Source of the DNA: Minisyncoccota bacterium
GTDB taxonomy: Bacteria; Patescibacteriota; Minisyncoccia; Phycocordibacterales; GCA-2401445
Reading direction: 5' to 3'
NCBI GenBank assembly: GCA_040879725.1
Contig: JBBDJV010000001.1
Coordinates: 1-45,439, forward strand
DNA: 45,439 bases
How positions within the stretch are numbered: position 1 is the stretch's first letter; each line of letters opens with the position of its first letter. The notes under the pieces were generated by a model. The model did not search any database. It was not told the origin of the DNA and saw only the letters and a program-made list of their open reading frames with translations. Shown here one piece after another: positions 1 through 45,439 of this stretch. The translations under genes and the position numbers were made by a program.

Positions 1-157
1 TCTCCTTACAGGAGCAGTACCCCAATTGGATTTTTTCTTCGCCTTTCAGGCTCGAAAAAATGCTCAATCGGCCTGCCTGCCAGTAGGCAGGGCTTCGATT
101 CCCGCACGGAAGCATCCCCATGCTTCCTCTCGGGCACAGTCTCACTACGTTCGCTTG
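1..157 (-). repeat. tRNA-Leu(TAA)-associated structured module (inverted, hairpin-split copy of tRNA 3' end plus 20-bp palindrome); runs off window
   Basis: TTCGATTCCCGC (94-105) + 23-nt hairpin insert (106-128) + CTCGGGCACA (129-138) reproduces the tRNA 3' end in inverted orientation; palindrome at 72-91. Confidence 0.8.
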
Positions 158-242
158 TGCCCGAGGCGGGAATCGAACCCGCACGCCTGTTTAGGGCCGG
201 GGATTTTAAGTCCCCTACGTCTACCTATTCCGTCACCCGGGC
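158..242 (-). tRNA. tRNA-Leu(TAA)
   Basis: Reverse complement GCCCGGGTGACGGAATAGGTAGACGTAGGGGACTTAAAATCCCC...GGTTCGATTCCCGCCTCGGGCA folds as a cloverleaf with long variable arm, anticodon TAA. Confidence 0.95.
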
Positions 243-375
243 ATATATTGCTAAAAACCTATATATATTAGCAGAAACGGTGGAGTAAACCAATAGTTTA
301 CAGTATGCATTCCCAAAAGAAATATATAAGGTATTATATATAGTAATAAACTTTACCAATAAAAAAGATGTAACT

Positions 376-1446
376 ATGTTTGAAAGACCAACAGATGAAA
401 GCATGTCTTTCGATGGAGAAGGAAATCGTGTTGATAATGAAGCTGTAACAGAAAAGGGTATGAGTTTTGATGGTGAGGGAAATCCGGTTGAAGGAGATAA
501 TTTTAATGCAACACCCGACACCTCAAGTACACTCCAATTTGAGCAAACTTCGCAAGAAGAAGCGCCTACTGGAGAAGAGCCTGTTTCTGAATCTCAAGAA
601 GAGCCAAGTGCGGAAGTGTATCCGGAAGCCCCGTATAAACTTCGTCCCCGTGAAGATGTTTATGCACCACAGACTGAGGAACAGCCTACTGACACTACTT
701 CAGTTTCTCAGGAAAGTGGAGGAGAGGAGCCTAATGAAAGTAATGATGTCGAGGGAGAACACGGCCCACCACCTACTGGTGGAGTAGAGAGTGATGCGTC
801 CCAAGAAAACAGCTCGGGGGAAGAAACAGGTGAACAGAAGCCAGAGCCGGCATATGCAGGTGAGAATGCGCAGAATAAAGAAGGAGCAAGGGAAGGTGAA
901 CCATCTCTTCGTGAAATTGGACGTGAGCGAATTACTAAAATTGGTAACTTTTTCAACAAATTCAAAGAATCTTTTCAGAGTAATCTTTTTGTAGCAGGAG
1001 GATCGATGTCACGGTTGCTCCAGAAAATACGAACAACCGGCGTTGCTGGAGCTGAGATGCTTATGGCGGGGCCTGAGGTTGCTGTCCGAGCGGTGGAGGC
1101 AGGGGTAGGGTCTGTAGCAAAAGGATATGAAAAGGGAACTGATGTATTGCGAGCGATAAAAAATAAAATACTTGAAGCAAAAAGTAATCTGCTTAGAAAA
1201 GGAAGGGATGGAATTGAAAAAGCTGTCGAGGCGGTTGTTGATCTCAAAAAAGCCGTGGTTGAAGCAGGAAATCACGCGCTGTATAACTTTGTCGATAAGA
1301 TAACTCGGCCGTTTATTGCATTTCAAAGTGAAAGATTAAAAAGCACAGCAAGATATATGGAAGAGCAGGTTAAGAAAGGGAAGTGTCCCGCTGAAGAGCT
1401 TGAAGGTGTACAAAAGAAACTTAGTCACTTAGCAGGATTAAAATAA
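376..1446 (+). CDS. hypothetical protein, acidic low-complexity N-half with duplicated MSFDGEGN motif, helical C-half
   Basis: 356-aa ORF with ATG start; no recognisable family. Confidence 0.75.
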   Translation: MFERPTDESMSFDGEGNRVDNEAVTEKGMSFDGEGNPVEGDNFNATPDTSSTLQFEQTSQEEAPTGEEPVSESQEEPSAEVYPEAPYKLRPREDVYAPQTEEQPTDTTSVSQESGGEEPNESNDVEGEHGPPPTGGVESDASQENSSGEETGEQKPEPAYAGENAQNKEGAREGEPSLREIGRERITKIGNFFNKFKESFQSNLFVAGGSMSRLLQKIRTTGVAGAEMLMAGPEVAVRAVEAGVGSVAKGYEKGTDVLRAIKNKILEAKSNLLRKGRDGIEKAVEAVVDLKKAVVEAGNHALYNFVDKITRPFIAFQSERLKSTARYMEEQVKKGKCPAEELEGVQKKLSHLAGLK

Positions 1447-1451
1447 GATAT

Positions 1452-1805
1452 ATGGATAAAGAAAGAGAAGAGTTAAAACAATATATTGAAAACGCTGATA
1501 TTCCTGATGAGCTAAAATCCCGAGAGCTGGCTATCGTGGCAAATACTGCGCTTTCAATACCAGAAGTAAAAATGGAGCTAGCGAAGCTTATCAGTGAGGA
1601 TGTTGATGCGACAACTGCTCGTTTGAATATGAATGCTATTCCTCAAAGCAATGAAGAACGTTTGGCGTATAAAGAGTTTGAACTTATATCTGAAGAAGCT
1701 GGGAAAAATCTGAAAAAGGAAATGGAATTAGTTCAAGAAAACCTTGAATTGATTGCTGATCTTTCAAATGAAATAGAAAAAGTTTCGGCGAGTTCTTCGG
1801 TGTAG
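1452..1805 (+). CDS. hypothetical acidic helical protein
   Basis: 117-aa ORF 5 nt after upstream stop, followed by terminator. Confidence 0.7.
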   Translation: MDKEREELKQYIENADIPDELKSRELAIVANTALSIPEVKMELAKLISEDVDATTARLNMNAIPQSNEERLAYKEFELISEEAGKNLKKEMELVQENLELIADLSNEIEKVSASSSV

Positions 1806-1814
1806 TAGAGAAAT

Positions 1815-1845
1815 AAAAAAGGGCGCGCTCTGCGCGCCCTTTTTT
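1815..1845. terminator. bidirectional intrinsic terminator
   Basis: AAAAAAGGGCGCGC-TCT-GCGCGCCCTTTTTT. Confidence 0.85.
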
Positions 1846-1878
1846 ATTTCTCGAAGAATCGAAACCATTCTGCTTTTT

Positions 1879-1902
1879 GATGCCACGGCGAGAATCGGTC
1901 AC
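1879..1902 (-). repeat. direct repeat of tRNA-Cys 3' end preceded by GTGACC
   Basis: 16-bp identity GCCACGGCGAGAATCG (1882-1897 vs 1940-1955); minus strand reads GTGACCGATTCTCGCCGTGGC. Confidence 0.8.
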
Positions 1903-1937
1903 AAATCACTAAGTCTGCATAGAATATTTAATCTTTG

Positions 1938-2009
1938 AGGCCACGGCGAGAATCGAACTCGCGCATAGGAGTTTTGCAGACTCCTGACTTACCACTTGTC
2001 TACGTGGCC
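1938..2009 (-). tRNA. tRNA-Cys(GCA)
   Basis: GGCCACGTAGACAAGTGGTAAGTCAGGAGTCTGCAAAACTCC...GTTCGATTCTCGCCGTGGCCT; anticodon GCA, U73 discriminator. Confidence 0.95.
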
Positions 2010-2021
2010 ATGAAAATCATT

Positions 2022-2345
2022 TTATGTGTTCCGTCCAAGCTCGTCAATTTTTTGTCGGTTTTTCTCTCCGTAATCAATAGTAATAGTGATATAAGGAATT
2101 CGCCCCAGACGAGTGTGTTCCTTTATGTACTGCGCCAAGTCTCCTCGCTTTCTGTGGGCAAAGTCGGCAACATTTTCTTCATATTGTTCTGGGAGTACGG
2201 AGAGTCCAATGTGTACATTTTTTCCTCCTTCAGAAACAGTAACTCGAGTAACCGTAATAAGTGCCGGACCAGCTGATTCACGCAAAAAGAATTCAGCGGC
2301 AGCGCGCATCAGAACATCTCGAGTCCTCTCATCTTTAATATTCAT
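2022..2345 (-). CDS. rbfA: ribosome-binding factor A
   Basis: LITVTRVTVS...RIPYITITIDYGE pattern; directly downstream of infB. Confidence 0.85.
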   Translation of the reverse strand: MNIKDERTRDVLMRAAAEFFLRESAGPALITVTRVTVSEGGKNVHIGLSVLPEQYEENVADFAHRKRGDLAQYIKEHTRLGRIPYITITIDYGEKNRQKIDELGRNT

Positions 2346-2348
2346 TGA

Positions 2349-3851
2349 TTACTTTGTTATTGTTGTGATTGCAACAAGTATATCACCGTTTGTAATTTCT
2401 ACTCGTGATTCAACCTGTAGCCCCAGCTCACCTTCCTGAATTGAAGAAACTTCAATCTTTTGTTGTTGTAGCCCAAGTATAACACCTGATCCTATTTCGT
2501 TTTCTCTTCGTATAACTTTTATCTTCTCACCTTTTTTCAAAATTCCATCAAGCATTTTACCTCCGATAACCTGCTTATCACGAACCTTACTGAAGCACAT
2601 GAGTACTTTCATTTTTCCGGTAATTTCCTCTATATGTTCAATCGGTTTTCGTTTTAGAACTTCTCCTTCGAGCCACTCGCGGAGGCGGTAAATAATATCA
2701 AAGGTTTGAATGGAAACCGCATCCCTGTCCGCGAGTTGTTGTGCTATGGAATCAATTCCAACATGAAAACCAACAATAGTCGTTCCTCCTTTTGAACCCG
2801 CGAGTTTTACGTCTGCTTCTCCAATAGAACCCACGCCACTTTGGATAATTTTAATCTTAACCTTATCGGTTGATATTTTCTGTATCTCATGTTCAATAGC
2901 TTCAATACTTCCTTGTACGTCAGCTTTAAGAATAAGCGGAAAAGTTACAACTCCTTCTTCTTGTGTTTCTATATCGAGAGGCGTTGCCTCTGTGTTGTTC
3001 TTTTTCTCTTCACGGGCTTTTTCAGCTTCTTTTTTCTTTTCAAAGACTGCAAACGTATCTCCGACAGATGGCGGTATGTCCCAGCCGGTAATTCTGATAG
3101 GACTAGAAAAGCTAGCCTCTTTGATAGATTTTCCAAGAAAGTTTTCCATAATACGTACCGGTGCGAGTGACAGACCAGCAAGGACAGCTTGTCCCTGTCG
3201 TATGGTTCCGTTTTTAACAACCAATGTTGCTGAGATTCCTTTTTGAGGGTCGCGGTTTGTTTCAATTACGACACCACTTGCGAGATCATTTGGGTTTCCG
3301 GTAAATCCTTCAAGGTCTGCAATAAGCAAGAGGGTAGAGAGAAGCTCGTCCATCCCTTTTCCAGTTACAGAAGAGATAGCTACGCTTGATATGGTTCCTC
3401 CGAGTCCTTCAACAAAAATATTATGTTCCATTAACTCACGACGAACCTTGTCAGGGTCGGCGTTTTGTTTGTCACACTTTGTTAGTGCGATCATGTAGGG
3501 AGTACCACTTTTCTGTATTGCTTCATACGCTTCAAGCGTTTGCGGTTTGACGCCTTCTTCAGCAGAAATAACCAGCACAACAATATCAGATGTCTGCGCT
3601 CCACGAGAACGCATAGCATGAAATGCTTCGTGTCCAGGCGTGTCGAGAAAAGTAATAGTTCGTTCTGTTCCTGATTCGTCTTTGTGGTGTACTTCGTACG
3701 CGGAAATATGTTGCGTGATTCCTCCCGCTTCACCCGCGACAACAGCTGATTTTCTTATGTAGTCGAGCAGGGAAGATTTACCATGGTCGATATGTCCCAT
3801 GATTGCAATAACCGGTGGTCGGGGTATGGAGTTGTTTGTTTGTTTTGTCAT
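2349..3851 (-). CDS. infB: translation initiation factor IF-2 (short form lacking long N-terminus)
   Basis: RPPVIAIMGHIDHGKSSLLD, GGITQHI, FLDTPGHEAF, ILKADVQGSIEA, FDIIY. Confidence 0.97.
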   Translation of the reverse strand: MTKQTNNSIPRPPVIAIMGHIDHGKSSLLDYIRKSAVVAGEAGGITQHISAYEVHHKDESGTERTITFLDTPGHEAFHAMRSRGAQTSDIVVLVISAEEGVKPQTLEAYEAIQKSGTPYMIALTKCDKQNADPDKVRRELMEHNIFVEGLGGTISSVAISSVTGKGMDELLSTLLLIADLEGFTGNPNDLASGVVIETNRDPQKGISATLVVKNGTIRQGQAVLAGLSLAPVRIMENFLGKSIKEASFSSPIRITGWDIPPSVGDTFAVFEKKKEAEKAREEKKNNTEATPLDIETQEEGVVTFPLILKADVQGSIEAIEHEIQKISTDKVKIKIIQSGVGSIGEADVKLAGSKGGTTIVGFHVGIDSIAQQLADRDAVSIQTFDIIYRLREWLEGEVLKRKPIEHIEEITGKMKVLMCFSKVRDKQVIGGKMLDGILKKGEKIKVIRRENEIGSGVILGLQQQKIEVSSIQEGELGLQVESRVEITNGDILVAITTITK

Positions 3852-3889
3852 ATGCGTTGTATCTGTTATTGAGCTTGGTCATGGTAGTA

Positions 3890-4366
3890 TTATTTTCCAA
3901 TCCCTAACTTTTCTTGAGCTTGTGTGAGTGCGTCTTTTTCTTCTGCGGAAAGCTCATGTACTGCTGAAAACTTTTTAATCGGTTTTGCAAAGACACTTAC
4001 ATGGTCTCTTCCGTAAAGGCTTGAAAGTACTACACCGTCACCGTTTTCATTTACAAATGCTGTCGCGAAGCTTTGGTTTCCTCCCGCACCACTTCCTTTG
4101 AAAGGATTAAAACGAATAGTTTCGTTTCCTTGGATGCATTTACGCAAACGAAGCTCAACTGTTTTTAAATACTCTTCTGCACCTTCCTTGAATTCAAGAT
4201 ATTCTTTAAGTTCGCTTCTGACATGGGCTAATGTATCGTCGAGGTTTTTTGAACCTCTTCCAAGGAGGAACTTTCTCAACTTCATTTCCATACGAATGTG
4301 GAATAAAGAGAGTATAAGGACTAATGCCAGGAGGATATATATGATAAGAGAGGAGTCAATAGTCAT
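3890..4366 (-). CDS. DUF4446-family membrane-anchored protein
   Basis: N-terminal TM helix; RFNPF...GGNQSFATA...NGDGVVLSSLYGRD...FAKPI...LSAEEKDAL. Confidence 0.75.
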   Translation of the reverse strand: MTIDSSLIIYILLALVLILSLFHIRMEMKLRKFLLGRGSKNLDDTLAHVRSELKEYLEFKEGAEEYLKTVELRLRKCIQGNETIRFNPFKGSGAGGNQSFATAFVNENGDGVVLSSLYGRDHVSVFAKPIKKFSAVHELSAEEKDALTQAQEKLGIGK

Positions 4367-4479
4367 ATAAAAGGCGCAAAATATGCGTAGTAGTGATTAT
4401 ACATGTTCGGGACGTGTTTGCAAAAGTGTGGTGTCGGTATTTGTTGCGGAAAAGGGAAAGGTGTGTTTCTATGGTGGGT

Positions 4480-5613
4480 ATGCAAAGACACTATTTTGAC
4501 TATGCTTCCACAACGCCGGTTTCGGATGCGGTGAAAGAAAAAATGAATACCGTGCCGTTTGGCAACCCCGGGAGCCTACACGAAGAGGGGCGTGTTGCAA
4601 GCGAGTTACTCCAGAGTGCAAGAAAGAAAGTTGCAAATGCACTAAAGGTCAAAGCTGGGGAGGTGGTGTTTACTCATGGAGGTACGGATGCGAACATGCG
4701 CGCATTACTTGGAGTTGTTAAGGCAAAAAAAGAAAAGGGTGTTTCGTATAGCGACATGGAGGTGGTGGTATCGCGGATAGAACATGCTTCAATTTTAAAT
4801 ACAGCAAAAGAGCTCCTGCGCCTCGGCGTCACAGTGCATTACGTTTCTAATAATGAAGAGGGAATAATAAGTCCATCAGAGCTTTGTTCGTATATTACAG
4901 AAAAAACAGTTCTCGTAAGTATCGGGTACGTAAATAATGAAATTGGAACTATTCAACCCGTGCGGGCAATCGCAACAAAAGCTAAAGAAAAAAATCCTCA
5001 CGTTCTCGTACACACGGACGCGTGTCAGTCTCCGCTGTATGTACCAGTCGCGCCACACGCACTTGGAGTTGATCTCCTTTCGCTTGATGCGCAAAAGATT
5101 TACGGACCAAAAGGAGTGGGGGTATTGTTCGTGAGACAAGATGTAGAACTTTCTCCGCTCGTAGATGGAACGCAAGAGCGAGGTATCGTACCTGGTACCG
5201 AAGCTCTTCCACTTATTGTTGGAATGAGTGAAGCTCTTTCGGACGCTGTTTTAAAACAAGAGGATGAAGCAAAACGAATTGCGGGTATACGAGACGAGCT
5301 CTTTGAATATATTGAAGATAAAATCCCTGGAGCGATACGTAATGGTAGTAAGGAGTCGAGAGTGGCGAATAATATAAACATATCGCTCCTTTCGGTTGAT
5401 ACTGAGTATTTAGTCATGCAACTCGATGCGCGAGGTTTTGCTATTTCAACCAAAAGCACCTGCGAACGAGATATGCCGTATTCTCACGTGGTAAAGGAAC
5501 TTGGTGGAGATGAAAAGAGAGCCTATCACACACTACGTATTTCACTTGGGCGTGACTCAGACTTGGAAAATGCCAAAAAACTTATAGATACTATTGTAGA
5601 GCTTACGACTTAG
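4480..5613 (+). CDS. iscS: cysteine desulfurase (IscS/NifS family)
   Basis: YFDYASTTP, FGNPGSLH, NNEIGTIQP, HTDACQ, AQKIYGPKGVG, STKSTC; start placed at ATG 4480. Confidence 0.9.
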   Translation: MQRHYFDYASTTPVSDAVKEKMNTVPFGNPGSLHEEGRVASELLQSARKKVANALKVKAGEVVFTHGGTDANMRALLGVVKAKKEKGVSYSDMEVVVSRIEHASILNTAKELLRLGVTVHYVSNNEEGIISPSELCSYITEKTVLVSIGYVNNEIGTIQPVRAIATKAKEKNPHVLVHTDACQSPLYVPVAPHALGVDLLSLDAQKIYGPKGVGVLFVRQDVELSPLVDGTQERGIVPGTEALPLIVGMSEALSDAVLKQEDEAKRIAGIRDELFEYIEDKIPGAIRNGSKESRVANNINISLLSVDTEYLVMQLDARGFAISTKSTCERDMPYSHVVKELGGDEKRAYHTLRISLGRDSDLENAKKLIDTIVELTT

Positions 5614-5651
5614 TCCTTGTACGAGAGCCTTCATTCCGTTATCATTCTAAT

Positions 5652-6485
5652 ATGGAAGAGCTCACCAAACATCAAGTTGTGTTACTTATGCTTCTCATAA
5701 GTTTCGTAACTTCAATTGCGACAGGCATTGTGACTGTTTCTTTAATGGACGAGCAGAACCCGGGAGTAACCCAGACAGTAAACCGTGTTGTCGAAAGAAC
5801 GATTGAGCGAGTTGTCGCAAGTGATGTTCCCGAAGAGTCGCAAGCTGCGCAAGTTGTAACAGAGGTACGGACGGTACTTTCAGAGCGAGAGTTTGTAAGT
5901 GATTTAGTGGAAAATATTAAGAAATCAGTTTTCGAGGTGTTTGACACAACAGAGGAGGAAGTAATAGGAAAAGCAGTTGTGGTAGATAGTAATAGGTTGG
6001 TGTTACCCCGATTTTCATTTGATCCTGAACACAGCTATGTTGTGATGCAGGGAGAAAATACACTAGCCGTTCGTTCCGCAACCACTACCGACAAGATAAC
6101 GATTTTAACCGTGGAAGGTAGTGTGCCGTACGTTCCTCTACGAGAGACCCTCAACCTTCCTTTGGGAACACGGCTCATAACGCTCGGAGGAAAAAATGGA
6201 GATGCAGTAGCACAGGGAATACTAACCAATACCTCTTACGCAGAAGATTCCGCCACGACAACGCCAGGTGAAGAACGTTCAGAAAAAAAGGTTATTTCAG
6301 TAAGCAGTACCGCAGGATATGATTCTTCTTACCTAGGCGCTCCACTTTTCACAGAGAAAGGGGAATTAATCGGACTCTATGAACAAAAAGGTGAATACGG
6401 CTATGCATATATACCTATTTCTCTAAAAAGTCTTATTCTCAGTACCACAGCAACATCGAGTGCTGACACTAAAAACCAAGAGTAG
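5652..6485 (+). CDS. membrane-anchored trypsin/HtrA-like fold protein (degenerate)
   Basis: N-terminal TM helix; C-terminal YLGAPLFTEKGELIG resembles NSGGPL..GEVIG but lacks the catalytic Ser. Confidence 0.6.
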   Translation: MEELTKHQVVLLMLLISFVTSIATGIVTVSLMDEQNPGVTQTVNRVVERTIERVVASDVPEESQAAQVVTEVRTVLSEREFVSDLVENIKKSVFEVFDTTEEEVIGKAVVVDSNRLVLPRFSFDPEHSYVVMQGENTLAVRSATTTDKITILTVEGSVPYVPLRETLNLPLGTRLITLGGKNGDAVAQGILTNTSYAEDSATTTPGEERSEKKVISVSSTAGYDSSYLGAPLFTEKGELIGLYEQKGEYGYAYIPISLKSLILSTTATSSADTKNQE

Positions 6486-6570
6486 AGCCATTTATTGACA
6501 TTTCTATATTTTGTCAGTATAATGATTACATCGTGTAAGTTAGTTTTTACACCAATATATAACAACATAT

Positions 6571-9264
6571 ATGCCACCATTTGATCACTTCACAGAAAAA
6601 TCTCAAGAAGCTATTAAGAAGGCCCATGAACTAGCTGTTGAGCGAGGACAAAACCACGTTAATCCCGTGCACCTTTTGACTGCGCTTATTCTGCAAGACG
6701 AAAGCATGGTAGCGTCTATTCTTGATAAGCTCGAAGTTGATACTGTGCTTCTTACCGACTCACTGCTTGAGTCAATCGAAGGTGTAGAAGGAGGATCAGT
6801 CGCGTCTCCGTCATACCAGATTTACCTTACTCCGGAGTTTGCCCAAACACTCGAACAAGCAGCGAAGCTTGCCAAGAAAATGGATGACCCGCGTGTATCA
6901 ACAGAACATCTTTTTCTCGCCGTCTTTGACGTACCGGGAACTGCTCGCGAGTTGCTCGCGCGTTTTCGAATTAAACGAGAAGAAGTGGAGCGTATTATAA
7001 TTGAGCTCCATGACAGCAATGTGACTGACGCAACACCATCAAAGAAGATGCGTTCTATTTCAAAATACACTCGAAGTCTGACACAGTTAGCAAAAGAAAA
7101 TAAACTCGATCCGGTTATTGGCCGAGATATGGAAATTACGCGTATTATTCAAATTCTTTCCCGGCGGACGAAAAATAATCCGATTCTAATCGGTGAGGCA
7201 GGTGTCGGAAAGACAGCGATTGCGGAAGGTCTCGCAAACAGAATTGCCAGTGGCGATGTGCCCGAGTCTTTGAAAGACAAAGATTTGGTGTCGCTTGACC
7301 TTGGGTTGCTTATTGCCGGTACAAAGTACCGAGGAGAGTTTGAAGAGCGTCTAAAGGCAATCATGAAGGAAATAGAGCGTTCTGACGGAAAGGTGATTCT
7401 CTTTATTGATGAGATTCATACTATTGTAGGCGCGGGAGCAGCAGAAGGAGCGATGGACGCATCAAACATGCTTAAACCGGCACTTTCTCGTGGAGAGCTT
7501 CGTGTGATAGGTGCAACCACTCTTAAGGAATACCAAAAACATATTGAAAAAGACCCTGCGCTGACACGGCGGTTCCAGCCGGTTCATGTAAACGAACCGT
7601 CACTAAATGATGCTGTTGCTATTTTGCGTGGGTTAAAAGAAAAGTATGAATTATTCCACGGAGTTCGAATTACGGATGACGCGATACTTGCGGCAGTACA
7701 TCTTTCAAGTAGATACATCACTGACAGATACCTTCCTGACAAGGCAGTTGACCTAATAGACGAAGCGGCTTCAGCACTTCGTATCTCTCTTGAGAACAAA
7801 CCGCCAGTACTGGAAGAAACACATCGAAAGATAATGCGTCTTGAGATTGAGAAAGAAGCACTCAAGAAAGAAGCAGCAAGTGAGACCGGTAAAAAAGCAA
7901 AAAGCAGAGTGCGCATAATTGATAAAGAAATTGCTGATCTGAGAGAAAAGACAAGCGAGATTGAGCTTAAGTGGAAGAATGAAAAAGAGGTTTTGATTTC
8001 AATCCGTACACTGAAAAAAGATTTAGAACAATTACGAATTGACGCTGATTCTGCTGAAGCAAGCGCTGACCTTACTCGTGCAGCTGAGATTCGATATGGA
8101 AAGATTCCAACACTTGAGAAAAATCTTGCGTCTGCTCAGACAAAACTCAAAAAGCTTCAGAGTTCTCGAAGAATTCTAAAAGAAGAGATTACAGAGTCTG
8201 ATATTGCAGACGTAGTATCACGCTGGAGCGGTGTGCCTGTATTTCGTATGCTTGAAGAAGAAGCAGAAAAGCTTGGTCGCATGGAAGAGGTTCTTAAAAA
8301 GCGAATCGTGGGACAGGATGATGCAATTCAGCGAGTAGCTGACGCGGTAAAGCGTTCACGAGCGGGCATTGCGGATCCGGAGCATCCTATTGGTTCATTT
8401 CTCTTCCTCGGTCCAACTGGTGTTGGTAAAACAGAACTCACTCGCGCGCTGGCTGAATTTATGTTTGACAGCGACAAAGCATTGGTACGAATTGATATGT
8501 CCGAGTACATGGAAAAGCATGCGGTTTCAAAAATGATTGGTTCTCCTCCGGGGTATGTAGGACACGAGGAAGGAGGGTCTTTGACTGAGCTGGTGCGACA
8601 TCGTCCATACTCTGTTCTTCTCTTTGACGAAATTGAAAAAGCACATCCTGAGGTGTTTAACATTCTTTTGCAGGTTCTCGATAATGGACGTCTTACAGAT
8701 GCGAAAGGCCGTGTAGCAAACTTCAAAAATACTATCATTATTTTGACATCAAATATTGGTGCTCAACATATTGATCAAATGGAGAAACTCGGATTTTCTA
8801 CTGGAAAGAGTGATGAAGAAAATGACCGTGATAAGTATGAGCTCGCAAAAGGGAAGGTGATGAAGTCTTTGAAACAGTTTTTCCGTCCGGAGTTCTTGAA
8901 TCGTCTTGATGAAATTGTTCTCTTTGACACACTGCCTCGTGAAGCGATAAAGAAGATTGTTCAAATACAGGTTGATATTGTTATAAAACGGCTTGCGGAA
9001 AAAGAGATTACTCTCGTCATTGAAGACAGTGTACTTGAATACCTCGCAAAGGAGGGGTACAACCCGCATTACGGAGCAAGACCGCTAAAGCGATTGATTC
9101 AAAGTAAAATCCTTACAAAGGTAGCGTCACTTATGATTTCCAAAGGGGTAACTCAGGGTGGACGTATTACTGTGGGGTATAAAAACAGTGAATTTGTTTT
9201 TGACGTGAAAGAAAAGAAGGTTCGAAAAAGTCAGAAGCAAATGGAGGAAGCCGGAGTTAACTAA
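6571..9264 (+). CDS. clpB: ATP-dependent chaperone ClpB
   Basis: Two Walker A motifs ([16 protein letters not shown]), long coiled-coil middle domain with [15 protein letters not shown]. Confidence 0.95.
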
Positions 9265-9318
9265 AGAGACTCCGCGTGGTTGAATGAGTGAGAGCGGTGT
9301 GGTACACTGCTCTCTGAC

Positions 9319-9402
9319 GCGTCGGTGGCGGAGTGGTCAATCGCAACAGACTGTAAATCTGTCGCCCTTCGGGCTACGTAGGTTCAAATCCTACCCGGCG
9401 CA
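9319..9402 (+). tRNA. tRNA-Tyr(GTA)
   Basis: GCGTCGGTGGCGGAGTGGTCAATCGCAACAGACTGTAAATCTGT...GGTTCAAATCCTACCCGGCGCA. Confidence 0.95.
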
Positions 9403-9860
9403 CATAAATACCCCGCAAGGGGTTTTTATATGCGCCGGGAGCAAGGCAATTTGAATTGCCTTGCGTTAGGATTTGAAAGCCGGAGCGTTGCACGAGTTTG
9501 CCTGAAAGGCAAGGCGAGTGCCGCGAGGCGGGGTAGCCTGCCTGCCGGTAGGCAGGCGCAAAATTTTCGTCAGAAAATTTATGTGTGACCAAATCCTACC
9601 TACCCGGCGCACATAACAAAAAACCAACTCTTCACGAGTTGTTTTTTGTTATGCTTGTGTGGAGGATTTGAACAGGAAGGGGCCTGCCTACCGGCAGGCA
9701 GGTCGGGAAACCTGTGGTTTCCCGTGGAGTGAGAATGCGTGTTACACATTCGCAAGGCCGGAGGCAGACGTGCCGAGGCGGGGTCGCGGAATTTTTCAGC
9801 AGAGAAAAATATCCGTGACAGGCAGTGAGTGTTTTTACCGAAAGACAGAGCCCTCCAAGC
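9403..9860 (+). repeat. two tandem tRNA-Tyr-associated structured modules
   Basis: Antisense tRNA copy 9431-9477 split by a hairpin, scaffold, GTGACC + sense copy (~9585-9613), second antisense T-arm GGATTTGAAC, palindromes at 9537-9556 and 9683-9702. Confidence 0.8.
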
Positions 9861-9972
9861 GAAGTCCAGTCTCGTTGAGATAACAGTAGGATAAATCTTA
9901 TCAGATATTTACTTATAGAATATTGATTAATTCGCAAGGAAGAGTATATTTAGGCGAGAAAGGAATATTTTT

Positions 9973-10527
9973 ATGAAAGACTCTCTTCCAGTGTATATTG
10001 CAAAAAAGTATAAAGGTCAGGCATCTGTGGAATATGGTAATAATGGTAATGACGGTTACTTATTCCCAGTTAAAACCGTTCCAACAAGAGAACAGATCTT
10101 AGTGTCACTGTATCCACCTATTAGACCGCGCGTTCTTGATATTATTGAGAAGGAAGAAAAGGAGTTCTGTCCTACTCAATTTGTCCTCCTGTCTTGGCGT
10201 AGCATTCACAGGTTTAGTTGGGTGGAAAATGAGATCACTCGCGCAGGACTTGCGAAACCGAGTCTCTTACAAGTCATCAGTTTTTGGTTGACGTACCCAG
10301 GTCATACCGGTCAAATTATATTCATGCATACGCCGGTAATTCATGGTTATCCCAATATGGATGGAAGACCAAAGATTGGTGCAGGTGACCCTTGTAGCCT
10401 TTGCTGTAATTTTGCTTTGCGTCCTGGTGGTGAAGGAACAAAAAATCGGTATATGTTTTTTGTACAATCAGCGCAAAGTACAGGACATGATTCAACTTTC
10501 GCGTATGGTGCAGTCACTTCACTTTGA
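9973..10527 (+). CDS. hypothetical protein
   Basis: 184-aa ORF with upstream AAGGA, followed by hairpin terminator ~10547-10576. Confidence 0.6.
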   Translation: MKDSLPVYIAKKYKGQASVEYGNNGNDGYLFPVKTVPTREQILVSLYPPIRPRVLDIIEKEEKEFCPTQFVLLSWRSIHRFSWVENEITRAGLAKPSLLQVISFWLTYPGHTGQIIFMHTPVIHGYPNMDGRPKIGAGDPCSLCCNFALRPGGEGTKNRYMFFVQSAQSTGHDSTFAYGAVTSL

Positions 10528-10650
10528 TTGAATGCCTAAGGCATTCAAAACCACCTTTTGTTTTGGGTGGTTTTTTGATGGGTCTATACTTTGTGCTGTC
10601 AGTAGTTCCTTCTATTCATTCTTTCTCTGATTTGCTACACTGTTTCTACT

Positions 10651-11208
10651 ATGCTCTATACACGAAAAGGAGATCAGGGAACTACTAAATTATTCAACAC
10701 CCCTAAAGGCGAGCGGGTGTCTAAAGCATCGTGTCAGACTGAGGCACTTGGAGCGATGGATGAGATGAACTCTTTTCTTGGTTTGGTTAAGGTAAAGTCG
10801 GCAGAGCAAAAGTATAAATTCAAAGATACGTATATTGCTGATTTGGTTCACGGGGTTCAAGCAAACTTGTTTATCATTCAAGCGGAACTGGCTGGTTCTG
10901 ATATGACCATACTCAAAGAAAAAATTGATTCGATTGAAGCAGTGATAGACGCAATAGAAAAAGAAATGCCACCTATAACTACGTTTTTTATTTCGGGCGG
11001 GACTGAACTTGCGTCACTATTTGATATTTCTCGCACTCTTGCTCGAAAAGCTGAACGGAGGGTTATAAAGGGAATTGAAGAGGAGTCTTTTGTTGTGGGT
11101 GAACACACTCGACAGTACTTAAACAGGCTTTCGTCACTACTTTACGCTCTCGCACGGTACGCGAACCACAGCGCGGGTATTTCAGAAACTGCCCCTAATT
11201 ACACATAG
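10651..11208 (+). CDS. ATP:cob(I)alamin adenosyltransferase (PduO type)
   Basis: LYTRKGDQGTT, EALGAMDEMNS, RTLARKAER, YLNRLSSLLY. Confidence 0.9.
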   Translation: MLYTRKGDQGTTKLFNTPKGERVSKASCQTEALGAMDEMNSFLGLVKVKSAEQKYKFKDTYIADLVHGVQANLFIIQAELAGSDMTILKEKIDSIEAVIDAIEKEMPPITTFFISGGTELASLFDISRTLARKAERRVIKGIEEESFVVGEHTRQYLNRLSSLLYALARYANHSAGISETAPNYT

Positions 11209-11209
11209 T

Positions 11210-12292
11210 ATGGCTTTTCAAATAGCAACGGGCTTTTTTGAACGTTACGAAAAACATATTTCATCTTTTGCGCTGGTAGCAGGTTTTGTGATTGATAGTT
11301 TTACACTACAGCGCATTGATCTGCTGTTTGAGAATATCGTTTTACTTTCATACATTGTTATTGCCGGTACCTGTATTTTGTTTCTTTCGTTGTGGAAGGA
11401 AGAATGGCTTCAGCGTCCAGTACTGGGCAAGGTGCACGCACTGCTTCTTATTGCAATGCAGTTTGCATTCGGAGGTTTGTTCAGTGCGTTTTTAATATTC
11501 TATTCTCGCAGTTCCTCGCTCATTGCTAGTGCGCCGTTTCTACTCTTGCTCTTCTTTATTTTGATAGGTAACGAGCTTTTTAAGAAGCAGTATATTCGTC
11601 TTACGGTCCAGATTAGTATTTTCTTTTTGGTTTTGTATTCTTATCTTATTTTCACCATACCGGTTCTACTGGGGCAGATGAGCTGGTGGATATTCTTGTT
11701 GAGCGGAGCGATAAGCTTGGTGTTGATTCGTGTATTTATTCTGCTGTTGCGTCTTGTGAACCCGGCAAAAATGATTATGGCGGGAAATATGTTTCTACCG
11801 ATAATTATTATTTTTGTTCTAATAAATGGCCTGTACTTTTTAAACATTATTCCACCAATTCCTCTTTCGCTTAAAGATAGCGGAGTGTACCACTCTCTTA
11901 CTCGAACACAGGATGGTAGTTATGTCGTAGAGGAGGAAACCAAGACATTCAGAGATTACTTTAGGATGTATGAGCAGGTATCACTCCGTGCAGGGGATTC
12001 ACTTTTTGCTTTTACTTCTATTTTCGCACCGACAAATTTTGAAACTGATATTTACCATGTGTGGGAACAGTACAATCGAAAGAGTGAAGAGTGGGAAGAA
12101 ACAAACAGAATACGTCTACCTATTGTCGGAGGAAGAGATGGCGGGTATCGCACGTTTTCTGTTAAGCAGAATCCCGGTATGGGGCTGTGGCGGGTAAGTG
12201 CGGTAACTGCGCGTGGACAGGTGATCGGGAGGATAAATATCAGCGTAGAGCGAGTAAGTGAATTGCCTTCGCTTGAGGTGATTACCAAGTAA
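11210..12292 (+). CDS. DUF2914-like multi-pass membrane protein
   Basis: ~7 TM helices then IPPIPLSL...AFTSIFAP...GGRDGGYRTFS...GLWRV. Confidence 0.75.
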   Translation: MAFQIATGFFERYEKHISSFALVAGFVIDSFTLQRIDLLFENIVLLSYIVIAGTCILFLSLWKEEWLQRPVLGKVHALLLIAMQFAFGGLFSAFLIFYSRSSSLIASAPFLLLLFFILIGNELFKKQYIRLTVQISIFFLVLYSYLIFTIPVLLGQMSWWIFLLSGAISLVLIRVFILLLRLVNPAKMIMAGNMFLPIIIIFVLINGLYFLNIIPPIPLSLKDSGVYHSLTRTQDGSYVVEEETKTFRDYFRMYEQVSLRAGDSLFAFTSIFAPTNFETDIYHVWEQYNRKSEEWEETNRIRLPIVGGRDGGYRTFSVKQNPGMGLWRVSAVTARGQVIGRINISVERVSELPSLEVITK

Positions 12293-12293
12293 C

Positions 12294-12779
12294 ATGAGGA
12301 ATGTCACTCTTTGCTTTTTGTTTCAAGATAATAAGATTTGTTTAGCAAAAAAGAAACGCGGTTTTGGAGTTGGGAAATACAATGGTGTAGGAGGAAAGGT
12401 TGAAGAAGGTGAGAGTGCAACTGGGGGAGCGGTACGGGAGCTATACGAGGAAGTATGCGTGCGCGCAGAAGAATCCAGTCTTGAGCCGGTTGCTGATATC
12501 ACGTTTATCTTTTCAGAAAAAGAGGAATGGAATCAGCGAATGTTTGTTTTTAAAATTGATATTTTTGAAGGCGTGCCAGTTGAGACAGATGAAATGGATC
12601 CAAAGTGGTTTTCCGTTGATGATATACCATACGAAAATATGTGGATCGATGATCCTTATTGGTTACCGCTTGTGCTTGCCGGGAAGAGGGTGAAGGCACG
12701 CTTTGTCCTGAGTAGTGATGGAAGTGCTCTGATTTCAAAAGAGGTTAAAGAAGTAGAGGAAATAACGTATGAAAATTAA
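12294..12779 (+). CDS. NUDIX hydrolase, 8-oxo-dGTP diphosphatase (MTH1-like)
   Basis: KKRGFGVGKYNGVGGKVEEGES...RELYEE Nudix box; MWIDDPYWLP. Confidence 0.9.
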   Translation: MRNVTLCFLFQDNKICLAKKKRGFGVGKYNGVGGKVEEGESATGGAVRELYEEVCVRAEESSLEPVADITFIFSEKEEWNQRMFVFKIDIFEGVPVETDEMDPKWFSVDDIPYENMWIDDPYWLPLVLAGKRVKARFVLSSDGSALISKEVKEVEEITYEN

Positions 12780-12885
12780 ATGGAATAAGGTTACGTGGTA
12801 TTCAAAGGTTTTTGCTGTTGTGCTGGGAGTGGTAATTTTTGGAATTGGTTTTTACTTCGGTTTTCAATTTGGAGTATTGAGGTAG
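12769..12885 (+). CDS. 38-aa single-TM protein (not in ORF track)
   Basis: MKIKWNKVTWYSKVFAVVLGVVIFGIGFYFGFQFGVLR; overlaps NUDIX stop, GAGGA upstream. Confidence 0.6.
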   Translation: MKIKWNKVTWYSKVFAVVLGVVIFGIGFYFGFQFGVLR

Positions 12886-12909
12886 GGTTGCTTTGATTCC
12901 TTTACTTTT

Positions 12910-13242
12910 GTGCGAGCCCGCCCAGACTCGGTCACTAGTTACTAAGTTTTTTGTATCGCTTCACTCACAAAAAACAAAGTACTCTTGACCTGGGCTCGTC
13001 CGTTTTGAGAGTACTCAAAACATGACTCCGCCTTTCTCGTCTGGACAGACACACAGCAGTGTGTGTCTTGCGGACCCTCCGTTTCTCTGCGGGCCCTCGT
13101 TCATTCCTATGTTTCGTTCTCAGGAAGAAAAGAACGAAACATATTGGAATGTTTGCTTCGCAAAACTCGCTAAATAGTACGCAGGTACTATTTAGCCCCG
13201 TTCCTCGAATGTTCGAGTCTGGGCTGTCCCTCCACTTCGTTG
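12910..13242 (-). repeat. tRNA-Trp-associated structured module
   Basis: Inverted copy 13211-13230, hairpin-split inverted copy ~13034-13077, scaffold shared with Gln and Leu(CAA) loci, GTGACC + sense copy 12911-12935. Confidence 0.8.
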
Positions 13243-13314
13243 CGGGCCCGCCCAGACTCGAACTGGGAACGTCGGTTTTGGAGACCGATGTTTTACCATT
13301 GAAACTACAGGCCC
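13243..13314 (-). tRNA. tRNA-Trp(CCA)
   Basis: GGGCCTGTAGTTTCAATGGTAAAACATCGGTCTCCAAAACCGA...GTTCGAGTCTGGGCGGGCCCG. Confidence 0.95.
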
Positions 13315-13340
13315 GTAGTGAGGATACGATACCACAAAGG

Positions 13341-14234
13341 CTACTTTTTCGAAAGCAGAAAGGATGCAACACGTTCTTGTATCTTTTGAAGGTCTTTCGG
13401 CTCAAACCACTCTACTTCCTTGTTCCGCTTAAACCATGTCATTTGCCGCTTTGCGTATTGGCGTATAGCGGTTTCAAGTTGAACTGACATGTCTTCAAAT
13501 GAAAGCTTATTTTGGAGATAGTAGGCGAAGTATTTATATTCAAGACCCAGCTCTTCCATACGCTCAAAAGAAAGCCCATTGTCATGGAGCTTCTTTACTT
13601 CATGGAGCAAGCCATTCGCTATTCTTTTTAGTAGTCTTTCGTGAATGCGTGCATGTAGCTCTTCGGTGGGAAGTATAAGTCCTACGTAGAGCGTGTCATA
13701 AGTTTTTTCTTGTGAAAGTGGTTCTACAGAACCCAAGGCCTCGATAATTTCCAAAGCGCGTATAAGTCTGCGGGGGTTATGTCTGTCTATTGTCTGTGCG
13801 CGTTTTTTATCTTTTTCTAACAGTAATGCATAAAGCTCTTCTGTATTTTTCTGTGACAACTCTGCTCGTAGTTTTTCATTCGGTGGTACTGCGGGAAGTT
13901 GCGCTCCATTTACAACAGAATCTATATACAGCCCGGTTCCTCCACATAGTATAGGCAGTGAGCCCTGTGTATGTATATGTTTAATAACAGACGTTGCGTG
14001 CTCTATAAAGGATTTTAGTGAGTACGTGTCTTTTGGGTCTGCGATATCAAGCAGGTGGTGGGGAACTCCTCGCATTTCACTCTGAGTAATTTTTCCAGAG
14101 CCGATATCGAGCCCTTGGTATACCTGACGTGAGTCAGCAGAAACCACCTCACCATTATAGGAAAGGGCAATCTCCACGGCGATGTCGCTTTTACCTACTG
14201 CGGTTGGTCCGACGATGGCTACTATTTTCTCCAT
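13341..14234 (-). CDS. miaA: tRNA dimethylallyltransferase
   Basis: IVGPTAVGKS, SADSRQVY, GGTGLY, YAKRQMTWF; start at MEKIVAI. Confidence 0.96.
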   Translation of the reverse strand: MEKIVAIVGPTAVGKSDIAVEIALSYNGEVVSADSRQVYQGLDIGSGKITQSEMRGVPHHLLDIADPKDTYSLKSFIEHATSVIKHIHTQGSLPILCGGTGLYIDSVVNGAQLPAVPPNEKLRAELSQKNTEELYALLLEKDKKRAQTIDRHNPRRLIRALEIIEALGSVEPLSQEKTYDTLYVGLILPTEELHARIHERLLKRIANGLLHEVKKLHDNGLSFERMEELGLEYKYFAYYLQNKLSFEDMSVQLETAIRQYAKRQMTWFKRNKEVEWFEPKDLQKIQERVASFLLSKK

Positions 14235-14634
14235 ATGTGAAAGTATTGCGTTTTCTGAGGAAAATGCAAGGTAGGCTCTGGCTTTCAAGTCTCACCTCCG
14301 CCTACAAAAATATAATCAAAATATGTTCCACATATTTCTCATTATTTTTGTGTTTTTATATAACTATACTCGAACCTACTTTGCCAACCGATAGTTCAGC
14401 ACCACACACACCTTTGCTTTTCCATTTTTAAAAATCCTCCACCAAGAAAAATTATGTAAGCTTAAAAGGTGTGTATGGCCTTCTACTCTTCAAGTATTCA
14501 GGCAGTACGGGGCTAATACTTTTACACAATTTTTTGTAGAAAGATCAATATATAATGCTAAACTTGATAATGTGTAAACATGTGTAGTCGATGCATGTTC
14601 TAAAATTATTCACTTAATTAAATTACAAAAACTT

Positions 14635-15660
14635 ATGCAAAATATATTTTCATCCAAGAAGATTTTTATCCTTGGATTGATTACAGTTATTGGCATTGCG
14701 TTCGTAGCAACGTTATCTGGCGTATTCGTACAAGCACAAGCGCACAAGTTTGTTTTCATTGAGGGCGGCAAGGCGTATCTCTCATCAGACTTATCTGCTT
14801 CGAAAATAGCAGATAATGTCGAAGGTATGCTTGCCTACAATCCAACATTAGAGAAATACTTATATCGCATTGCACAAAATGGGGGTGACGGACACAATCA
14901 TGATAGCGGCTCTCTTGTCCTTGCAGATAGCAATACAGGCAAAACTCACGTTATAACAACAGATGTCATGACTGCAGCACTCTCTCCGGACGGTACACAG
15001 ATTGCTGTATGGAATGGAGATAACGAGATTTATCTCATGACCGCTGACGGTAACGAAATTGCCCGTATTGGTGTTCATGGTGCATTGCCAGTGTTTTCAC
15101 ATGATGGGACGTATGTGGCGTACAACAAGCTTGCAGAGGAAGGAGATAGGTTCTTTGATCTCTCGGAGGAATCTCCTTACGGTATCGCAATCTATAACCT
15201 GAAGACTGGTGAGGAGGAAATTATTACGGAAAATGTACATGATTTCCAGCCACTCGGTTTTTCCGCTGACATGTCGAAGCTTTACTTCAATTCAGGTCGT
15301 GCATACGAAACTACACCAGAGGGATTCAGTAATCACGTTGCGTCCCTTTGGGTTGTTGACCTAAAAACTAAAGAAGTGGCACGCCTTACAAACACTGACG
15401 AGGAAGCAGTGCGTCGTGGTGATAAAGCACCGATTATTCATGCGACGGCACTTTGGTCTTCTGATCGAAAAACGGTGATTTCATCACTTGAAGCCGAATC
15501 GGGAGTGTGGCAATTCTCCTTCAGCGACGATGGCAAGCTTGTAGACGCGAAACAGATTACAGATGGAACATCACCTCGTTGGGTTGTACCAGGTGAGAGT
15601 ATCGCTGTGAGGACAAAGGTCGGTAATAGAAATGAGTGGAAAACAATTAACATAAAATAG
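14635..15660 (+). CDS. secreted TolB-like beta-propeller protein
   Basis: Signal/TM N-terminus; repeated SPDG/FSHDG/FSADM/WSSD blade motifs. Confidence 0.75.
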   Translation: MQNIFSSKKIFILGLITVIGIAFVATLSGVFVQAQAHKFVFIEGGKAYLSSDLSASKIADNVEGMLAYNPTLEKYLYRIAQNGGDGHNHDSGSLVLADSNTGKTHVITTDVMTAALSPDGTQIAVWNGDNEIYLMTADGNEIARIGVHGALPVFSHDGTYVAYNKLAEEGDRFFDLSEESPYGIAIYNLKTGEEEIITENVHDFQPLGFSADMSKLYFNSGRAYETTPEGFSNHVASLWVVDLKTKEVARLTNTDEEAVRRGDKAPIIHATALWSSDRKTVISSLEAESGVWQFSFSDDGKLVDAKQITDGTSPRWVVPGESIAVRTKVGNRNEWKTINIK

Positions 15661-15665
15661 TACTT

Positions 15666-16301
15666 ATGCAGAATATACTAAACAAAATCGCTGCTGCGCA
15701 GGTGATAATGGGAGTTGCTACACTACTTGCAGCTGTCATACTTGCTTTTGTAGTTCAAGTGTCCACCGCAGAAGCAGTATCAACAATGCGTCTCCCGCTC
15801 TCATCTGATCCAGGAATCAATGCATGGTTTGATCATCAAGCTGGTTCAGGATTCAAGAAGTATACTTGCTCGACAAGCGGAAGCTATGATGGGCATGAGG
15901 GTACCGACTTCCCAACATATCTCGGCAGAACAATCTACGCTGGAGCAAATGGTGGTGTGTATTATCGTTATGATGGTTGTGCAAACTCAGGAAGCTGGGG
16001 TTGTGGCGGTGGATTTGGGAACCATGTTCGTCTTGAACACTCGGTGGATAGCTTAGTCTCGATCTACGCTCATATGAAAAATGGAACACCTGCATGGTAT
16101 TCTAGTCTCTCATGCAACCTTGGTGCAACAGTCGGTCAAGTTGCAAGTTCTGGTAATAGCTCTGGTAACCATCTACATCTTGAACTTTGGTCAGATCGCT
16201 ACAATAACTACGAGATTGATCCATTCAGTGGTAGTTGTAGCCAAGCTACAAGTTACTGGACGAATCAAAACAGCGGTTCTCCAACTACCGCGTGTCAGTA
16301 G
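15666..16301 (+). CDS. secreted M23-family metallopeptidase, Cys-rich
   Basis: HEGTD, GFGNHV, YAH, SGNSSGNHLH, IDPF motifs. Confidence 0.88.
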   Translation: MQNILNKIAAAQVIMGVATLLAAVILAFVVQVSTAEAVSTMRLPLSSDPGINAWFDHQAGSGFKKYTCSTSGSYDGHEGTDFPTYLGRTIYAGANGGVYYRYDGCANSGSWGCGGGFGNHVRLEHSVDSLVSIYAHMKNGTPAWYSSLSCNLGATVGQVASSGNSSGNHLHLELWSDRYNNYEIDPFSGSCSQATSYWTNQNSGSPTTACQ

Positions 16302-16312
16302 CCTAGACCAAC

Positions 16313-16341
16313 AAAAAAAGCCACGACTGATGGCTTTTTTT
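16313..16341 (+). terminator. intrinsic terminator
   Basis: AAAAAAAGCCA-CGACTGA-TGGCTTTTTTT. Confidence 0.7.
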
Positions 16342-16370
16342 GTTGGTTACCCTATAATTAAGTTAAATAT

Positions 16371-16922
16371 ATGTCTAGAAATGCACACAAGCTAATTTTA
16401 ATACTAGCTCTTCTGTTTGTAATAATCGGAGGTATCTGGTTTGAGACAAATTTCACTTTTAATATATCAAATCAGCACGAACAGAATCTAGACGCCCTTA
16501 TTAAAGAAACAATAGTACCGGAAGGTTGGTATAGACACTCTCTTGGCAAGAGTACTATTTTAATTCGTGAGGTTCAGCTGCCTGATATTAGAGCAACTGA
16601 ACCGTATGCTTACGGAGACCATATACTTATTAGTACAGGAATTTTTGATGGAACATTTGAGAATATTGAGGCATGGAATAGAGTTGGGTGGGTATTTGAA
16701 GATGAGGCTCTTGTTCGATATTGGACTAAGACAAAAATTATAGAATATGATGCGTTGCGCGTCGAGCACAGAGCAGCAGGAGCAAGTGGTGAGCACATCA
16801 CTTATTTTCTTTTTTCGGAGAATAAATTTTACTCCACCTCTCTTTATTCACAGGATATCTCTTTGTATCTTGATGAATTTGAGAAGTTTGTTCTCGAATA
16901 TGCTAATTCGTTAGCGAATTAG
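16371..16922 (+). CDS. hypothetical membrane-anchored protein
   Basis: 183-aa ORF with N-terminal TM. Confidence 0.7.
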   Translation: MSRNAHKLILILALLFVIIGGIWFETNFTFNISNQHEQNLDALIKETIVPEGWYRHSLGKSTILIREVQLPDIRATEPYAYGDHILISTGIFDGTFENIEAWNRVGWVFEDEALVRYWTKTKIIEYDALRVEHRAAGASGEHITYFLFSENKFYSTSLYSQDISLYLDEFEKFVLEYANSLAN

Positions 16923-17079
16923 CACCAAGTAACCTCTGTATTAGCTTATTTTTCTGCAAAAGTCAGAAAAATCCTAAGTACTCTCGAATCTTACAGATTC
17001 TGTACACCTTTTGGCTCTTTTGCTTCACATGGGTTCGCAAAACAGCTCAAAAGGTCTTGCGAAAGCGCCCCGCGCTTTC

Positions 17080-17569
17080 TCACCCGGCTCGTCCGTTTTG
17101 AGAGTACTCAAAACATGACTCCGCCTTTCAAGTCCCACACGCACACAAAGCAGTTTGTGTGCTCTCCGGCACGGGGAGGGGGCCTGCCTGCCGGCAGGCA
17201 GGTCGGGGAACGGGAGTTCCCCGTGAAGTGAGAATGCGTGTTACGCATTCGCAAGGCCGGAGGCAGACGTGCCGAGGCGGGGTCGCGGAATTTTTCAGCA
17301 GAAAAATATCCGTGACAGGCAGTGAGTGAGTCTTCGAACGAGCGTTGGAAAACCGTGGGTTTCCAAGTTGTGCCGGAGACTATTTCTGGACTTGTCCCGC
17401 AGTTACTAAGCTTTTTGTTTTGCTTTGCTCACAAAAAGCAAAGTACTGCTGGACGCGGCTCGGGTACGACCAGAAGACTGGTCGGCTTCGCACCCTCCGC
17501 CTTTCAAGTCCCACCTCCGCCTACAAAAATATAATCAAAATATGTTCCACATATTTCTCGTTATTTTTG
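17080..17569 (-). repeat. composite tRNA-Leu(CAA)-associated structured modules
   Basis: Inverted tRNA 3' copies at 17502-17524 and hairpin-split 17127-17172; ~44 bp shared with Trp locus; ~150 bp shared with Tyr locus; palindrome 17183-17202. Confidence 0.8.
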
Positions 17570-17651
17570 TGCCGGAGGTGGGACTTGAACCCACACCCCT
17601 TGCGGGACACGATTTTGAGTCGTGCGCGGCTACCAATTACGCCACTCCGGC
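17570..17651 (-). tRNA. tRNA-Leu(CAA)
   Basis: GCCGGAGTGGCGTAATTGGTAGCCGCGCACGACTCAAAATCGTG...GGTTCAAGTCCCACCTCCGGCA. Confidence 0.95.
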
Positions 17652-17893
17652 AGATGTTCTACATGCTTTAAAAACTCTTTCCCAATTCCCGATTTTAGAT
17701 ATTTTTCTCTTTCTCGAGCTTCTTGTCTTGTGTTGTATTTCTCTAGCAAGATTACCTCAAAGGGGCCGTACGGTCTAGTGGTTTTGTTTTTCCCCAAGTT
17801 GTGAGCACTTATTCTCTGTTCAGGATTACCAGTAATTCCTACATATATATAATTTCTTTCTCTACTTTTTAATGCGTATGTATAATAGCTCAT
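17630..17893 (-). CDS. small standalone GIY-YIG endonuclease
   Basis: YTYALKS...YIYVGITGNPEQRISAHN...EAREREKYLKSG; stop codon lies inside tRNA-Leu D-loop. Confidence 0.88.
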   Translation of the reverse strand: MSYYTYALKSRERNYIYVGITGNPEQRISAHNLGKNKTTRPYGPFEVILLEKYNTRQEAREREKYLKSGIGKEFLKHVEHLPEWRNW

Positions 17894-17907
17894 TTTTCTT
17901 CCATGGT

Positions 17908-17993
17908 GCTACCAACCTGCCTGCTGTCTGCCTACCAACCTGCCTGCCGCCTGCCTGCCGGTAGGCAGGGCAGGCAGGTTACGCCACTCCGGC
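17908..17993 (-). repeat. duplicated tRNA-Leu 5' end interrupted by nested 20-bp palindromes
   Basis: GCCGGAGTGGCGTAA (17993-17979) | 63-bp palindrome cluster | TTGGTAGC (17915-17908). Confidence 0.85.
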
Positions 17994-17994
17994 A

Positions 17995-18030
17995 ATGCGC
18001 CTCTTCGGCGCATGCGCCGAAGAGGCGCAT
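17995..18030. repeat. perfect 36-bp palindrome
   Basis: ATGCGCCTCTTCGGCGCATGCGCCGAAGAGGCGCAT equals its reverse complement. Confidence 0.9.
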
Positions 18031-18198
18031 AGACCGAAAAGTACTTTTTTATCAATATTTTTCTTCTCTCAATTTCTCTTTTAAAACTCTTTCCCGTAAA
18101 TATATCTACGTTTGATAAGTCTACTTAAATACACACTAAAAATCAACAATGAAGAGTTTGGAAGTGTGTGTTAGAATACGTAAGTAATTCGAAAAAAA

Positions 18199-19506
18199 AT
18201 GTCACAATTTCAAGAAAATTCTGTATTTTGGATTGAGGTAGACAAAATACACGCTAACCCATATCAACCTCGCTTTACCTTTGATGAAGCAAAGCTCGAA
18301 GAGCTCGCTGATTCCATTCGCCAGTACGGAGTGCTTCAGCCATTGGTAGTTACTCGAAAAGAATCAACTGGTCCAGACGGAGGTATTGTCGTAACTTACG
18401 AGCTTATCGCAGGTGAGAGAAGGTTGCGAGCGTCTAAAATTGCCGGAGTAAAGCAGGTACCTGCACTTATTAGAAGTGGTGAAGATGACGCACAGGTAAA
18501 ACTCGAGCTTGCTATTATCGAAAACTTACAACGAGAAGATCTCAACCCAGTAGATCGCGCGCGAGCGTTTGAACGTCTCGCAAAGGAGTTTAACTTTAAG
18601 CATACTGAAATCGCAAAGAAGGTAGGTAAAAGCCGTGAGTATGTTTCAAACACTCTTCGCTTGCTCTCACTTCCTGATGAAATACTCCAAGCGCTTGCTG
18701 AAAAGAAAATTACTGAGGGTCACACTCGACCGCTCATGATGCTAAACGATAGACCTGATGAACAACGAACATTGTTTAGGGAGATTGTATACAAGAAGGT
18801 GAACGTGCGTGATTCTGAAATGCTCGCGCGTCGTATTGCACAAGATAAGGTGCGTAAAAAGGAATACACTGTCGATCCTGAAATTGCGGAGTATGAAGGC
18901 AAGTTGGCTGAGTCACTCGGTACACGCGTTATGATTGAGCGTGGCGAAGAGGGAGGGCGTATTATGATAAGCTTTTTCAGTAACGATGATTTGGAGGAAT
19001 TGGCACTTATGCTCGCGGCAAAAGAAAAGCGTGGTGCACACTCAATGCTTAAGCGTTTTATGGAGCAAAAGGGTATTCAAAGCGCTCCACTGGAAAAGTC
19101 TGAGGTTACTCCACAAACACCAAGTACGCCACACGTATCACCTGAAGAGTCTCTACCTGAACAACAGCAAGTAGCCAAGGAGGCTCCCGCACCAACTCAA
19201 AATGTCACACAACTAGCACATGTTCCTACGCAAGATAGACAGGAAGATAGTCCGGAAGAAGTGAGGGTGAGTGTTTTTGATGAAAATCACGAAACACCAG
19301 AAGTGCAAAGCTTCTCAAGTAATGAAGTGAGTATGCCTTATGGCACACAAGCAGAAAGTCCTGCAGAGCAAGAGAATACTAGTGGAGGGGTTGAAACTCC
19401 TACACCTGATGCACCGAGTCCTGTAGAGGAGTTTGAACCGCAACGCGAGGAAGTTGTCGAGGAAGACGACTCAGACATGTACTCGATTAAAAACTTTTCT
19501 GTGTAA
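18199..19506 (+). CDS. parB: ParB/Spo0J partition protein with acidic disordered tail
   Basis: NPYQPR, GVLQPLVV, LIAGERRLRA, IENLQREDLNP, HTH KSREYVSNTLRLL. Confidence 0.93.
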   Translation: MSQFQENSVFWIEVDKIHANPYQPRFTFDEAKLEELADSIRQYGVLQPLVVTRKESTGPDGGIVVTYELIAGERRLRASKIAGVKQVPALIRSGEDDAQVKLELAIIENLQREDLNPVDRARAFERLAKEFNFKHTEIAKKVGKSREYVSNTLRLLSLPDEILQALAEKKITEGHTRPLMMLNDRPDEQRTLFREIVYKKVNVRDSEMLARRIAQDKVRKKEYTVDPEIAEYEGKLAESLGTRVMIERGEEGGRIMISFFSNDDLEELALMLAAKEKRGAHSMLKRFMEQKGIQSAPLEKSEVTPQTPSTPHVSPEESLPEQQQVAKEAPAPTQNVTQLAHVPTQDRQEDSPEEVRVSVFDENHETPEVQSFSSNEVSMPYGTQAESPAEQENTSGGVETPTPDAPSPVEEFEPQREEVVEEDDSDMYSIKNFSV

Positions 19507-19513
19507 TAAAAAT

Positions 19514-19541
19514 AAAAAAGCCCACGCATGTGGGCTTTTTT
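19514..19541. terminator. bidirectional terminator between parB and rel
   Basis: AAAAAAGCCCAC-GCAT-GTGGGCTTTTTT. Confidence 0.85.
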
Positions 19542-21069
19542 ATTTTGAGTCTTGTTCGAGCCTTTGGAGTGAAGCGAGTATTTTCTTTTTCGCACCTGTT
19601 GTTCGAGCTGAAGCGAGCCATTTCCTATTCGGACGTGCTCCTTTTTTTGTAGTGATTTCAACAATATCTCCATTTTGAAGTGTCGTATCAAAACCGGTAA
19701 GTTTACCGTTTACTTTTGCACCTGACATGTGTTCTCCTACAGCAGAATGAATCGCAAAGGCAAAATCTACCGGACTAGAACCAATAGGTAAATCCACCAC
19801 ATCACCCTTTGGGGTAAAAACAAAAATACGTTCCCCAAAAAAATCTATTTTTAAATGTTCCAGAAAGCTTTCGTTTTCGTTATCTTTTGGCTGTAGTGTT
19901 GCCAGTTCTTTAATCCAATGAGGAACATCAGAGTACGAATACTTTGTCGGTGTTTGTGATACGGTGGTGTTGGAAACAACCCCAGGAATGCGAGGAAGAA
20001 GTGATTTAAGCCAAGTAATAGGATCTGTTTTCGCTTTACCTTTTCCTTTGTAGATGAGATGTGATGCAACACCGAATTCAGCTTCACGGTGCATTTCTTC
20101 TGTTCGTATTTGAATTTCAAGAATACCTCCGTCACCAGTAAAAATAGTGGTGTGGATTGAACGGTATTCATTTGGTTTCGGAAATGCAATGTAGTCTTTA
20201 ATTCTTCCCGGAAGTGGACGCCATGTGCTGTGTACCAAACCTAAAATTTGGTAACAGTCTGTTATTGATGGGCAGATAATACGCATCGCGGAAAGGTCAT
20301 ATATTTTTTCAATATCCATATTGTGAGTTTTGAGCTTTCTGAAAGTGTTGTATATGGATTTAAGCCGAAACTCTATTCGGATATGTGTTTGCCCACCCAG
20401 GGCAAGCGTCTTTATAGTTGATTTGGCAAATTTCTGAAGACGTTTTTCATTCTCTTTATTTTTTTCTCTGAAAAGTTTTCGGGTTTGCTCATACTCTGCT
20501 GGAAAAGCATATTTAAATGCGAGGTCTTCAAGCTCACGGGTAAATTTTCGAATACCAAGACGGTAGGCAAGTGGGGCATAAATTTCTAGTGTCTCAAGTG
20601 CAATTCTTTTTTGCTTTTCAGGAGGCACATGTTCAAGTGTCTGCATGTTGTGAAGCCGGTCTGCAAGCTTGATGATTATCACGCGCAAATCCTGCGCCAT
20701 TGCTACGAAAAGCTTCTGCAAACTTTTTGTATGCCGTTGTGCTCCGTGGTATCTGATTTTCCCGAGCTTTGTGACGCCTTCTACAAGAAAAAGAATTTCC
20801 TCACTGAATTCATTTTTGATTGTTGCTTGGTCTACTTCCGCATCTTCAAGAACATCATGGAGCAACCCTGCAATAATTGTATTTGGTCCCATCCCGATTT
20901 TCGCGAGGTTTAACGCTGTTGCGTATACGTGGTTAAAGTACGGCTCACCTGAAAAACGCTTTTGCGGAGCGTGAGCTTTTTCAGCAAAATAGTATGCTTT
21001 TTCTATAAGCTCGGAGTCTTCTTTGGTAAGGTCTGCTCCGGCCGCGAGTAATTCTTTAACGCTAGGCAT
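19540..21069 (-). CDS. rel: bifunctional (p)ppGpp synthetase/hydrolase with TGS domain, no ACT domain
   Basis: HDVLED, KLADRLHNM, RIKDYIAFPKPNEYRSIHT, EIQIRT, FVFTPKG...DFAFAIH. Confidence 0.92.
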   Translation of the reverse strand: MPSVKELLAAGADLTKEDSELIEKAYYFAEKAHAPQKRFSGEPYFNHVYATALNLAKIGMGPNTIIAGLLHDVLEDAEVDQATIKNEFSEEILFLVEGVTKLGKIRYHGAQRHTKSLQKLFVAMAQDLRVIIIKLADRLHNMQTLEHVPPEKQKRIALETLEIYAPLAYRLGIRKFTRELEDLAFKYAFPAEYEQTRKLFREKNKENEKRLQKFAKSTIKTLALGGQTHIRIEFRLKSIYNTFRKLKTHNMDIEKIYDLSAMRIICPSITDCYQILGLVHSTWRPLPGRIKDYIAFPKPNEYRSIHTTIFTGDGGILEIQIRTEEMHREAEFGVASHLIYKGKGKAKTDPITWLKSLLPRIPGVVSNTTVSQTPTKYSYSDVPHWIKELATLQPKDNENESFLEHLKIDFFGERIFVFTPKGDVVDLPIGSSPVDFAFAIHSAVGEHMSGAKVNGKLTGFDTTLQNGDIVEITTKKGARPNRKWLASARTTGAKKKILASLQRLEQDSK

Positions 21070-21139
21070 GCATTTATCCTACGCTTTTTGTCTGCGGTTG
21101 CAAATAGTAGACGTATCTATGATGCGCTAACAGGAGAAA

Positions 21140-23476
21140 TTAAGAGACCGCGATGATGTTTTTTATATCGTCTATGGTTGCTTTCTCGGGATTCATGTCA
21201 GGAGGAAGGTAAATTCTTCTTCGTCCGTGTTTTACAAATAAGCCGGATTTACTCTTTAAAATCTGGTAACTCTTTTTACCTTTTGGATCACGTCCAAGGT
21301 CACGCACTAGCTCCACGCCTTTCGGTAGTCGCTTAGGTTCATTGAGAAGCGCGAGCGCGCGGTCAAAGGAGACCGTGTAAGGGTCGTCCGGTGCCTTCAG
21401 AGAGCGAAATTCTCCATCACATCCGACATACGGACCAAAGCGTCCGATATTTGCGAATATATCTTTTCCACTTTCAGGGTGACTGCCAAGTGTTCGAGGT
21501 AGGGCAAGGTAGTGTGTTGCTTCTTCTATAGTAACTGCGTGAGGATCTTTTTCTTTCGGTATGCTTGCTCGTTTTGGTTTTGGATTATCTTCCGTTTTTT
21601 CGCCCATCTGAACGTAGGGACCAAAACGTCCATCGAGAACAAATATCGGTTCACCACTCTCAGGGTGAACCCCGATAGGTGTGTCGCCTGCGAGTATGCT
21701 TCCGTCAATTTTTCGAGCACCCTTACAGTCTGGGTATTTTGAACAGCTTAAAAATTTTCCATTTTTTCCGAGCTTGATAACCATGGGAGCATTACAGTCG
21801 GGGCAAGGGAATTCTTTTGGGGCGTCACCCAGTGTTGTGATTTTGTCTATACCTTCTTTTGATGCAACATCTTTTTGGAATGGTCCGTAGAATGCTTTTA
21901 GTGTGTCGGCGTAGTCGATTTTTCCTTCAGCGATATTGTCGAGTGTGTCTTCCATTTGTGCGGTAAACGTATCACTTATATACATACCGAAATTATCTTC
22001 AAGAAACGTACTTACTACTTCGCCAGTGTCGGTTGGTTTAAGCGTACGTCCTTCTTTATCAACATATCCACGTTCCTCGATAGTTCTGATAGTAGACGCA
22101 TAGGTACTCGGACGTCCGATGCCTCGTTTTTCAAGTTCTTTAATCAGTCCTGCTTCACTGTAGCGAGAAGGTGGTTGTGTTTGTTTTTCTTCTTCCGTAA
22201 GAGAAATAAGAGAAAGTAGGTCGCCTTTCACTACCTTTGGAACCTCAATATCTTCTCCGCGTGCTTTGGGATCTACCATAAGCCAGCCTGGGTTCATTAT
22301 GCGCGCTCCATTAACCGCGAAAAGAGGAAGGTTTTCGTTCTGTATTTCTGCAAGGATTTTTGTGCGCATACTGAGCGCATCTTTCATTTGTGACGCAACA
22401 GTTCTTCTCCAGATAAGTTCATAGAGAGCGCTTTCATCTCCTGATCCGGAAACAACTTTCTTTTGAGCGTTGGTGGGTCGAATAGCTTCGTGAGCTTCTT
22501 GCGCATTTTTTGATTTTTTAGCAAATGTTCGGAATTGAAGATTCTCTTTTCCAAAGTCTTTTTCAATAATCCCCGCAATTTGCCCGAGCGCTTGTTTTGA
22601 AATAGTCGTGCTGTCTGTACGCATGTAGGTGATATGTCCTGCTTCGTAGAGCTTCTGCGCCGCGCGCATGGTTCGTGACGGTGAGAAACCAAGTCGGGTG
22701 GATGCCGCTTGTTGAAGTGTTGAAGTTATAAAAGGTGGGCGAGGGGAGCGCTTTGCTTCTGTTTCAACAATGTCTGCAACTTTCCATGTTCCACTGTTAC
22801 CTTTATCTAAAATGGTTTTTACTAGTTCATAGTCGCGTGGTTCCTCGACGCAAACAAACGGCACTTCTTCTTTTTCAGTTTTGAGTTGTGCGGTGATAGT
22901 CCAAAATGTCTCAGGATCAAATGCGTTTATTTCTCGCTCACGCTCAACCAAAATACGTAGCGCAGGAGACTGCACTCGCCCTGCAGATAAACCATAGCGT
23001 ACTTTTTTCCAGATCAACCCCGATAGGTCGTACCCAACAAGTCTGTCGAGCACGCGTCGTGCTTCTTGTGCTTTGCGCAAGTTTTCATCTATGGCGCGGG
23101 GGTGCTTGAGTGCCTCAGTTATAGCTTCCTTGGTAATTTCGTGATAGCTCACACGCTTTATATTTTTCTTCGGTACGCCCACTAAAAGCTCACTGATGTG
23201 CCATGCTATTGCTTCACCTTCTCGGTCGGGGTCCATCGCAAGAAGCACCTCGTCTGCTTTTTTTGCAAGCTTTGAGAGTTCGGCAACAACCTTTTCTTTT
23301 CCACGGCTGATCTCATAGTTAGGGAGGAAGTTATTTTCGATATCGATTGCTTTCTTGTTGCTTTTGGGTAGGTCGCGAACGTGCCCAACAGAAGCACGCA
23401 CGACATAGTCGCTTCCCAGATACTTTGATATTGTTTTCGCCTTTGCCGGCGACTCAACTATTAATAATTTTGTCAT
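21140..23476 (-). CDS. topA: DNA topoisomerase I
   Basis: LLIVESPAKAKTI, DPDREGE, GRVQS, ITYMRTD, one Zn ribbon, GRFGPY C-terminal repeats. Confidence 0.97.
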   Translation of the reverse strand: MTKLLIVESPAKAKTISKYLGSDYVVRASVGHVRDLPKSNKKAIDIENNFLPNYEISRGKEKVVAELSKLAKKADEVLLAMDPDREGEAIAWHISELLVGVPKKNIKRVSYHEITKEAITEALKHPRAIDENLRKAQEARRVLDRLVGYDLSGLIWKKVRYGLSAGRVQSPALRILVEREREINAFDPETFWTITAQLKTEKEEVPFVCVEEPRDYELVKTILDKGNSGTWKVADIVETEAKRSPRPPFITSTLQQAASTRLGFSPSRTMRAAQKLYEAGHITYMRTDSTTISKQALGQIAGIIEKDFGKENLQFRTFAKKSKNAQEAHEAIRPTNAQKKVVSGSGDESALYELIWRRTVASQMKDALSMRTKILAEIQNENLPLFAVNGARIMNPGWLMVDPKARGEDIEVPKVVKGDLLSLISLTEEEKQTQPPSRYSEAGLIKELEKRGIGRPSTYASTIRTIEERGYVDKEGRTLKPTDTGEVVSTFLEDNFGMYISDTFTAQMEDTLDNIAEGKIDYADTLKAFYGPFQKDVASKEGIDKITTLGDAPKEFPCPDCNAPMVIKLGKNGKFLSCSKYPDCKGARKIDGSILAGDTPIGVHPESGEPIFVLDGRFGPYVQMGEKTEDNPKPKRASIPKEKDPHAVTIEEATHYLALPRTLGSHPESGKDIFANIGRFGPYVGCDGEFRSLKAPDDPYTVSFDRALALLNEPKRLPKGVELVRDLGRDPKGKKSYQILKSKSGLFVKHGRRRIYLPPDMNPEKATIDDIKNIIAVS

Positions 23477-23558
23477 ATAGAATGTACCACTAATACTATA
23501 CCCTAACACACAATGCAAATGTGGAAAGAAAACGGCGCCCAAAGTTTGGACGCCGGAG

Positions 23559-23873
23559 TCATGTATGTTTATTACTTTTGAGTGTGAAAATTAAGAGCAA
23601 GAAGAGTGCTGAGAGCACGGGCGCACCTATTTCCCTGTAAGGCATGAAGTGCGTCAGTGATCCCATCCAAGTGGAAAGTGGGTAGAGCAAAGTTCCTGCA
23701 ATCAGTAATACAAAAATCTGCACTATTGCGGATGCTAGTATTCCCAAAACAGGACGCTTTTTCGACGTGCTTTCTTCTGACAGTAATTTTCTTGTTCCTA
23801 CTGGAGCAAGCGCAAGGCATGCTACAAAGTAAGATGATGCAAACAAAAGTAACGTGTATCCAAAAGTTGCCAT
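23559..23873 (-). CDS. hypothetical membrane protein
   Basis: 104 aa with three hydrophobic segments, co-oriented between dprA and topA. Confidence 0.5.
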   Translation of the reverse strand: MATFGYTLLLFASSYFVACLALAPVGTRKLLSEESTSKKRPVLGILASAIVQIFVLLIAGTLLYPLSTWMGSLTHFMPYREIGAPVLSALFLLLIFTLKSNKHT

Positions 23874-23921
23874 AAGCAGAATCCCTTTCTACATGAAAAC
23901 TAGCACAACATTGACTAAATG

Positions 23922-24797
23922 TCAATATTGCTGTTTTTCTTGGATTGTTTGTAAATAGAGTAAGCCGAGTGATTCTACAACAATGCCTTTTAGTTCCAAG
24001 GTGGTGATAAGCATAGTAGCTTTCCCGATGGGCATATTCAGCTGTTCGAGTAACTCATTTTTACTTATTGGTTTAAAGAGAAGTGCGACAGCTTTCTTTT
24101 CATCGGGCGAAAGGTGTTCCAGTGTGGGTGATGCATTTGTCATTTCTTCTTTTTGGATACCCAGTGCTTCTAGTATGTCGTTGCCGTCACGGATAAGTGT
24201 AGCTCCCAAACGAAGAAGCATGTGTGGACCTTTCCCCGTGGGAGAAGTAAGAGGGTGCGGGATAGTGAGCACGTCGCGGTTGTACTCAACCGCGAGGCGT
24301 GAAGTGATAAGCGTTCCTGAGCGCTCCTGTGCTTCAATAACTAAAACCGCGTGTGACATTCCCGCCATGATCCTGTTTCTCTCAGGAAAAGAGTATGGGG
24401 TTGCTTTGAAGTTTTCCGGAAACGGAGAGATAAGCGCTCCGCCATTTTCAAGAATACTTTTTGCGATTTGTTTATGCGAGCTGGGGTAGAGCACTGAGTT
24501 TCCCAAGCCGGACCCAGGAACAGCAATCGTGTGTATTCCTGCTCTAAGCGCGCTTTTGTGGGCGATGCCGTCTATACCGAGTGCGAGTCCTGAGATAATG
24601 GAAAGAGGAGCGCCGGCAAGGTCTGTAATCAAAGACTCGCACATATGCTTTCCGTACTCCGTATATTTACGAGATCCGACAACAGAAAGCAGTTTGTGTC
24701 CCTGTGGAGGAAGTTTGCCTTTAAGAAAAAGTGCTTCGGGTGGGTCTGGTATTTCCTTAAGTAACTCCGGGAATTCGTCTGGCGTGAGTTCTTGCAT
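23922..24797 (-). CDS. dprA: DNA-processing protein DprA
   Basis: VVGSR, ISGLALGIDG, FPERNRIMAG, SGTLIT; dprA-topA synteny. Confidence 0.94.
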   Translation of the reverse strand: MQELTPDEFPELLKEIPDPPEALFLKGKLPPQGHKLLSVVGSRKYTEYGKHMCESLITDLAGAPLSIISGLALGIDGIAHKSALRAGIHTIAVPGSGLGNSVLYPSSHKQIAKSILENGGALISPFPENFKATPYSFPERNRIMAGMSHAVLVIEAQERSGTLITSRLAVEYNRDVLTIPHPLTSPTGKGPHMLLRLGATLIRDGNDILEALGIQKEEMTNASPTLEHLSPDEKKAVALLFKPISKNELLEQLNMPIGKATMLITTLELKGIVVESLGLLYLQTIQEKQQY

Positions 24798-24836
24798 AGT
24801 TTGTTTATTGTAACACTTTTCTATATACTGAAGAGC

Positions 24837-26102
24837 ATGTTAGACATCAAATTTATCCGCGAGCACAAGGAAATAGTTGAGGCGGGCGCAAAGAAAAAGC
24901 GCATGGATTTTGATGTTGCGAAACTCATAAAGGTGGATGACAAGAGAAAAGAGATTCTTTTATCTGTGGAAAAAAAGCGCACTGAGCAAAATGAGTTTAG
25001 TCGGCAGATTGCGGTGTGTTCAAACAATGACGAGCGAATACAGCTTATTTCAGAGATGAAAATTCTCAAAGAGGAATTACAGAAAGAAGAAGAAGACTTA
25101 AAGAAAGTTATGAAGCAGTGGCAAGTGCTCATGCTTGCGGTTCCCAACATTCCTGATATCAGCGTGCCTGAAGGTGGCAGTGACGCAGACAACGTAGAGG
25201 TTCGTGTGTGGGGAGAAAAGCCTTCATTTTCGTTTCAACCAAAGTCACACATAGACTTAATGACAGAAAAGAAAATGGTTGATTTCGAGCGCGGGGCGAA
25301 GGTTGCCGGCTTCAGAGGATACTATCTTAAGGGTGACGGTGCGCTTCTTATGTTTGCGCTCTGGCAGTATGTGACTGACTTTTTCATGAATCGTGGTGGG
25401 TTTACTCCAATTATCGCTCCATCTCACTTACAGCGCGAAGCATTTCTCGGTACTGGGTACCTACCGCAGGGAGAAGAAGATTTGTACAAAACACAAGACG
25501 ATACATATTTTTCTGGAACAGCAGAAGTGCCAGTTATGGCGTACTACAGTGACCAAACTCTTGAAGTAAGCGAATTTCCTATAAAGCTGTTTGCTTTTTC
25601 TCCGTGCTTCAGAAGAGAAGCAGGAAGTCACGGGAAAGATACCAAAGGGCTCATGCGAGTACATGAGTTTTATAAGTTTGAACAAGTGGTGCTCTGTGAG
25701 GCAAGTCACGAAACGTCAGTTGCATTGCATGAAGAAATTACCGCGCACGCAGAAGCGCTCATGCAGTCACTTTCTATTCCGTATCATGTGGTTGCAAACT
25801 GTGGAGGTGACTTAGGTTTAGGGCAAGTAAAGAAGTACGACATTGAAGCGTGGGTGCCATCTGAAAATAACTATCGCGAAACACATTCTGCGTCGTACTT
25901 CCATGATTTTCAAACACGCAGACTCAATATTCGCTACAAAGATTCAAGTGGAAAGCTTCGTTTCGCTCATTCACTCAACTCAACCGCACTTGCGCTTCCA
26001 CGTGTTTTGATTCAGTTAGTGGAAAACAATCAGCAAGCGGACGGCAGTATTACTGTTCCAGAGCCACTCCGTAAATACCTCGGTGGTAGAAGTCAGTTAT
26101 AA
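24837..26102 (+). CDS. serS: serine--tRNA ligase
   Basis: MLDIKFIR, coiled-coil arm, TAEVP, CFRREAGSHGKDTKG, FQTRRLNIR. Confidence 0.97.
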   Translation: MLDIKFIREHKEIVEAGAKKKRMDFDVAKLIKVDDKRKEILLSVEKKRTEQNEFSRQIAVCSNNDERIQLISEMKILKEELQKEEEDLKKVMKQWQVLMLAVPNIPDISVPEGGSDADNVEVRVWGEKPSFSFQPKSHIDLMTEKKMVDFERGAKVAGFRGYYLKGDGALLMFALWQYVTDFFMNRGGFTPIIAPSHLQREAFLGTGYLPQGEEDLYKTQDDTYFSGTAEVPVMAYYSDQTLEVSEFPIKLFAFSPCFRREAGSHGKDTKGLMRVHEFYKFEQVVLCEASHETSVALHEEITAHAEALMQSLSIPYHVVANCGGDLGLGQVKKYDIEAWVPSENNYRETHSASYFHDFQTRRLNIRYKDSSGKLRFAHSLNSTALALPRVLIQLVENNQQADGSITVPEPLRKYLGGRSQL

Positions 26103-26111
26103 TAGAGAGGT

Positions 26112-27044
26112 ATGTACGACGCGCGACGGAGAAGACTTCCTCCATCGGAGTTAAAAGAAAAGAGAAAAAAAGCCAACCGCGTTGCTGTGGGTATTGGTCT
26201 GGTGTGTTTACTCGTACTTTTTGTGGTAGGTATTTGGGCATCAAGACAAGACTGGTTTTTAATTAAAGACATACGCGTCTCTGGTACCAGTGTGCTTTCC
26301 TCTGAGCGTGTGGCAGAAGTGGTGGATGAAAGTATCGAAGGATATTATTTTAAAACCGTTCCAAAGCGGAATACATTTTTCTTGAGTAAAGGTGCTATGA
26401 AGCGTCATCTTTTTACGACCTTTTCGCGAATAGAAAATGTTACGTTTGATAGGGAAGGAAAGAATGAACTTGCTGTTATAGTGAAAGAGTTTGAACCTCA
26501 CGCACTGTGGTGCGGCGCTAACCGACCTCTGCTCGCGACAGACGATAGTGAGACGTGCTACTTCTTAGATAACCAAGGATATATTTTTGCTTCAGCTCCC
26601 ACATTTTCAGGAAGTGCATATTTTAAGTACTACGGTGACCTCGGAGTCAGCGAACCGCTTCGTGCAAATGTTTTTAAGCCCAATGAGCTCTATGAGGCAG
26701 AATTGCTTATTTTACAACTAACCGAGCTTGATCTTCAGCCGATTTACTTAGAAAAAACAAATGAAGGGGACTATAGGGTTATGTTGCGTGCCGGGTACTC
26801 AATACTGTTTGCTCCTCAGTCGCCACTTTTAGAGCAGGTTTTGTATTTAGAAGCACTTCTCTCGTCTGAAGGCTTTAATTCAGACAGAGATACTTCTCCT
26901 ACACCACTTGAATATATTGATGTTCGGTTTGGAAATAAACTGTACTATCGTTTTGTACAAACAGGAGAAGAAAAAGAAGAGGAAAAAATGATAGAACAAG
27001 AACTTCCTGCCGAGGAAGTAGAAAGTGACGTACTAGGTGAATAA
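26112..27044 (+). CDS. FtsQ/DivIB-like cell division protein
   Basis: Basic N-terminus, single TM, POTRA-like IKDIRVSG, C-terminal YIDVRFGNKLYY. Confidence 0.75.
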   Translation: MYDARRRRLPPSELKEKRKKANRVAVGIGLVCLLVLFVVGIWASRQDWFLIKDIRVSGTSVLSSERVAEVVDESIEGYYFKTVPKRNTFFLSKGAMKRHLFTTFSRIENVTFDREGKNELAVIVKEFEPHALWCGANRPLLATDDSETCYFLDNQGYIFASAPTFSGSAYFKYYGDLGVSEPLRANVFKPNELYEAELLILQLTELDLQPIYLEKTNEGDYRVMLRAGYSILFAPQSPLLEQVLYLEALLSSEGFNSDRDTSPTPLEYIDVRFGNKLYYRFVQTGEEKEEEKMIEQELPAEEVESDVLGE

Positions 27045-27074
27045 CACGAATTCAAACTCTGGTATACTTACTAG

Positions 27075-28463
27075 ATGAAGAAACGTCCTCGAAGATCACG
27101 TTTTCTCTTTTCTATTGCCGTAGGAAGTATTTTTTTCGTTCTCACGATACTTTTTCTTCCACCGGAAACAAAGGATATTTTCACATACGCACAGTCTCGA
27201 CACAGTGAGTCGGGTGGTTTTATTGCTCGAGTGAACACAACATTTTCATCGCTCGCGCATACCGGACACTTACTACTCGCGCAAACACTGGGAGCAAATG
27301 CCGCCGAATATGACCAGAATACTTCCGGCAAGAAAATTCTTATTAATATGGAAGCGAAGCACGTAACGCTTTTATTAAATGACTACACTATCGGCGTGTT
27401 GCCAATTTTGCATATTGCAGATGACACTACGCCACATGCGCCAGTAACCGGCATGTTTTCTTCTGTTAAAAAAGAGCGTGAACACTTTTCTTCTTTTCTT
27501 AGGGCGTGGTTTCCGTATACCACCTCGTTGTCTGAAAATATGTTTATACACGCGCCAGTGGTAGGTGGAGAGAGAGGAACGTTTGTGCTAAGCGAACAAG
27601 ATGCGCGAAGTGTCTATGTGTTTGCGGATTCAGATACTGATGTTGTTATTGTAAAGGGAGATAAGGATGACCTAAACAGTGGGAAGCAAACAAAGGTCTA
27701 TGTTACGGATGAAAGTGTAGGTATACCTGAGATAAGCGCAGAAGCGTATCTCGTGGCAGACGTAGAAACCGGTGAAATACTTCTCTCGAAAAACACTACT
27801 GTTTCTTTGCCCATTGCTTCCATTACCAAACTCATGACTGCTCTCGTGTCAAAAAATAAACTCAACCAGTATCATTTGATTACGCTACTACCAGAGGCAT
27901 TCCATGTTCCATACGCAGAGACGGGAGGGTTACGTGAAGGTGATGAAATACAAATTCGGGAGATACTGTACCCCATACTGATTGAATCAAGTAACAGCGC
28001 CGCGCACGCGCTCGCGCTTTACGCTGGGTACGATGCTTTTTTAAGCGAAATGAATAGTACCGCGAAAAAGATTGGCATGCGTACCACGCACTTCAGCGAC
28101 CCGAGTGGTGTGTCCTCCGGGAACACATCTACGGCCGAAGATATTTTTTCTCTAATTCAGTATTTGTACAACAACGAACGAGATATTCTAAACATCACAC
28201 GACTTCCTTCAAAGGAAACACTTACGTACCATTGGGAAAACAATAACCGTTTCGTTCACCTCGAAAATTATCTTGGAGGGAAGACGGGCGAAACAACCGC
28301 CGCAAAACAGACACTTGTTTCGCTCTTTAATATGAAGCTTTCCGAGTTTGAAAGTAGACCCATTGTGATTGTCGTTTTGCGAAGCGACCAGCGTGAGAGT
28401 GATGTCTTGCGACTCTACGACTACTTGCGCGAAGCTGTTTATTTCGCTACAACAAAGGAGTAA
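27075..28463 (+). CDS. D-alanyl-D-alanine carboxypeptidase (S11) with N-terminal YkuD-like domain
   Basis: PIASITKLMTA (SxxK), SSN, GKTG. Confidence 0.85.
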   Translation: MKKRPRRSRFLFSIAVGSIFFVLTILFLPPETKDIFTYAQSRHSESGGFIARVNTTFSSLAHTGHLLLAQTLGANAAEYDQNTSGKKILINMEAKHVTLLLNDYTIGVLPILHIADDTTPHAPVTGMFSSVKKEREHFSSFLRAWFPYTTSLSENMFIHAPVVGGERGTFVLSEQDARSVYVFADSDTDVVIVKGDKDDLNSGKQTKVYVTDESVGIPEISAEAYLVADVETGEILLSKNTTVSLPIASITKLMTALVSKNKLNQYHLITLLPEAFHVPYAETGGLREGDEIQIREILYPILIESSNSAAHALALYAGYDAFLSEMNSTAKKIGMRTTHFSDPSGVSSGNTSTAEDIFSLIQYLYNNERDILNITRLPSKETLTYHWENNNRFVHLENYLGGKTGETTAAKQTLVSLFNMKLSEFESRPIVIVVLRSDQRESDVLRLYDYLREAVYFATTKE

Positions 28464-28464
28464 T

Positions 28465-29526
28465 ATGAAAAATAAGGTGGTGAGTACGATGTTTTATAGC
28501 TTGGGAGCTATGCTTTTGGGAGCACTTGGCGTATTTGCTGTGTTTGAAGGAGGCTCGGCTATTGTGGCTTCAGTAGCTAAGCCAGGCGGAGTGTATGTTT
28601 ATCAAGCTTCACCTATTCAGACAATTAACCCTTCTTCACAAAAGAAATTGCAGACAGCGGAAGTGCTGTTTGTAGGTGATATCATGACAGACAGGGCGGT
28701 GCGAAGAAGAGTTGAGGCACGGCTCGACGGTTCCTATGAACGGCTTTTTGAAAAAGTTCCTGAATTAAAAGAGGCGGATATTACTTTCGGAAATTTAGAA
28801 GGGCCGGTATCTGACAAAGGGGAGAATGTAGGAAGTATTTATTCGTTTCGTATGGATCCGCAAACAGTTCCCGCACTACGTTCTTCCGGGTTTGATATTG
28901 TTTCTGTAGCAAACAACCATGCGGGAGATTGGTCTTTCACTGCGTTTGTTGACACTCTAGAGCGACTAAATCAAGGGGGAGTGCATCCAGTAGGAGGAGC
29001 GATGAGTAAACAAGAAGCACGAACCCCAATAATTTTTAACGTGGACGGTATTTCAATCGGATTTCTCGCATTTACTGACACTGGTCCAGACTGGCTTGAA
29101 GCGGATGAAAAAGCGGGAATACTACTTGCTTCAGATCCCAAGCGCTTAGAGTATATTCGTGAAGCACGTGCGCAAGTGGACCATCTTATCGTGTCGTACC
29201 ATTTTGGTGATGAGTATGAGTTCGGTTCAAACGAACGACAGCAAGAGCTCTCACGAAGCTCGATAGATGCAGGGGCGCGTGTTATTGTTGGGCATCACCC
29301 GCATGTTATTCAAGAGGTGGAGCAATACGGCGATGGTTTGATTTTCTACAGTTTAGGAAATTTTATTTTCGATCAGTATTTTTCTGAGGAGACAATGACG
29401 GGCATGGTGGCACGTGTATTTTTTACAAAAGAAGGTATTAGCTCGTGGACAGAAATGGTAAGTGAGCAGGATGAGTTTCTTCGACCGGTGCTTAAGAACA
29501 GTGTTACCCGAAAATTTAACTACTAG
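28465..29526 (+). CDS. CapA/PgsA-family metallophosphoesterase
   Basis: FVGDIM, GNLEGP, ANNH, YHFG.EY, GHHPHV, YSLGNFIF. Confidence 0.9.
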   Translation: MKNKVVSTMFYSLGAMLLGALGVFAVFEGGSAIVASVAKPGGVYVYQASPIQTINPSSQKKLQTAEVLFVGDIMTDRAVRRRVEARLDGSYERLFEKVPELKEADITFGNLEGPVSDKGENVGSIYSFRMDPQTVPALRSSGFDIVSVANNHAGDWSFTAFVDTLERLNQGGVHPVGGAMSKQEARTPIIFNVDGISIGFLAFTDTGPDWLEADEKAGILLASDPKRLEYIREARAQVDHLIVSYHFGDEYEFGSNERQQELSRSSIDAGARVIVGHHPHVIQEVEQYGDGLIFYSLGNFIFDQYFSEETMTGMVARVFFTKEGISSWTEMVSEQDEFLRPVLKNSVTRKFNY

Positions 29527-29527
29527 C

Positions 29528-30508
29528 ATGACACAAGGATTTTGGAAAAAACTAAAAAAGCCGATTTTGGTACTGGCGCCAATGGCGGATGTAACCGACA
29601 CGGCTTTCAGGAGAATAATCGCAAAGTACGGAAAGCCGGATGTTACGTGGACTGAGTTTGTTTCTGCGGACGGTTTGGCGAGCGCTGGGCGTGACGTGCT
29701 GTTGCGTGACCTTGAGTATACAGAAGCAGAAAGACCTATTGTGGCTCAACTGTTTACCTCTATTCCCGAACACATGGAACAAGTGGCAAAGCTGTGCAGA
29801 GAGCGTGGGTTTGATGGTATAGATATTAATATGGGTTGTCCTGATCGTTCCATAGAAAAGCAGGGGTGTGGTTCGGCAATGATAAAAAATCCGGAGAGCG
29901 CAAAAGAGATTATTCGTGCCGCGAAACGCGGGGCGGGGGATATTCCCGTGTCGGTAAAAACAAGAATTGGATACAATAAAAATGAGTTGGATACATGGCT
30001 TCCCGCTCTTCTCTCCGAGGAGCCGGCGGTGGTAACCATACACGCTCGCACACGAAAAGAAATGTCTCTTGTGCCGGCGCGATGGGAGCATATAAAAGAG
30101 GCAGTAGATATCCGTAATTCGCTTGGTTCCGAAACATTAATTATCGGAAACGGTGACGTGCTCGATAGGGAAGATGCGCTACGCAAGGTGGATGAATCGG
30201 GAGCAGACGGAGCAATGCTCGGGCGGGCTATTTTTGGAAATCCGTGGCTGTTTAACCCTGACGTAAAGAAGAGTGACTTGTCACTTTCAGAGCAACTTCG
30301 CGTAATGATTGAACATACAAAAGCATTTGAATCGCTGTTGGGTGATATTAAGAGTTTTGCGATAATGAAAAAGCATTACAAGGCATACGTAAACGGTTTT
30401 GATGGCGCAAAAGAACTTCGCATAAAGCTTTTTGAAGAGGCGGAAAATGCTCTGCAAGTGGAAGCTATTATTGTCGATTTTTTGAAGAATAATCCAGAGC
30501 TTCAATAA
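29528..30508 (+). CDS. dus: tRNA-dihydrouridine synthase
   Basis: LAPMADVTD, IDINMGCP, SVKTRIG, TIHART, GNGDV, GRAIFGNPW. Confidence 0.94.
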   Translation: MTQGFWKKLKKPILVLAPMADVTDTAFRRIIAKYGKPDVTWTEFVSADGLASAGRDVLLRDLEYTEAERPIVAQLFTSIPEHMEQVAKLCRERGFDGIDINMGCPDRSIEKQGCGSAMIKNPESAKEIIRAAKRGAGDIPVSVKTRIGYNKNELDTWLPALLSEEPAVVTIHARTRKEMSLVPARWEHIKEAVDIRNSLGSETLIIGNGDVLDREDALRKVDESGADGAMLGRAIFGNPWLFNPDVKKSDLSLSEQLRVMIEHTKAFESLLGDIKSFAIMKKHYKAYVNGFDGAKELRIKLFEEAENALQVEAIIVDFLKNNPELQ

Positions 30509-30786
30509 TTATAAAGAGTGGGGTATAGTGTATATAGAGCATCCTGCTCTTGGAAATAGAGTAAACCCTCAAAGAAAGGTGAGTATGTCTACATTCCTTA
30601 ATTCAGTTAATTCTCGTCATTTCGAAACAAACGTAACTTTCTGAAAGGGGGTGATCACTTTTCTCTCCATATGTCAGAGAGCGTATCGTGTATTTGCTCT
30701 CAGTTCCTCTAATCCAGGTATAGCGCTGTGGAGTATCGCAGTATTGGTTTGCGCGATAACCAAAAATACTGTGCGAATTGAAAATG

Positions 30787-30817
30787 AGGGCGGGCTCTTT
30801 CGAGCCCGCCTTTTTTC
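30787..30817 (+). terminator. intrinsic terminator
   Basis: GGCGGGCTC-TTTC-GAGCCCGCC-TTTTTT. Confidence 0.8.
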
Positions 30818-30859
30818 TTGTATACTCAGATCAGAATCAGATTTAGGGAAAGGAAAAAT

Positions 30860-31480
30860 ATGACTAAAGCAAAGATTTCGTTCTCTAAGATGCGTAAGTG
30901 CTTAAAAGCACTTGCTACACTACTGGATGAGTGTGATGTATTGTGTGAGGGTTGCCATAATCTGGTATCAGATGATGAGGTGCTCAAGAAACTGAGCTTC
31001 AAGCAGTGTTGCCGACTCTTCCGAGAAATACCGGATAATGAAATGCGTTTGATGTTTATAATGAAAGCGCTTTCATTGAAAACAGAGGTGTGGAGTGGTG
31101 AGGAAAAAAAATACCTCTTTAGATTAGCGAAAAAATATGGCGTTAATCTGAAGGAAGTTGTATCCCAAGCGCCTTCGGGCGCTTTTTTCTATTTTACGTT
31201 GACGAAGTACAGGTGCTTTGATAGTGTTCTCAGTAGATGGAGCCTGTTGCTCCAAATCAAGTGCAAAAGGACGGGTTGGCGCGCTGCAATGTTTCCTCGG
31301 GCCAGTTTCTCGGCCACACAACAAACTAACAACATTGTACAACCGTCCTCACGGAAAACAGGGGTAGGTGGGATACGTGTGAGATCAAGGACTTGTTTCC
31401 TTCGATTTCCCTATCAACTACTTGCCCCTGTTTTTTTCTGCCTATCTTTTTCTAAAAAATCCTTATCTAGTGTTTTTTGA
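30860..31480 (+). CDS. hypothetical Cys-rich protein; 3' half probably spurious read-through
   Basis: AAGGA SD before ATG 30860; internal terminator at 31167-31188. Confidence 0.45.
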   Translation: MTKAKISFSKMRKCLKALATLLDECDVLCEGCHNLVSDDEVLKKLSFKQCCRLFREIPDNEMRLMFIMKALSLKTEVWSGEEKKYLFRLAKKYGVNLKEVVSQAPSGAFFYFTLTKYRCFDSVLSRWSLLLQIKCKRTGWRAAMFPRASFSATQQTNNIVQPSSRKTGVGGIRVRSRTCFLRFPYQLLAPVFFCLSFSKKSLSSVF

Positions 31481-31964
31481 CAAGGAGAGTATTGTGTTGC
31501 TAGTATAGCTATGTGCACACAACTAGTGCTTGCAGGAAACTCGCATTACGTGCACAGGTGGAGAGGATGCGCTTTCAATATTTGCGCAATAATTAGTCCT
31601 CTCCACCTTTTTGTTGACAGTGTATAGTGCTCTGGTGTATAAAAGTTATTGGTTGTCCTTGTGGTCAAGGACATGATGTCCCTGTTTCGGCTTTAACACT
31701 CACGAAAGGAGTGCAATGAGGATTCGAGGTCCGCCTTGAACAAGACAGGTAGAGAAAGTACATACAACCTAACGATTGTAAACCACCTTTCTCTACCTGT
31801 TTTTTTATTGACGTACAAAAAGGAGGAGGGTAAACTTATTAGTAGTGGTGATACTTTACTGCGCATGCATGTTGGTAGGATTAGACACCCTTATGACTTG
31901 GTTTGCGGTGCGCAGATAGGGAGGTAGGGCGGAGCAGTCGAAGACTGCTCCGCCCTTTATTTTT
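31199..31964 (+). ncRNA. four tandem promoter-to-terminator small RNA units (putative)
   Basis: TTGAC(A/G) at 31199, 31477, 31614, 31808 with 17-18 bp spaced -10 boxes; long hairpins + U tracts ending 31437, 31612, 31806, 31964. Confidence 0.55.
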
Positions 31965-32006
31965 GTATTTTTTCTTATACCGCTGGTATTTGCTATACTA
32001 CTGTGT

Positions 32007-33074
32007 ATGACAAAGACGAGCACACAAGACCATATTGCATTTTATAGAAAATATCGACCAGCACACTTTGATGAAGTAATAGGACAAGAACACATCGTTT
32101 CTGTTTTAAAAGAATCAGTTGCACGTAAGTCAGTTGGGCATGCGTACTTGTTTGCTGGTTCACGAGGTACAGGGAAAACCAGTGTTGCTCGCATACTCGC
32201 CAAAGAGCTTTTGACCGACGCAAATGATATTTATGAAATAGACGCTGCTTCAAACCGTGGTATTGATGATGTTCGTGCACTTCGTGAGGCGGTAACATCG
32301 CTTCCTTTTTTCTCACAGTTTAAAGTCTATATTGTAGACGAGGTGCACATGCTTACTAAAGAAGCATTTAATGCACTGCTTAAAACTCTCGAAGAGCCTC
32401 CCAAACACGCAATTTTTATTCTTGCTACAACAGAGATAGATAAACTTCCGCAGACTGTTGTGTCACGGTGTCAGACCTTTACGTTTAAAAAACCCACCCG
32501 CTCTGAGCTAGTAGAGGTAGTAAAGTCAGTAGGGAAAAAAGAAGGGTATAGTGTGGAGGAGTCTGCAGCGGAGCTTATCGCAATCCTTGGAAACGGAGCA
32601 TTCAGAGATACGCATGGAGTACTTGAGCAGGTTGTGTCAGGAGTTTCAACGAAAACCATCACCGTTCTTGATGTAGAGCGAATTACCGGAGCTCCGAAGG
32701 GAGAGCTTGTGAATGATATTGTCGGCTCCATTGCAAATCGTGTGATTGAAAATGGTTTGAACGCAATACGAAAAGCAGGAAAACAAAATATCGATATGAC
32801 ACTCCTTACGAAGCTCGTAACAGAGAAAGTGCGCGCGGTTCTTCTGTTGCGTATAGCACCGAATATGCGAGAAGATATTCTGTCAGACTACACACCGGAA
32901 GATGGAAAATTTCTTTCAAATTTGGCAGAATCAGGAAAGGAAATAAACTCAAAAACGCTTCTTGCTTTGCTCGAGGTGCATGATTTTCTCGGAAAGGGAG
33001 ATGTTCCGGAATTACCACTAGAACTTGCACTCGTGAAGATTTTAGAGCAAAATGAGAAGCCAGAGAAGAAGTGA
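32007..33074 (+). CDS. dnaX: DNA polymerase III subunit gamma/tau
   Basis: YRKYRP, GSRGTGKTS, EIDAASNRGID, DEVHML, LLKTLEEPP, SRC. Confidence 0.96.
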   Translation: MTKTSTQDHIAFYRKYRPAHFDEVIGQEHIVSVLKESVARKSVGHAYLFAGSRGTGKTSVARILAKELLTDANDIYEIDAASNRGIDDVRALREAVTSLPFFSQFKVYIVDEVHMLTKEAFNALLKTLEEPPKHAIFILATTEIDKLPQTVVSRCQTFTFKKPTRSELVEVVKSVGKKEGYSVEESAAELIAILGNGAFRDTHGVLEQVVSGVSTKTITVLDVERITGAPKGELVNDIVGSIANRVIENGLNAIRKAGKQNIDMTLLTKLVTEKVRAVLLLRIAPNMREDILSDYTPEDGKFLSNLAESGKEINSKTLLALLEVHDFLGKGDVPELPLELALVKILEQNEKPEKK

Positions 33075-33156
33075 GTATAAATTAGTGTATAAAAGAAGAG
33101 TTGTGACCGAGTCCCTGACTCGAACACAATAGAAGTAAATGGTAGAATGCTGTCAT

Positions 33157-33227
33157 TGCCCGATCGTCTAATGGTAGGACGCTTGGTTTTGGTCCAAGTA
33201 ATTGGGGTTCGAGTCCCTGTCGGGCAG
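33157..33227 (+). tRNA. tRNA-Gln(TTG)
   Basis: TGCCCGATCGTCTAATGGTAGGACGCTTGGTTTTGGTCCAAG...GGTTCGAGTCCCTGTCGGGCAG; U1-A72, G73. Confidence 0.95.
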
Positions 33228-33464
33228 CATAAAAATAAAGAGCCGGATGTGATAACATTCGGCAATTTTATTTTTACCTGACCGCAGGGACGAGAAAGGC
33301 GGAGTCGGTACCTGCCTACCGGCAGGCAGGTACAAGACGAGCACTTCAGTGCGAGTGCTTGTCGGCGAGCCGGGGTCGAGAGTACTTTGTTTTTTTTATG
33401 ATCTTGAGCTTGTCGAAAGAGAAATAAAAAACTTAGTAACTCGTGACCGAGTCCCTGTCGGGCA
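33228..33464 (+). repeat. tRNA-Gln-associated structured module
   Basis: Degenerate antisense copy CTGACCGCAGGGACGAGAA, scaffold AGGCGGAGTC...ACTTAGTAACTCGTGACC, sense copy 33448-33464, palindrome 33311-33330. Confidence 0.8.
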
Positions 33465-33651
33465 AGCAGTTATGTGAGATAGATTTAGACGCCTAAATCA
33501 GTCATCTTTTTCAACATATTTTTTGGACGAGTTACGGACGCGAACCTTTTTAAGGGTGTCCTAGACGGGTTGAGAATTGATGCAATGTTCATATGGAGTA
33601 AATTCTAAGAAAAAATTAATGAGCTATATGGATTGAATTCAAGGCTGGGTC

Positions 33652-33680
33652 TTGTATTAAGCCAAAAATTGTGTTATAGT
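33652..33680 (+). promoter_or_regulatory. sigma70-like promoter for D,D-dipeptidase gene
   Basis: TTGTAT-17 bp-TATAGT with TG extension. Confidence 0.55.
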
Positions 33681-33752
33681 CGCACTGGAGAAAAAACCAT
33701 GGTGGGTTTCTCAAAACAATTCATTCACACTCTAAACTGAAAGAGGTGTATC

Positions 33753-34535
33753 ATGTTGGAATATCTCAAGATGCAGTATCTGCGGTATGTGACTCTGAGT
33801 GCCTATCGTTCGGGAGATTGGCGTACAATCGCTGTCCAGGATTGTGGGCAAAAATTAGTCCAGATTCCAGAAGATATGGCATTTCCATTTTATGCTCGGG
33901 TGATGCATCTAGTTTCAGATGAACGGATGCTTCTGAGAGAGGAAGTGCTTGAAAAAGTTTTTCTAGCGCGTGAATCAATCAAAAAAATCGGCCTTGATCT
34001 TGTGGTCTATGACGGCTGGCGATCGGTTGAGTTGCAAGAAAACCTCTTCTGGTTTTACATGAGGGCGTTTACGGCTGCCAGATTCAACAAAAAGGAGGAG
34101 TTCGAGAAACTCAAAGATTCCAGTGAAATCAAAGCTTTTTTCGAGAGTTTGTCGCCCGAAACACAATCGGTATTGCGAGAAGCGAATCGGACGTATGTAA
34201 GTTGGCCATCAAAAGACCCGAAAGCACCCAGTCCTCACGCTACAGGTGGAGCTGTTGATGTTTGGCTTATTCAAAATGGCAAAGAGGCAAATCTCGGTGT
34301 GCCCTTTGACTGGATGGAAGAGGAGGCAGGAGCTTTCTATCATCTGAAGCTTCGCAGGAAGCGTCTTGCTGGTAATGATCGGAAAGTGTCCAAGAATCGC
34401 ACAAAAATGATTCTAGCTATGGCAGACGTTGGTTTCAGTTGCTATGGTCCAGAGTTTTGGCACTTCAACTACGGCAACCAGATGGACGCTTTAGTTAAAG
34501 GGGGTGCTGCCAAATACTCATATATCGAGCCATAA
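33753..34535 (+). CDS. VanX/DdpX-like D-alanyl-D-alanine dipeptidase (M15D)
   Basis: YDGWRS, SPHATGGAVD (SxHxxGxAxD), EFWHF zinc/catalytic motifs; no signal peptide. Confidence 0.88.
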   Translation: MLEYLKMQYLRYVTLSAYRSGDWRTIAVQDCGQKLVQIPEDMAFPFYARVMHLVSDERMLLREEVLEKVFLARESIKKIGLDLVVYDGWRSVELQENLFWFYMRAFTAARFNKKEEFEKLKDSSEIKAFFESLSPETQSVLREANRTYVSWPSKDPKAPSPHATGGAVDVWLIQNGKEANLGVPFDWMEEEAGAFYHLKLRRKRLAGNDRKVSKNRTKMILAMADVGFSCYGPEFWHFNYGNQMDALVKGGAAKYSYIEP

Positions 34536-34555
34536 CGTTGGCTTAAAGACAAAAT

Positions 34556-34589
34556 AAGAGGCGGACACAAATTTGTGTTCGCCTTTTTC
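34556..34589 (+). terminator. intrinsic terminator
   Basis: AGGCGGACAC-AAATTT-GTGTTCGCCT-TTTT. Confidence 0.7.
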
Positions 34590-34645
34590 TTTAGGTATAT
34601 ATTTTGAAATAGTCAATCAATCCGTAATCTGCTAAAATGAAGTGA

Positions 34646-35746
34646 ATGAATAATTCCAAAAGAATCAATGTTGCCCTATTATGTGGTGGAAAGTCAGGAG
34701 AACATGAAGTTTCCCTTTTGTCAGCACGCAATGTGTACGATTCACTAGATAAGACTAAATATAATGTAGTAATTGTCGGCATAGACAAAATGGGGCGATG
34801 GTTCCCTATATCGGAGAACTCTCTCATTGAAAAAAGTGGGGGTATGAATGAAATTGCTTCTGATAAAGGTGTTACTTCTGTTTCTATTATTCCATCAAGT
34901 GCCGATCTTCAATTCTCGGATATGGGGAATGGGCATACCCCATTCGATGTTGTTATCCCTATTCTTCATGGACCCTACGGTGAAGACGGTTCGGTACAAG
35001 GGTTACTAAAATTGGCCAATATTCCATATGTCGGTGCGGGTGTGCTGGGTAGCGCTGTTGGAATGGATAAAGATGTAATGAAACGACTATTACGCGATGC
35101 AGGCTTGCCAATTGGTAAATTTGTGACGTTATACAAACACAGAAAATCTCTCTCCTATGTACGAATTACAAAGAAATTAGGTTCGCCAATTTTTATTAAA
35201 CCTGCTAATCTAGGATCTTCTGTTGGTGTGTCACGTGTAGATACAAAAAAGGAGTACGAGAAGGCTGTAGCAGAAGCTTTTAAGTATGACACTAAGATAA
35301 TTATAGAGGAATATATAGATGGTAGAGAAATAGAGTGTGCAATACTTGGAAATGAGGAGCCTGTGGCATCAATTCCGGGAGAAATTGCTACGAACAAATC
35401 GCATCATGCTTTCTACTCATATGAAGCAAAATATTTAGATGAGCAAGGTGCAGACTTGATTATTCCCGCTTCGCTAACAAAAAAACAAACGCGAGCCGTG
35501 CAAGATTTGGCGGTTAAAGTATTTACCACATTGTGTTGTGAGGGTATGGCAAGAGTTGATTTTTTCTTCAGAGAAAATAGTACATTTGTCGTTAATGAAA
35601 TAAATACCATTCCGGGCTTTACCTCAATGAGCATGTATCCAAAACTATGGGAAGCAAGTGGAATTTCAAATGAAAAATTAATTGACACCCTGATTCAGTT
35701 GGCCATTAAAAGATTTAAGGTGGAACAAAAACTGGTAACAAAGTAA
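34646..35746 (+). CDS. ddl: D-alanine--D-alanine ligase (DdlA type)
   Basis: GGKSGEHEVS, LHGPYGEDG, KPANLGSSVG, FYSYEAKY, NEINTIPGFT. Confidence 0.93.
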   Translation: MNNSKRINVALLCGGKSGEHEVSLLSARNVYDSLDKTKYNVVIVGIDKMGRWFPISENSLIEKSGGMNEIASDKGVTSVSIIPSSADLQFSDMGNGHTPFDVVIPILHGPYGEDGSVQGLLKLANIPYVGAGVLGSAVGMDKDVMKRLLRDAGLPIGKFVTLYKHRKSLSYVRITKKLGSPIFIKPANLGSSVGVSRVDTKKEYEKAVAEAFKYDTKIIIEEYIDGREIECAILGNEEPVASIPGEIATNKSHHAFYSYEAKYLDEQGADLIIPASLTKKQTRAVQDLAVKVFTTLCCEGMARVDFFFRENSTFVVNEINTIPGFTSMSMYPKLWEASGISNEKLIDTLIQLAIKRFKVEQKLVTK

Positions 35747-35748
35747 CT

Positions 35749-37011
35749 ATGAATCCTCATGAAGATAATTTCTATAATCTGCTAAAACTGGTAGATAAAC
35801 ACGATGCATGGATGGATGAGACAATTAATTTGATTGCAAGTGAAAATAGGATAAGTCCTTCAATCAATAAGGTATTATCTTCCGACTTTGGAAACCGAGT
35901 TGCTGAAGGTTGGATTGGTAAACGTGTCTTTCCGGGTATCAAATACTACGATGAAATAGAACAGTATGGTATGGAATTAGTACGGATTATGTTCCGAGCT
36001 GATTTTGCAGATATTCGTCCCATTGGTGGTACGATGGCAAACATGATTGTTTACAGTGCGTTTACAAAACCGGGTGATACTATTGTATCTTTAAGTATAT
36101 CGTCAGGTGCTCATATTAGTATGTCGGGTGCTGTGCCGCGTAAAGTATTTGGGTTGAATGTAGTAGAGTTGCTGTTTAACCAAACAAGTCTCTCTATTAA
36201 ATTAGAGGAATCTATAAAAATTATCGAGGAAACCAAACCTAAGATACTAGTCTTGGGTGGTTCTGTTATATTATTCCCTCAGCCAGTTAAAGAACTGACT
36301 GAGGTTTGTAAAAGAGTCGGTACGATTGTGTTGTTTGATGCAGCACATGTTGCCGGTCTCATTGCTGCCGGGGAATATCCTAACCCATTTGATGATGGGG
36401 TTGATATTATGACAATGACCGTATGTAAAACCATACCTGGACCACAACATGCGTTTATCCTTTCTCGTGATGCATTCTCGGAATCAATTAAACGAACCAC
36501 TTTCCCTGGATTTCTGTCTGGACATCATTTACATGAGACGGTTGCGAGTGTGCTTGTAATGGAGGAAATGAAAAAATTTGGTAAGGATTATGCAAAACAA
36601 GTTTTGATAAATGCAAAGACATTAGCACAGTCTTTGTCTGAGTATGGATTCAATGTGTTGGCTAAAGATAAAGGTTTTACTGAAACGCATATGTTTCTTT
36701 TGGATGTGTCAGACATTATTCTAGCTACCGAAGCGGAACAGATGCTGGAGAAGGTGAACATTATCGTCAATAGAAACATGTTGCCTATAGACACTTCTTT
36801 CCAAAACCCAAGTGGATTGAGGGTTGGTACACCTGAAATGACAAAAATAGGAATGAAAGAAAGCGATATGAAGCAAATCGCGAGCTTCTTTAAACGCATC
36901 CTGATTGATAAAGAAAACGTACAGCAAGTCAAGAAAGATGTGATTTCTTTTAGAAAAGCATTCAATCAAGTGCATTTTTGTTTTGACGAAGCCGAAAAAA
37001 ATAAAATTTAA
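35749..37011 (+). CDS. SHMT-like PLP-dependent enzyme (divergent)
   Basis: NLIASEN, GAHIS, DAAHVAGL, TVCKTIPGPQ, NRNMLP, SGLRVGT. Confidence 0.85.
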   Translation: MNPHEDNFYNLLKLVDKHDAWMDETINLIASENRISPSINKVLSSDFGNRVAEGWIGKRVFPGIKYYDEIEQYGMELVRIMFRADFADIRPIGGTMANMIVYSAFTKPGDTIVSLSISSGAHISMSGAVPRKVFGLNVVELLFNQTSLSIKLEESIKIIEETKPKILVLGGSVILFPQPVKELTEVCKRVGTIVLFDAAHVAGLIAAGEYPNPFDDGVDIMTMTVCKTIPGPQHAFILSRDAFSESIKRTTFPGFLSGHHLHETVASVLVMEEMKKFGKDYAKQVLINAKTLAQSLSEYGFNVLAKDKGFTETHMFLLDVSDIILATEAEQMLEKVNIIVNRNMLPIDTSFQNPSGLRVGTPEMTKIGMKESDMKQIASFFKRILIDKENVQQVKKDVISFRKAFNQVHFCFDEAEKNKI

Positions 37012-37013
37012 GA

Positions 37014-37727
37014 ATGGAAAAATACAAAGACACTTTTTTTGTTGATAAATATGTCGCATTATGGGCATATGGTTACCGAAACGGTATTGGTGTGTCTGAA
37101 GGGCTTTATCGAACTATAAATGATCTTGGTTTCGGCTATTTTAATCAGTATGAAAAGTATAAAATTCTTGACATAGGTTGTGGTGTTGGAAGAACAGCTT
37201 CAGATTATGCTCGATTTTTCAAGAATTCAGAAGTAACTGGTATTGATCCAGCATCTCTTATGATCGACATGGCGAAAAAGATTAACGGAACCGATCAAAC
37301 AATAAGTATTGATATGAGGCGAGTTGGGTTGGGAGTGATGGATATCCAGTGCTATCAAGTAAAAAATCTTTGTTTTGAGGAAGTAGATTTGCTTGGTTTC
37401 AGTCAAAGAATGCCCCTCGAAACTTTTGACTTGGTTACTGCGGTGAATGTGATAGACAGAGCTGAAGATGTGAATATGCTATTTTCAATAGTATTTAAGA
37501 TACTTAGACCAGCAGGTGTTTTTATTTTATCCACTCCTTTAAATTTTTCAGAAGATCAACAGTGGACAGATTTTAATTCAATGGAGTCTCTCGTGCAATT
37601 AGCAGAAAAAGCTGGCTTCGCTGTTGATATACAATTTGATCAGCTGATGTACAAGGAACTTCTTGACGCACGAGGAGCAACCGAAGAATATCCGACTGTT
37701 GTTATGCGTATAATAAAGAAAATATAA
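37014..37727 (+). CDS. class I SAM-dependent methyltransferase
   Basis: ILDIGCGVG, GID, FDLV.AVNVIDR, LRPAG. Confidence 0.88.
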   Translation: MEKYKDTFFVDKYVALWAYGYRNGIGVSEGLYRTINDLGFGYFNQYEKYKILDIGCGVGRTASDYARFFKNSEVTGIDPASLMIDMAKKINGTDQTISIDMRRVGLGVMDIQCYQVKNLCFEEVDLLGFSQRMPLETFDLVTAVNVIDRAEDVNMLFSIVFKILRPAGVFILSTPLNFSEDQQWTDFNSMESLVQLAEKAGFAVDIQFDQLMYKELLDARGATEEYPTVVMRIIKKI

Positions 37728-37728
37728 A

Positions 37729-38778
37729 ATGAAACAAAAAATTCTGATAATTACGGGTGGTTTATCTAACGAAAGAAGACTCTCTTTGATTAGTGGTGAA
37801 GATGTAACTCGTGCTTTAATGGAAGAAAATACGGAAATTGCTATTTCAGTTTTGGTGATAGTCGATAACATGAAAATGTCCCTGTATTCTGATCCGCAAT
37901 TATTTTTAGATAGAGAGAGTCAGGGTACTGATCTTGAGAAAGTACGCAGGTACGATAGCCTGGATTTATCTGTTCTAAAAGCAGACGGTTATGATGTCGC
38001 TTTTTTGGCACTTGATGGAACATTCGCAGAAGATGGACACATACAGGCTCTATTAAATTTGACCGGAATCCCATATACAGGTTCGGACGTGATGTCGAGT
38101 AGTATTGGTATGAATAAATCAAAATGCTACGAATTTGTTTCAAATCAGGGAGTAGACGTTCCTGAATATTTTCTTGTTCGTACTAACAATTATGACGTAG
38201 ATGAAATTGATACAGTGATAAAAAATACATTTGGATATCCATGTATCGTAAAGCCAAATGATTCAGGATCGAGTATCGGTATGAGTTCTCCAAACAAAAA
38301 GGATGAACTGGAAGATTCTCTAAAAGAGTCATTTAAACATAGCAATATTACAATTGTGCAAAAATTTATACGAGGAAGAGAATTTGCTTGTGGAATAATT
38401 GGGAATGTTGGAGATACTGAATTGGAGATTTTGCCGGTAGCTGAAAGCATAATGGAAAATTTTACAGCGTACACCCATGAGCAAAAGTATTACTCCACTG
38501 ATATTAAAGATGTTTGTCCGGCGAAGATTGACGATTCCCTAAAGGAGCTGATTATGGAAAAAACTAAAAAAGTCCATGAAATCCTTGATTGTGACGGCTT
38601 AACGAGAAGTGATTTTAGATATGATGAAGAAAGTGGAAAACTCTATTTTCTTGAGATTAACACACTGCCTGGTCATACAAAAAATAGCATTTGCCCACAA
38701 GAAGCATACGCTATTGGTATGACGTTTGGAGGTTTGATCTTGAAACAAATTGATTTAGCTATACTAAGAAAAAAGTAA
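37729..38778 (+). CDS. Ddl-like ATP-grasp ligase with altered specificity residues
   Basis: GGLSNER, LDGTFAEDG, KPNDSGSSIG, AYTHEQKY, RSDF, LEINTLPG. Confidence 0.85.
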   Translation: MKQKILIITGGLSNERRLSLISGEDVTRALMEENTEIAISVLVIVDNMKMSLYSDPQLFLDRESQGTDLEKVRRYDSLDLSVLKADGYDVAFLALDGTFAEDGHIQALLNLTGIPYTGSDVMSSSIGMNKSKCYEFVSNQGVDVPEYFLVRTNNYDVDEIDTVIKNTFGYPCIVKPNDSGSSIGMSSPNKKDELEDSLKESFKHSNITIVQKFIRGREFACGIIGNVGDTELEILPVAESIMENFTAYTHEQKYYSTDIKDVCPAKIDDSLKELIMEKTKKVHEILDCDGLTRSDFRYDEESGKLYFLEINTLPGHTKNSICPQEAYAIGMTFGGLILKQIDLAILRKK

Positions 38779-38919
38779 ATATCTTGCGAAAAAGATCAAT
38801 AAACAAGCCGTATTATTTAGACCAGTCATGGGCGACCGAGACGGTTCTAACTCGAGACACACAGCATAAAATAGTTAGCCCCCATGCGAAAGCATTGGGG
38901 TTTTTGATATAATGAGGGC

Positions 38920-39333
38920 ATGAAAACAATTCTCTTTGCCTGCACTGAAAATAAAAAGCGGAGCATAATGGCTGAGGCTATTTTTAATCATCTAGCGAAG
39001 GAGAGTGACTTGTCTGCTCGAGCGACTAGTGCTGGCACTATCCCTGCTGAAGAAGCTGACCCACAGGTTGTAGATATCTTGAGTAAACACCATATCGAGT
39101 ACACGAAACATAAACCTCAAAAACTCACTAATGAAATGCTTGAAGAAGTAGACCATATTGTTTCTTTTGGATGTTTGATTCCTGATATGTTTCCTAAGAG
39201 CAAGTTTGAGGAATGGTTAGTAGAAGATCCGCAAACACTTGAAGAATATGAAGGTGTTTTTCATATTATCCAACAGCATGTGGTGGCGTTGCTCGAGCGT
39301 CTATCTAAAAAAAGTAACTCTCTATCTGAGTAG
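38920..39333 (+). CDS. low-molecular-weight phosphatase/arsenate reductase family protein
   Basis: ILFACTENKKRSIMAEA (Cx5R), SAGT, W.VEDP. Confidence 0.85.
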   Translation: MKTILFACTENKKRSIMAEAIFNHLAKESDLSARATSAGTIPAEEADPQVVDILSKHHIEYTKHKPQKLTNEMLEEVDHIVSFGCLIPDMFPKSKFEEWLVEDPQTLEEYEGVFHIIQQHVVALLERLSKKSNSLSE

Positions 39334-39609
39334 CTATGAGTGAAGAGCGATATACTTTTATACATCTTTCAAGGGCGACCGAGAGGGATTTGAGTCGCAG
39401 AAAGGTAGTCAACTAACGAGAGTGACCGAGTTCCTGTCGGGCAGAATTATGTAACTTCTACCTAAGTCTTTAACTTAGCCATATTATTCAGCATTTTGGA
39501 TTCATACTCGAACCGTATTTATAGTCACTACTGTGTCTATTGTGACGAATAAACATACGTGGTATAGATAGTATACTAGTCGATTGTATTATTATAACAA
39601 ACACATTTT

Positions 39610-40254
39610 ATGAAATATTTCTATTATTTTACAGCTATTGTCTTTGCGGTTGCGGGAGTATTAACCGCGACGACGCCTATGAGCGCGGAAGCTCGCTCAA
39701 TTGATAATCCTCCTGAAGAAAAAGAGCGAGGAGTTCGAGCGCTTGAGGCGGTAAGAGATACTCCTAACGGTGATAAGGTTATGCGTATTCTTAAAAAGAA
39801 ACTTCCAAGTGTAGCAGGTGGAGATGACGACGGAGATGGTCACGCTGACCCGGAATTTCGTGAGGATGAAAGCTCTCCTGAATCAGCGGTAAAGAAACCA
39901 AATGCCAAACATGACTGGAAGGTTGAAGAAGGTGAAAGGGCGGTTGAGGCTCAGGATTATAACGCGGCTCGTTCAAACAAACCTACATCTAAATCACCTG
40001 TTGATGCCGATGGGGATGATGGAAACGACGATATACTGGAAAGAATGAACAAAGCTGAACTTGTCGACGCGATTGCAAGTGATGCAAAGATCTCAAAAGC
40101 CGATGCAAAAAAAGCGCTTGAAGGTTTTACTAACGCAACAACGCAAATCTTGGAAAAAGGAGATCGTATTTCATTGATTGGATTTGGTTCATTCAGTATC
40201 AGCAAACGAGCCACTGAAGAAGTGGACATTCTTGGTATGCAAGAAGAGAAATAA
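39610..40254 (+). CDS. secreted protein with C-terminal truncated HU domain
   Basis: Signal peptide; MNKAELVDAIASDAKISKADAKKAL...GDRISLIGFGSFS from 40045. Confidence 0.75.
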   Translation: MKYFYYFTAIVFAVAGVLTATTPMSAEARSIDNPPEEKERGVRALEAVRDTPNGDKVMRILKKKLPSVAGGDDDGDGHADPEFREDESSPESAVKKPNAKHDWKVEEGERAVEAQDYNAARSNKPTSKSPVDADGDDGNDDILERMNKAELVDAIASDAKISKADAKKALEGFTNATTQILEKGDRISLIGFGSFSISKRATEEVDILGMQEEK

Positions 40255-40701
40255 ATCAACGGTGGAAATTGTTAATGTGAGCATAGCGAGCAATGTGTTA
40301 ATGGTGACAGACACAATTAAATTCACCACTTGTTTGTTTACCTGAAAATTATACACAGTGGATCAATACACCTGAATCAATCTCTGAACTCGAACAGATG
40401 AGAACATCAGTTAGTAAAGGTATTCCGTATGGTTCAAGGATTTGTCTGATGATTTGGTTCAAGCTACATCCCTTACGACACTGCAATATTTGCGTAAAGA
40501 GGAGACATTGACTCGATGAGGAAGTTTTTTCCATGTCCTAAATGGCCTGATAGTTGATGAGTATAGAAAGTTGAAGAGTCACGCAATCAAAAATAAATAC
40601 GACCTCCTCAACTCATTAAAAGTAAGGCTAATTACGGAGATTGCTTCGTGTATAAATCAGGTGACTGGTTTGAACCTACATTCTAGCTCTGAAGCCCAAG
40701 C

Positions 40702-41301
40702 TTAATCTTTCCTTGGTTTTCTATTGGCATTAATTTTCTTTTCTAGAATTGAGATTTTTGTTTCTAACTTCTGTGTACGAGTATTTAATGCCCTTTCTAG
40801 TTGATTAGTATATTGAGCTAACTGGTTCGCAATTGACATAATTTCACTCACATCTTCCATCGCAATCATAATGATTGGCGGAAATAATTCAGATGTCGTC
40901 TTATCTTTCGAATGAATGTGTCGGGCATTTAGAATAATAGTCCGTTGACCAATATTAGGAAAATTATGTTCAACCTCAAATCCCTTAAAGAAGGTGTTTT
41001 TAGGTAAAATATCTCGTAGTAGTTTTCGTAGCTCGGGGATGTTCCACTGGCCGTTACCAAGTTTATAAATATTTTTACCCTCAGTGTCCTCGGGCTCGAC
41101 TTGAAATAAGTGATAAAATGCCGCGTTAGCAGCCAGGACATTGCATTTGTCATCGAGAATTATGACAGGTTCACGCAAGACATCAACTACAGTCTTAATG
41201 TAAGTCCAACTCTCTTCCCAAAACTTAACAAAAAAGTCAGCGCCAACTTGATCGTAGCTTGTTTTTGAAGTTTTAGATTTCTTGGTTTTTTCATTACCCA
41301 T
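40702..41301 (-). CDS. PAS-domain protein with C-terminal coiled coil
   Basis: VDVLREPVIILD...ANAAFY...LGNGQWNIPELRKLL...HNFPNIG, typical of CheR/kinase-associated PAS domains. Confidence 0.8.
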   Translation of the reverse strand: MGNEKTKKSKTSKTSYDQVGADFFVKFWEESWTYIKTVVDVLREPVIILDDKCNVLAANAAFYHLFQVEPEDTEGKNIYKLGNGQWNIPELRKLLRDILPKNTFFKGFEVEHNFPNIGQRTIILNARHIHSKDKTTSELFPPIIMIAMEDVSEIMSIANQLAQYTNQLERALNTRTQKLETKISILEKKINANRKPRKD

Positions 41302-41388
41302 ACTACTTAGCCGTACGTATTTTAGATTTATTACAAGTACATTTCATTTAATTTGTCATAACAGCGGGCTAGTATCGGCTATAGTTTT

Positions 41389-42024
41389 ATGAATAAAGAG
41401 TCATTAATTTGGAGAATAACTCTGCTAATTTTTGTATTCGTACTTTTTGCAGGGGGTACTTTTTATATTAATGGAGTATTAAATAAGCCATTTATGGCGG
41501 TATCATCAACAACCGCTGATCAGTTGGTTGATATGACTGAATACGAACCGGAAGAATTTGTGTCTGCTCTACCTACACGTCTTCTGATTCCGGCGATAGG
41601 AATTAACGCTAATATTGAATATGTAGGAATAACAGATGACGGTACAGAAAAAATGGATGTACCTTCAAACCTTATCGATGTAGGATGGTATAAACATGGA
41701 GTCCGCCCAGGAATGAGGGGAAGTGCGGTGATTGCAGGTCACCTAAATGGAAAATATACACCACATGCTGTGTTTTCTAATTTACACAGACTTGAGATTG
41801 GAGACAAAGTGCATATCATAAACGAACAACAACTTAAAGAGACGTTTTATGTAGTCAAAATTGAAACATATGCTCATGACGCACTCACCACAGATGTATT
41901 TGTGAGTACTGACGGAAAAGCCAGACTTAATCTAATAACATGCAGTGGAAATTGGTTAGCGGAAGAAGACGTATATAGTAAACGAACAGTAGTTTTTACC
42001 GAACGAGTAATTGAAAGTCAGTAA
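41389..42024 (+). CDS. class F sortase
   Basis: N-terminal TM; VGWY..G.RPG..GSAVIAGH, LNLITC, R. Confidence 0.88.
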   Translation: MNKESLIWRITLLIFVFVLFAGGTFYINGVLNKPFMAVSSTTADQLVDMTEYEPEEFVSALPTRLLIPAIGINANIEYVGITDDGTEKMDVPSNLIDVGWYKHGVRPGMRGSAVIAGHLNGKYTPHAVFSNLHRLEIGDKVHIINEQQLKETFYVVKIETYAHDALTTDVFVSTDGKARLNLITCSGNWLAEEDVYSKRTVVFTERVIESQ

Positions 42025-42063
42025 TATACATCGACTCTAATAGACGCTAACTAAATCTACAAT

Positions 42064-42099
42064 ACAACAACAGCCCGCTTTTTGAGCGGGTTGTTGTTG
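42064..42099. terminator. convergent terminator
   Basis: CAACAACAGCCCGCT-TTTTG-AGCGGGTTGTTGTTG. Confidence 0.7.
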
Positions 42100-42122
42100 C
42101 CTTGAATTAATTGTTTTTTCTT

Positions 42123-42674
42123 TTAGAAGATAGCCAAGCTTTTGAAGAATGAAACAATAGTCATCCAAAGATTTGGAGAGCTCTGAACAGTAGGAGAGGC
42201 AAACCCTGCGTTAGGGAAGCCTGGAGCTACCACATTTTCAGCGGTAACACCAAGAACTGCGCCGGCTGGGAGGTCGGAAGATTCATTGCTGAAGTTTGTA
42301 CTTCCGCTTCCGCCGCTACTCCCACCACTACTAGTACCCCCACCACCACTACTCCCACCGACAACAGTGCCGGTAAGACCCCCGTCGGCCGTTGTGTCTG
42401 ATGACACAGTGCCTCCAATGTTACCACTAGTATTTTGGTTACTCGTGATATTCGAGGAGAGCGCACCGGTGACTTCAGAGCCGGTTTGGTTTTGGTCTGT
42501 ATCGTTGCTCGACACAGTCCCTCCAATGCTACCACTAGTATTTTGGTAACTCGTGATATCCGAGGAGAGGGTGCCCGTTACTTCAGACGCCATTGCCGTG
42601 GTGGCACCAAGTGCCATAATGGCAAGGAGCGTATAGAAGGTGTATCGGGAGAGTTTAGTCTGAGTCTGAGTCAT
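42123..42674 (-). CDS. secreted Ser/Gly-rich putative sortase substrate
   Basis: Signal peptide, 36-aa period repeat, FPNAG motif, hydrophobic C-terminus. Confidence 0.7.
   Translation of the reverse strand: MTQTQTKLSRYTFYTLLAIMALGATTAMASEVTGTLSSDITSYQNTSGSIGGTVSSNDTDQNQTGSEVTGALSSNITSNQNTSGNIGGTVSSDTTADGGLTGTVVGGSSGGGGTSSGGSSGGSGSTNFSNESSDLPAGAVLGVTAENVVAPGFPNAGFASPTVQSSPNLWMTIVSFFKSLAIF
42403..42587. repeat. 108-bp period intragenic duplication
   Basis: 42403-42479 similar to 42511-42587 (SEVTGxLSSxITSxQNTSGxIGGTVSS twice). Confidence 0.85.
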
Positions 42675-42688
42675 ATAATTTTTTAAGA

Positions 42689-44554
42689 TTATTGGTTTGA
42701 TCGGACACCGTATGAAGTTGTGTAGGCTCCATTAGGAGTACCGGTTGGTACTGCTACTTCGACCGTAACTTCAACTTGTATTCCGTCCACAGTATGATCT
42801 AGGTCTGTGACCATATTCAAGTCAGGAGTAGAGTACACATTTTCTGCTGTTAGCAGAATGGTAGCACCACCATTATCAGCTTGAAGTGACGAGATACGCA
42901 TATTGTTTGCAACAGGGATAACGCCAGATCCGTTTGTTTGCATCCAGTTAGCAAACTTCATCGCTAGCTTTGGTTCGTCTGTTGGAACAGTAATATGGAA
43001 GACATATTCCCATCCATCAGCAAATGAACCGTTAGCAGTTGCTGTAGTATCAACCATTTCGATTGAAGTGACTTCTAATACGCCGTCACCTGCTACAACA
43101 TCACCATTTAGATCGCCTTCTGTTGTATTTCCTTCAGGATTAGAACAGTCGATATTCCACACGATCACATATTTATCCTCTTGCATATCAGTGAAGGTTG
43201 GCATTGTCATACTAGAAGTAGCTGTCATTGCTTCCTCATGGGTGTTACCGGTAGTGTATCCGTGAAGTGCGAATGGTTTACCTTCAGTACACGAAGCGCC
43301 AACAGTGTTGCCGGTTAGAACTTCATTTGTTTCGTAGTCAGCTCCCTTTGTCATTTCGTTTGTCACTGCTTGGTAGGGCACAGTATTTGTCTCACTCAAA
43401 GAGTAAGAACCAGTACCAGCTCCCATGTTGTCTGATTCCCAAGTAGAAGTCATAGGGAAGTCAGCATTGTCAGCTGTGATAGCTGTAGCCTGAGTGCCGT
43501 TAATGTACTTATCAATAGTAACCGTAACTGTTGTTGAGTTATCCATTGTTACACCAGCTGTGTTTGGTGGACAAGTATTATCACCACCTTGGTGAAAGTG
43601 CTGCGCGTGGGCCAGATTAGGTGTGACACCTTGAACCTGGTTGTACACATCAGCCTGACCATCTGTTATGTTTACAGTTGAGAAGCCTGTTGCCCCACTT
43701 GAGTTGAGTTCTGTGAGATTAGCCCTGTAGGATCCATCTGCTTGTTCTTCTAGGACACCACATGCGACCGGGATGCTGGCCTCAAATGGGAAATCCGAGT
43801 TAACACTTGATCGCTTTTCACCATCGTAGACACCGTTTCCGTTGATGTCATGACTATGAATCACAACAGCAATGTTATCGAGATCAGTTTCTTCATCGAG
43901 CGTAAAGGTACGCTCATACAAATATAATCCCTGATTGTTCGCAACTGGGAATCGAGCTAGATCTAGAGCACTGTCGGGACTGGTGTCACCGCTAATGGTA
44001 AGCGATTCGACAATTGATCCGTAGAAAGGAATTCCTTCGACAGTATCAATGAACCCGTCATTGTTTTGATCAGCTGATTCTTCTGATCCAGTAGGTGTGC
44101 TTGAGGCCGTGCCCACTGTAGTTGACCAGATTCCTGATCGGTCACCACCATTGTAGTTATCTGACCAGGTACCAGACATAGTGCCGTCCTCGGCAATAAC
44201 GCCGTTGACGATAAGAGTTGTCTGAGGCACAACAGCATCTTGTGTTGCCGTGTAGTCAGCCATAAATTCAATGGCATCTTCTGTCACTGAACCATCAGTA
44301 ATCGTCCAGAGGTAAGTATTGTTACCTGCCGGGCTCCCGCCGTTGCCGGTGAGGTTACCGTCGTTATCTTGGTTCAATGTCATATCGTGTAAATAATCAT
44401 TTCCTTGATACTCCATTGCGACGATATAATCCCCGCTGGTATCCCAGTCTTGAGTTTGCTGTGTTGCAAAAGCTGAAGGGGCTAACGTAAACGTAAAAGC
44501 AACTAAGGAAAGTACGGTTGTAAAACCGACAAATCCAGTAATTAATTTTTTCAT
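42689..44554 (-). CDS. secreted acidic multidomain surface protein with Cu/Zn-SOD/CHRD-like module
   Basis: Signal peptide; HAQHFH, VVIH, PVACG, DxNxDG motifs. Confidence 0.75.
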   Translation of the reverse strand: MKKLITGFVGFTTVLSLVAFTFTLAPSAFATQQTQDWDTSGDYIVAMEYQGNDYLHDMTLNQDNDGNLTGNGGSPAGNNTYLWTITDGSVTEDAIEFMADYTATQDAVVPQTTLIVNGVIAEDGTMSGTWSDNYNGGDRSGIWSTTVGTASSTPTGSEESADQNNDGFIDTVEGIPFYGSIVESLTISGDTSPDSALDLARFPVANNQGLYLYERTFTLDEETDLDNIAVVIHSHDINGNGVYDGEKRSSVNSDFPFEASIPVACGVLEEQADGSYRANLTELNSSGATGFSTVNITDGQADVYNQVQGVTPNLAHAQHFHQGGDNTCPPNTAGVTMDNSTTVTVTIDKYINGTQATAITADNADFPMTSTWESDNMGAGTGSYSLSETNTVPYQAVTNEMTKGADYETNEVLTGNTVGASCTEGKPFALHGYTTGNTHEEAMTATSSMTMPTFTDMQEDKYVIVWNIDCSNPEGNTTEGDLNGDVVAGDGVLEVTSIEMVDTTATANGSFADGWEYVFHITVPTDEPKLAMKFANWMQTNGSGVIPVANNMRISSLQADNGGATILLTAENVYSTPDLNMVTDLDHTVDGIQVEVTVEVAVPTGTPNGAYTTSYGVRSNQ

Positions 44555-44922
44555 ATTTTATAGTTATCTGTTCTACCTTAGTAATGTTCTACTAAATTAA
44601 GAACTTAATTAATAATGACTGATAAATGAGGAAATAAGTCAGTGACAAACAAAAGTAGGTGGCTAGATTACTATGCTCACGCTGAGTAATTATGTCCCTT
44701 ATCTATAGTGCCGATTGGAGTAGTAATACTTTACAAGGTAGTAAAAAAATCTGGCGAGTTAAAAAGTAATCGTCTATTTTTTATGTTCAAAGTGTATATT
44801 TTGTAATTGAGTAATAAATCACAAAAATAACTAGAAGGCTATATATAGGTATTATCAGTATTTGAATGAATTAGCATCGTGTGTTTGTAATAATACTGCT
44901 ATTTTTACGTCATATATAGTGT

Positions 44923-45405
44923 ATGGCAAGGATAATAATTAAAAATAAAAAACCTGCATTAGAGCAAGAGTTTAAAACATTATCGAAAGGTGAAATCACT
45001 TCAATAAACCGTGATGTTACTAACGCGCATACTGATTACAATCAAGCTCTCTATAAACGGGCTCTATTCAAGACCAGTGATGTTGATGTCAGTCAGGACT
45101 TAGTCCAAAAAACATTTTTGAAAATACTACTATACCTGAGAAAAAGGGGAAAAATTAAAACTATGCGGTGCTTTCTCAATCACGTTCTCAAGGATCTTAT
45201 AGTTGATGAATATAGAAAACGTAAAGCAACGTCACTGGATGTTCTCTTAGAGAAGGGGTTTGAAATTGGTTTTGAAGATAGTGAGAATATGATAAATATC
45301 CTCGATGGTAAAAAGGTTATTCTATTAATCCCTCTGTTGCCAGAGAAATATCGAGTGATAATGCGTATGCGTTATGTGCAATGTTTGTTAACCTTGCAGC
45401 AATAG
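44923..45405 (+). CDS. ECF-type sigma-70 factor (region 4 appears short or truncated)
   Basis: SQDLVQKTFLK, NHVLKDLIVDEYRKRK, LPEKYRVIMRMRY. Confidence 0.75.
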   Translation: MARIIIKNKKPALEQEFKTLSKGEITSINRDVTNAHTDYNQALYKRALFKTSDVDVSQDLVQKTFLKILLYLRKRGKIKTMRCFLNHVLKDLIVDEYRKRKATSLDVLLEKGFEIGFEDSENMINILDGKKVILLIPLLPEKYRVIMRMRYVQCLLTLQQ

Positions 45406-45439
45406 AGTTTACACTTCCTATACAATGGAGGAATGAACA

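Follow-up and report, generated by a model that had tools for sequence, protein, structure and literature searches.

All six tRNA genes in the analysed stretch of Minisyncoccota DNA (45,439 nt, GCA_040879725.1 JBBDJV010000001.1:1-45439; hereafter the window) are followed by the whole or part of one layout. It defines protein-less cassettes of about 130–250 bp, sited at the 3' ends of tRNA and tmRNA genes. These are members of a very large family of small insertion cassettes that is much larger than the window and fits no described family. We favour, with a probability of about 0.45, the reading that they are non-autonomous integrative cassettes in which the stem formed by sense and antisense tRNA copies, together with a conserved core, makes up a folded attachment site for a recombinase acting in trans.

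Layout and loci in the window

Each complete cassette starts with the tRNA tail (S1); after it come a hairpin spacer, an antisense copy (A), the conserved core, and a sense copy (S2). S1 is the tRNA segment from the T-loop (directly after GGTTC) to the 3' end and is copied in both A and S2. The spacer is often terminator-like. A is an inverted Watson-Crick copy of the adjoining tRNA's S segment, split in some units at the acceptor/T-stem boundary by a hairpin whose AACTGCTT loop is kept from Paceibacterota to Elusimicrobium. The core is conserved, covarying, and multi-hairpin and terminates in GTGACC, directly after which S2 begins in the T-loop. Both core boundaries are T-loop derived (..GAATCGAA on entry, GAnTCC on exit). 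Scaffold types A, B, and C are unrelated to each other, yet the arm layout is common to all three. The following features were identified.

1–137, minus strand: Leu-TAA cassette, behind tRNA-Leu(TAA) 157–242
94–137, minus strand: its split A (acceptor antisense 129–137, hairpin 106–128, T-arm antisense 94–105)
1–93, minus strand: its type-B core, with a GC-rich palindrome at about 70–93
1881–1919, minus strand: Cys remnant behind tRNA-Cys 1937–2009 (core tail ..ACTTAGTGATTT, GTGACC 1897–1902, S2 1881–1896)
9386–9403, plus strand: S1 of tRNA-Tyr, T-loop to 3' end
9404–9611, plus strand: cassette Tyr1, without counterpart at the same site of the same-genus genome G001
9404–9430, plus strand: Tyr1 spacer, terminator-like
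9431–9477, plus strand: Tyr1 split A (acceptor part 9431–9439, hairpin 9440–9466, T-arm part 9467–9477)
9475–9589, plus strand: Tyr1 core (palindrome 9537–9556, GTGACC 9584–9589)
9590–9611, plus strand: Tyr1 S2, 4-nt duplication included
9661–9831, plus strand: older and longer type-D unit (degenerate T-arm antisense 9661–9672, palindrome 9683–9702, core with CGAGGCGGGGTCG and GTGAC)
12912–13241, minus strand: Trp region, behind tRNA-Trp 13242–13314
13212–13230, minus strand: partial antisense copy in the Trp region
13034–13077, minus strand: Trp cassette split A (acceptor part 13070–13077, hairpin 13045–13069, T-arm part 13034–13044)
12930–13036, minus strand: Trp cassette core (GTGACC 12930–12935; core model E 1e-20)
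12912–12929, minus strand: Trp cassette S2, 1 mismatch
14276–14352, minus strand: second Leu-CAA spacer, antisense copy, and core start (95% copy)
16950–17568, minus strand: Leu-CAA array, behind tRNA-Leu(CAA) 17569–17651
17394–17568, minus strand: first Leu-CAA cassette (spacer 17522–17568, unsplit A 17503–17521, core-1 17394–17505)
17370–17393, minus strand: interrupted S2 of the Leu-CAA array
about 17165–17340: inverted type-D unit within the array
17127–17172, minus strand: split A of the second Leu-CAA cassette (A 17164–17172, hairpin 17139–17163, T-arm part 17127–17138)
about 16950–17129, minus strand: long type-C core of the second Leu-CAA cassette
33103–33124, plus strand: collapsed remnant 5' of tRNA-Gln
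33229–33464, plus strand: Gln cassette, behind tRNA-Gln(TTG) 33157–33228 (core model E 2e-14)
33229–33277, plus strand: Gln spacer, terminator-like
33278–33296, plus strand: Gln A, degenerate, with the GACGAGAA variant
33294–33448, plus strand: Gln core (palindrome 33311–33330, GTGACC 33443–33448)
33449–33464, plus strand: Gln S2
39422–39443, plus strand: third Gln tail copy (GTGACC and S, 1 mismatch)

The original prediction had placed all or part of the layout at six tRNAs, and this stands, with the Cys and Leu-TAA copies incomplete. The Leu-TAA cassette is truncated at the contig start and therefore lacks S2; a near-identical type-B unit behind tRNA-Arg(CCT) on another contig (C18) has S2 present. 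The Cys locus retains just the last ~20 nt of the core and S2, which corrects the earlier account. The coordinates given there for the split antisense copies (Leu-TAA, Tyr, Trp, and Leu-CAA, four of four) and for GTGACC with a sense copy were all confirmed on re-examination, the latter at Cys 1881–1902, Tyr 9584–9611, Trp 12912–12935, and Gln 33443–33464. So were the stretches it described as common to pairs of loci, which amount to 49 nt at 96% identity between Trp and Leu-CAA, and to ACTTAGTAACTNGTGACC plus the GACGAGAA variant in both Trp and Gln, the variant placing two mismatches at T-loop positions 57–58.

The type-D unit at 9661–9831 has an inverted copy at 17179–17328 (93% identity). 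The copy at 14276–14352 adjoins a decayed tRNA 3' remnant and marks the distal limit of a 3.2-kb island absent from G001. In the remnant at 33103–33124 the order is GTGACC, a Gln(CTG)-type T-arm copy, and T-loop antisense, and the third Gln tail copy closes a 6-kb low-GC cargo island (33465–39421). The window loci are tiled with zero differences by contigs of sequencing run X1, possibly the source sample. An assembly artefact is ruled out because the same layout recurs in dozens of independent assemblies.

Arms, core, and distribution

Both A and S2 correspond to the adjoining tRNA rather than to other tRNAs. Among 16 units of the window's own genome with an adjacent tRNA, compared against 31 tails, A was closest, alone or in a tie, to the adjoining tRNA in 14; the match of variable segments to the adjacent tRNA is far beyond chance but does not hold in every unit. 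In a set of 115 units drawn from about 100 genomes, 40 had a T-stem part of A that agreed with the cognate tRNA at 5/5 positions (6/575 in controls), and 67 had a 12-nt S2 with at most one mismatch (0/115 in controls). The S1/S2 direct repeats in those 67 units have a median length of 19 nt; they end -2 to +3 nt from the tRNA end in 47 and run on for 8–36 nt in only six. The matched target segment is 12–24 nt. Most copies of A are imperfect: only 38/115 reach a match of 0.8 or more over the full length. Where tRNA stems contain a G.U pair, A complements the 3' strand (10 tRNAs) and in no case copies the 5' strand, and the mismatches that A has with the tRNA tail are not biased towards wobble (21 vs 19). 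A extends antisense through the T-loop and 1–3 nt beyond the discriminator, and at tmRNA, Leu-CAA, and Thr units it follows the genomic trailer instead of CCA. In 16/30 well-matched split units the interruption falls at the acceptor/T-stem boundary, 11–12 nt from the end of the T-loop; in the window all four split copies are interrupted at that boundary. S1, spacer, and A together form one long imperfect palindrome.

Two candidate explanations of A were rejected. A degenerate tRNA gene copy does not fit, as A is the 5'-strand copy in none of these 10 tRNAs and runs antisense through the T-loop. Primer-binding sites of retroelements pair with the 3' end of the mature tRNA, CCA included, and need a reverse transcriptase; this origin does not fit either, as A tracks the trailer at the units named and the own genome has no reverse transcriptase (RVT_1) match.

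Covariation of the core across loci is strong. In 35 distinct cores from other genomes, 96.3% of helix cells are paired compared with 68.1% after shuffling, and 21 of 22 pairs show compensatory changes, in an alignment fitted to the model by a procedure that favours the structure. Slid controls gave 27%–36% pairing. The helices are about 94% Watson-Crick (G.U 14 vs A.C 7). Folded as DNA, S1-spacer-A plus core has a z score of -10.4, and A through S2 folded as RNA has a z score of -7. A terminator-like hairpin precedes A in 56/117 units (2/107 control windows), and no promoter-like site was found near the cassettes in the units examined. Core alignments and arm-to-tRNA comparisons thus bear out the idea of a constant scaffold carrying locus-specific, target-matching segments.

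The core covariance model has 28 matches in the own genome, where at least 20 tRNA or tmRNA genes are occupied, and is positive in 50 of the 61 genomes examined from its order. When species representatives were scanned with a motif, at least 119 stretches were returned, in Patescibacteria and, for three of them, in Elusimicrobia. A co-oriented tRNA or tmRNA lies directly upstream at 18 of 19 loci retrieved and within 100 nt upstream in 116/183 motif matches. The predicted targeting of tRNA genes is supported and extends to tmRNA genes. Genomes carry between 0 and 34 copies, and decayed copies occur. Searching the window against Rfam 15 at gathering score returned only tRNA and tmRNA, with nothing over the cassettes. 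In a search of four loci at E up to 1, cassette sequence was matched only by the weakly scoring microRNA models mir-8229, mir-2063, and mir-BART12, all far below gathering scores and taken as chance. A literature search found no description of such a family, in keeping with the original view that it belongs to none described.

Mobility and candidate enzymes

The cassettes undergo gain and loss, form tandem stacks, vary in order, and bracket cargo islands. The empty-site allele that the original prediction had called for was found at tRNA-Tyr of G001, which is filled in the window at the exact site with exact duplication of S. Unit order at Leu-CAA differs between the window and G001. The tmRNA unit is chimeric, with a Gly-type S2. 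One core subtype accompanies Tyr, Arg, Leu, or Ser, depending on the genome, near-identical cores occur at different tRNAs within one genome, and cassettes are found in both orientations between S and A. No free or circular form was seen, nor any phage or plasmid carrier; viral contigs were scanned twice, with zero matches in one scan and only two chance matches, inside coding sequence, in the other.

The claim of non-autonomy proved correct: the cassettes encode no protein, and no recurrent ORF was found beside them across 30 loci. The own genome, 100% complete by marker genes, has no match to the IS110 recombinase (PF01548; control genomes were positive) and no TnpB was found. It has one tyrosine recombinase (Xer-like) and two serine recombinases. 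The tyrosine recombinase scores 131.9 against the integron-integrase model (cut-off 265). Y1_Tnp matches occur in 40/61 genomes (35/50 with cassettes, 5/11 without), and the Y1 transposase homologues in these genomes are weak. Neither Y1 transposases nor serine recombinases are co-distributed with cassettes: G050 (10 units) and G053 (17 units) have no Y1_Tnp match, G053 also has no serine recombinase match, and G001 has no serine recombinase match with 34 units. No parent IS was found. The Xer-like recombinase is a candidate and nothing more; we know of no Xer-type enzyme that acts on some 25 different sequences. Large serine recombinase genes adjoin tRNA-Ala and tRNA-Glu in the own genome and tRNAs in others.

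Readings and comparison with known systems

Under the favoured reading, an incoming cassette would bring its own copy of the tRNA segment, which would become the working tail S1, and the original tail would be displaced beyond the core as S2. In a single-stranded form, S and A could zip into a duplex replica of the 3' end of the tRNA gene. Stacked on the core, this duplex would complete a folded attachment site, at which a trans-acting recombinase would join the element to the T-loop of the matching tRNA gene. The data show the layout, the matching of arms to loci, the core structure, and the insertion polymorphism directly, whereas the single-stranded site, the T-loop crossover, and the enzyme are what we infer. 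Action of the structure as DNA is hinted at because the core helices are mostly Watson-Crick, A:S mismatches lack wobble bias, a terminator-like hairpin precedes A in about half of the units, promoter-like sites are absent, and the DNA fold is strong. Against a folded-DNA attachment site, conservation of the core in sequence and structure across phyla suits RNA equally, some cassette-bearing genomes have neither Y1 nor serine recombinase and no linked gene recurs, no free form or carrier was seen, A is imperfect in most copies, and an RNA-library contig from a relative spans tRNA and cassette.

That contig, which joins the tRNA directly to the position corresponding to 13078 (Trp), covers tRNA tail and cassette, and ends near the end of S2, favours an RNA guide. 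Transcribed A (20–24 nt, sometimes split) and S2 would pair with tRNA-gene strands or pre-tRNA, with the core as the handle by which a host protein is recruited for integration, cutting, or modification; the logic would resemble that of a bridge RNA with a different enzyme, and the split hairpin would bind protein. The guide-like length of A, its position abutting a conserved structured scaffold, the long-range conservation of the AACTGCTT loop, the one arm layout on unrelated scaffolds, and the RNA fold all suit this. We nevertheless regard it as rather unlikely: IS110, reverse transcriptase, and TnpB are absent from the genome and no protein is co-distributed or neighbouring, both halves of A address one strand, G.U pairs are few in the core helices and A mismatches lack wobble bias, about half of the units have a terminator-like hairpin before A and promoter-like sites are absent, and the RNA library possibly contains DNA. 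The cassettes may have an RNA-guide or cis-antisense role, but none of the observations points specifically to an RNA. It is unlikely, if conceivable, that integration is programmed by base pairing with no element-encoded protein, the A and S arms (as RNA or folded single-stranded DNA) directing a widespread host enzyme. Specificity would then be re-written by arm change alone, and the cassettes would constitute a new class of guide-directed site-specific recombination across Patescibacteria and Elusimicrobia.

Failure to find a dedicated enzyme also fits spread without one, in which cores move by gene conversion or replication template switching through flanking T-loop sequence and quasi-palindrome correction in the S1-spacer-A hairpin keeps A complementary. 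T-loop-derived sequence at both core boundaries, near-identical cores at different tRNAs of one genome, chimeric units, the strictly Watson-Crick A, and the long palindrome agree with this, but covarying core structure and conserved loops across phyla, as well as first insertion at an empty tRNA site, are left unexplained, and the repeats end sharply at the tRNA end in most units; we consider it improbable. Slightly less probable again is a tRNA-like small RNA, with A:S2 as an acceptor/T-stem minihelix and the optional hairpin at the exit of the D/anticodon arm. The cassette RNA would be processed as tRNAs are, by RNase P, RNase Z, and the CCA enzyme, the core would have a cellular function, and cassettes would be genes rather than parasites. 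The position of the split, the coincidence of the S2 end with the tRNA 3' end in most units, and the use of tmRNA as a partner point this way. The antisense run through the T-loop and past the discriminator means, however, that the helix is not tRNA-shaped at either end, a mimic gains no obvious use from T-stem identity with the neighbouring tRNA, and variable copy number, presence/absence between congeners, and decay argue against it. Ordinary att scars at tRNA genes, left by prophages or by islands with an integrase and accompanied by unrelated terminators, could account for direct partial-tRNA repeats, cargo islands, and the serine recombinase genes abutting tRNAs. This is highly improbable, and was already doubted in the original prediction: the locus-matched inverted copy and covarying core are foreign to scars, at least 20 tRNAs are occupied against one tyrosine and two serine recombinases, and G001 carries its 34 units with no serine recombinase match.

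Among known systems, integron attC and CTX-phage attP(+) sites are imperfect inverted repeats around a structured spacer that fold as single strands into recombination sites, the latter used by Xer recombinases. The cassettes resemble them in structure conserved above sequence, in arrays, in an enzyme presumed to act in trans, and in a possible mismatch bubble by the crossover (the GACGAGAA variant). They differ in that the stem is a target-dependent replica of a particular tRNA gene, the target is a tRNA/tmRNA T-loop and not attI or dif, the genome lacks an integron integrase, and the minimal cassettes have no ORF. The attC consensus is RYYYAAC ... GTTRRRY (inverse-core and core sites). An integron cassette was rejected, as T-loop GTTCGAA merely resembles the core site and the only tyrosine recombinase is Xer-like, and a CTX-type Xer element was rejected, as insertion is next to tRNA/tmRNA genes and not at dif.

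Bridge RNAs carry a left and a right guide in each of two internal loops, and the two guides pair with opposite strands of target and donor. IS110/IS1111 bridge (seek) RNAs share with the cassettes a conserved RNA-like scaffold, reprogrammable target-matching segments, and a hairpin between two guide segments. The analogy drawn originally is nonetheless not supported: the A halves pair with one strand, contiguously on the target, duplications are 18–26 nt instead of a 2-nt core, the DEDD recombinase is absent from the genome, and there is no Rfam match. IS200/IS605 ends are single-strand hairpins whose internal guide base-pairs both to the adjoining target and to the end of the element itself. 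These elements too insert directly 3' of the sequence they recognise, but their guides are 4–5 nt compared with 12–24 nt in the cassettes, and TnpB is lacking here. A miniature IS200/IS605 element was rejected on this segment length and on Y1 homologues that are weak and not co-distributed. MITE/REP elements are likewise small, non-coding, multi-copy sequences that lie between genes, fold into hairpins, and have terminal inverted repeats, but the inverted repeats of the cassettes are target-derived and different at every locus, the target is one specific tRNA-gene position, and no parent IS was found.

The tRNA-targeting integrative islands and their integrase-less derivatives include tycheposons (bioRxiv 10.1101/2020.12.28.424599). 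Such islands also integrate at the 3' part of tRNA/tmRNA genes, restore the tail, leave partial-tRNA direct repeats, and accumulate cargo, and newer insertions push older ones outward; they are described there with a tRNA-specific integrase, one per tRNA, and without an inverted tail copy or shared structured core, whereas the cassettes have no integrase of their own. Cassettes have the flanking partial-tRNA repeats of integrase islands without a cognate integrase per targeted tRNA, and a single cassette core family serves more than 20 different tRNAs.

Cassette layout and arms matched to the adjacent tRNA

ARAGORN and Rfam identified six tRNA genes and nothing else in the window. The 3′ region of each was re-read in tRNA orientation, and the coordinates in the original prediction, which had described a shared scaffold carrying copies of each tRNA's 3′ end, proved correct. 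In the common layout, the working tRNA tail (S1) is followed by a hairpin spacer, an antisense tail copy (A), a conserved core, and a sense tail copy (S2) that begins directly after the GGTTC position. The core has the order AGGCGGAG, CGAGCCGGGGTCG, a hairpin, and ACTTAGTAACTCGTGACC, and ends in GTGACC. A covers the tail from 1–3 nt beyond the discriminator inward as far as the T-loop TTC. A 23–27-nt hairpin splits it exactly at the acceptor/T-stem boundary in four units, those of Leu-TAA, Tyr, and Trp and the second of Leu-CAA. The tRNA-Cys remnant comprises the core tail and S2 only, and the Leu-TAA unit has a distinct "type B" core truncated by the contig start. At 17940–18040, upstream (the "wrong" side) of tRNA-Leu(CAA), toward parB, the cassette palindrome also occurs, together with a 25-nt inverted repeat without mismatches.

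The core motif gave 183 matches in 170 sequences. A co-oriented tRNA or tmRNA lies at most 450 nt upstream of 133 of these matches, at most 100 nt upstream in 116 cases, and matches without a nearby tRNA or tmRNA are mostly at locus or contig ends. Across 115 units, the cognate tRNA and the T-stem portion of A agreed at five of five positions in 40 and at four or more in 84 (controls, 6 and 80 of 575). S2 is present in 67 of the 115 units and in 0 of 115 controls, with GTGACC just before it in 56 of the 67. Full-length matches of A (≥0.8) were found in 38 of 115 units versus 0 of 115 controls. The excess over controls, together with the partial full-length matches, indicates that the arms are real and that many copies have decayed; in the test that the original prediction proposed, the variable segments match the adjacent tRNA above control levels, but not in every copy. 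In three genomes (loci L108, L114, and L164), a common 15-nt module, GAAAGTGTACTCACG, lies between GTGACC and the remainder of S2.

At G·U pairs in tRNA stems, A complements the 3′ strand by Watson-Crick pairing in 10 tRNAs and copies the 5′ strand in none, and it traverses the T-loop in antisense too; A is thus not a decayed tRNA duplicate. Because it tracks the genomic trailer rather than CCA, its pairing partner would be the gene or primary transcript and not the mature tRNA. A primer-binding site was rejected on the same ground and because the genome has no reverse transcriptase.

A consensus from eleven cores of the window's own genome (G000) has 22 pairs, with compensatory changes in 19. 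In 35 distinct cores from other genomes, standard pairs occupy 96.3% of cells versus 68.1% when shuffled and 27%–36% with slid partners, and both sides change at 21 of 22 pairs, in an alignment that was fitted to the covariance model and is biased toward structure. This is the scaffold covariation that the original prediction anticipated, and it marks the core as a structured nucleic acid. No Rfam family matches the cassettes, also as predicted; below threshold (E up to 1), the only models to match cassette sequence were weak microRNA ones, and these matches were taken as chance.

Empty sites, cargo islands, and candidate enzymes

A genome of the same genus (G001) is syntenic with window positions 8000–18500. 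Its tRNA-Tyr tail runs directly into the native terminator with no cassette. In the window, tRNA-Tyr has a complete cassette at 9404–9589 and a second tail copy at 9590–9611, followed by the same terminator. These loci form a clean empty/filled pair with its junction directly after GGTTC, supplying the empty-site allele that the original prediction had proposed looking for. The tRNA-Leu(CAA) locus holds the same units in differing order in the two genomes, and in both a long unit is inverted between S1 and A. The tmRNA unit joins an A of tmRNA type to an S2 of Gly type, and different genomes carry a single core subtype at Tyr, Arg, Leu, and Ser. In 47 of 67 units, the end of the S repeat falls −2 to +3 nt from that of the tRNA; the repeat is a defined block rather than the product of random duplication, and variable target-site duplication through staggered cuts or break-induced copying was rejected on the same count. 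Extensions of 8–36 nt occur in only 6 units, several of which are tandem.

Islands and large serine recombinase loci at tRNA genes
Window 14353–17000: 3.2-kb island between tRNA-Leu(CAA) and miaA, with a beta-propeller protein, an M23 peptidase, and two unknown ORFs
Window 33465–39421: 6-kb low-GC island (0.37–0.40) flanked by tRNA-Gln tail copies
G000, contigs C5:36945–37382 (−) and C7:226–666 (+): large serine recombinase genes adjoining tRNA-Ala and tRNA-Glu
Other genomes, L075:6062–7696, L187, and L189: large serine recombinase loci at tRNA-Ala and tRNA-Ser

G001 lacks the first island, which has a decayed tRNA 3′ remnant at its boundary. The second encodes a VanX/VanY-like peptidase, two D-Ala-D-Ala ligase paralogues, a SHMT-like enzyme, a methyltransferase, and a low-molecular-weight phosphatase, with no recombinase among its genes. 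Two 77-nt direct repeats spaced 108 nt apart at 42403–42587 lie within a minus-strand ORF that looks like a repeat protein.

G000 lacks an IS110 recombinase, a reverse transcriptase, and TnpB, and the suggested analogy with IS110 bridge RNA is not supported, as the recombinase is absent. The genome encodes one tyrosine recombinase, which is Xer-like, the two large serine recombinases beside tRNA-Ala and tRNA-Glu, and weak homologues of Y1 transposases. Neither Y1 transposases nor resolvase-domain recombinases were co-distributed with cassettes across 61 relatives. No multicopy transposase was found in an all-against-all comparison of the genome's own ORFs. ORFs beside 30 loci were spurious frames over the core, and no recurrent neighbor gene family was found among them. 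In viral contigs, the core motif had 0 matches and a 17-mer scan had two chance matches inside ORFs.

The serine recombinase genes in G000, L075, L187, and L189 converge on tRNA 3′ ends, usually at contig ends, and look like a separate class of integrative islands that use the tRNA hot spots occupied by cassettes. There are no cassette cores within 1.5 kb in 8 such loci. One genome has a serine-recombinase island with the tRNA on one side and two cassettes on the other, an arrangement resembling ordinary integration of an island into a shared hot spot. At another locus (L110:1738–3793), a tRNA-Ser and its cassette are separated by inserted IS3-type transposase ORFs with rve domains.

A proposed folded attachment site and its rivals

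Our reading is that the cassettes are integrative elements that do not move autonomously; their lack of autonomy, as originally predicted, agrees with the finding that no neighboring gene family recurs beside them. Each cassette would bring its own tRNA tail and terminator, leaving the host gene intact. Beyond the observed layout, locus matching, structure, and polymorphism, we infer that the S:A stem, stacked on the core, forms a folded single-stranded attachment site and that a trans-acting enzyme recombines this site at the T-loop.

Chief among the rivals is that these arms serve as RNA guides, and the evidence on whether the cassette works as DNA or RNA is indirect on both sides. Core helices are ~94% Watson-Crick, with G·U 14 versus A·C 7, and A:S mismatches (21 versus 19) have no wobble bias; both point to DNA, too weakly to decide. 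A terminator-like hairpin separates tRNA from core in 56 of 117 units versus 2 of 107 controls, and no promoter-like sites were found near units. The motif GCGAAGC, a very stable DNA mini-hairpin, is frequent, and S1-spacer-A plus core folded as DNA has a z of −10.4. An RNA role is suggested by loops and core structure conserved across phyla, by a z of −7 for A through S2 folded as RNA, and by an RNA-library contig that runs through a cassette. Compared with window positions 12912–13296, this contig, from a related organism (sequencing run X4), reads tRNA-Trp, four A residues, and the cassette, without the 162 nt that separate tRNA and cassette in the window. Among runs X1, X2, and X3, only X1 contains the window sequence; coverage in X2 and X3 is confined to conserved portions of tRNA genes and clpB, and their uncovered parts are uninformative. 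Smaller rivals are that the cassette is a tRNA-like small RNA, or that it spreads enzyme-free by template switching through T-loop sequence. TIGR arrays, described as producing 36-nt RNAs with 9-nt spacers, are unlike the cassettes and were rejected as an explanation.

No described family fits once its defining features are tested, and searches of the openly accessible literature found no description of such elements. The cassettes would add a new mobile or guide-bearing type to the few known systems in which base pairing selects the DNA target. With hundreds of naturally occurring pairs of arm and target on one small scaffold, it is directly testable what reads the arms. If only a passive repeat, the cassettes would still be an unrecorded family of covarying nucleic-acid structures, relevant to annotation pipelines.

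Genome-wide occurrence and spread

G000 has 873,751 bp in 22 contigs, with 30 tRNAs and a tmRNA. Most of the tRNAs have units 3′, often two or three in tandem, as does the tmRNA gene. Many of its tRNAs sit at contig ends, as expected if cassette repeats break assembly; cassettes would account for assembly breaks at tRNA loci in such genomes and for the positions of cargo islands. All 17 genomic copies of a GC-rich palindrome, CCTGCCTGCCGGTAGGCAGG, fall within tRNA-linked cassette regions, which makes it a module of the cassettes rather than a REP dispersed through the genome; a REP/RAYT link was rejected.

The core covariance model matches 28 places in G000 (E up to 1) and 50 of 61 same-order genomes (~58 families), with 1–34 matches each. 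In 18 of 19 fetched loci, a co-oriented tRNA or tmRNA gene lies just 5′ of the match, and both arms, A and S2, agree with this gene. An even phylum sample under stricter filters gave 7 positives in 151 genomes, with matches that are genuine minimal units of ~74 nt; this count is not comparable with an exact motif scan of species representatives, which shows wider spread (at least 119 stretches). Record titles among the matches listed include Parcubacteria/Paceibacterota groups, "Saccharibacteria"-labelled MAGs, Berkelbacteria, and three Elusimicrobia, and the Elusimicrobia units have the complete layout. The cassettes occupy the majority of tRNA genes across a large part of the bacterial tree, in tiny genomes with few known mobile elements. 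Most tRNA genes in G000 are without an encoded CCA; Ala, Ser(GCT), and Asn encode it, and Ala and Ser(GCT) have a different, GC-rich 3′ sequence in common.

Follow-up and report, generated by a model that had tools for sequence, protein, structure and literature searches.

The window analysed here (the whole stretch of 45,439 nucleotides from a Minisyncoccota bacterium) contains six copies of a 20-bp palindrome, at 72-91, 9537-9556, 9683-9702, 17183-17202, 17950-17969 and 33311-33330, a number reached in none of 100 shuffled controls (mean 0.01). The six positions of the original prediction were all recovered exactly in a new search, and its claim that every copy lies within about 400 bp of a tRNA was borne out by gaps of 66-367 bp (in the same order 66, 134, 280, 367, 299 and 83 bp). 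The first copy, a rare variant with a CCAG loop, is found in a scaffold downstream of tRNA-Leu(taa) (157-242, reverse strand), which anchors it. Two scaffold units follow tRNA-Tyr(gta) (9319-9403, forward strand), and the first of them carries the copy at 9537-9556. The copy at 17183-17202 is a perfect palindrome; it lies in the scaffold that follows tRNA-Leu(caa) and occupies the same type of site as the one at 9683-9702. The last copy lies between GGTA and TACA in a scaffold anchored by tRNA-Gln(ttg) (33157-33228, forward strand). Rfam models run against the window at gathering scores gave six tRNA matches only, and the hairpin matched no structured RNA family.

The tRNA-Leu(caa) locus combines a nested pair of palindromes with a nuclease gene. 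The intact tRNA (17569-17651, reverse strand) overlaps the 3' end of a gene on the same strand (17630-17893) that codes for a stand-alone GIY-YIG nuclease of 87 aa (PF01541, E-value 6e-18), the candidate mobiliser. About 45 bp upstream of this gene, an outer palindrome (17939-17978) is divided 11/9 by an inner, complete copy (17950-17969) that entered at CCG|G. The interruption of one copy by another without target duplication, already claimed in the original prediction, is confirmed, the same site of the sister species G001 holding the outer copy alone and undivided. The outer copy, too, is an insertion: it separates GTAA from TTGG in a duplicated 5' piece of tRNA-Leu(caa). Its target, the duplicated first 15 bases of this tRNA, is at 17979-17993 (reverse strand; identified by sequence and by comparison with G001). 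On the same strand the segment 17909-17938 comprises, judging from its sequence, what is left of the duplicated D-arm piece (17932-17938) and also another half-palindrome with the piece repeated.

Filled and empty alleles could be compared directly. At the tRNA-Tyr site of G001 exactly the 20 bases of the copy at 9683-9702 are missing. Within the genome, 15 of 23 copies have an empty form without gain or loss of bases (k=0) and for 8 of 23 no empty form was found; in other loci, 16 of 19 within-locus filled/empty pairs (229 sites) also had k=0. No target-site duplication was found in these 16 of 19 pairs or in either of the two orthologous pairs with G001, and exchange of 3-5 bases of the target was not observed for the 20-mer. 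For individual copies the evidence varies: 72-91 has three empty scaffold copies with k=0 elsewhere in the genome; the scaffold unit holding 9537-9556 is missing from G001, and the empty forms found for it are distant only; 33311-33330 has one empty form (k=0, 4 mismatches) plus the loose end of one contig, which is weak. At this last site a 2-bp duplication of TA is not excluded, but related scaffolds reading GGTATACAAG point to a clean insertion. Among the contigs listed from four sequencing runs there was no joint skipping the 20 bases, and no RNA data set was listed as containing the element; neither result carries weight either way. An assembly artefact was rejected, the 20-mer being present in genomes of named strains, in complete chromosomes and in contigs of other studies. 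The empty sites sought by the original prediction do exist, both within the genome and in the sister species. Not all copies inserted independently: those at C1:72 and C6:36908 have a rare variant in common and near-identical flanks, and several insertion sites recur within the genome, so that some copies spread together with the scaffold.

Genome-wide there are 24 family members, 19 of them with a tRNA call less than 500 bp away. This is far from the random distribution that the original prediction had named as evidence against it. None of the 24 lies in a recognised gene (6 overlap mechanical ORFs within scaffolds). In other bacteria the identical 20-mer appears in many phyla, mostly within other repeats. 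At 80 genome loci chosen by the palindrome, a tRNA was present within 700 bp in 11 and a GIY-YIG relative within the same distance in 2; the closeness to tRNAs is true for this genome and is not general. In one genome (G125) a single site of a larger repeat accounts for 11 of the 12 copies retrieved; in another (G085) 8 copies are at 8 different sites and there is no close GIY-YIG homologue. Different hairpins are also found at identical positions of dead tRNA copies. The palindrome was present in 55 viral stretches, 2 of them with a GIY-YIG relative. A literature search found no description of this element.

Insertion is directional, with a preference for purine|G/T on one strand. Asymmetric copies were at such a dinucleotide in 64 of 76 cases on one strand and in 11 of 76 on the opposite one, versus a background of 24%, and nested copies were at CG|G in 10 of 10, including a 20-mer in a 21-mer variant and the reverse. 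Of the two strands, the one obeying the rule has a G-T(U) wobble in its fold. The flanks of 66 oriented and 110 symmetric sites were conserved only in the bases adjoining the element; a fixed target of 4-5 bases 5' of the insertion, like that of IS200/IS605, was not found, only the two-base preference. Targeting of hairpin loops was also considered. Averaged over 76 non-nested sites, the probability of falling at the 3' edge of a predicted loop was 0.10, versus 0.04-0.09 at ten offsets, and a second analysis was similar; we do not claim this weak signal.

The nuclease of the window retains Y6, Y17, R27, H31 and E63, residues of invariant alignment columns, and its best PDB matches, 1ywl and 1zg2, have been classed as bacterial members of the Slx1 group (PMC1564403). 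In a tree built from 88 columns for 82 rows, 15 of 16 members of its clade are adjoined by a hairpin of the same type, and the hairpin label changes 7 times, versus 24.7 when shuffled. Among loci selected by the protein, a CCTG-type hairpin was present within 200 bp of 17 of 20 homologues with at least 50% identity, and of 5/10, 6/19 and 1/32 in the lower bins. In 101 genomes of the Winogradskyella family a close homologue was found in 20 of 30 that carry the palindrome versus 8 of 71 that do not (odds ratio 15.8, with counts from related genomes that are not independent); it is missing in the other 10 of the 30. No relative of the window nuclease appeared in viral_contigs or GenBank phages, and a weak search for fused forms scored none.

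At nine sites in host genes elsewhere, the same two arms are in frame around an entire GIY-YIG domain. Two of these, L380/L407 and L408, were seen at the DNA level, where the arms shared with the 20-mer form terminal inverted repeats; the remaining seven were seen as protein only. At one of the nine, insert-free homologues reveal a clean junction. Arm peptides (LPA...RQAG) surround 30 of 124 inserted GIY-YIG domains at these nine sites, a set enriched for arms because the search profile contained the arm peptides. Of the 124 domains, 58 are closely preceded by the peptide of the whole palindrome, versus 8 of 1417 control windows. The cargo is variable: in other places the arms enclose a tRNA gene with just a few bases of leader and trailer. 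The enclosed protein is PF01541, with no DDE transposase. The full element measures about 285 bp and the empty one 20 bp. The arm-bracketed nuclease type is 32-34% identical to the protein of the window, and this genome has no arm-bracketed nuclease. Genomic arm-pair matches (18 of 401 versus 9 in controls, and 4 of 401 versus 1) are about half due to chance, and we have used only those that enclose a whole gene. Screening of these 22 matches covered GIY-YIG and tRNA only; no HUH gene was noticed between the arms. Four arm-pair matches in viral contigs, none with a tRNA, looked like chance; a viral match to the bracketed domain was an unrelated protein. Plasmid matches were distant.

We think that the 20-mer is probably an arms-only, non-autonomous micro-transposon that inserts without target duplication, whose full form would consist of the 10-bp arms and a GIY-YIG nuclease of about 90 residues, the predicted mobiliser. 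It would be the smallest form of a mobile family, because identical arms elsewhere enclose the tiny GIY-YIG gene. The nuclease might bind the paired arms as a single-stranded hairpin, in the way SsnA of Neisseria meningitidis, one of the Ssn nucleases that act with NTS/SRM hairpins, binds NTS (Chenal et al., 2025; PMC11893778). The nuclease would then cut at the base of the stem. The strand set free would enter a nick in a single-stranded DNA target, with strand transfer or a host ligase making the joint. The gene at 17630-17893 probably supplies the enzyme in this genome. Copies would persist where they are harmless (tRNA-flank scaffolds, dead tRNA pieces, other repeats), those inside genes being presumably tolerated in frame when their length is a multiple of three, and survivors could also multiply passively with larger repeats. 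The nuclease had been proposed as the mobilisation partner; co-occurrence, the tree and the arm-enclosed GIY-YIG cassettes speak for the partnership, in which it would be the putative mover.

The hallmark of HUH transposition is single-strand, hairpin-based and duplication-free insertion. The palindrome might be a REP-like hairpin moved in trans by a Y1/HUH transposase (RAYT or IS200-type), with the GIY-YIG gene a passenger or a neighbour in the same tolerated places. RAYTs are linked to REPs (PMC3733652), three RAYT-like proteins are encoded in the genome, and in the genomes compared a Y1/HUH transposase is found in 19 of 30 with the palindrome versus 24 of 71 others (odds ratio 3.4). However, the three RAYT-like genes score under the NF047646 cut-off, are flanked by other short palindromes and have no 20-mer copy nearby; the copies are without a flanking GTAG or CGTC tag, the Y1 match is missing in 11 of the 30 genomes, and the gene between the arms is a GIY-YIG domain. 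We regard this origin as unlikely, and no known REP/RAYT pair accounts for the palindrome. The mobile hairpin originally predicted is supported by the empty alleles, the clean insertion and the non-random distribution. It is equally improbable, in our judgement, that the nuclease only cuts, nicking tRNA-like or hairpin targets as an Ssn or homing enzyme would, and that host repair captures a hairpin fragment, leaving a repair footprint instead of a self-directed transposon. SsnA binds its hairpin and cuts adjacent single-stranded DNA, the account of its activity not reporting any joining (PMC11893778). The plugging of identical dead-tRNA positions by different hairpins and the variable cargo between arms would also fit. 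Repair capture usually leaves ragged junctions, though; here the junctions of 16 of 19 pairs are exact, and the 10 nested cases all agree in point and direction.

Two further routes seem much less probable. The palindrome may have no dedicated mobiliser, arising by polymerase slippage or template switching and spreading only by scaffold duplication and gene conversion. The recurring sites, the variant and flanks common to C1:72 and C6:36908, the single repeat site of G125 and the X-X-Y-Y order of the nested form are what this would produce; inner and outer copies often differ, however, including the 20-mer within the 21-mer and the reverse, the identical sequence occupies unrelated sites in numerous phyla, and these share the oriented target preference. 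As a source of new sites this very unlikely route is largely refuted, and it remains only as a second route of spread. Hardly credible at all is a retroelement-like route, with an RNA intermediate, a reverse transcriptase and a GIY-YIG that nicks the target in the manner of Penelope-like elements. The wobble in the fold of the target-rule strand and the tRNA cargo with its few leader and trailer bases hint at RNA, but PF00078, the one model searched, had no match in this draft assembly, and target-primed reverse transcription normally leaves a duplication.

The arms-only transposon that we favour resembles several known systems. MITEs and IS elements have inverted ends around an enzyme gene and internally empty forms that keep the ends only. 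Our element would likewise have an autonomous form with inverted ends and an empty, ends-only form, but it makes no target duplication, has no DDE transposase, and measures 20 bp when empty and about 285 bp when full. SegB of phage T4 and other free-standing GIY-YIG homing endonucleases lodge in tRNA clusters, and homing uses break repair to place a copy of the gene in the cognate empty allele. Like SegB, the GIY-YIG gene of the window is at tRNA genes; unlike in homing, both the empty 20-bp unit and the full form are at many unrelated sites instead of at a single cognate allele, and the protein is without a DNA-binding extension. The Ssn/NTS system is similar in its single-domain GIY-YIG of about 90 aa adjoining a short repeated hairpin, and the NTS stem (CCCGC/GCGGG) recalls the arm ends (CCTGC/GCAGG); a mobile origin of NTS-ssnA-NTS was proposed by its authors (PMC11893778). 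The 20-mer differs in having no CGTCATT leader, and the tree places the window protein outside the clade of six homologues with NTS-like flanks. The published SRM pattern matched neither the window nor the flanks of any of 82 homologues, a strict test since it also misses near-NTS flanks such as those of L294. Filled and empty alleles, nesting, arm-bracketed genes and cargo are found here, whereas cutting only is described for Ssn (PMC11893778). REP/REPIN with RAYT are also short, non-autonomous, dispersed extragenic palindromes moved in trans by a linked enzyme (PMC3733652, PMC3116915), but with a GTAG/CGTC tag, a doublet unit and a flanking HUH gene, all absent here, where the sequence is unchanged across phyla and the partner is a GIY-YIG. 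A minimal Slx1-type GIY-YIG was described as recently inserted in frame in the type I restriction protein HsdR MCA0838, and read as possible parasitic mobility (Dunin-Horkawicz et al., 2006; PMC1564403). That is one case, with no occurrence of "palindrom" in the main text (PMC1564403), in contrast to the nine armed sites and the arms-only form here.

If the element is what we propose, it would suggest, in a form that can be tested, how palindromic repeats spread without a RAYT. This question was left open for the CGTC repeats (PMC3733652) and has also been raised for NTS-ssnA-NTS (PMC11893778). It would also account for stray LPAGRQ/PACRQAG peptides and for GIY-YIG domains in restriction-modification proteins. 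The novelty hinges on the predicted enzyme; with an HUH mobiliser the element would be a variant of REP elements. To our knowledge GIY-YIG nucleases are hydrolytic cutters and not joiners, which counts against a GIY-YIG mobiliser, and we know of no role of this enzyme type in moving DNA. If the nuclease is indeed the mobiliser, GIY-YIG would join the few enzyme folds that move DNA without reverse transcriptase, and we would know of no smaller elements, whether autonomous or not. Only tentatively do we go further and suggest a new class of DNA transposon, an autonomous element of about 285 bp in which a single 90-residue GIY-YIG domain would both cut and join, so that two 10-bp arms could move any cargo scar-free into single-stranded DNA. 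The 90-residue enzyme, the short 10-bp ends and the lack of a scar might also make it a useful tool. The cargo range under such a class would run from nothing, or another hairpin, to a tRNA gene and the nuclease itself.

The 20-bp palindrome was found at 72-91, 9537-9556, 9683-9702, 17183-17202, 17950-17969 and 33311-33330, a number far above chance, and the nearest tRNA gene is 66-367 bp from each of these copies, in line with the ~400 bp of the original prediction. In the whole assembly (874 kb in 22 contigs) the family has 20 copies with up to three mismatches and 24 members when variants of 21 and 22 bases are included, corresponding to roughly ten junction types. A tRNA call was present within 500 bp of 19 of these 24, whereas 15% of non-ORF bases are this close to one (p 4e-12; this background is generous, with relaxed tRNA calls counted in), and the remaining five belong to the same tRNA-flank repeats (scaffolds), no more than 370 bp from the end of a contig. 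The association with tRNAs holds for this genome but is not general: among 80 palindrome loci with full flanks a tRNA was found within 700 bp in 11 and a GIY-YIG relative within the same distance in two. Many of the others are, as judged by eye, inside REP-like hairpins or tandem repeats. In the species collection, the number of stored stretches with the exact 20-mer is estimated at ~26,000 (extrapolated from scanning 1 of 64 parts), with record titles that include Patescibacteria, Bacteroidota, Omnitrophota, Nitrospiraceae, Chloroflexi, planctomycetes and delta proteobacteria. The palindrome is widespread, mostly riding in other repeats.

Two orthologous pairs from the sister species (G001) are decisive for insertion. 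At the site of 9683-9702 exactly the 20 bases are absent, and at 17939-17978, where one complete copy had been seen to interrupt another, the sister species has, in that position, just the outer copy, so the inner copy is the later one. For 15 of the 23 copies tested the flanks occur joined exactly, without the palindrome, in this genome or in related ones (none for eight), and 19 non-nested sites among the 229 distinct sites in the fetched loci have an empty form within the same locus. No base was gained or lost in 16 of these 19 pairs; one has a 1-base overlap and two are partial nestings. Insertion without target duplication, as had been anticipated, is borne out by these pairs, with an ambiguity at copy 33311, where a TA duplication is possible in strict terms.

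The common asymmetric form of the palindrome has a G-T wobble in the fold of one strand and an A-C mismatch in that of the other. On the strand with the wobble, purine|G/T is the insertion point at 64 of the 76 non-nested sites, while the background is 24% and the opposite strand gives 11 of 76; one 21-mer of the window's genome (contig C17) is an exception to this rule. A preference of the insertion sites for hairpin loops was also tested and turned out to be weak. In all ten nested cases found by script the outer copy is split at CG|G, and they include both a 20-mer within the 21-mer variant and a 21-mer within a 20-mer, a regularity that local slippage does not explain. We consider clean and oriented insertion to be established.

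The gene next to the nested site (17630-17893, reverse strand) codes for a GIY-YIG nuclease of 87 aa with conserved catalytic positions. It is flanked by a palindrome-plugged dead 5' piece of tRNA-Leu(caa) and by the intact tRNA, and the same layout recurs repeatedly in loci picked by protein similarity. In these loci (8 of 90 were excluded as short, duplicate or without hit) a CCTG-type hairpin is located within 200 bp for 17 of the 20 homologues with at least 50% identity, for 5 of 10 in the 45-50% range, for 6 of 19 in the 40-45% range and for 1 of 32 with lower values. In the tree, the window protein falls in a 99/96 clade that spans two phyla and has a CCTG-type hairpin in 15 of its 16 members; more distant homologues have other small hairpins, ending YCYGCC...GGCRGR, at the same tRNA positions. 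Some GIY-YIG match was present in all 11 of the 40 relatives that carry the palindrome, and also in 18 of the 29 without it. For the 101 genomes of the Winogradskyella family, which are kin and not independent, the odds ratio of the palindrome was 15.8 for close nuclease homologues and 3.4 for Y1 transposases. The proposal of this nuclease as partner in trans gains from the co-occurrence, the clade and the arm-bounded cassettes, and loses from the 10 of 30 palindrome-bearing genomes of this family that lack a close homologue.

Six loci (L197, L198, L200, L206, L308 and L309) contain tandem arrays of the plugged tRNA piece plus GIY-YIG gene before the intact tRNA; the cassette therefore amplifies in place. 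A relic cassette in the window's genome (G000:C17:13899-14080) has a duplicated tRNA-Val 5' piece plugged by a 21-base variant and only ~70 bp in the place expected for a nuclease gene. A further stand-alone GIY-YIG gene (L329, G000:C18:16900-17561), downstream of tRNA-Ser(gga), belongs to another clade, and the repeated hairpin leader in front of it is a different one.

Among 401 Bacteroidota genomes, 18 matched a search for the two 10-bp halves of the palindrome (arms) set apart from each other, against 9 in the control; among 401 from the window's phylum, 4 matched, against 1. At locus L380, within hsdR, an arm pair surrounds a complete GIY-YIG domain that is in frame, L408 is a second DNA case in another gene, and at L352, L393 and L400 a tRNA gene lies between the arms. 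The best 120 out of 252 longer proteins contain 124 GIY-YIG domains; LPA...RQAG brackets 30 of them, at nine host sites, and a whole palindrome peptide is just upstream of 58, versus 8 of 1417 control windows, both counts being inflated because the profile used to find these proteins, built from arm-bracketed domains, held the arm peptides. In insert-free homologues, compared for the HsdS site among the nine, the flanks are separated by exactly one residue, as predicted by clean insertion inside a codon. The bracketed domain has only 32-34% identity to the window protein. That arms are common to the empty form and to the full form enclosing the domain is established, as is the link with GIY-YIG genes, seen both in the tRNA cassettes and in the in-frame insertions. 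The in-frame insertions recovered (P0007-P0121) are mostly in restriction-modification genes (HsdS, HsdR, HsdM, DUF1156 methylases), with one in an iron-containing alcohol dehydrogenase, and some proteins have two. At L352:1767-1955 (G085) a tRNA-like gene, with a GIY-YIG gene just upstream, is split in the D-loop by arms around a complete tRNA-Val(gac) gene. In a dead tRNA-Arg copy (L400:838-946 and flanks, G775) there are no fewer than four distinct palindromic inserts, and an intact tRNA-Arg(tct) gene lies inside one of them.

The palindrome resembles REP and IS200-type sequences in behaving as a single-strand element, but it has neither the GTAG/CGTC tag nor a cognate RAYT, and no REP/RAYT pair accounts for it. 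Its two-form anatomy is reminiscent of MITE families, from which it differs by the lack of target duplication and of a DDE enzyme. The nearest characterised pair is SsnA with NTS, for which hairpin binding and cutting are reported as demonstrated and mobility as suggested but not demonstrated (PMC11893778). One recent GIY-YIG insertion in HsdR has been reported, in a main text that leaves palindromic ends unmentioned (PMC1564403). The letters CCTGCC are absent from the main text of PMC3733652, although repeat tables in its figures and supplements may bear on novelty. No description of the element was found in the open literature (subscription journals fell outside the scope), exact sequences and peptides included.

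The palindrome is a real, recently active micro-element, and the comparative evidence gives strong support to a GIY-YIG partner. We favor, with some confidence, a mechanism in which the nuclease would recognise the paired arms in single-stranded DNA and release the hairpin; strand transfer or a host ligase would then join the hairpin into a purine|G/T nick. Mobilization of the hairpin in trans by an HUH transposase seems unlikely; in its favor, Y1 transposases are associated with the palindrome in the Winogradskyella family, and against it, the three RAYT-like genes of the window's genome are flanked by palindromes different from the 20-mer. These genes (L325-L327; G000:C13:8844-9686, C8:107463-108131 and C15:100377-101018) are below the NF047646 cut-off and each has its own short palindrome on both sides. 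Nicking followed by capture by host repair appears just as improbable as the HUH route.

Passive spread does occur. In one genome (G125, 16 copies) 11 of the 12 fetched copies lie at one common site in a larger repeat, and in another (G085) eight copies occupy eight different sites; therefore, new insertion and passive spread both take place. As the only process, passive spread is very improbable given the mixed nests, and an RNA route is slightly less credible still, a search for PF00078 in the window's genome having given no match.

The tRNA-flank scaffolds (1-156, 9404-9860, 12890-13241, 16960-17568 and 33229-33470) are a separate repeat family, with the order hairpin, often an inverted tRNA 3'-end copy, conserved body, GTGACC and direct tRNA 3'-end copy. 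The scaffold also appears to be mobile, since one entire unit at tRNA-Tyr is missing in the sister species. A near-perfect inverted repeat of 50 bases (17988-18037), which immediately precedes the duplicated tRNA-Leu piece on its upstream side, is also missing at the corresponding position in that species. Scaffold-like remnants at 38813-38854 and 39356-39443, including a tRNA-Gln 3'-end copy, surround the gene at 38920-39333, which by eye we take to be a low-molecular-weight phosphatase/ArsC-like protein; no tRNA was called nearby. A 77-base repeat of the tRNA-Leu(caa) scaffold (17495-17571) is found again at 14276-14352, where the 13341-14288 gene starts, presumably a miaA from its resemblance by eye.

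Follow-up and report, generated by a model that had tools for sequence, protein, structure and literature searches.

Genomic islands, prophages, and ICEs integrate at tRNA genes, each of which is made whole again by a duplicated piece; the islands and prophages use a fixed attachment site, usually the 3′ part of the tRNA. In the REP/RAYT and IS200/IS605 HUH systems, a short palindrome spreads and nests without target duplication. Both of the latter are discussed in the main text of a study of the Ssn family (PMC11893778, Chenal et al. 2025), whose small GIY-YIG enzymes each bind a hairpin and cleave single-stranded DNA; in that text the authors raise a mobile origin, and a term search finds the word tRNA absent. 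SegB of phage T4, as described in the relevant sections of PMC2330249, is a free-standing GIY-YIG homing endonuclease that cuts tRNA gene DNA and homes. Its gene lies on the tRNA precursor transcript, with the stop codon region cut by tRNA processing. The enzyme is phage-borne, carries a DNA-binding part at its C terminus, introduces double-strand breaks by the T-loop motif, and spreads together with neighboring genes. Finally, the rRNA genes of CPR bacteria contain insertions that are not introns and that carry GIY-YIG genes, frequently located at the base or the top of a stem-loop (PMC11270868, in the parts consulted).

Here we characterize a 342-bp cassette at tRNA-Leu genes. Our preferred reading, to which we give a probability of roughly 0.55, is that it is a selfish nick-and-copy element whose cleavage step we infer. 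A search of the main texts of largely open-access literature found no description of the element or its family.

A nuclease gene bounded by two copies of a tRNA-Leu 5′ end

The window (the whole stretch of DNA analyzed, 45,439 nt) is contig C1 of an 874-kb genome, G000. An intact tRNA-Leu(CAA) lies on its minus strand, called at 17569–17651 by ARAGORN and at 17570–17651 by Rfam. Read along the minus strand, the order is tRNA nt 1–15, 63 nt, tRNA nt 16–23, a 14-nt spacer, an 87-codon ORF, and the intact tRNA; the first and third of these form a spare copy of the tRNA start. The locus also contains a 20-bp palindrome, CCTGCCTRCCGGYAGGCAGG, hereafter PAL. The features are as follows:

17183–17202, no strand: lone PAL within a GC-rich non-coding unit that lies downstream of the tRNA (the genome has 20 PAL matches)
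17569–17651, minus strand: putative target gene, tRNA-Leu(CAA) (ARAGORN; Rfam RF00005, 57.9 bits)
17630–17893, minus strand: single-domain GIY-YIG nuclease gene, 87 aa (Pfam PF01541, E 6e-18)
17908–17915, minus strand: spare copy of tRNA nt 16–23, the 14-nt spacer lying between it and the ATG (sequence)
17909–17954, minus strand: 23-nt unit (PAL end plus tRNA nt 16–22) in two tandem copies, 17909–17931 and 17932–17954, with 2 mismatches
17939–17978, no strand: outer 20-bp PAL, after tRNA nt 15 in the D-loop, in halves 17970–17978 and 17939–17949 (sequence)
17979–17993, minus strand: left part of the duplicated target, a copy of tRNA nt 1–15 (exact direct repeat, spacing 342)
17995–18030, no strand: distinct 36-bp palindrome just upstream of the spare copy (occurs once in the genome)
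18199–19506, plus strand: parB, divergent conserved neighbor outside the cassette (Pfam ParB_N, HTH_ParB; synteny)

The last seven codons of the ORF and its stop are read from tRNA nt 1–22, and the TAG stop is that of the D-loop TGGTAG, exactly as the initial annotation had claimed. A stop codon inside the tRNA was found in only 3 of 50 homologs; we therefore rejected it as a design feature and regard it as incidental. The second copy of the first 23 nt of the tRNA, split by 63 nt, had also been noted and is indeed present 342 bp upstream of the tRNA start; for its exact 15-mer, the chance expectation within 500 nt is about 5e-7, assuming uniform base use. The suggestion of a nuclease-only cassette of about 340 bp is likewise supported: the 342-bp unit holds one ORF and no integrase, none was found elsewhere on the window's contig, and the sole tyrosine recombinase of the genome (PF00589) is on contig C10.

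A second PAL (17950–17969) is nested after base 9 of the outer one, at the predicted loop of the outer PAL hairpin. Because it lies inside the first PAL and the remainder is the 23-nt tandem duplication, the D-loop site (GTAA^TTGG) was hit once, and the repeated palindrome hits proposed there fall away.

A contig of sequencing run X1, possibly from the source sample, is identical to the window across 17567–17968; among the listed contigs aligned to the locus, none joins precisely across a skipped cassette. Promoter scanning of 17300–18250 returned no site on the tRNA strand and one on the other, with 1.3 expected by chance, so that the co-transcription as tRNA leader named in the initial annotation is a conjecture. 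In Rfam, no family besides tRNA reached its gathering score over the locus. The 36-bp palindrome is close to the expected position of a −10 box. An 18-nt copy of the nuclease gene's last codons at 18078–18095 may mark the scar left by an earlier unit, similar to L033, L053, and L066, or be an AT-rich chance match.

A compact GIY-YIG domain

The encoded protein scores 65.4 bits against Pfam PF01541 (GIY-YIG; curated cut-off 22.6). The domain fills residues 3–76 and is the only one present, and most homologs are 77–80 aa long. Tyr6, Tyr17, Arg27, His31, and Glu63 are invariant in an alignment of 40 out of 120 listed homologs, and the structure model has a pLDDT of 90. Together, the profile match, the catalytic residues, and the predicted three-strand fold place the protein in the GIY-YIG superfamily. 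Its nearest solved sequences and folds are UPF0213 proteins and Slx1 (PDB 1zg2, 1ywl, 6seh, and 7cq2). An NCBIfam search returned no significant match, and the ESM Atlas only unnamed GIY-YIG clusters. UPF0213 and Slx1, unlike the cassette, have a housekeeping context, and we know of no link between them and tRNA duplication.

The dN/dS ratio was 0.03–0.09 in nine of ten nuclease pairs, the tenth being saturated, which indicates that the gene is under purifying selection. Among the plasmids and phages searched there was no close relative (best <40% identity), and one viral contig carries a near-full homolog. A 23S rRNA IVP gene was not found in G000.

Recurrence at tRNA-Leu genes

A scan of species genomes confirmed at least 575 homologous stretches, of which we analyzed the best 80. 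An intact, same-strand tRNA-Leu adjoins the nuclease gene in 75 of these 80 (anticodons CAA 38, TAA 13, CAG 12, GAG 8, and TAG 4); of the remaining five loci, three are truncated by a contig end within the start of a tRNA-Leu, one is broken off by an N gap, and one retains only fragments. PAL, with up to three edits, occurs within about 800 nt of 77 of the 80 genes, compared with 12 of 143 distal windows of like size. Homologs were thus found, within this best-80 set, to keep the consistent company of tRNA and palindrome that the initial annotation had proposed to check. The loci come from records titled Patescibacteria, Bacteroidota, Ignavibacteriota, and Nitrospirota, and the phyla are interleaved on the nuclease protein tree, which has few columns and weak support. 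Tandem cassette units occur at L039 and L040.

Since the first ranking favored matches to the tRNA-derived tail, the search was repeated with a tail-free, 78-position profile. In the window's order, covered by 301 genomes, the eight best-scoring of 30 loci lie at tRNA-Leu, and seven genomes score >100 bits; three of the four genomes of the window's family carry the gene at tRNA-Leu(CAA). In the phylum of genome G301, 32 of 401 genomes match at 1e-25, in a search limited to 14 scored candidates per genome, which may have missed some genes. Of the top 26 loci there, 25 have a called tRNA-Leu, and a contig end truncates the remaining one. The best-80 set and the two profile sets may overlap and are counted apart.

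Two layouts and a palindrome in tRNA loops

The layout of the window (5′ piece, PAL, short remainder, gene, whole tRNA) is shared by 45 of the 80 loci, and 12 show its mirror image (whole tRNA, gene, 3′ part split by PAL). Our script assigned neither to the other 23, where palindromes are nested or decayed, units are in tandem, flanks are short, or copies mismatch. The 5′-end duplication first described for the window therefore recurs widely but is not universal, as the 12 mirror loci duplicate the 3′ part.

The length of the duplication is variable, and its ends vary on both sides. In 40 of 44 loci, the spare 5′ piece matches the tRNA of its own locus without a difference, compared with 1.6% for the tRNAs of other loci, a contrast that is partly circular because loci were classed by the match to their own tRNA. 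This match extends at least 5 nt into the upstream flank in 9 of the 44 loci, some of the long flank matches being the ends of a previous nuclease copy. The spare piece differs from the adjacent tRNA at about six loci (L043, L075, L079, L089, L090, and L118). A tendency of the spare copy to stop at the foot of the arm bearing PAL was also considered and rejected as not significant (p 0.06 and 0.11).

In clear cases, insertion of the 20-nt PAL neither lost nor duplicated target bases. PAL touches a hairpin loop of the cloverleaf at 54 of 57 sites, compared with 41% expected from positions, these sites not being independent, as the position of PAL is clustered on the protein tree (18 changes versus 29.6 when shuffled, on a weakly resolved tree); position also changes often. 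Rather than the single site originally envisaged, PAL is found at some ten positions, which lie within the D, anticodon, and T loops or at their edges.

Such loops are present in RNA too, and the nuclease gene is always co-oriented with the tRNA. Both observations would suit an enzyme that cuts or processes tRNA-Leu or its precursor, as a toxin, an addiction system, or a defense, with the spare copy as a decoy or regulatory leader; so would the promoter-like sequence seen by eye before the spare copy in L004. We judge an RNA target quite improbable: to our knowledge, the GIY-YIG enzymes characterized so far cut DNA. There is no conserved partner gene, and insertion of DNA at loops requires a DNA break or reverse transcription, for which the cassette has no gene. 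Moreover, according to the main text of PMC11893778, SsnA does not bind RNA.

Precise empty alleles and inheritance

Empty tRNA-Leu loci, which the initial annotation had suggested looking for in relatives, were found. In G301's genus, 25 of 30 fetched tRNA-Leu(TAA) loci are empty and five are filled, and the starts of tRNA-Gly and tRNA-Leu lie 109–131 nt apart in the former versus 470–503 nt in the latter. The alleles are precise: up to the insertion site, the sequences of the empty loci L158, L164, and L169 are closely similar to that of filled L149, and the host flank is single in these three and doubled in L149. In G303's genus, one of 30 loci is filled, and three of the others have <100 nt of flank. 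With parB as the reference neighbor in the window's order, we measured its distance from tRNA-Leu(CAA): 383–548 nt in three filled loci versus 62–255 nt in 16 without the cassette. In one set of 30 loci, three carry the nuclease gene.

A gene of long residence whose repeats are incidental would agree with the three of four carriers in the window's family, yet we give it hardly any credence in view of the seven of 301 genomes of the order above 100 bits, the precise empty alleles, the five anticodons, the two layouts, and the interleaved phyla. Neither of the outcomes that the initial annotation had named against its own proposal was seen: the tRNA and palindrome association is present, and the gene is patchy rather than conserved in all relatives.

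Within the window's genus, the cassette looks inherited, with the same site and layout in G000 and G001. Between these genomes, ParB is 95% identical and the nuclease about 65–68%. Independent acquisition in the two was considered and set aside, synonymous sites being saturated in both the nuclease gene and parB.

Three loci bear apparent signs of cassette loss in their sequence. At the empty tRNA-Leu locus L152, a PAL-like hairpin stands alone at the 5′ boundary of the tRNA, and the "empty" L015 and L020 keep, as judged by eye, the last nuclease codons just before tRNA-Leu.

The palindrome outside the cassette

Exact PAL is present in 49 of the 401 genomes of G301's phylum; a cross-count of two tables places it in 13 of 32 genomes with a close nuclease homolog versus 36 of 369 without. 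Around 20 picked PAL sites from 17 genomes, 16 of them without a close homolog, neither a GIY-YIG gene nor a tRNA was found within about 700 nt, and several of these sites sit in other hairpin or tandem repeats. In G000, 16 of the 20 PAL matches lie within 700 nt of a tRNA, a zone that makes up 4% of the genome. By these counts, PAL is not exclusive to the nuclease cassette. Since it stands alone in many genomes, it would be a mobile micro-element in its own right.

Lone PALs, including those in other repeats, are what one would expect if the nuclease cassette and PAL were separate parasites. The gene would insert with a long target duplication, and another enzyme, for instance a RAYT-like HUH transposase, would move PAL, which would later land in the spare copy, a dispensable hairpin. 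Second PALs in the same spare copy (L036 and L045), nested PALs, and the other hairpins borne by sister clades at other tRNAs can be read in the same way. G000 has four Y1 transposase matches, on contigs other than the window's, and three of these genes are flanked by their own ~20-bp palindromes, some nested (C13:9216, C8:107673, and C15:100584); however, none of the four has a PAL-like sequence within 900 nt. Also difficult to reconcile with separate parasites are the presence of PAL, almost fixed in sequence, near 77 of the best 80 cassettes in several phyla; the position of PAL, partly inherited with the protein; and the 3–4 Mb genomes of G301 and G303, in each of which the sole exact PAL is at the cassette. 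We consider this, the foremost alternative, unlikely and retain the nick-and-copy element as our working interpretation.

Some smaller features of PAL deserve mention. The Y1 genes with their palindromes resemble RAYT/REP-like pairs in a tiny genome. Further PAL-in-PAL nestings in G000, at C10:38462, C13:18802, C13:19633, and C15:4598, use the same loop position as in the window. At C17:14039–14075 of G000, a partial 5′ copy of tRNA-Val(GAC) lies 87 nt ahead of that tRNA and encloses a PAL variant; it has no nuclease gene and, from its sequence, is possibly a scar. At L236, L251, and L253, lone PALs lie inside hairpins that by eye resemble Ssn-type repeats.

Comparison with known systems

The closest likeness is to Ssn (SsnA, cd10448), which shares with the cassette a single GIY-YIG domain of <100 aa, a short hairpin repeat as partner, and matching catalytic positions (Tyr6, Tyr17, and Glu63 here; Y6, Y17, and E64 for SsnA in the main text of PMC11893778). 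The nuclease is 39% identical over 65 aa to an SRM-flanked protein. In contrast to Ssn, where oriented NTS/SRM repeats flank the gene, the cassette has a perfect 20-bp palindrome inside a duplicated tRNA piece; the SRM motif was found at none of the 80 loci and not in 17000–18200 of the window, with four occurrences in the positive control L203.

The size, the catalytic residues, the hairpin partner, the purifying selection, and the inheritance within a genus would all agree with a domesticated Ssn-like enzyme that recognizes PAL in single-stranded DNA and restricts incoming DNA in transformation, the tRNA being only a safe transcribed harbor. This account seems improbable to us given the scattered occurrence (in 32 of 401 genomes and in 5 of 30), the decayed and tandem copies, the 1–23 exact PAL copies per genome versus hundreds for NTS, and the lack of SRM at the 80 genes; it also leaves the constant tRNA-Leu target unexplained.

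As with SegB, the GIY-YIG gene sits among tRNA genes, at its putative targets and with empty alleles in relatives, but the cassette differs in its bare domain, which at residues 3–76 leaves no separate C-terminal DNA-binding domain, its chromosomal and tRNA-Leu-specific location, its target duplication, and its palindrome. Unlike tRNA islands, it has no integrase, measures 0.3–0.4 kb, and makes a duplication of variable length, mostly of the 5′ end. From REP/RAYT and IS200/IS605 it differs by a GIY-YIG gene instead of Y1 and by a unit that is one 20-bp palindrome in hairpin loops. The CPR insertions are in rRNA, and the parts of PMC11270868 consulted contain zero occurrences of tRNA or palindrome; they match two distant loci, L124 and L132, rather than the tRNA-Leu clade. 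By the features tested, the cassette is not a member of the Ssn, SegB-type, or integrative families, and the element, a small nuclease plus a hairpin repeat, is widespread and, within the literature covered, apparently undescribed.

A proposed nick-and-copy mechanism

We propose that the nuclease would nick folded single-stranded tRNA-Leu DNA at hairpin loops, acting as a structure- and sequence-guided nickase by analogy with Slx1 or SsnA. Repair of the break from a filled allele would insert PAL, a short arm, the gene, and a restoring arm, so that the tRNA would be restored by duplication and not by splicing. A repeat cut in the restored copy could yield tandem arrays, and recombination between the duplicated ends could remove the cassette precisely. 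PAL would be a semi-independent 20-bp passenger captured at nicks, kept in the spare copy because it breaks that copy up. In the filled allele, homology ends exactly on either side of the PAL position; by analogy, this geometry is that of a homing element at its putative cut site, with duplication replacing splicing.

The weakest step of this proposal is the first making of the duplication on a jump to a distant host. In the donor allele, the spare copy is split by PAL, the intact tRNA is still present, and tandem units exist; the donor keeps an intact tRNA and therefore would have no obvious immunity, which counts against the selfish reading. In addition, clean insertion without target duplication fits a strand-transfer (HUH) enzyme better than a hydrolase, and G000 has four Y1 matches. 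The lone PALs, the apparent inheritance within the window's genus, and the lack of a close relative among the plasmids and phages searched also weigh against the selfish reading.

A bolder claim, tentative and to us somewhat doubtful, is that this may be the smallest autonomous site-specific bacterial mobile element yet. A nuclease of ~80 residues and a 20-bp PAL would read the single-stranded tRNA cloverleaf, nick its loops, and repair the host gene by a self-made duplication, with no integrase, transposase, or splicing. The same enzyme would paste the bare 20-mer into other hairpins, and sister clades would act likewise at tRNA-Thr, Cys, Asn, Gln, Pro, Ser, and Arg with hairpins of their own.

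If the proposal is true, it would provide a route of site-specific spread needing neither recombinase nor intron, account for a 20-bp palindrome scattered in Bacteroidota and CPR genomes, and add very small nucleases with tRNA-gene specificity beside the Ssn family, with the sister clades as a natural panel of tRNA-specific nickases. Stand-alone GIY-YIG genes without assigned function have been annotated in the thousands. The present clade is directly testable because the likely target, the candidate cut sites, and the partner sequence can be read from genomes.

Related genes and other tRNA-linked repeats

We inspected by eye 22 lower-scoring loci of the window's order. Twelve are at other tRNAs (Thr, Cys, Asn, Gln, Pro, and Ser; one is cut by a contig end), with a 5′ piece and PAL or another hairpin. 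Two, L124 and L132, are distant GIY-YIG genes in 16S rRNA genes with inverted ends, and about eight have inverted ends beside a start codon. In L125–L128, L134, L136, and L138, again by eye, short inverted ends are placed just before a start codon. Three loci among the matches in G301's phylum are at tRNA-Arg.

G000 contains a second, distant GIY-YIG gene (36% identical) at C18:16900–17300, downstream of tRNA-Ser(GGA) and with different hairpin repeats. At C8:90668–91000, its tRNA-Thr(TGT) has two upstream tandem copies of the leader plus the first 20 nt, at 117-nt spacing and without a nuclease gene.

Downstream of tRNA-Leu(CAA), at 17000–17568 of the window, two GC-rich non-coding units are stacked, each bearing an inverted copy of the tRNA 3′ end; G001 has the second unit only. 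About 22 of the 30 tRNAs of G000 have their own 3′ end copied downstream, inverted or direct, and most lone PALs of this genome lie in such GC-rich units, which from their sequence are possibly a separate tRNA-3′-end mini-element.

Follow-up and report, generated by a model that had tools for sequence, protein, structure and literature searches.

Here, we show using domain scans, structure prediction, phylogeny and comparison of related loci that five genes of a Minisyncoccota bacterium form a real functional unit, a conserved and mobile cassette that combines a VanX-like peptidase, two Ddl-family ligases, a PLP enzyme of the SHMT fold and a SAM methyltransferase (Table 1). We describe the gene content, conservation, mobility, residue signatures and folds of this cassette in the window, the whole 45,439-nt stretch of DNA that was analysed. 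We tentatively propose, at a little under an even chance, that it is an add-on that would make a modified amino acid and ligate it to D-Ala, with substrates, product and destination that we infer. Its product is probably an unusual D-alanine-containing dipeptide.

The five open reading frames lie on one strand (+) between 33753 and 38778, separated by 110, 2, 2 and 1 nt, and Pfam and NCBIfam scans assign them, in order, to Peptidase_M15/VanX-type, Ddl (N- and C-terminal domains), SHMT, class I SAM methyltransferase and again Ddl (N- and C-terminal domains), as an earlier note on this DNA had claimed for reading frames, domains and the 2/2/1-nt spacing. The same note had grouped the VanX-like gene with the other four in one cassette; the terminator-like hairpin behind it, a putative terminator, and the promoter-like site before Ddl1 indicate that the M15 gene is a separate transcription unit.

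Table 1. Features of the cassette and its island (positions in the window).
Feature	Position	Strand	Length	Basis
tRNA-Gln (anticodon TTG)	33157..33228	+		ARAGORN; Rfam tRNA 56.8 bits
Att-like direct repeat of tRNA-Gln 3' end, proximal copy	33443..33464	+	22 nt	motif search
VanX-type Zn D,D-dipeptidase homologue (M15), predicted cytoplasmic	33753..34535	+	260 aa	PF01427 47.7 bits vs cut-off 27
Terminator-like hairpin after M15 gene, 14-bp stem then U-run	34551..34592	+		palindrome; RNA fold -28.6 kcal/mol, z = -4.1
Promoter-like site upstream of Ddl1, TAGTCA-17-TAAAAT with TG	34610..34638	+		consensus match only
Ddl1, canonical long (DdlA-type) D-Ala-D-Ala ligase	34646..35746	+	366 aa	NCBIfam NF002528 460.8 bits vs cut-off 262
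SHMT-fold PLP enzyme, distinct archaeal-derived subfamily	35749..37011	+	420 aa	signature V51/F61/C226, PLP Lys at 227
Class I SAM methyltransferase, carnosine/ovothiol N-methyltransferase structural type	37014..37727	+	237 aa	domains, profile search, model fold
Ddl2, Ddl-family ligase, His63 -> Asp, Leu282 -> Ile	37729..38778	+	349 aa	NCBIfam NF002378 259.4 bits vs cut-off 243; alignment to E. coli DdlB
Terminator-like hairpin then U-run, end of four-gene operon	38877..38908	+		RNA fold; same stem listed on other strand too
Low-molecular-weight phosphatase/ArsC-like gene	38920..39333	+		PF01451 73.5 bits
Att-like direct repeat of tRNA-Gln 3' end, distal copy	39422..39443	+	22 nt	95% identity to 33443 copy

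The cassette adjoins tRNA-Gln and is flanked by both 22-nt copies of the tRNA 3' end; a 20-nt motif from this end gives three matches where none is expected from 100 shuffles. The tRNA-Gln is the likely integration site of the island, and the distal repeat its probable far edge. The description of a "tRNA-Gln-bounded" island in the earlier note stands for the one tRNA-Gln and the island, but the other bounds are the two 22-nt 3'-end copies; neither a second tRNA gene nor an integrase was found inside. In two relatives (G001 and G003) the order dnaX then tRNA-Gln is kept and the downstream sequence is different. The four-gene operon has a G+C content of 37.2% versus 41.6% for the genome (equally low in 2.9% of 798 4-kb genome windows), and the M15 gene one of 45.6%. 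The scanned neighbours of the cassette are DnaX, the phosphatase/ArsC-like protein, an HU-like protein and a PAS protein. The phosphatase/ArsC-like gene, for which tblastn returned no match in any of 14 related loci, is an island passenger outside the conserved cassette.

These 14 metagenome loci were retrieved solely via a methyltransferase motif, and in all of them (14/14) an SHMT-like gene lies directly upstream of the methyltransferase. Among loci that reach far enough, a Ddl precedes the SHMT-like gene in 10 of 10 (nine of Ddl1 type, one divergent) and an M15 gene precedes the Ddl in eight of nine, or in 8/8 when only the Ddl1 type is counted, while 11 of the 14 have a Ddl-family ligase behind the methyltransferase; cassettes contain two to three such ligases. 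The flanks are different at every locus, with one copy situated between transposase genes. The same gene order appears in settings that are otherwise unrelated, and the possibility raised in the earlier note that the cluster is not conserved elsewhere can therefore be set aside. The cassette is rare and its distribution patchy: the methyltransferase family comprises 36 proteins among 5.8 billion, and searches of 40 relatives and of 400 genomes of the phylum found no member. The genome that carries the window (G000) is reduced, at 874 kb in an assembly of 22 contigs, as expected for the minimal-biosynthesis lineage that the note had described.

To judge from its sequence, the PLP enzyme departs from ordinary GlyA/SHMT, as the reading in the earlier note required. 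Its Pfam SHMT score is 229 bits versus 478–557 for the canonical GlyA of relatives, and a phylogenetic tree places it in a clade of 45 members (support 1.0) that neighbours archaeal SHMTs. Tyr55, Tyr65 and His228 (E. coli numbering), which we take to be active-site residues, occur in each of the other 81 SHMTs aligned, whereas the clade has Val at 55 and Cys at 228 in 44 members each and Phe at 65 in 40; the window enzyme carries all three substitutions (Tyr55 to Val, Tyr65 to Phe, His228 to Cys). Retained are Lys229 (K227 in window numbering), Asp200 (D197), Arg363 (R358), Glu57 (E53) and the Asn of what is presumably the folate-binding NxN motif. Because these residues are kept and the NCBIfam SHMT subfamily cut-off is passed (409.5 vs 335), real SHMT activity may persist. 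The nearest structure, the SHMT of Methanocaldococcus jannaschii (4UQV/4BHD), shares fold and length with the window enzyme (349 bits to 4UQV), two loops of which are shorter than in archaeal SHMTs; unlike glyA, its gene invariably keeps company with a methyltransferase gene and Ddl genes. Functional precedents may lie in SHMT-like alpha-methylserine synthases and threonine transaldolases.

Could these be ordinary genes that travel together, namely a working SHMT feeding thymidylate synthase, redundant D-Ala-D-Ala ligases and a methyltransferase with an unrelated job? The PLP-enzyme gene is the only SHMT-family gene detected in the genome, ThyA and Fmt are present, and no canonical GlyA or FolD was detected in the 22-contig assembly, which may miss the glyA-folD region; the score above the NCBIfam cut-off and the retained PLP Lys, Asp, Arg and Glu57 point the same way. 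However, canonical glyA lies near folD on the same contig in all four relatives checked (G001-G003 and G006), the three active-site residues are lost clade-wide and kept in every other SHMT aligned, and the SHMT-like gene strictly adjoins the methyltransferase, with spacers of 1-2 nt in the window. We consider this account quite unlikely. The occurrence of ThyA and Fmt without a detected canonical GlyA or FolD does fit a PLP enzyme engaged in ordinary C1 work.

The methyltransferase points to small-molecule N-methylation. Its AF2 model (pLDDT 93) best matches the OvoA methyltransferase domain, CARNMT1, OvoM and OvsM in Foldseek (top entries 8khq, 5yf0/1/2, 9bxl and 9bxj), with TM scores of 0.75-0.78 versus about 0.55 for generic methyltransferases, and a profile search of PDB sequences returns the same top matches with E-values of 4e-12. 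Its identity to these histidine N-methyltransferases is only 16-22%, and the protein stays below the Pfam CARME cut-off (24.3 vs 27); it reaches 48.6 against a cut-off of 170 for the OvoA C-terminal model and exceeds that of Pfam DREV (28.8 vs 26). Carnosine synthase is an ATP-grasp enzyme, and together with the histidine-directed fold and profile matches and the DREV score this could suggest a carnosine/anserine-like pathway, in which a Ddl-type ATP-grasp enzyme would make a histidine-containing dipeptide for imidazole methylation by the methyltransferase and turnover by the M15 peptidase. Such a pathway is very unlikely here, as both ligases truly belong to the Ddl family and retain the residues of the D-Ala carboxylate site, the SHMT-like enzyme is given no role and the identity to histidine methyltransferases is low. 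The fold relatives of the methyltransferase nonetheless all methylate histidine imidazoles, which our own model leaves unexplained.

By its sequence, the M15 protein is assigned to the VanX/DdpX family (PF01427, MEROPS M15D) and is not an equivalog of either enzyme. Its AF2 model (pLDDT 93.2) has VanX 1r44 as top PDB fold match (E 3.5e-8), and a pairwise alignment to 1r44 places equivalents at all of the VanX zinc ligands His116, Asp123 and His184, the catalytic Glu181, and Arg71 and Asp142; all 39 homologues conserve the M15 residues R90, H162, D169, D186, E234 and H237. The scores for the NCBIfam equivalog models are however far from their cut-offs (VanX 28.9 vs 320; DdpX 45.8 vs 176). Ddl1, whose top PDB match is Salmonella DdlA 3q1k (367 bits), is a canonical D-Ala-D-Ala ligase by all determinants checked. 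In E. coli DdlB numbering it retains 12 of 12 (E15, H63, S150, Y210, K215, Y216, R255, D257, E270, N272, G276 and S281), and the same holds for seven of seven cassette copies of Ddl1.

Other CPR genomes carry the M15 gene followed by a canonical Ddl as a pair of its own. In G235 and G414 the peptidase belongs to the same subfamily (57-59% identity) and the Ddl follows about 80-90 nt on, but, unlike in the cassette, there is no SHMT-like gene, methyltransferase or second ligase. The sole other Ddl match in G414 is a stop-codon-bearing fragment of 56 aa, which leaves the M15-paired enzyme as the only intact Ddl. The pair is therefore best regarded as a lineage-typical core, not a resistance cassette; the earlier note had called the whole set van-like. 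The genome of the window encodes Alr and a third, relative-like Ddl elsewhere, and the cassette is therefore surplus to the basic D-Ala-D-Ala supply.

The add-on might also make a free metabolite or antimetabolite, a small D-Ala di- or tripeptide such as a D-Ala-D-Ala mimic directed against host or competitors, with Ddl1 as an extra or insensitive target copy and the M15 peptidase for immunity or processing. Gene clusters are known to achieve self-resistance by carrying an extra copy of the target, and two to three Ddl-family ligases with amino-acid tailoring enzymes in each cassette would suit such a role. Moreover, mobile ddl cassettes by themselves give D-cycloserine resistance, according to PMC7691350: the Treponema integron cassettes ddl6 and ddl7 resemble the present cassette in being mobile, extra and canonical Ddl genes, but are described there as single genes without partner enzymes that raise D-cycloserine resistance. 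On the other hand, no exporter, regulator or carrier was found in the cassette or its variable flanks, Ddl1 is unsubstituted at every determinant checked, and one genome has no intact Ddl besides that of its M15-Ddl pair, so that the pair serves primary wall synthesis. Taken together, we regard a free metabolite as unlikely.

Gene 5 reads as a Ddl with an altered substrate site. Ddl2 has 11 of the 12 determinants, including Ser150, Lys215 and Tyr216; the exception is His63, which we take to contribute to the substrate site and which is Asp here and in four of five Ddl2-type copies overall. Four related loci have alternative gene-5 ligases with the changes Ser150Ala, Tyr216Phe, Glu15Asp and His63Tyr, and locus L104 has a third ligase with Lys-Phe in place of DdlB Lys215-Tyr216 (read by eye from the translation). 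The Ser150Ala and Tyr216Phe pair is shared with the Leuconostoc LmDdl2-type D-Ala-D-Lac ligases and, according to PMC7691350, conferred depsipeptide-ligase activity on DdlB; in contrast to the LmDdl2 type, the window Ddl2 has Ser and Tyr. Since Ddl2 retains both residues and Ddl1 is canonical, the window bears no mark of a D-Ala-D-Lac or D-Ala-D-Ser ligase.

Is the cassette nevertheless a classical glycopeptide-resistance operon, with D-Ala-D-Lac or D-Ala-D-Ser as product? Like vanHAX and vanC/vanT/vanXY, it is mobile and has a predicted cytoplasmic VanX-type dipeptidase adjoining Ddl-family ligases and a possible alternative-substrate enzyme, the Ala and Phe changes do occur in gene 5 of other cassettes, and van-like genes have been reported from CPR genomes in a survey (PMC8651080). 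However, it lacks dehydrogenase, racemase and VanRS: as the earlier note had seen, there is no VanH, VanT or VanRS among the open reading frames from 30.8 to 41.3 kb (Pfam, NCBIfam). Its first ligase is a canonical Ddl, its peptidase forms a separate transcription unit by the signals described above, and its supply enzymes would be the SHMT-fold PLP enzyme and the N-methyltransferase. The NCBIfam models of van ligases all stay far short of their cut-offs (e.g., VanG 320 vs 495 for Ddl1), and Ser150 and Tyr216 are kept in both window ligases. As VanH, VanT and VanRS are missing and neither window ligase has altered second-site determinants (a replaced Tyr216, or residues of the VanC/VanG type), we reject a classical van operon and give it scant credence.

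What, then, might the cassette do? We picture a small island that would have inserted beside tRNA-Gln with a conserved, horizontally moving cassette. Its core would be the CPR-type pair, in which a gap separates a predicted cytoplasmic zinc dipeptidase of the VanX-like kind from the normal D-Ala-D-Ala ligase Ddl1. Three genes in one operon with Ddl1 may have been added to this core: the PLP enzyme, its catalytic tyrosines and the His next to the PLP Lys replaced, the small-molecule N-methyltransferase and the second ligase. From a common amino acid (glycine, serine or D-alanine) the first two enzymes would make a derivative, either C1-modified or N-methylated, which the second ligase would couple to D-alanine. 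Ddl1 would maintain the normal D-Ala-D-Ala supply and the dipeptidase would tune the balance between dipeptides, of which the alternative one would most likely be built into the end of the peptidoglycan stem peptide, an editing of the D-Ala terminus.

Several observations sit uneasily with this reading. A canonical Ddl next to a D-Ala-D-Ala dipeptidase makes an apparent futile cycle, unless the two are separately regulated or the peptidase favours another dipeptide; the Ser150 and Tyr216 of the window Ddl2 are marks of D-Ala-D-Ala-only ligases; and the cassette contains no MurF variant, transporter or regulator. The more specific version, that the cassette installs a residue made by the PLP enzyme and the methyltransferase, for instance an N-methylated or hydroxymethylated one, at the D-Ala-D-Ala end of peptidoglycan precursors, we hold to be rather improbable. 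If true, it would be a third chemical route, beside D-lactate and D-serine, to alter the target of glycopeptides and wall-cutting enzymes, and one that moves between ultra-small episymbiotic bacteria on a mobile unit.

In conclusion, the cassette defines an uncharacterised SHMT-fold subfamily of archaeal origin with a rebuilt active site and fixed gene partners, and CPR bacteria with scant biosynthesis exchange it as a compact module centred on D-Ala-D-Ala metabolism. With five small soluble enzymes, the question of its function is directly testable. If the product is a free dipeptide, the cassette would represent a minimal ATP-grasp peptide pathway; if it enters the wall, stem peptides would be edited in a new way, with a bearing on susceptibility to glycopeptides and D-cycloserine as well as on host-symbiont wall chemistry.

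The cassette is an M15 peptidase and D-alanine ligase (Ddl) core carrying a three-gene add-on. Its five open reading frames were found where the earlier note had placed them, separated by 110, 2, 2 and 1 nt, and they share the block between two 22-nt copies of the tRNA-Gln 3' end with a low-molecular-weight phosphatase/ArsC-like gene; no integrase was found in this block. The tRNA-Gln 3'-end motif has three matches, with 0 expected from 100 shuffles. From Ddl1 to Ddl2 the operon has a G+C content of 37.2%, compared with 41.6% for the genome, a value within the bottom 2.9% of 4-kb windows, and the M15 gene has 45.6%. In the gap between M15 and Ddl1, a hairpin (14-bp stem and U-run, z = -4.1) is followed by a promoter-like site, and a second hairpin with a U-run lies 3' of Ddl2, which together give the layout M15, terminator, promoter, Ddl1-SHMT-like-methyltransferase-Ddl2, terminator. 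The tRNA was the sole match of an Rfam scan of 32900-39800, with no riboswitch or other RNA family. As for relatives, G003 has dnaX, tRNA-Gln and then unrelated genes, and the contig of G001, from the same genus, stops within tRNA-Gln, with the insertion site beyond view.

Features of the cassette and its surroundings in the window
Feature	Position (nt)	Basis or remark
Weak copy of the tRNA-Gln 3'-end motif	33103-33124	5' of the tRNA; 82%
tRNA-Gln	33157-33228	sole tRNA-Gln there
Non-coding, G+C-rich, hairpin-prone stretch	33280-33390	after the tRNA and before the first att-like repeat; no Rfam match
tRNA-Gln 3'-end copies (22 nt, two)	33443-33464 and 39422-39443	
Cassette (five genes, + strand)	33753-38778	
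Gene 1, VanX-type M15 peptidase		Pfam/NCBIfam assignment
Ddl1, long-type Ddl		NF002528, 460.8 bits (cut-off 262)
SHMT-family protein		PF00464, 229 bits; NF000586, 409.5 (cut-off 335)
Gene 4, class I SAM methyltransferase		Pfam/NCBIfam assignment
Ddl2, second Ddl		NF002378, 259.4 bits (cut-off 243)
Direct repeat (42 nt) flanking the phosphatase-like gene	38813-38854 and 39356-39397	71% identical
Protein of 214 aa	39610-40254	HU/IHF DNA-binding domain C-terminal only (146-202); long N-terminal extension

The methyltransferase family is small: a search of 5.8 billion clusters gave 36 proteins at E <= 1e-3. Scanning metagenome contigs with a back-translated N-terminal motif conserved in the family returned 14 loci, at which neighbors were counted by tblastn with six window proteins and the starts of gene 5 were read separately. 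An SHMT-like gene lies directly 5' of the methyltransferase at all 14, and a Ddl directly 5' of the SHMT-like gene at 10 of the 10 loci long enough; nine of these ligases are Ddl1-type (56-82% identity) and the one at L103 is divergent, with no M15 gene within 2.3 kb upstream. M15 precedes Ddl1 at 8/8 Ddl1-type loci long enough, and a Ddl-family ligase follows the methyltransferase at 11/14, the exceptions being L095, L096 and L102. At these three, the methyltransferase match is limited to residues 3-87, M15 is in two frames and gene 5 is absent, with neither Ddl1 nor the SHMT-like gene disrupted; they look like one decaying version of the cassette. Since L092, L093 and L105, and likewise L095, L096 and L102, are near-identical across samples, we count about 10 distinct versions rather than 14. 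The flanks are dissimilar in every locus, with MreB and PriA on one side and YbeY, FtsA and FtsZ on the other in one case, and GroEL and an M48 peptidase in another. Among 40 relatives, matches to the methyltransferase were weak only (E >= 1.6e-8), so that none has it, and a search of an even sample of 400 phylum genomes (E <= 1e-20) did not find it either. The fixed gene order, the differing flanks and these absences indicate that the cassette is a rare, mobile unit, conserved in content and patchy in distribution.

Searches elsewhere gave a similar picture. A profile of the methyltransferase alignment, run over genome contigs, was dominated by the generic SAM motif, and among the matches listed the best, at 27-30% identity, lacked Ddl or SHMT neighbors. 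Plasmids gave canonical glyA only (32-34% identity) and no methyltransferase match. A search of 68 genomes from the order to which G439 belongs (the Flavobacteriales genome with locus L012), prompted by a Myroides odoratus relative of the SHMT-like enzyme (P0065), gave no match. The literature searched contains no account of the gene set; van-like matches listed for each CPR genome in Tables S2-S3 and Fig. S1 of PMC8651080, outside the scope of our search, might include such loci. Two settings may be recorded separately: at L104, the cassette is directly preceded (2639-6001) by two histidine kinases together with two receiver-only response regulators, and at L094, rve-type transposase genes flank the cassette on both sides (101-1267 and 6229-7053) and Ddl2 ends at about residue 269, which looks like a composite-transposon-like setting.

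The M15 peptidase has equivalents of VanX Arg71, His116, Asp123, Asp142, Glu181 and His184, all invariant in 39 of 39 homologs, and no N-terminal signal-like segment was seen on reading its sequence. Its model (pLDDT 93.2) finds VanX as the best fold match (E 3.5e-8), followed by VanY, VanXY and LdcB, and the protein falls far below the NCBIfam equivalog cut-offs for VanX and DdpX. The subfamily counts 178 proteins (E <= 1e-5), more than the methyltransferase family, and occurs in two of 400 other genomes of the phylum, G235 and G414. Both have a Ddl with all canonical determinants some 80-90 nt 3' of M15, and neither has an SHMT-like gene or the methyltransferase near the pair. In G414 (100% complete) the other Ddl-domain match above the cut-off is one 56-aa fragment with stop codons, so that the M15-linked ligase is its only intact Ddl; in G235 (78% complete) it is the sole Ddl found. 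The fragment (contig C17, 378493-378663) carries TGA and TAG stops, and the ancestral ddl of G414 seems to have decayed after arrival of the M15-linked one.

Could the cassette serve classical glycopeptide resistance? VanH, VanT and VanRS belong in van operons, but are absent from the cassette, as that note itself had said, and the ligases in the window carry Ddl-type determinants; both points make such resistance unlikely, and we conclude that the cassette is not a van operon. PMC8651080 reports van-like matches in 48 of 4,062 CPR genomes, with synteny unchecked.

Ligase residues were mapped through a pairwise alignment of Ddl2 with E. coli DdlB and a MAFFT alignment. Ddl1, for which Salmonella DdlA is the closest solved structure (367 bits), retains Glu15, His63, Ser150, Tyr210, Lys215, Tyr216, Arg255, Asp257, Glu270, Asn272, Gly276 and Ser281 in 7/7 cassette copies. 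Ddl2 has all determinants except His63, which presumably lines the first D-Ala site and is Asp in four of five copies, and has Ile for Leu282. An alternative gene 5, aligned from L092 and L097, is about 25% identical and has Asp15, Tyr63, Ala150, Gln210 and Phe216; L093 and L105 hold an 89% identical copy of it. The first ligase of L103 has Gln63 and Phe216, and a sixth gene at L104 (11231-12064), 3' of the cassette, encodes a further Ddl-family ligase with Lys-Phe at 215-216 as read from its translation. These residues suggest that each cassette has one ordinary ligase and that the remaining ligases vary at substrate-site positions. According to PMC7691350, Ser150 with Tyr216 marks D-Ala-D-Ala-only Ddls, and the LmDdl2-like changes Tyr216Phe and Ser150Ala conferred weak D-Ala-D-Lac activity on DdlB.

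The only SHMT-family gene in the host genome scores 229 Pfam bits, and canonical GlyA of relatives scores 478-557 (26/39 relatives with an intact match). The best solved relative of the PLP enzyme is M. jannaschii SHMT (349 bits). We aligned 126 sequences, namely the window protein, 115 of its 120 best database matches (five shorter than 380 aa were left out) and 10 canonical GlyA proteins from relatives; in the resulting tree, the window protein falls in a clade of 45 (support 1.0) whose sister is a group of 70 archaeal-type SHMTs. CPR members of the clade are 60-91% identical, and a group at 50-54% includes proteins named Myroides odoratus and Myroides sp. At positions 55, 65 and 228, which we take to be E. 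coli numbering as mapped through the canonical GlyA sequences aligned, the clade has Val (45), Phe (40) or Tyr (5), and Cys (44) or Ser (1), and the other 81 SHMTs have Tyr, Tyr and His. The enzyme keeps the PLP Lys, Asp, Arg, Glu57 and the NxN asparagine, and two loops of archaeal SHMTs are shortened. It is, judging from its sequence, a re-tooled SHMT-fold enzyme, for which hydroxymethyl transfer to a non-glycine amino acid, pterin-independent aldol chemistry and racemization are possible reactions. Chlamydia GlyA is a precedent for an SHMT as D-alanine source; we set this reading aside because the host genome has an alanine racemase.

The methyltransferase model (AF2, 25 homologs, pLDDT 93.0) most closely matches, in Foldseek against the PDB, the OvoA methyltransferase domain, human carnosine N-methyltransferase, OvoM and OvsM (TM 0.75-0.78), with generic class I enzymes at about 0.55. 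PDB sequences searched with a profile gave the same leaders (E ~4e-12), then phosphoethanolamine N-methyltransferases. These matches suggest that the enzyme most resembles small-molecule N-methyltransferases, above all histidine-imidazole methylators, and a histidine-dipeptide pathway may be considered alongside.

The host genome comprises 873,751 bases in 22 contigs, and we take it to belong to the CPR/Patescibacteria, since homologs with named sources are those of Candidatus Vogelbacteria, Levybacteria, Moranbacteria, Azambacteria, Parcubacteria, Andersenbacteria and Nomurabacteria. Outside the cassette it has, besides the racemase, a third Ddl on contig 5, whose open frame (330 aa) equals in length that of the only Ddl in the congener G001; the cassette thus goes beyond what basic D-Ala-D-Ala supply requires. 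In locus L004 (1075-2067 and 2136-3506), this relative-like third Ddl lies 3' of an ORF that we read as UvrC-like; next come a probable tRNA and, on the other strand, a large ORF resembling serine recombinases, an arrangement that suggests a further hot spot of integration. The cassette may also be a set of ordinary housekeeping genes moving as a group. ThyA (C15) and Fmt (C7) are present in the host; canonical GlyA, FolD and ThyX were not found in its 22 contigs. Close relatives have both glyA and folD, adjoining, and the glyA-folD region of G001 is without a counterpart in the host. Either this region is missing from the assembly, or the PLP enzyme still provides C1 units; if there is no such gap, the C1 supply of the genome would be unusual.

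In conclusion, the reading with the best support is one in which a pair of M15 peptidase and canonical Ddl typical of the lineage gained an add-on for making a modified amino acid and joining D-alanine to it. The PLP enzyme and the N-methyltransferase would produce the modified amino acid, which the variable ligase would couple to D-alanine. In a rival reading, the product would be a free antimetabolite or other free peptide, and Ddl1 would serve as a spare target; in the favored reading, its most likely destination would be the terminus of the peptidoglycan stem.
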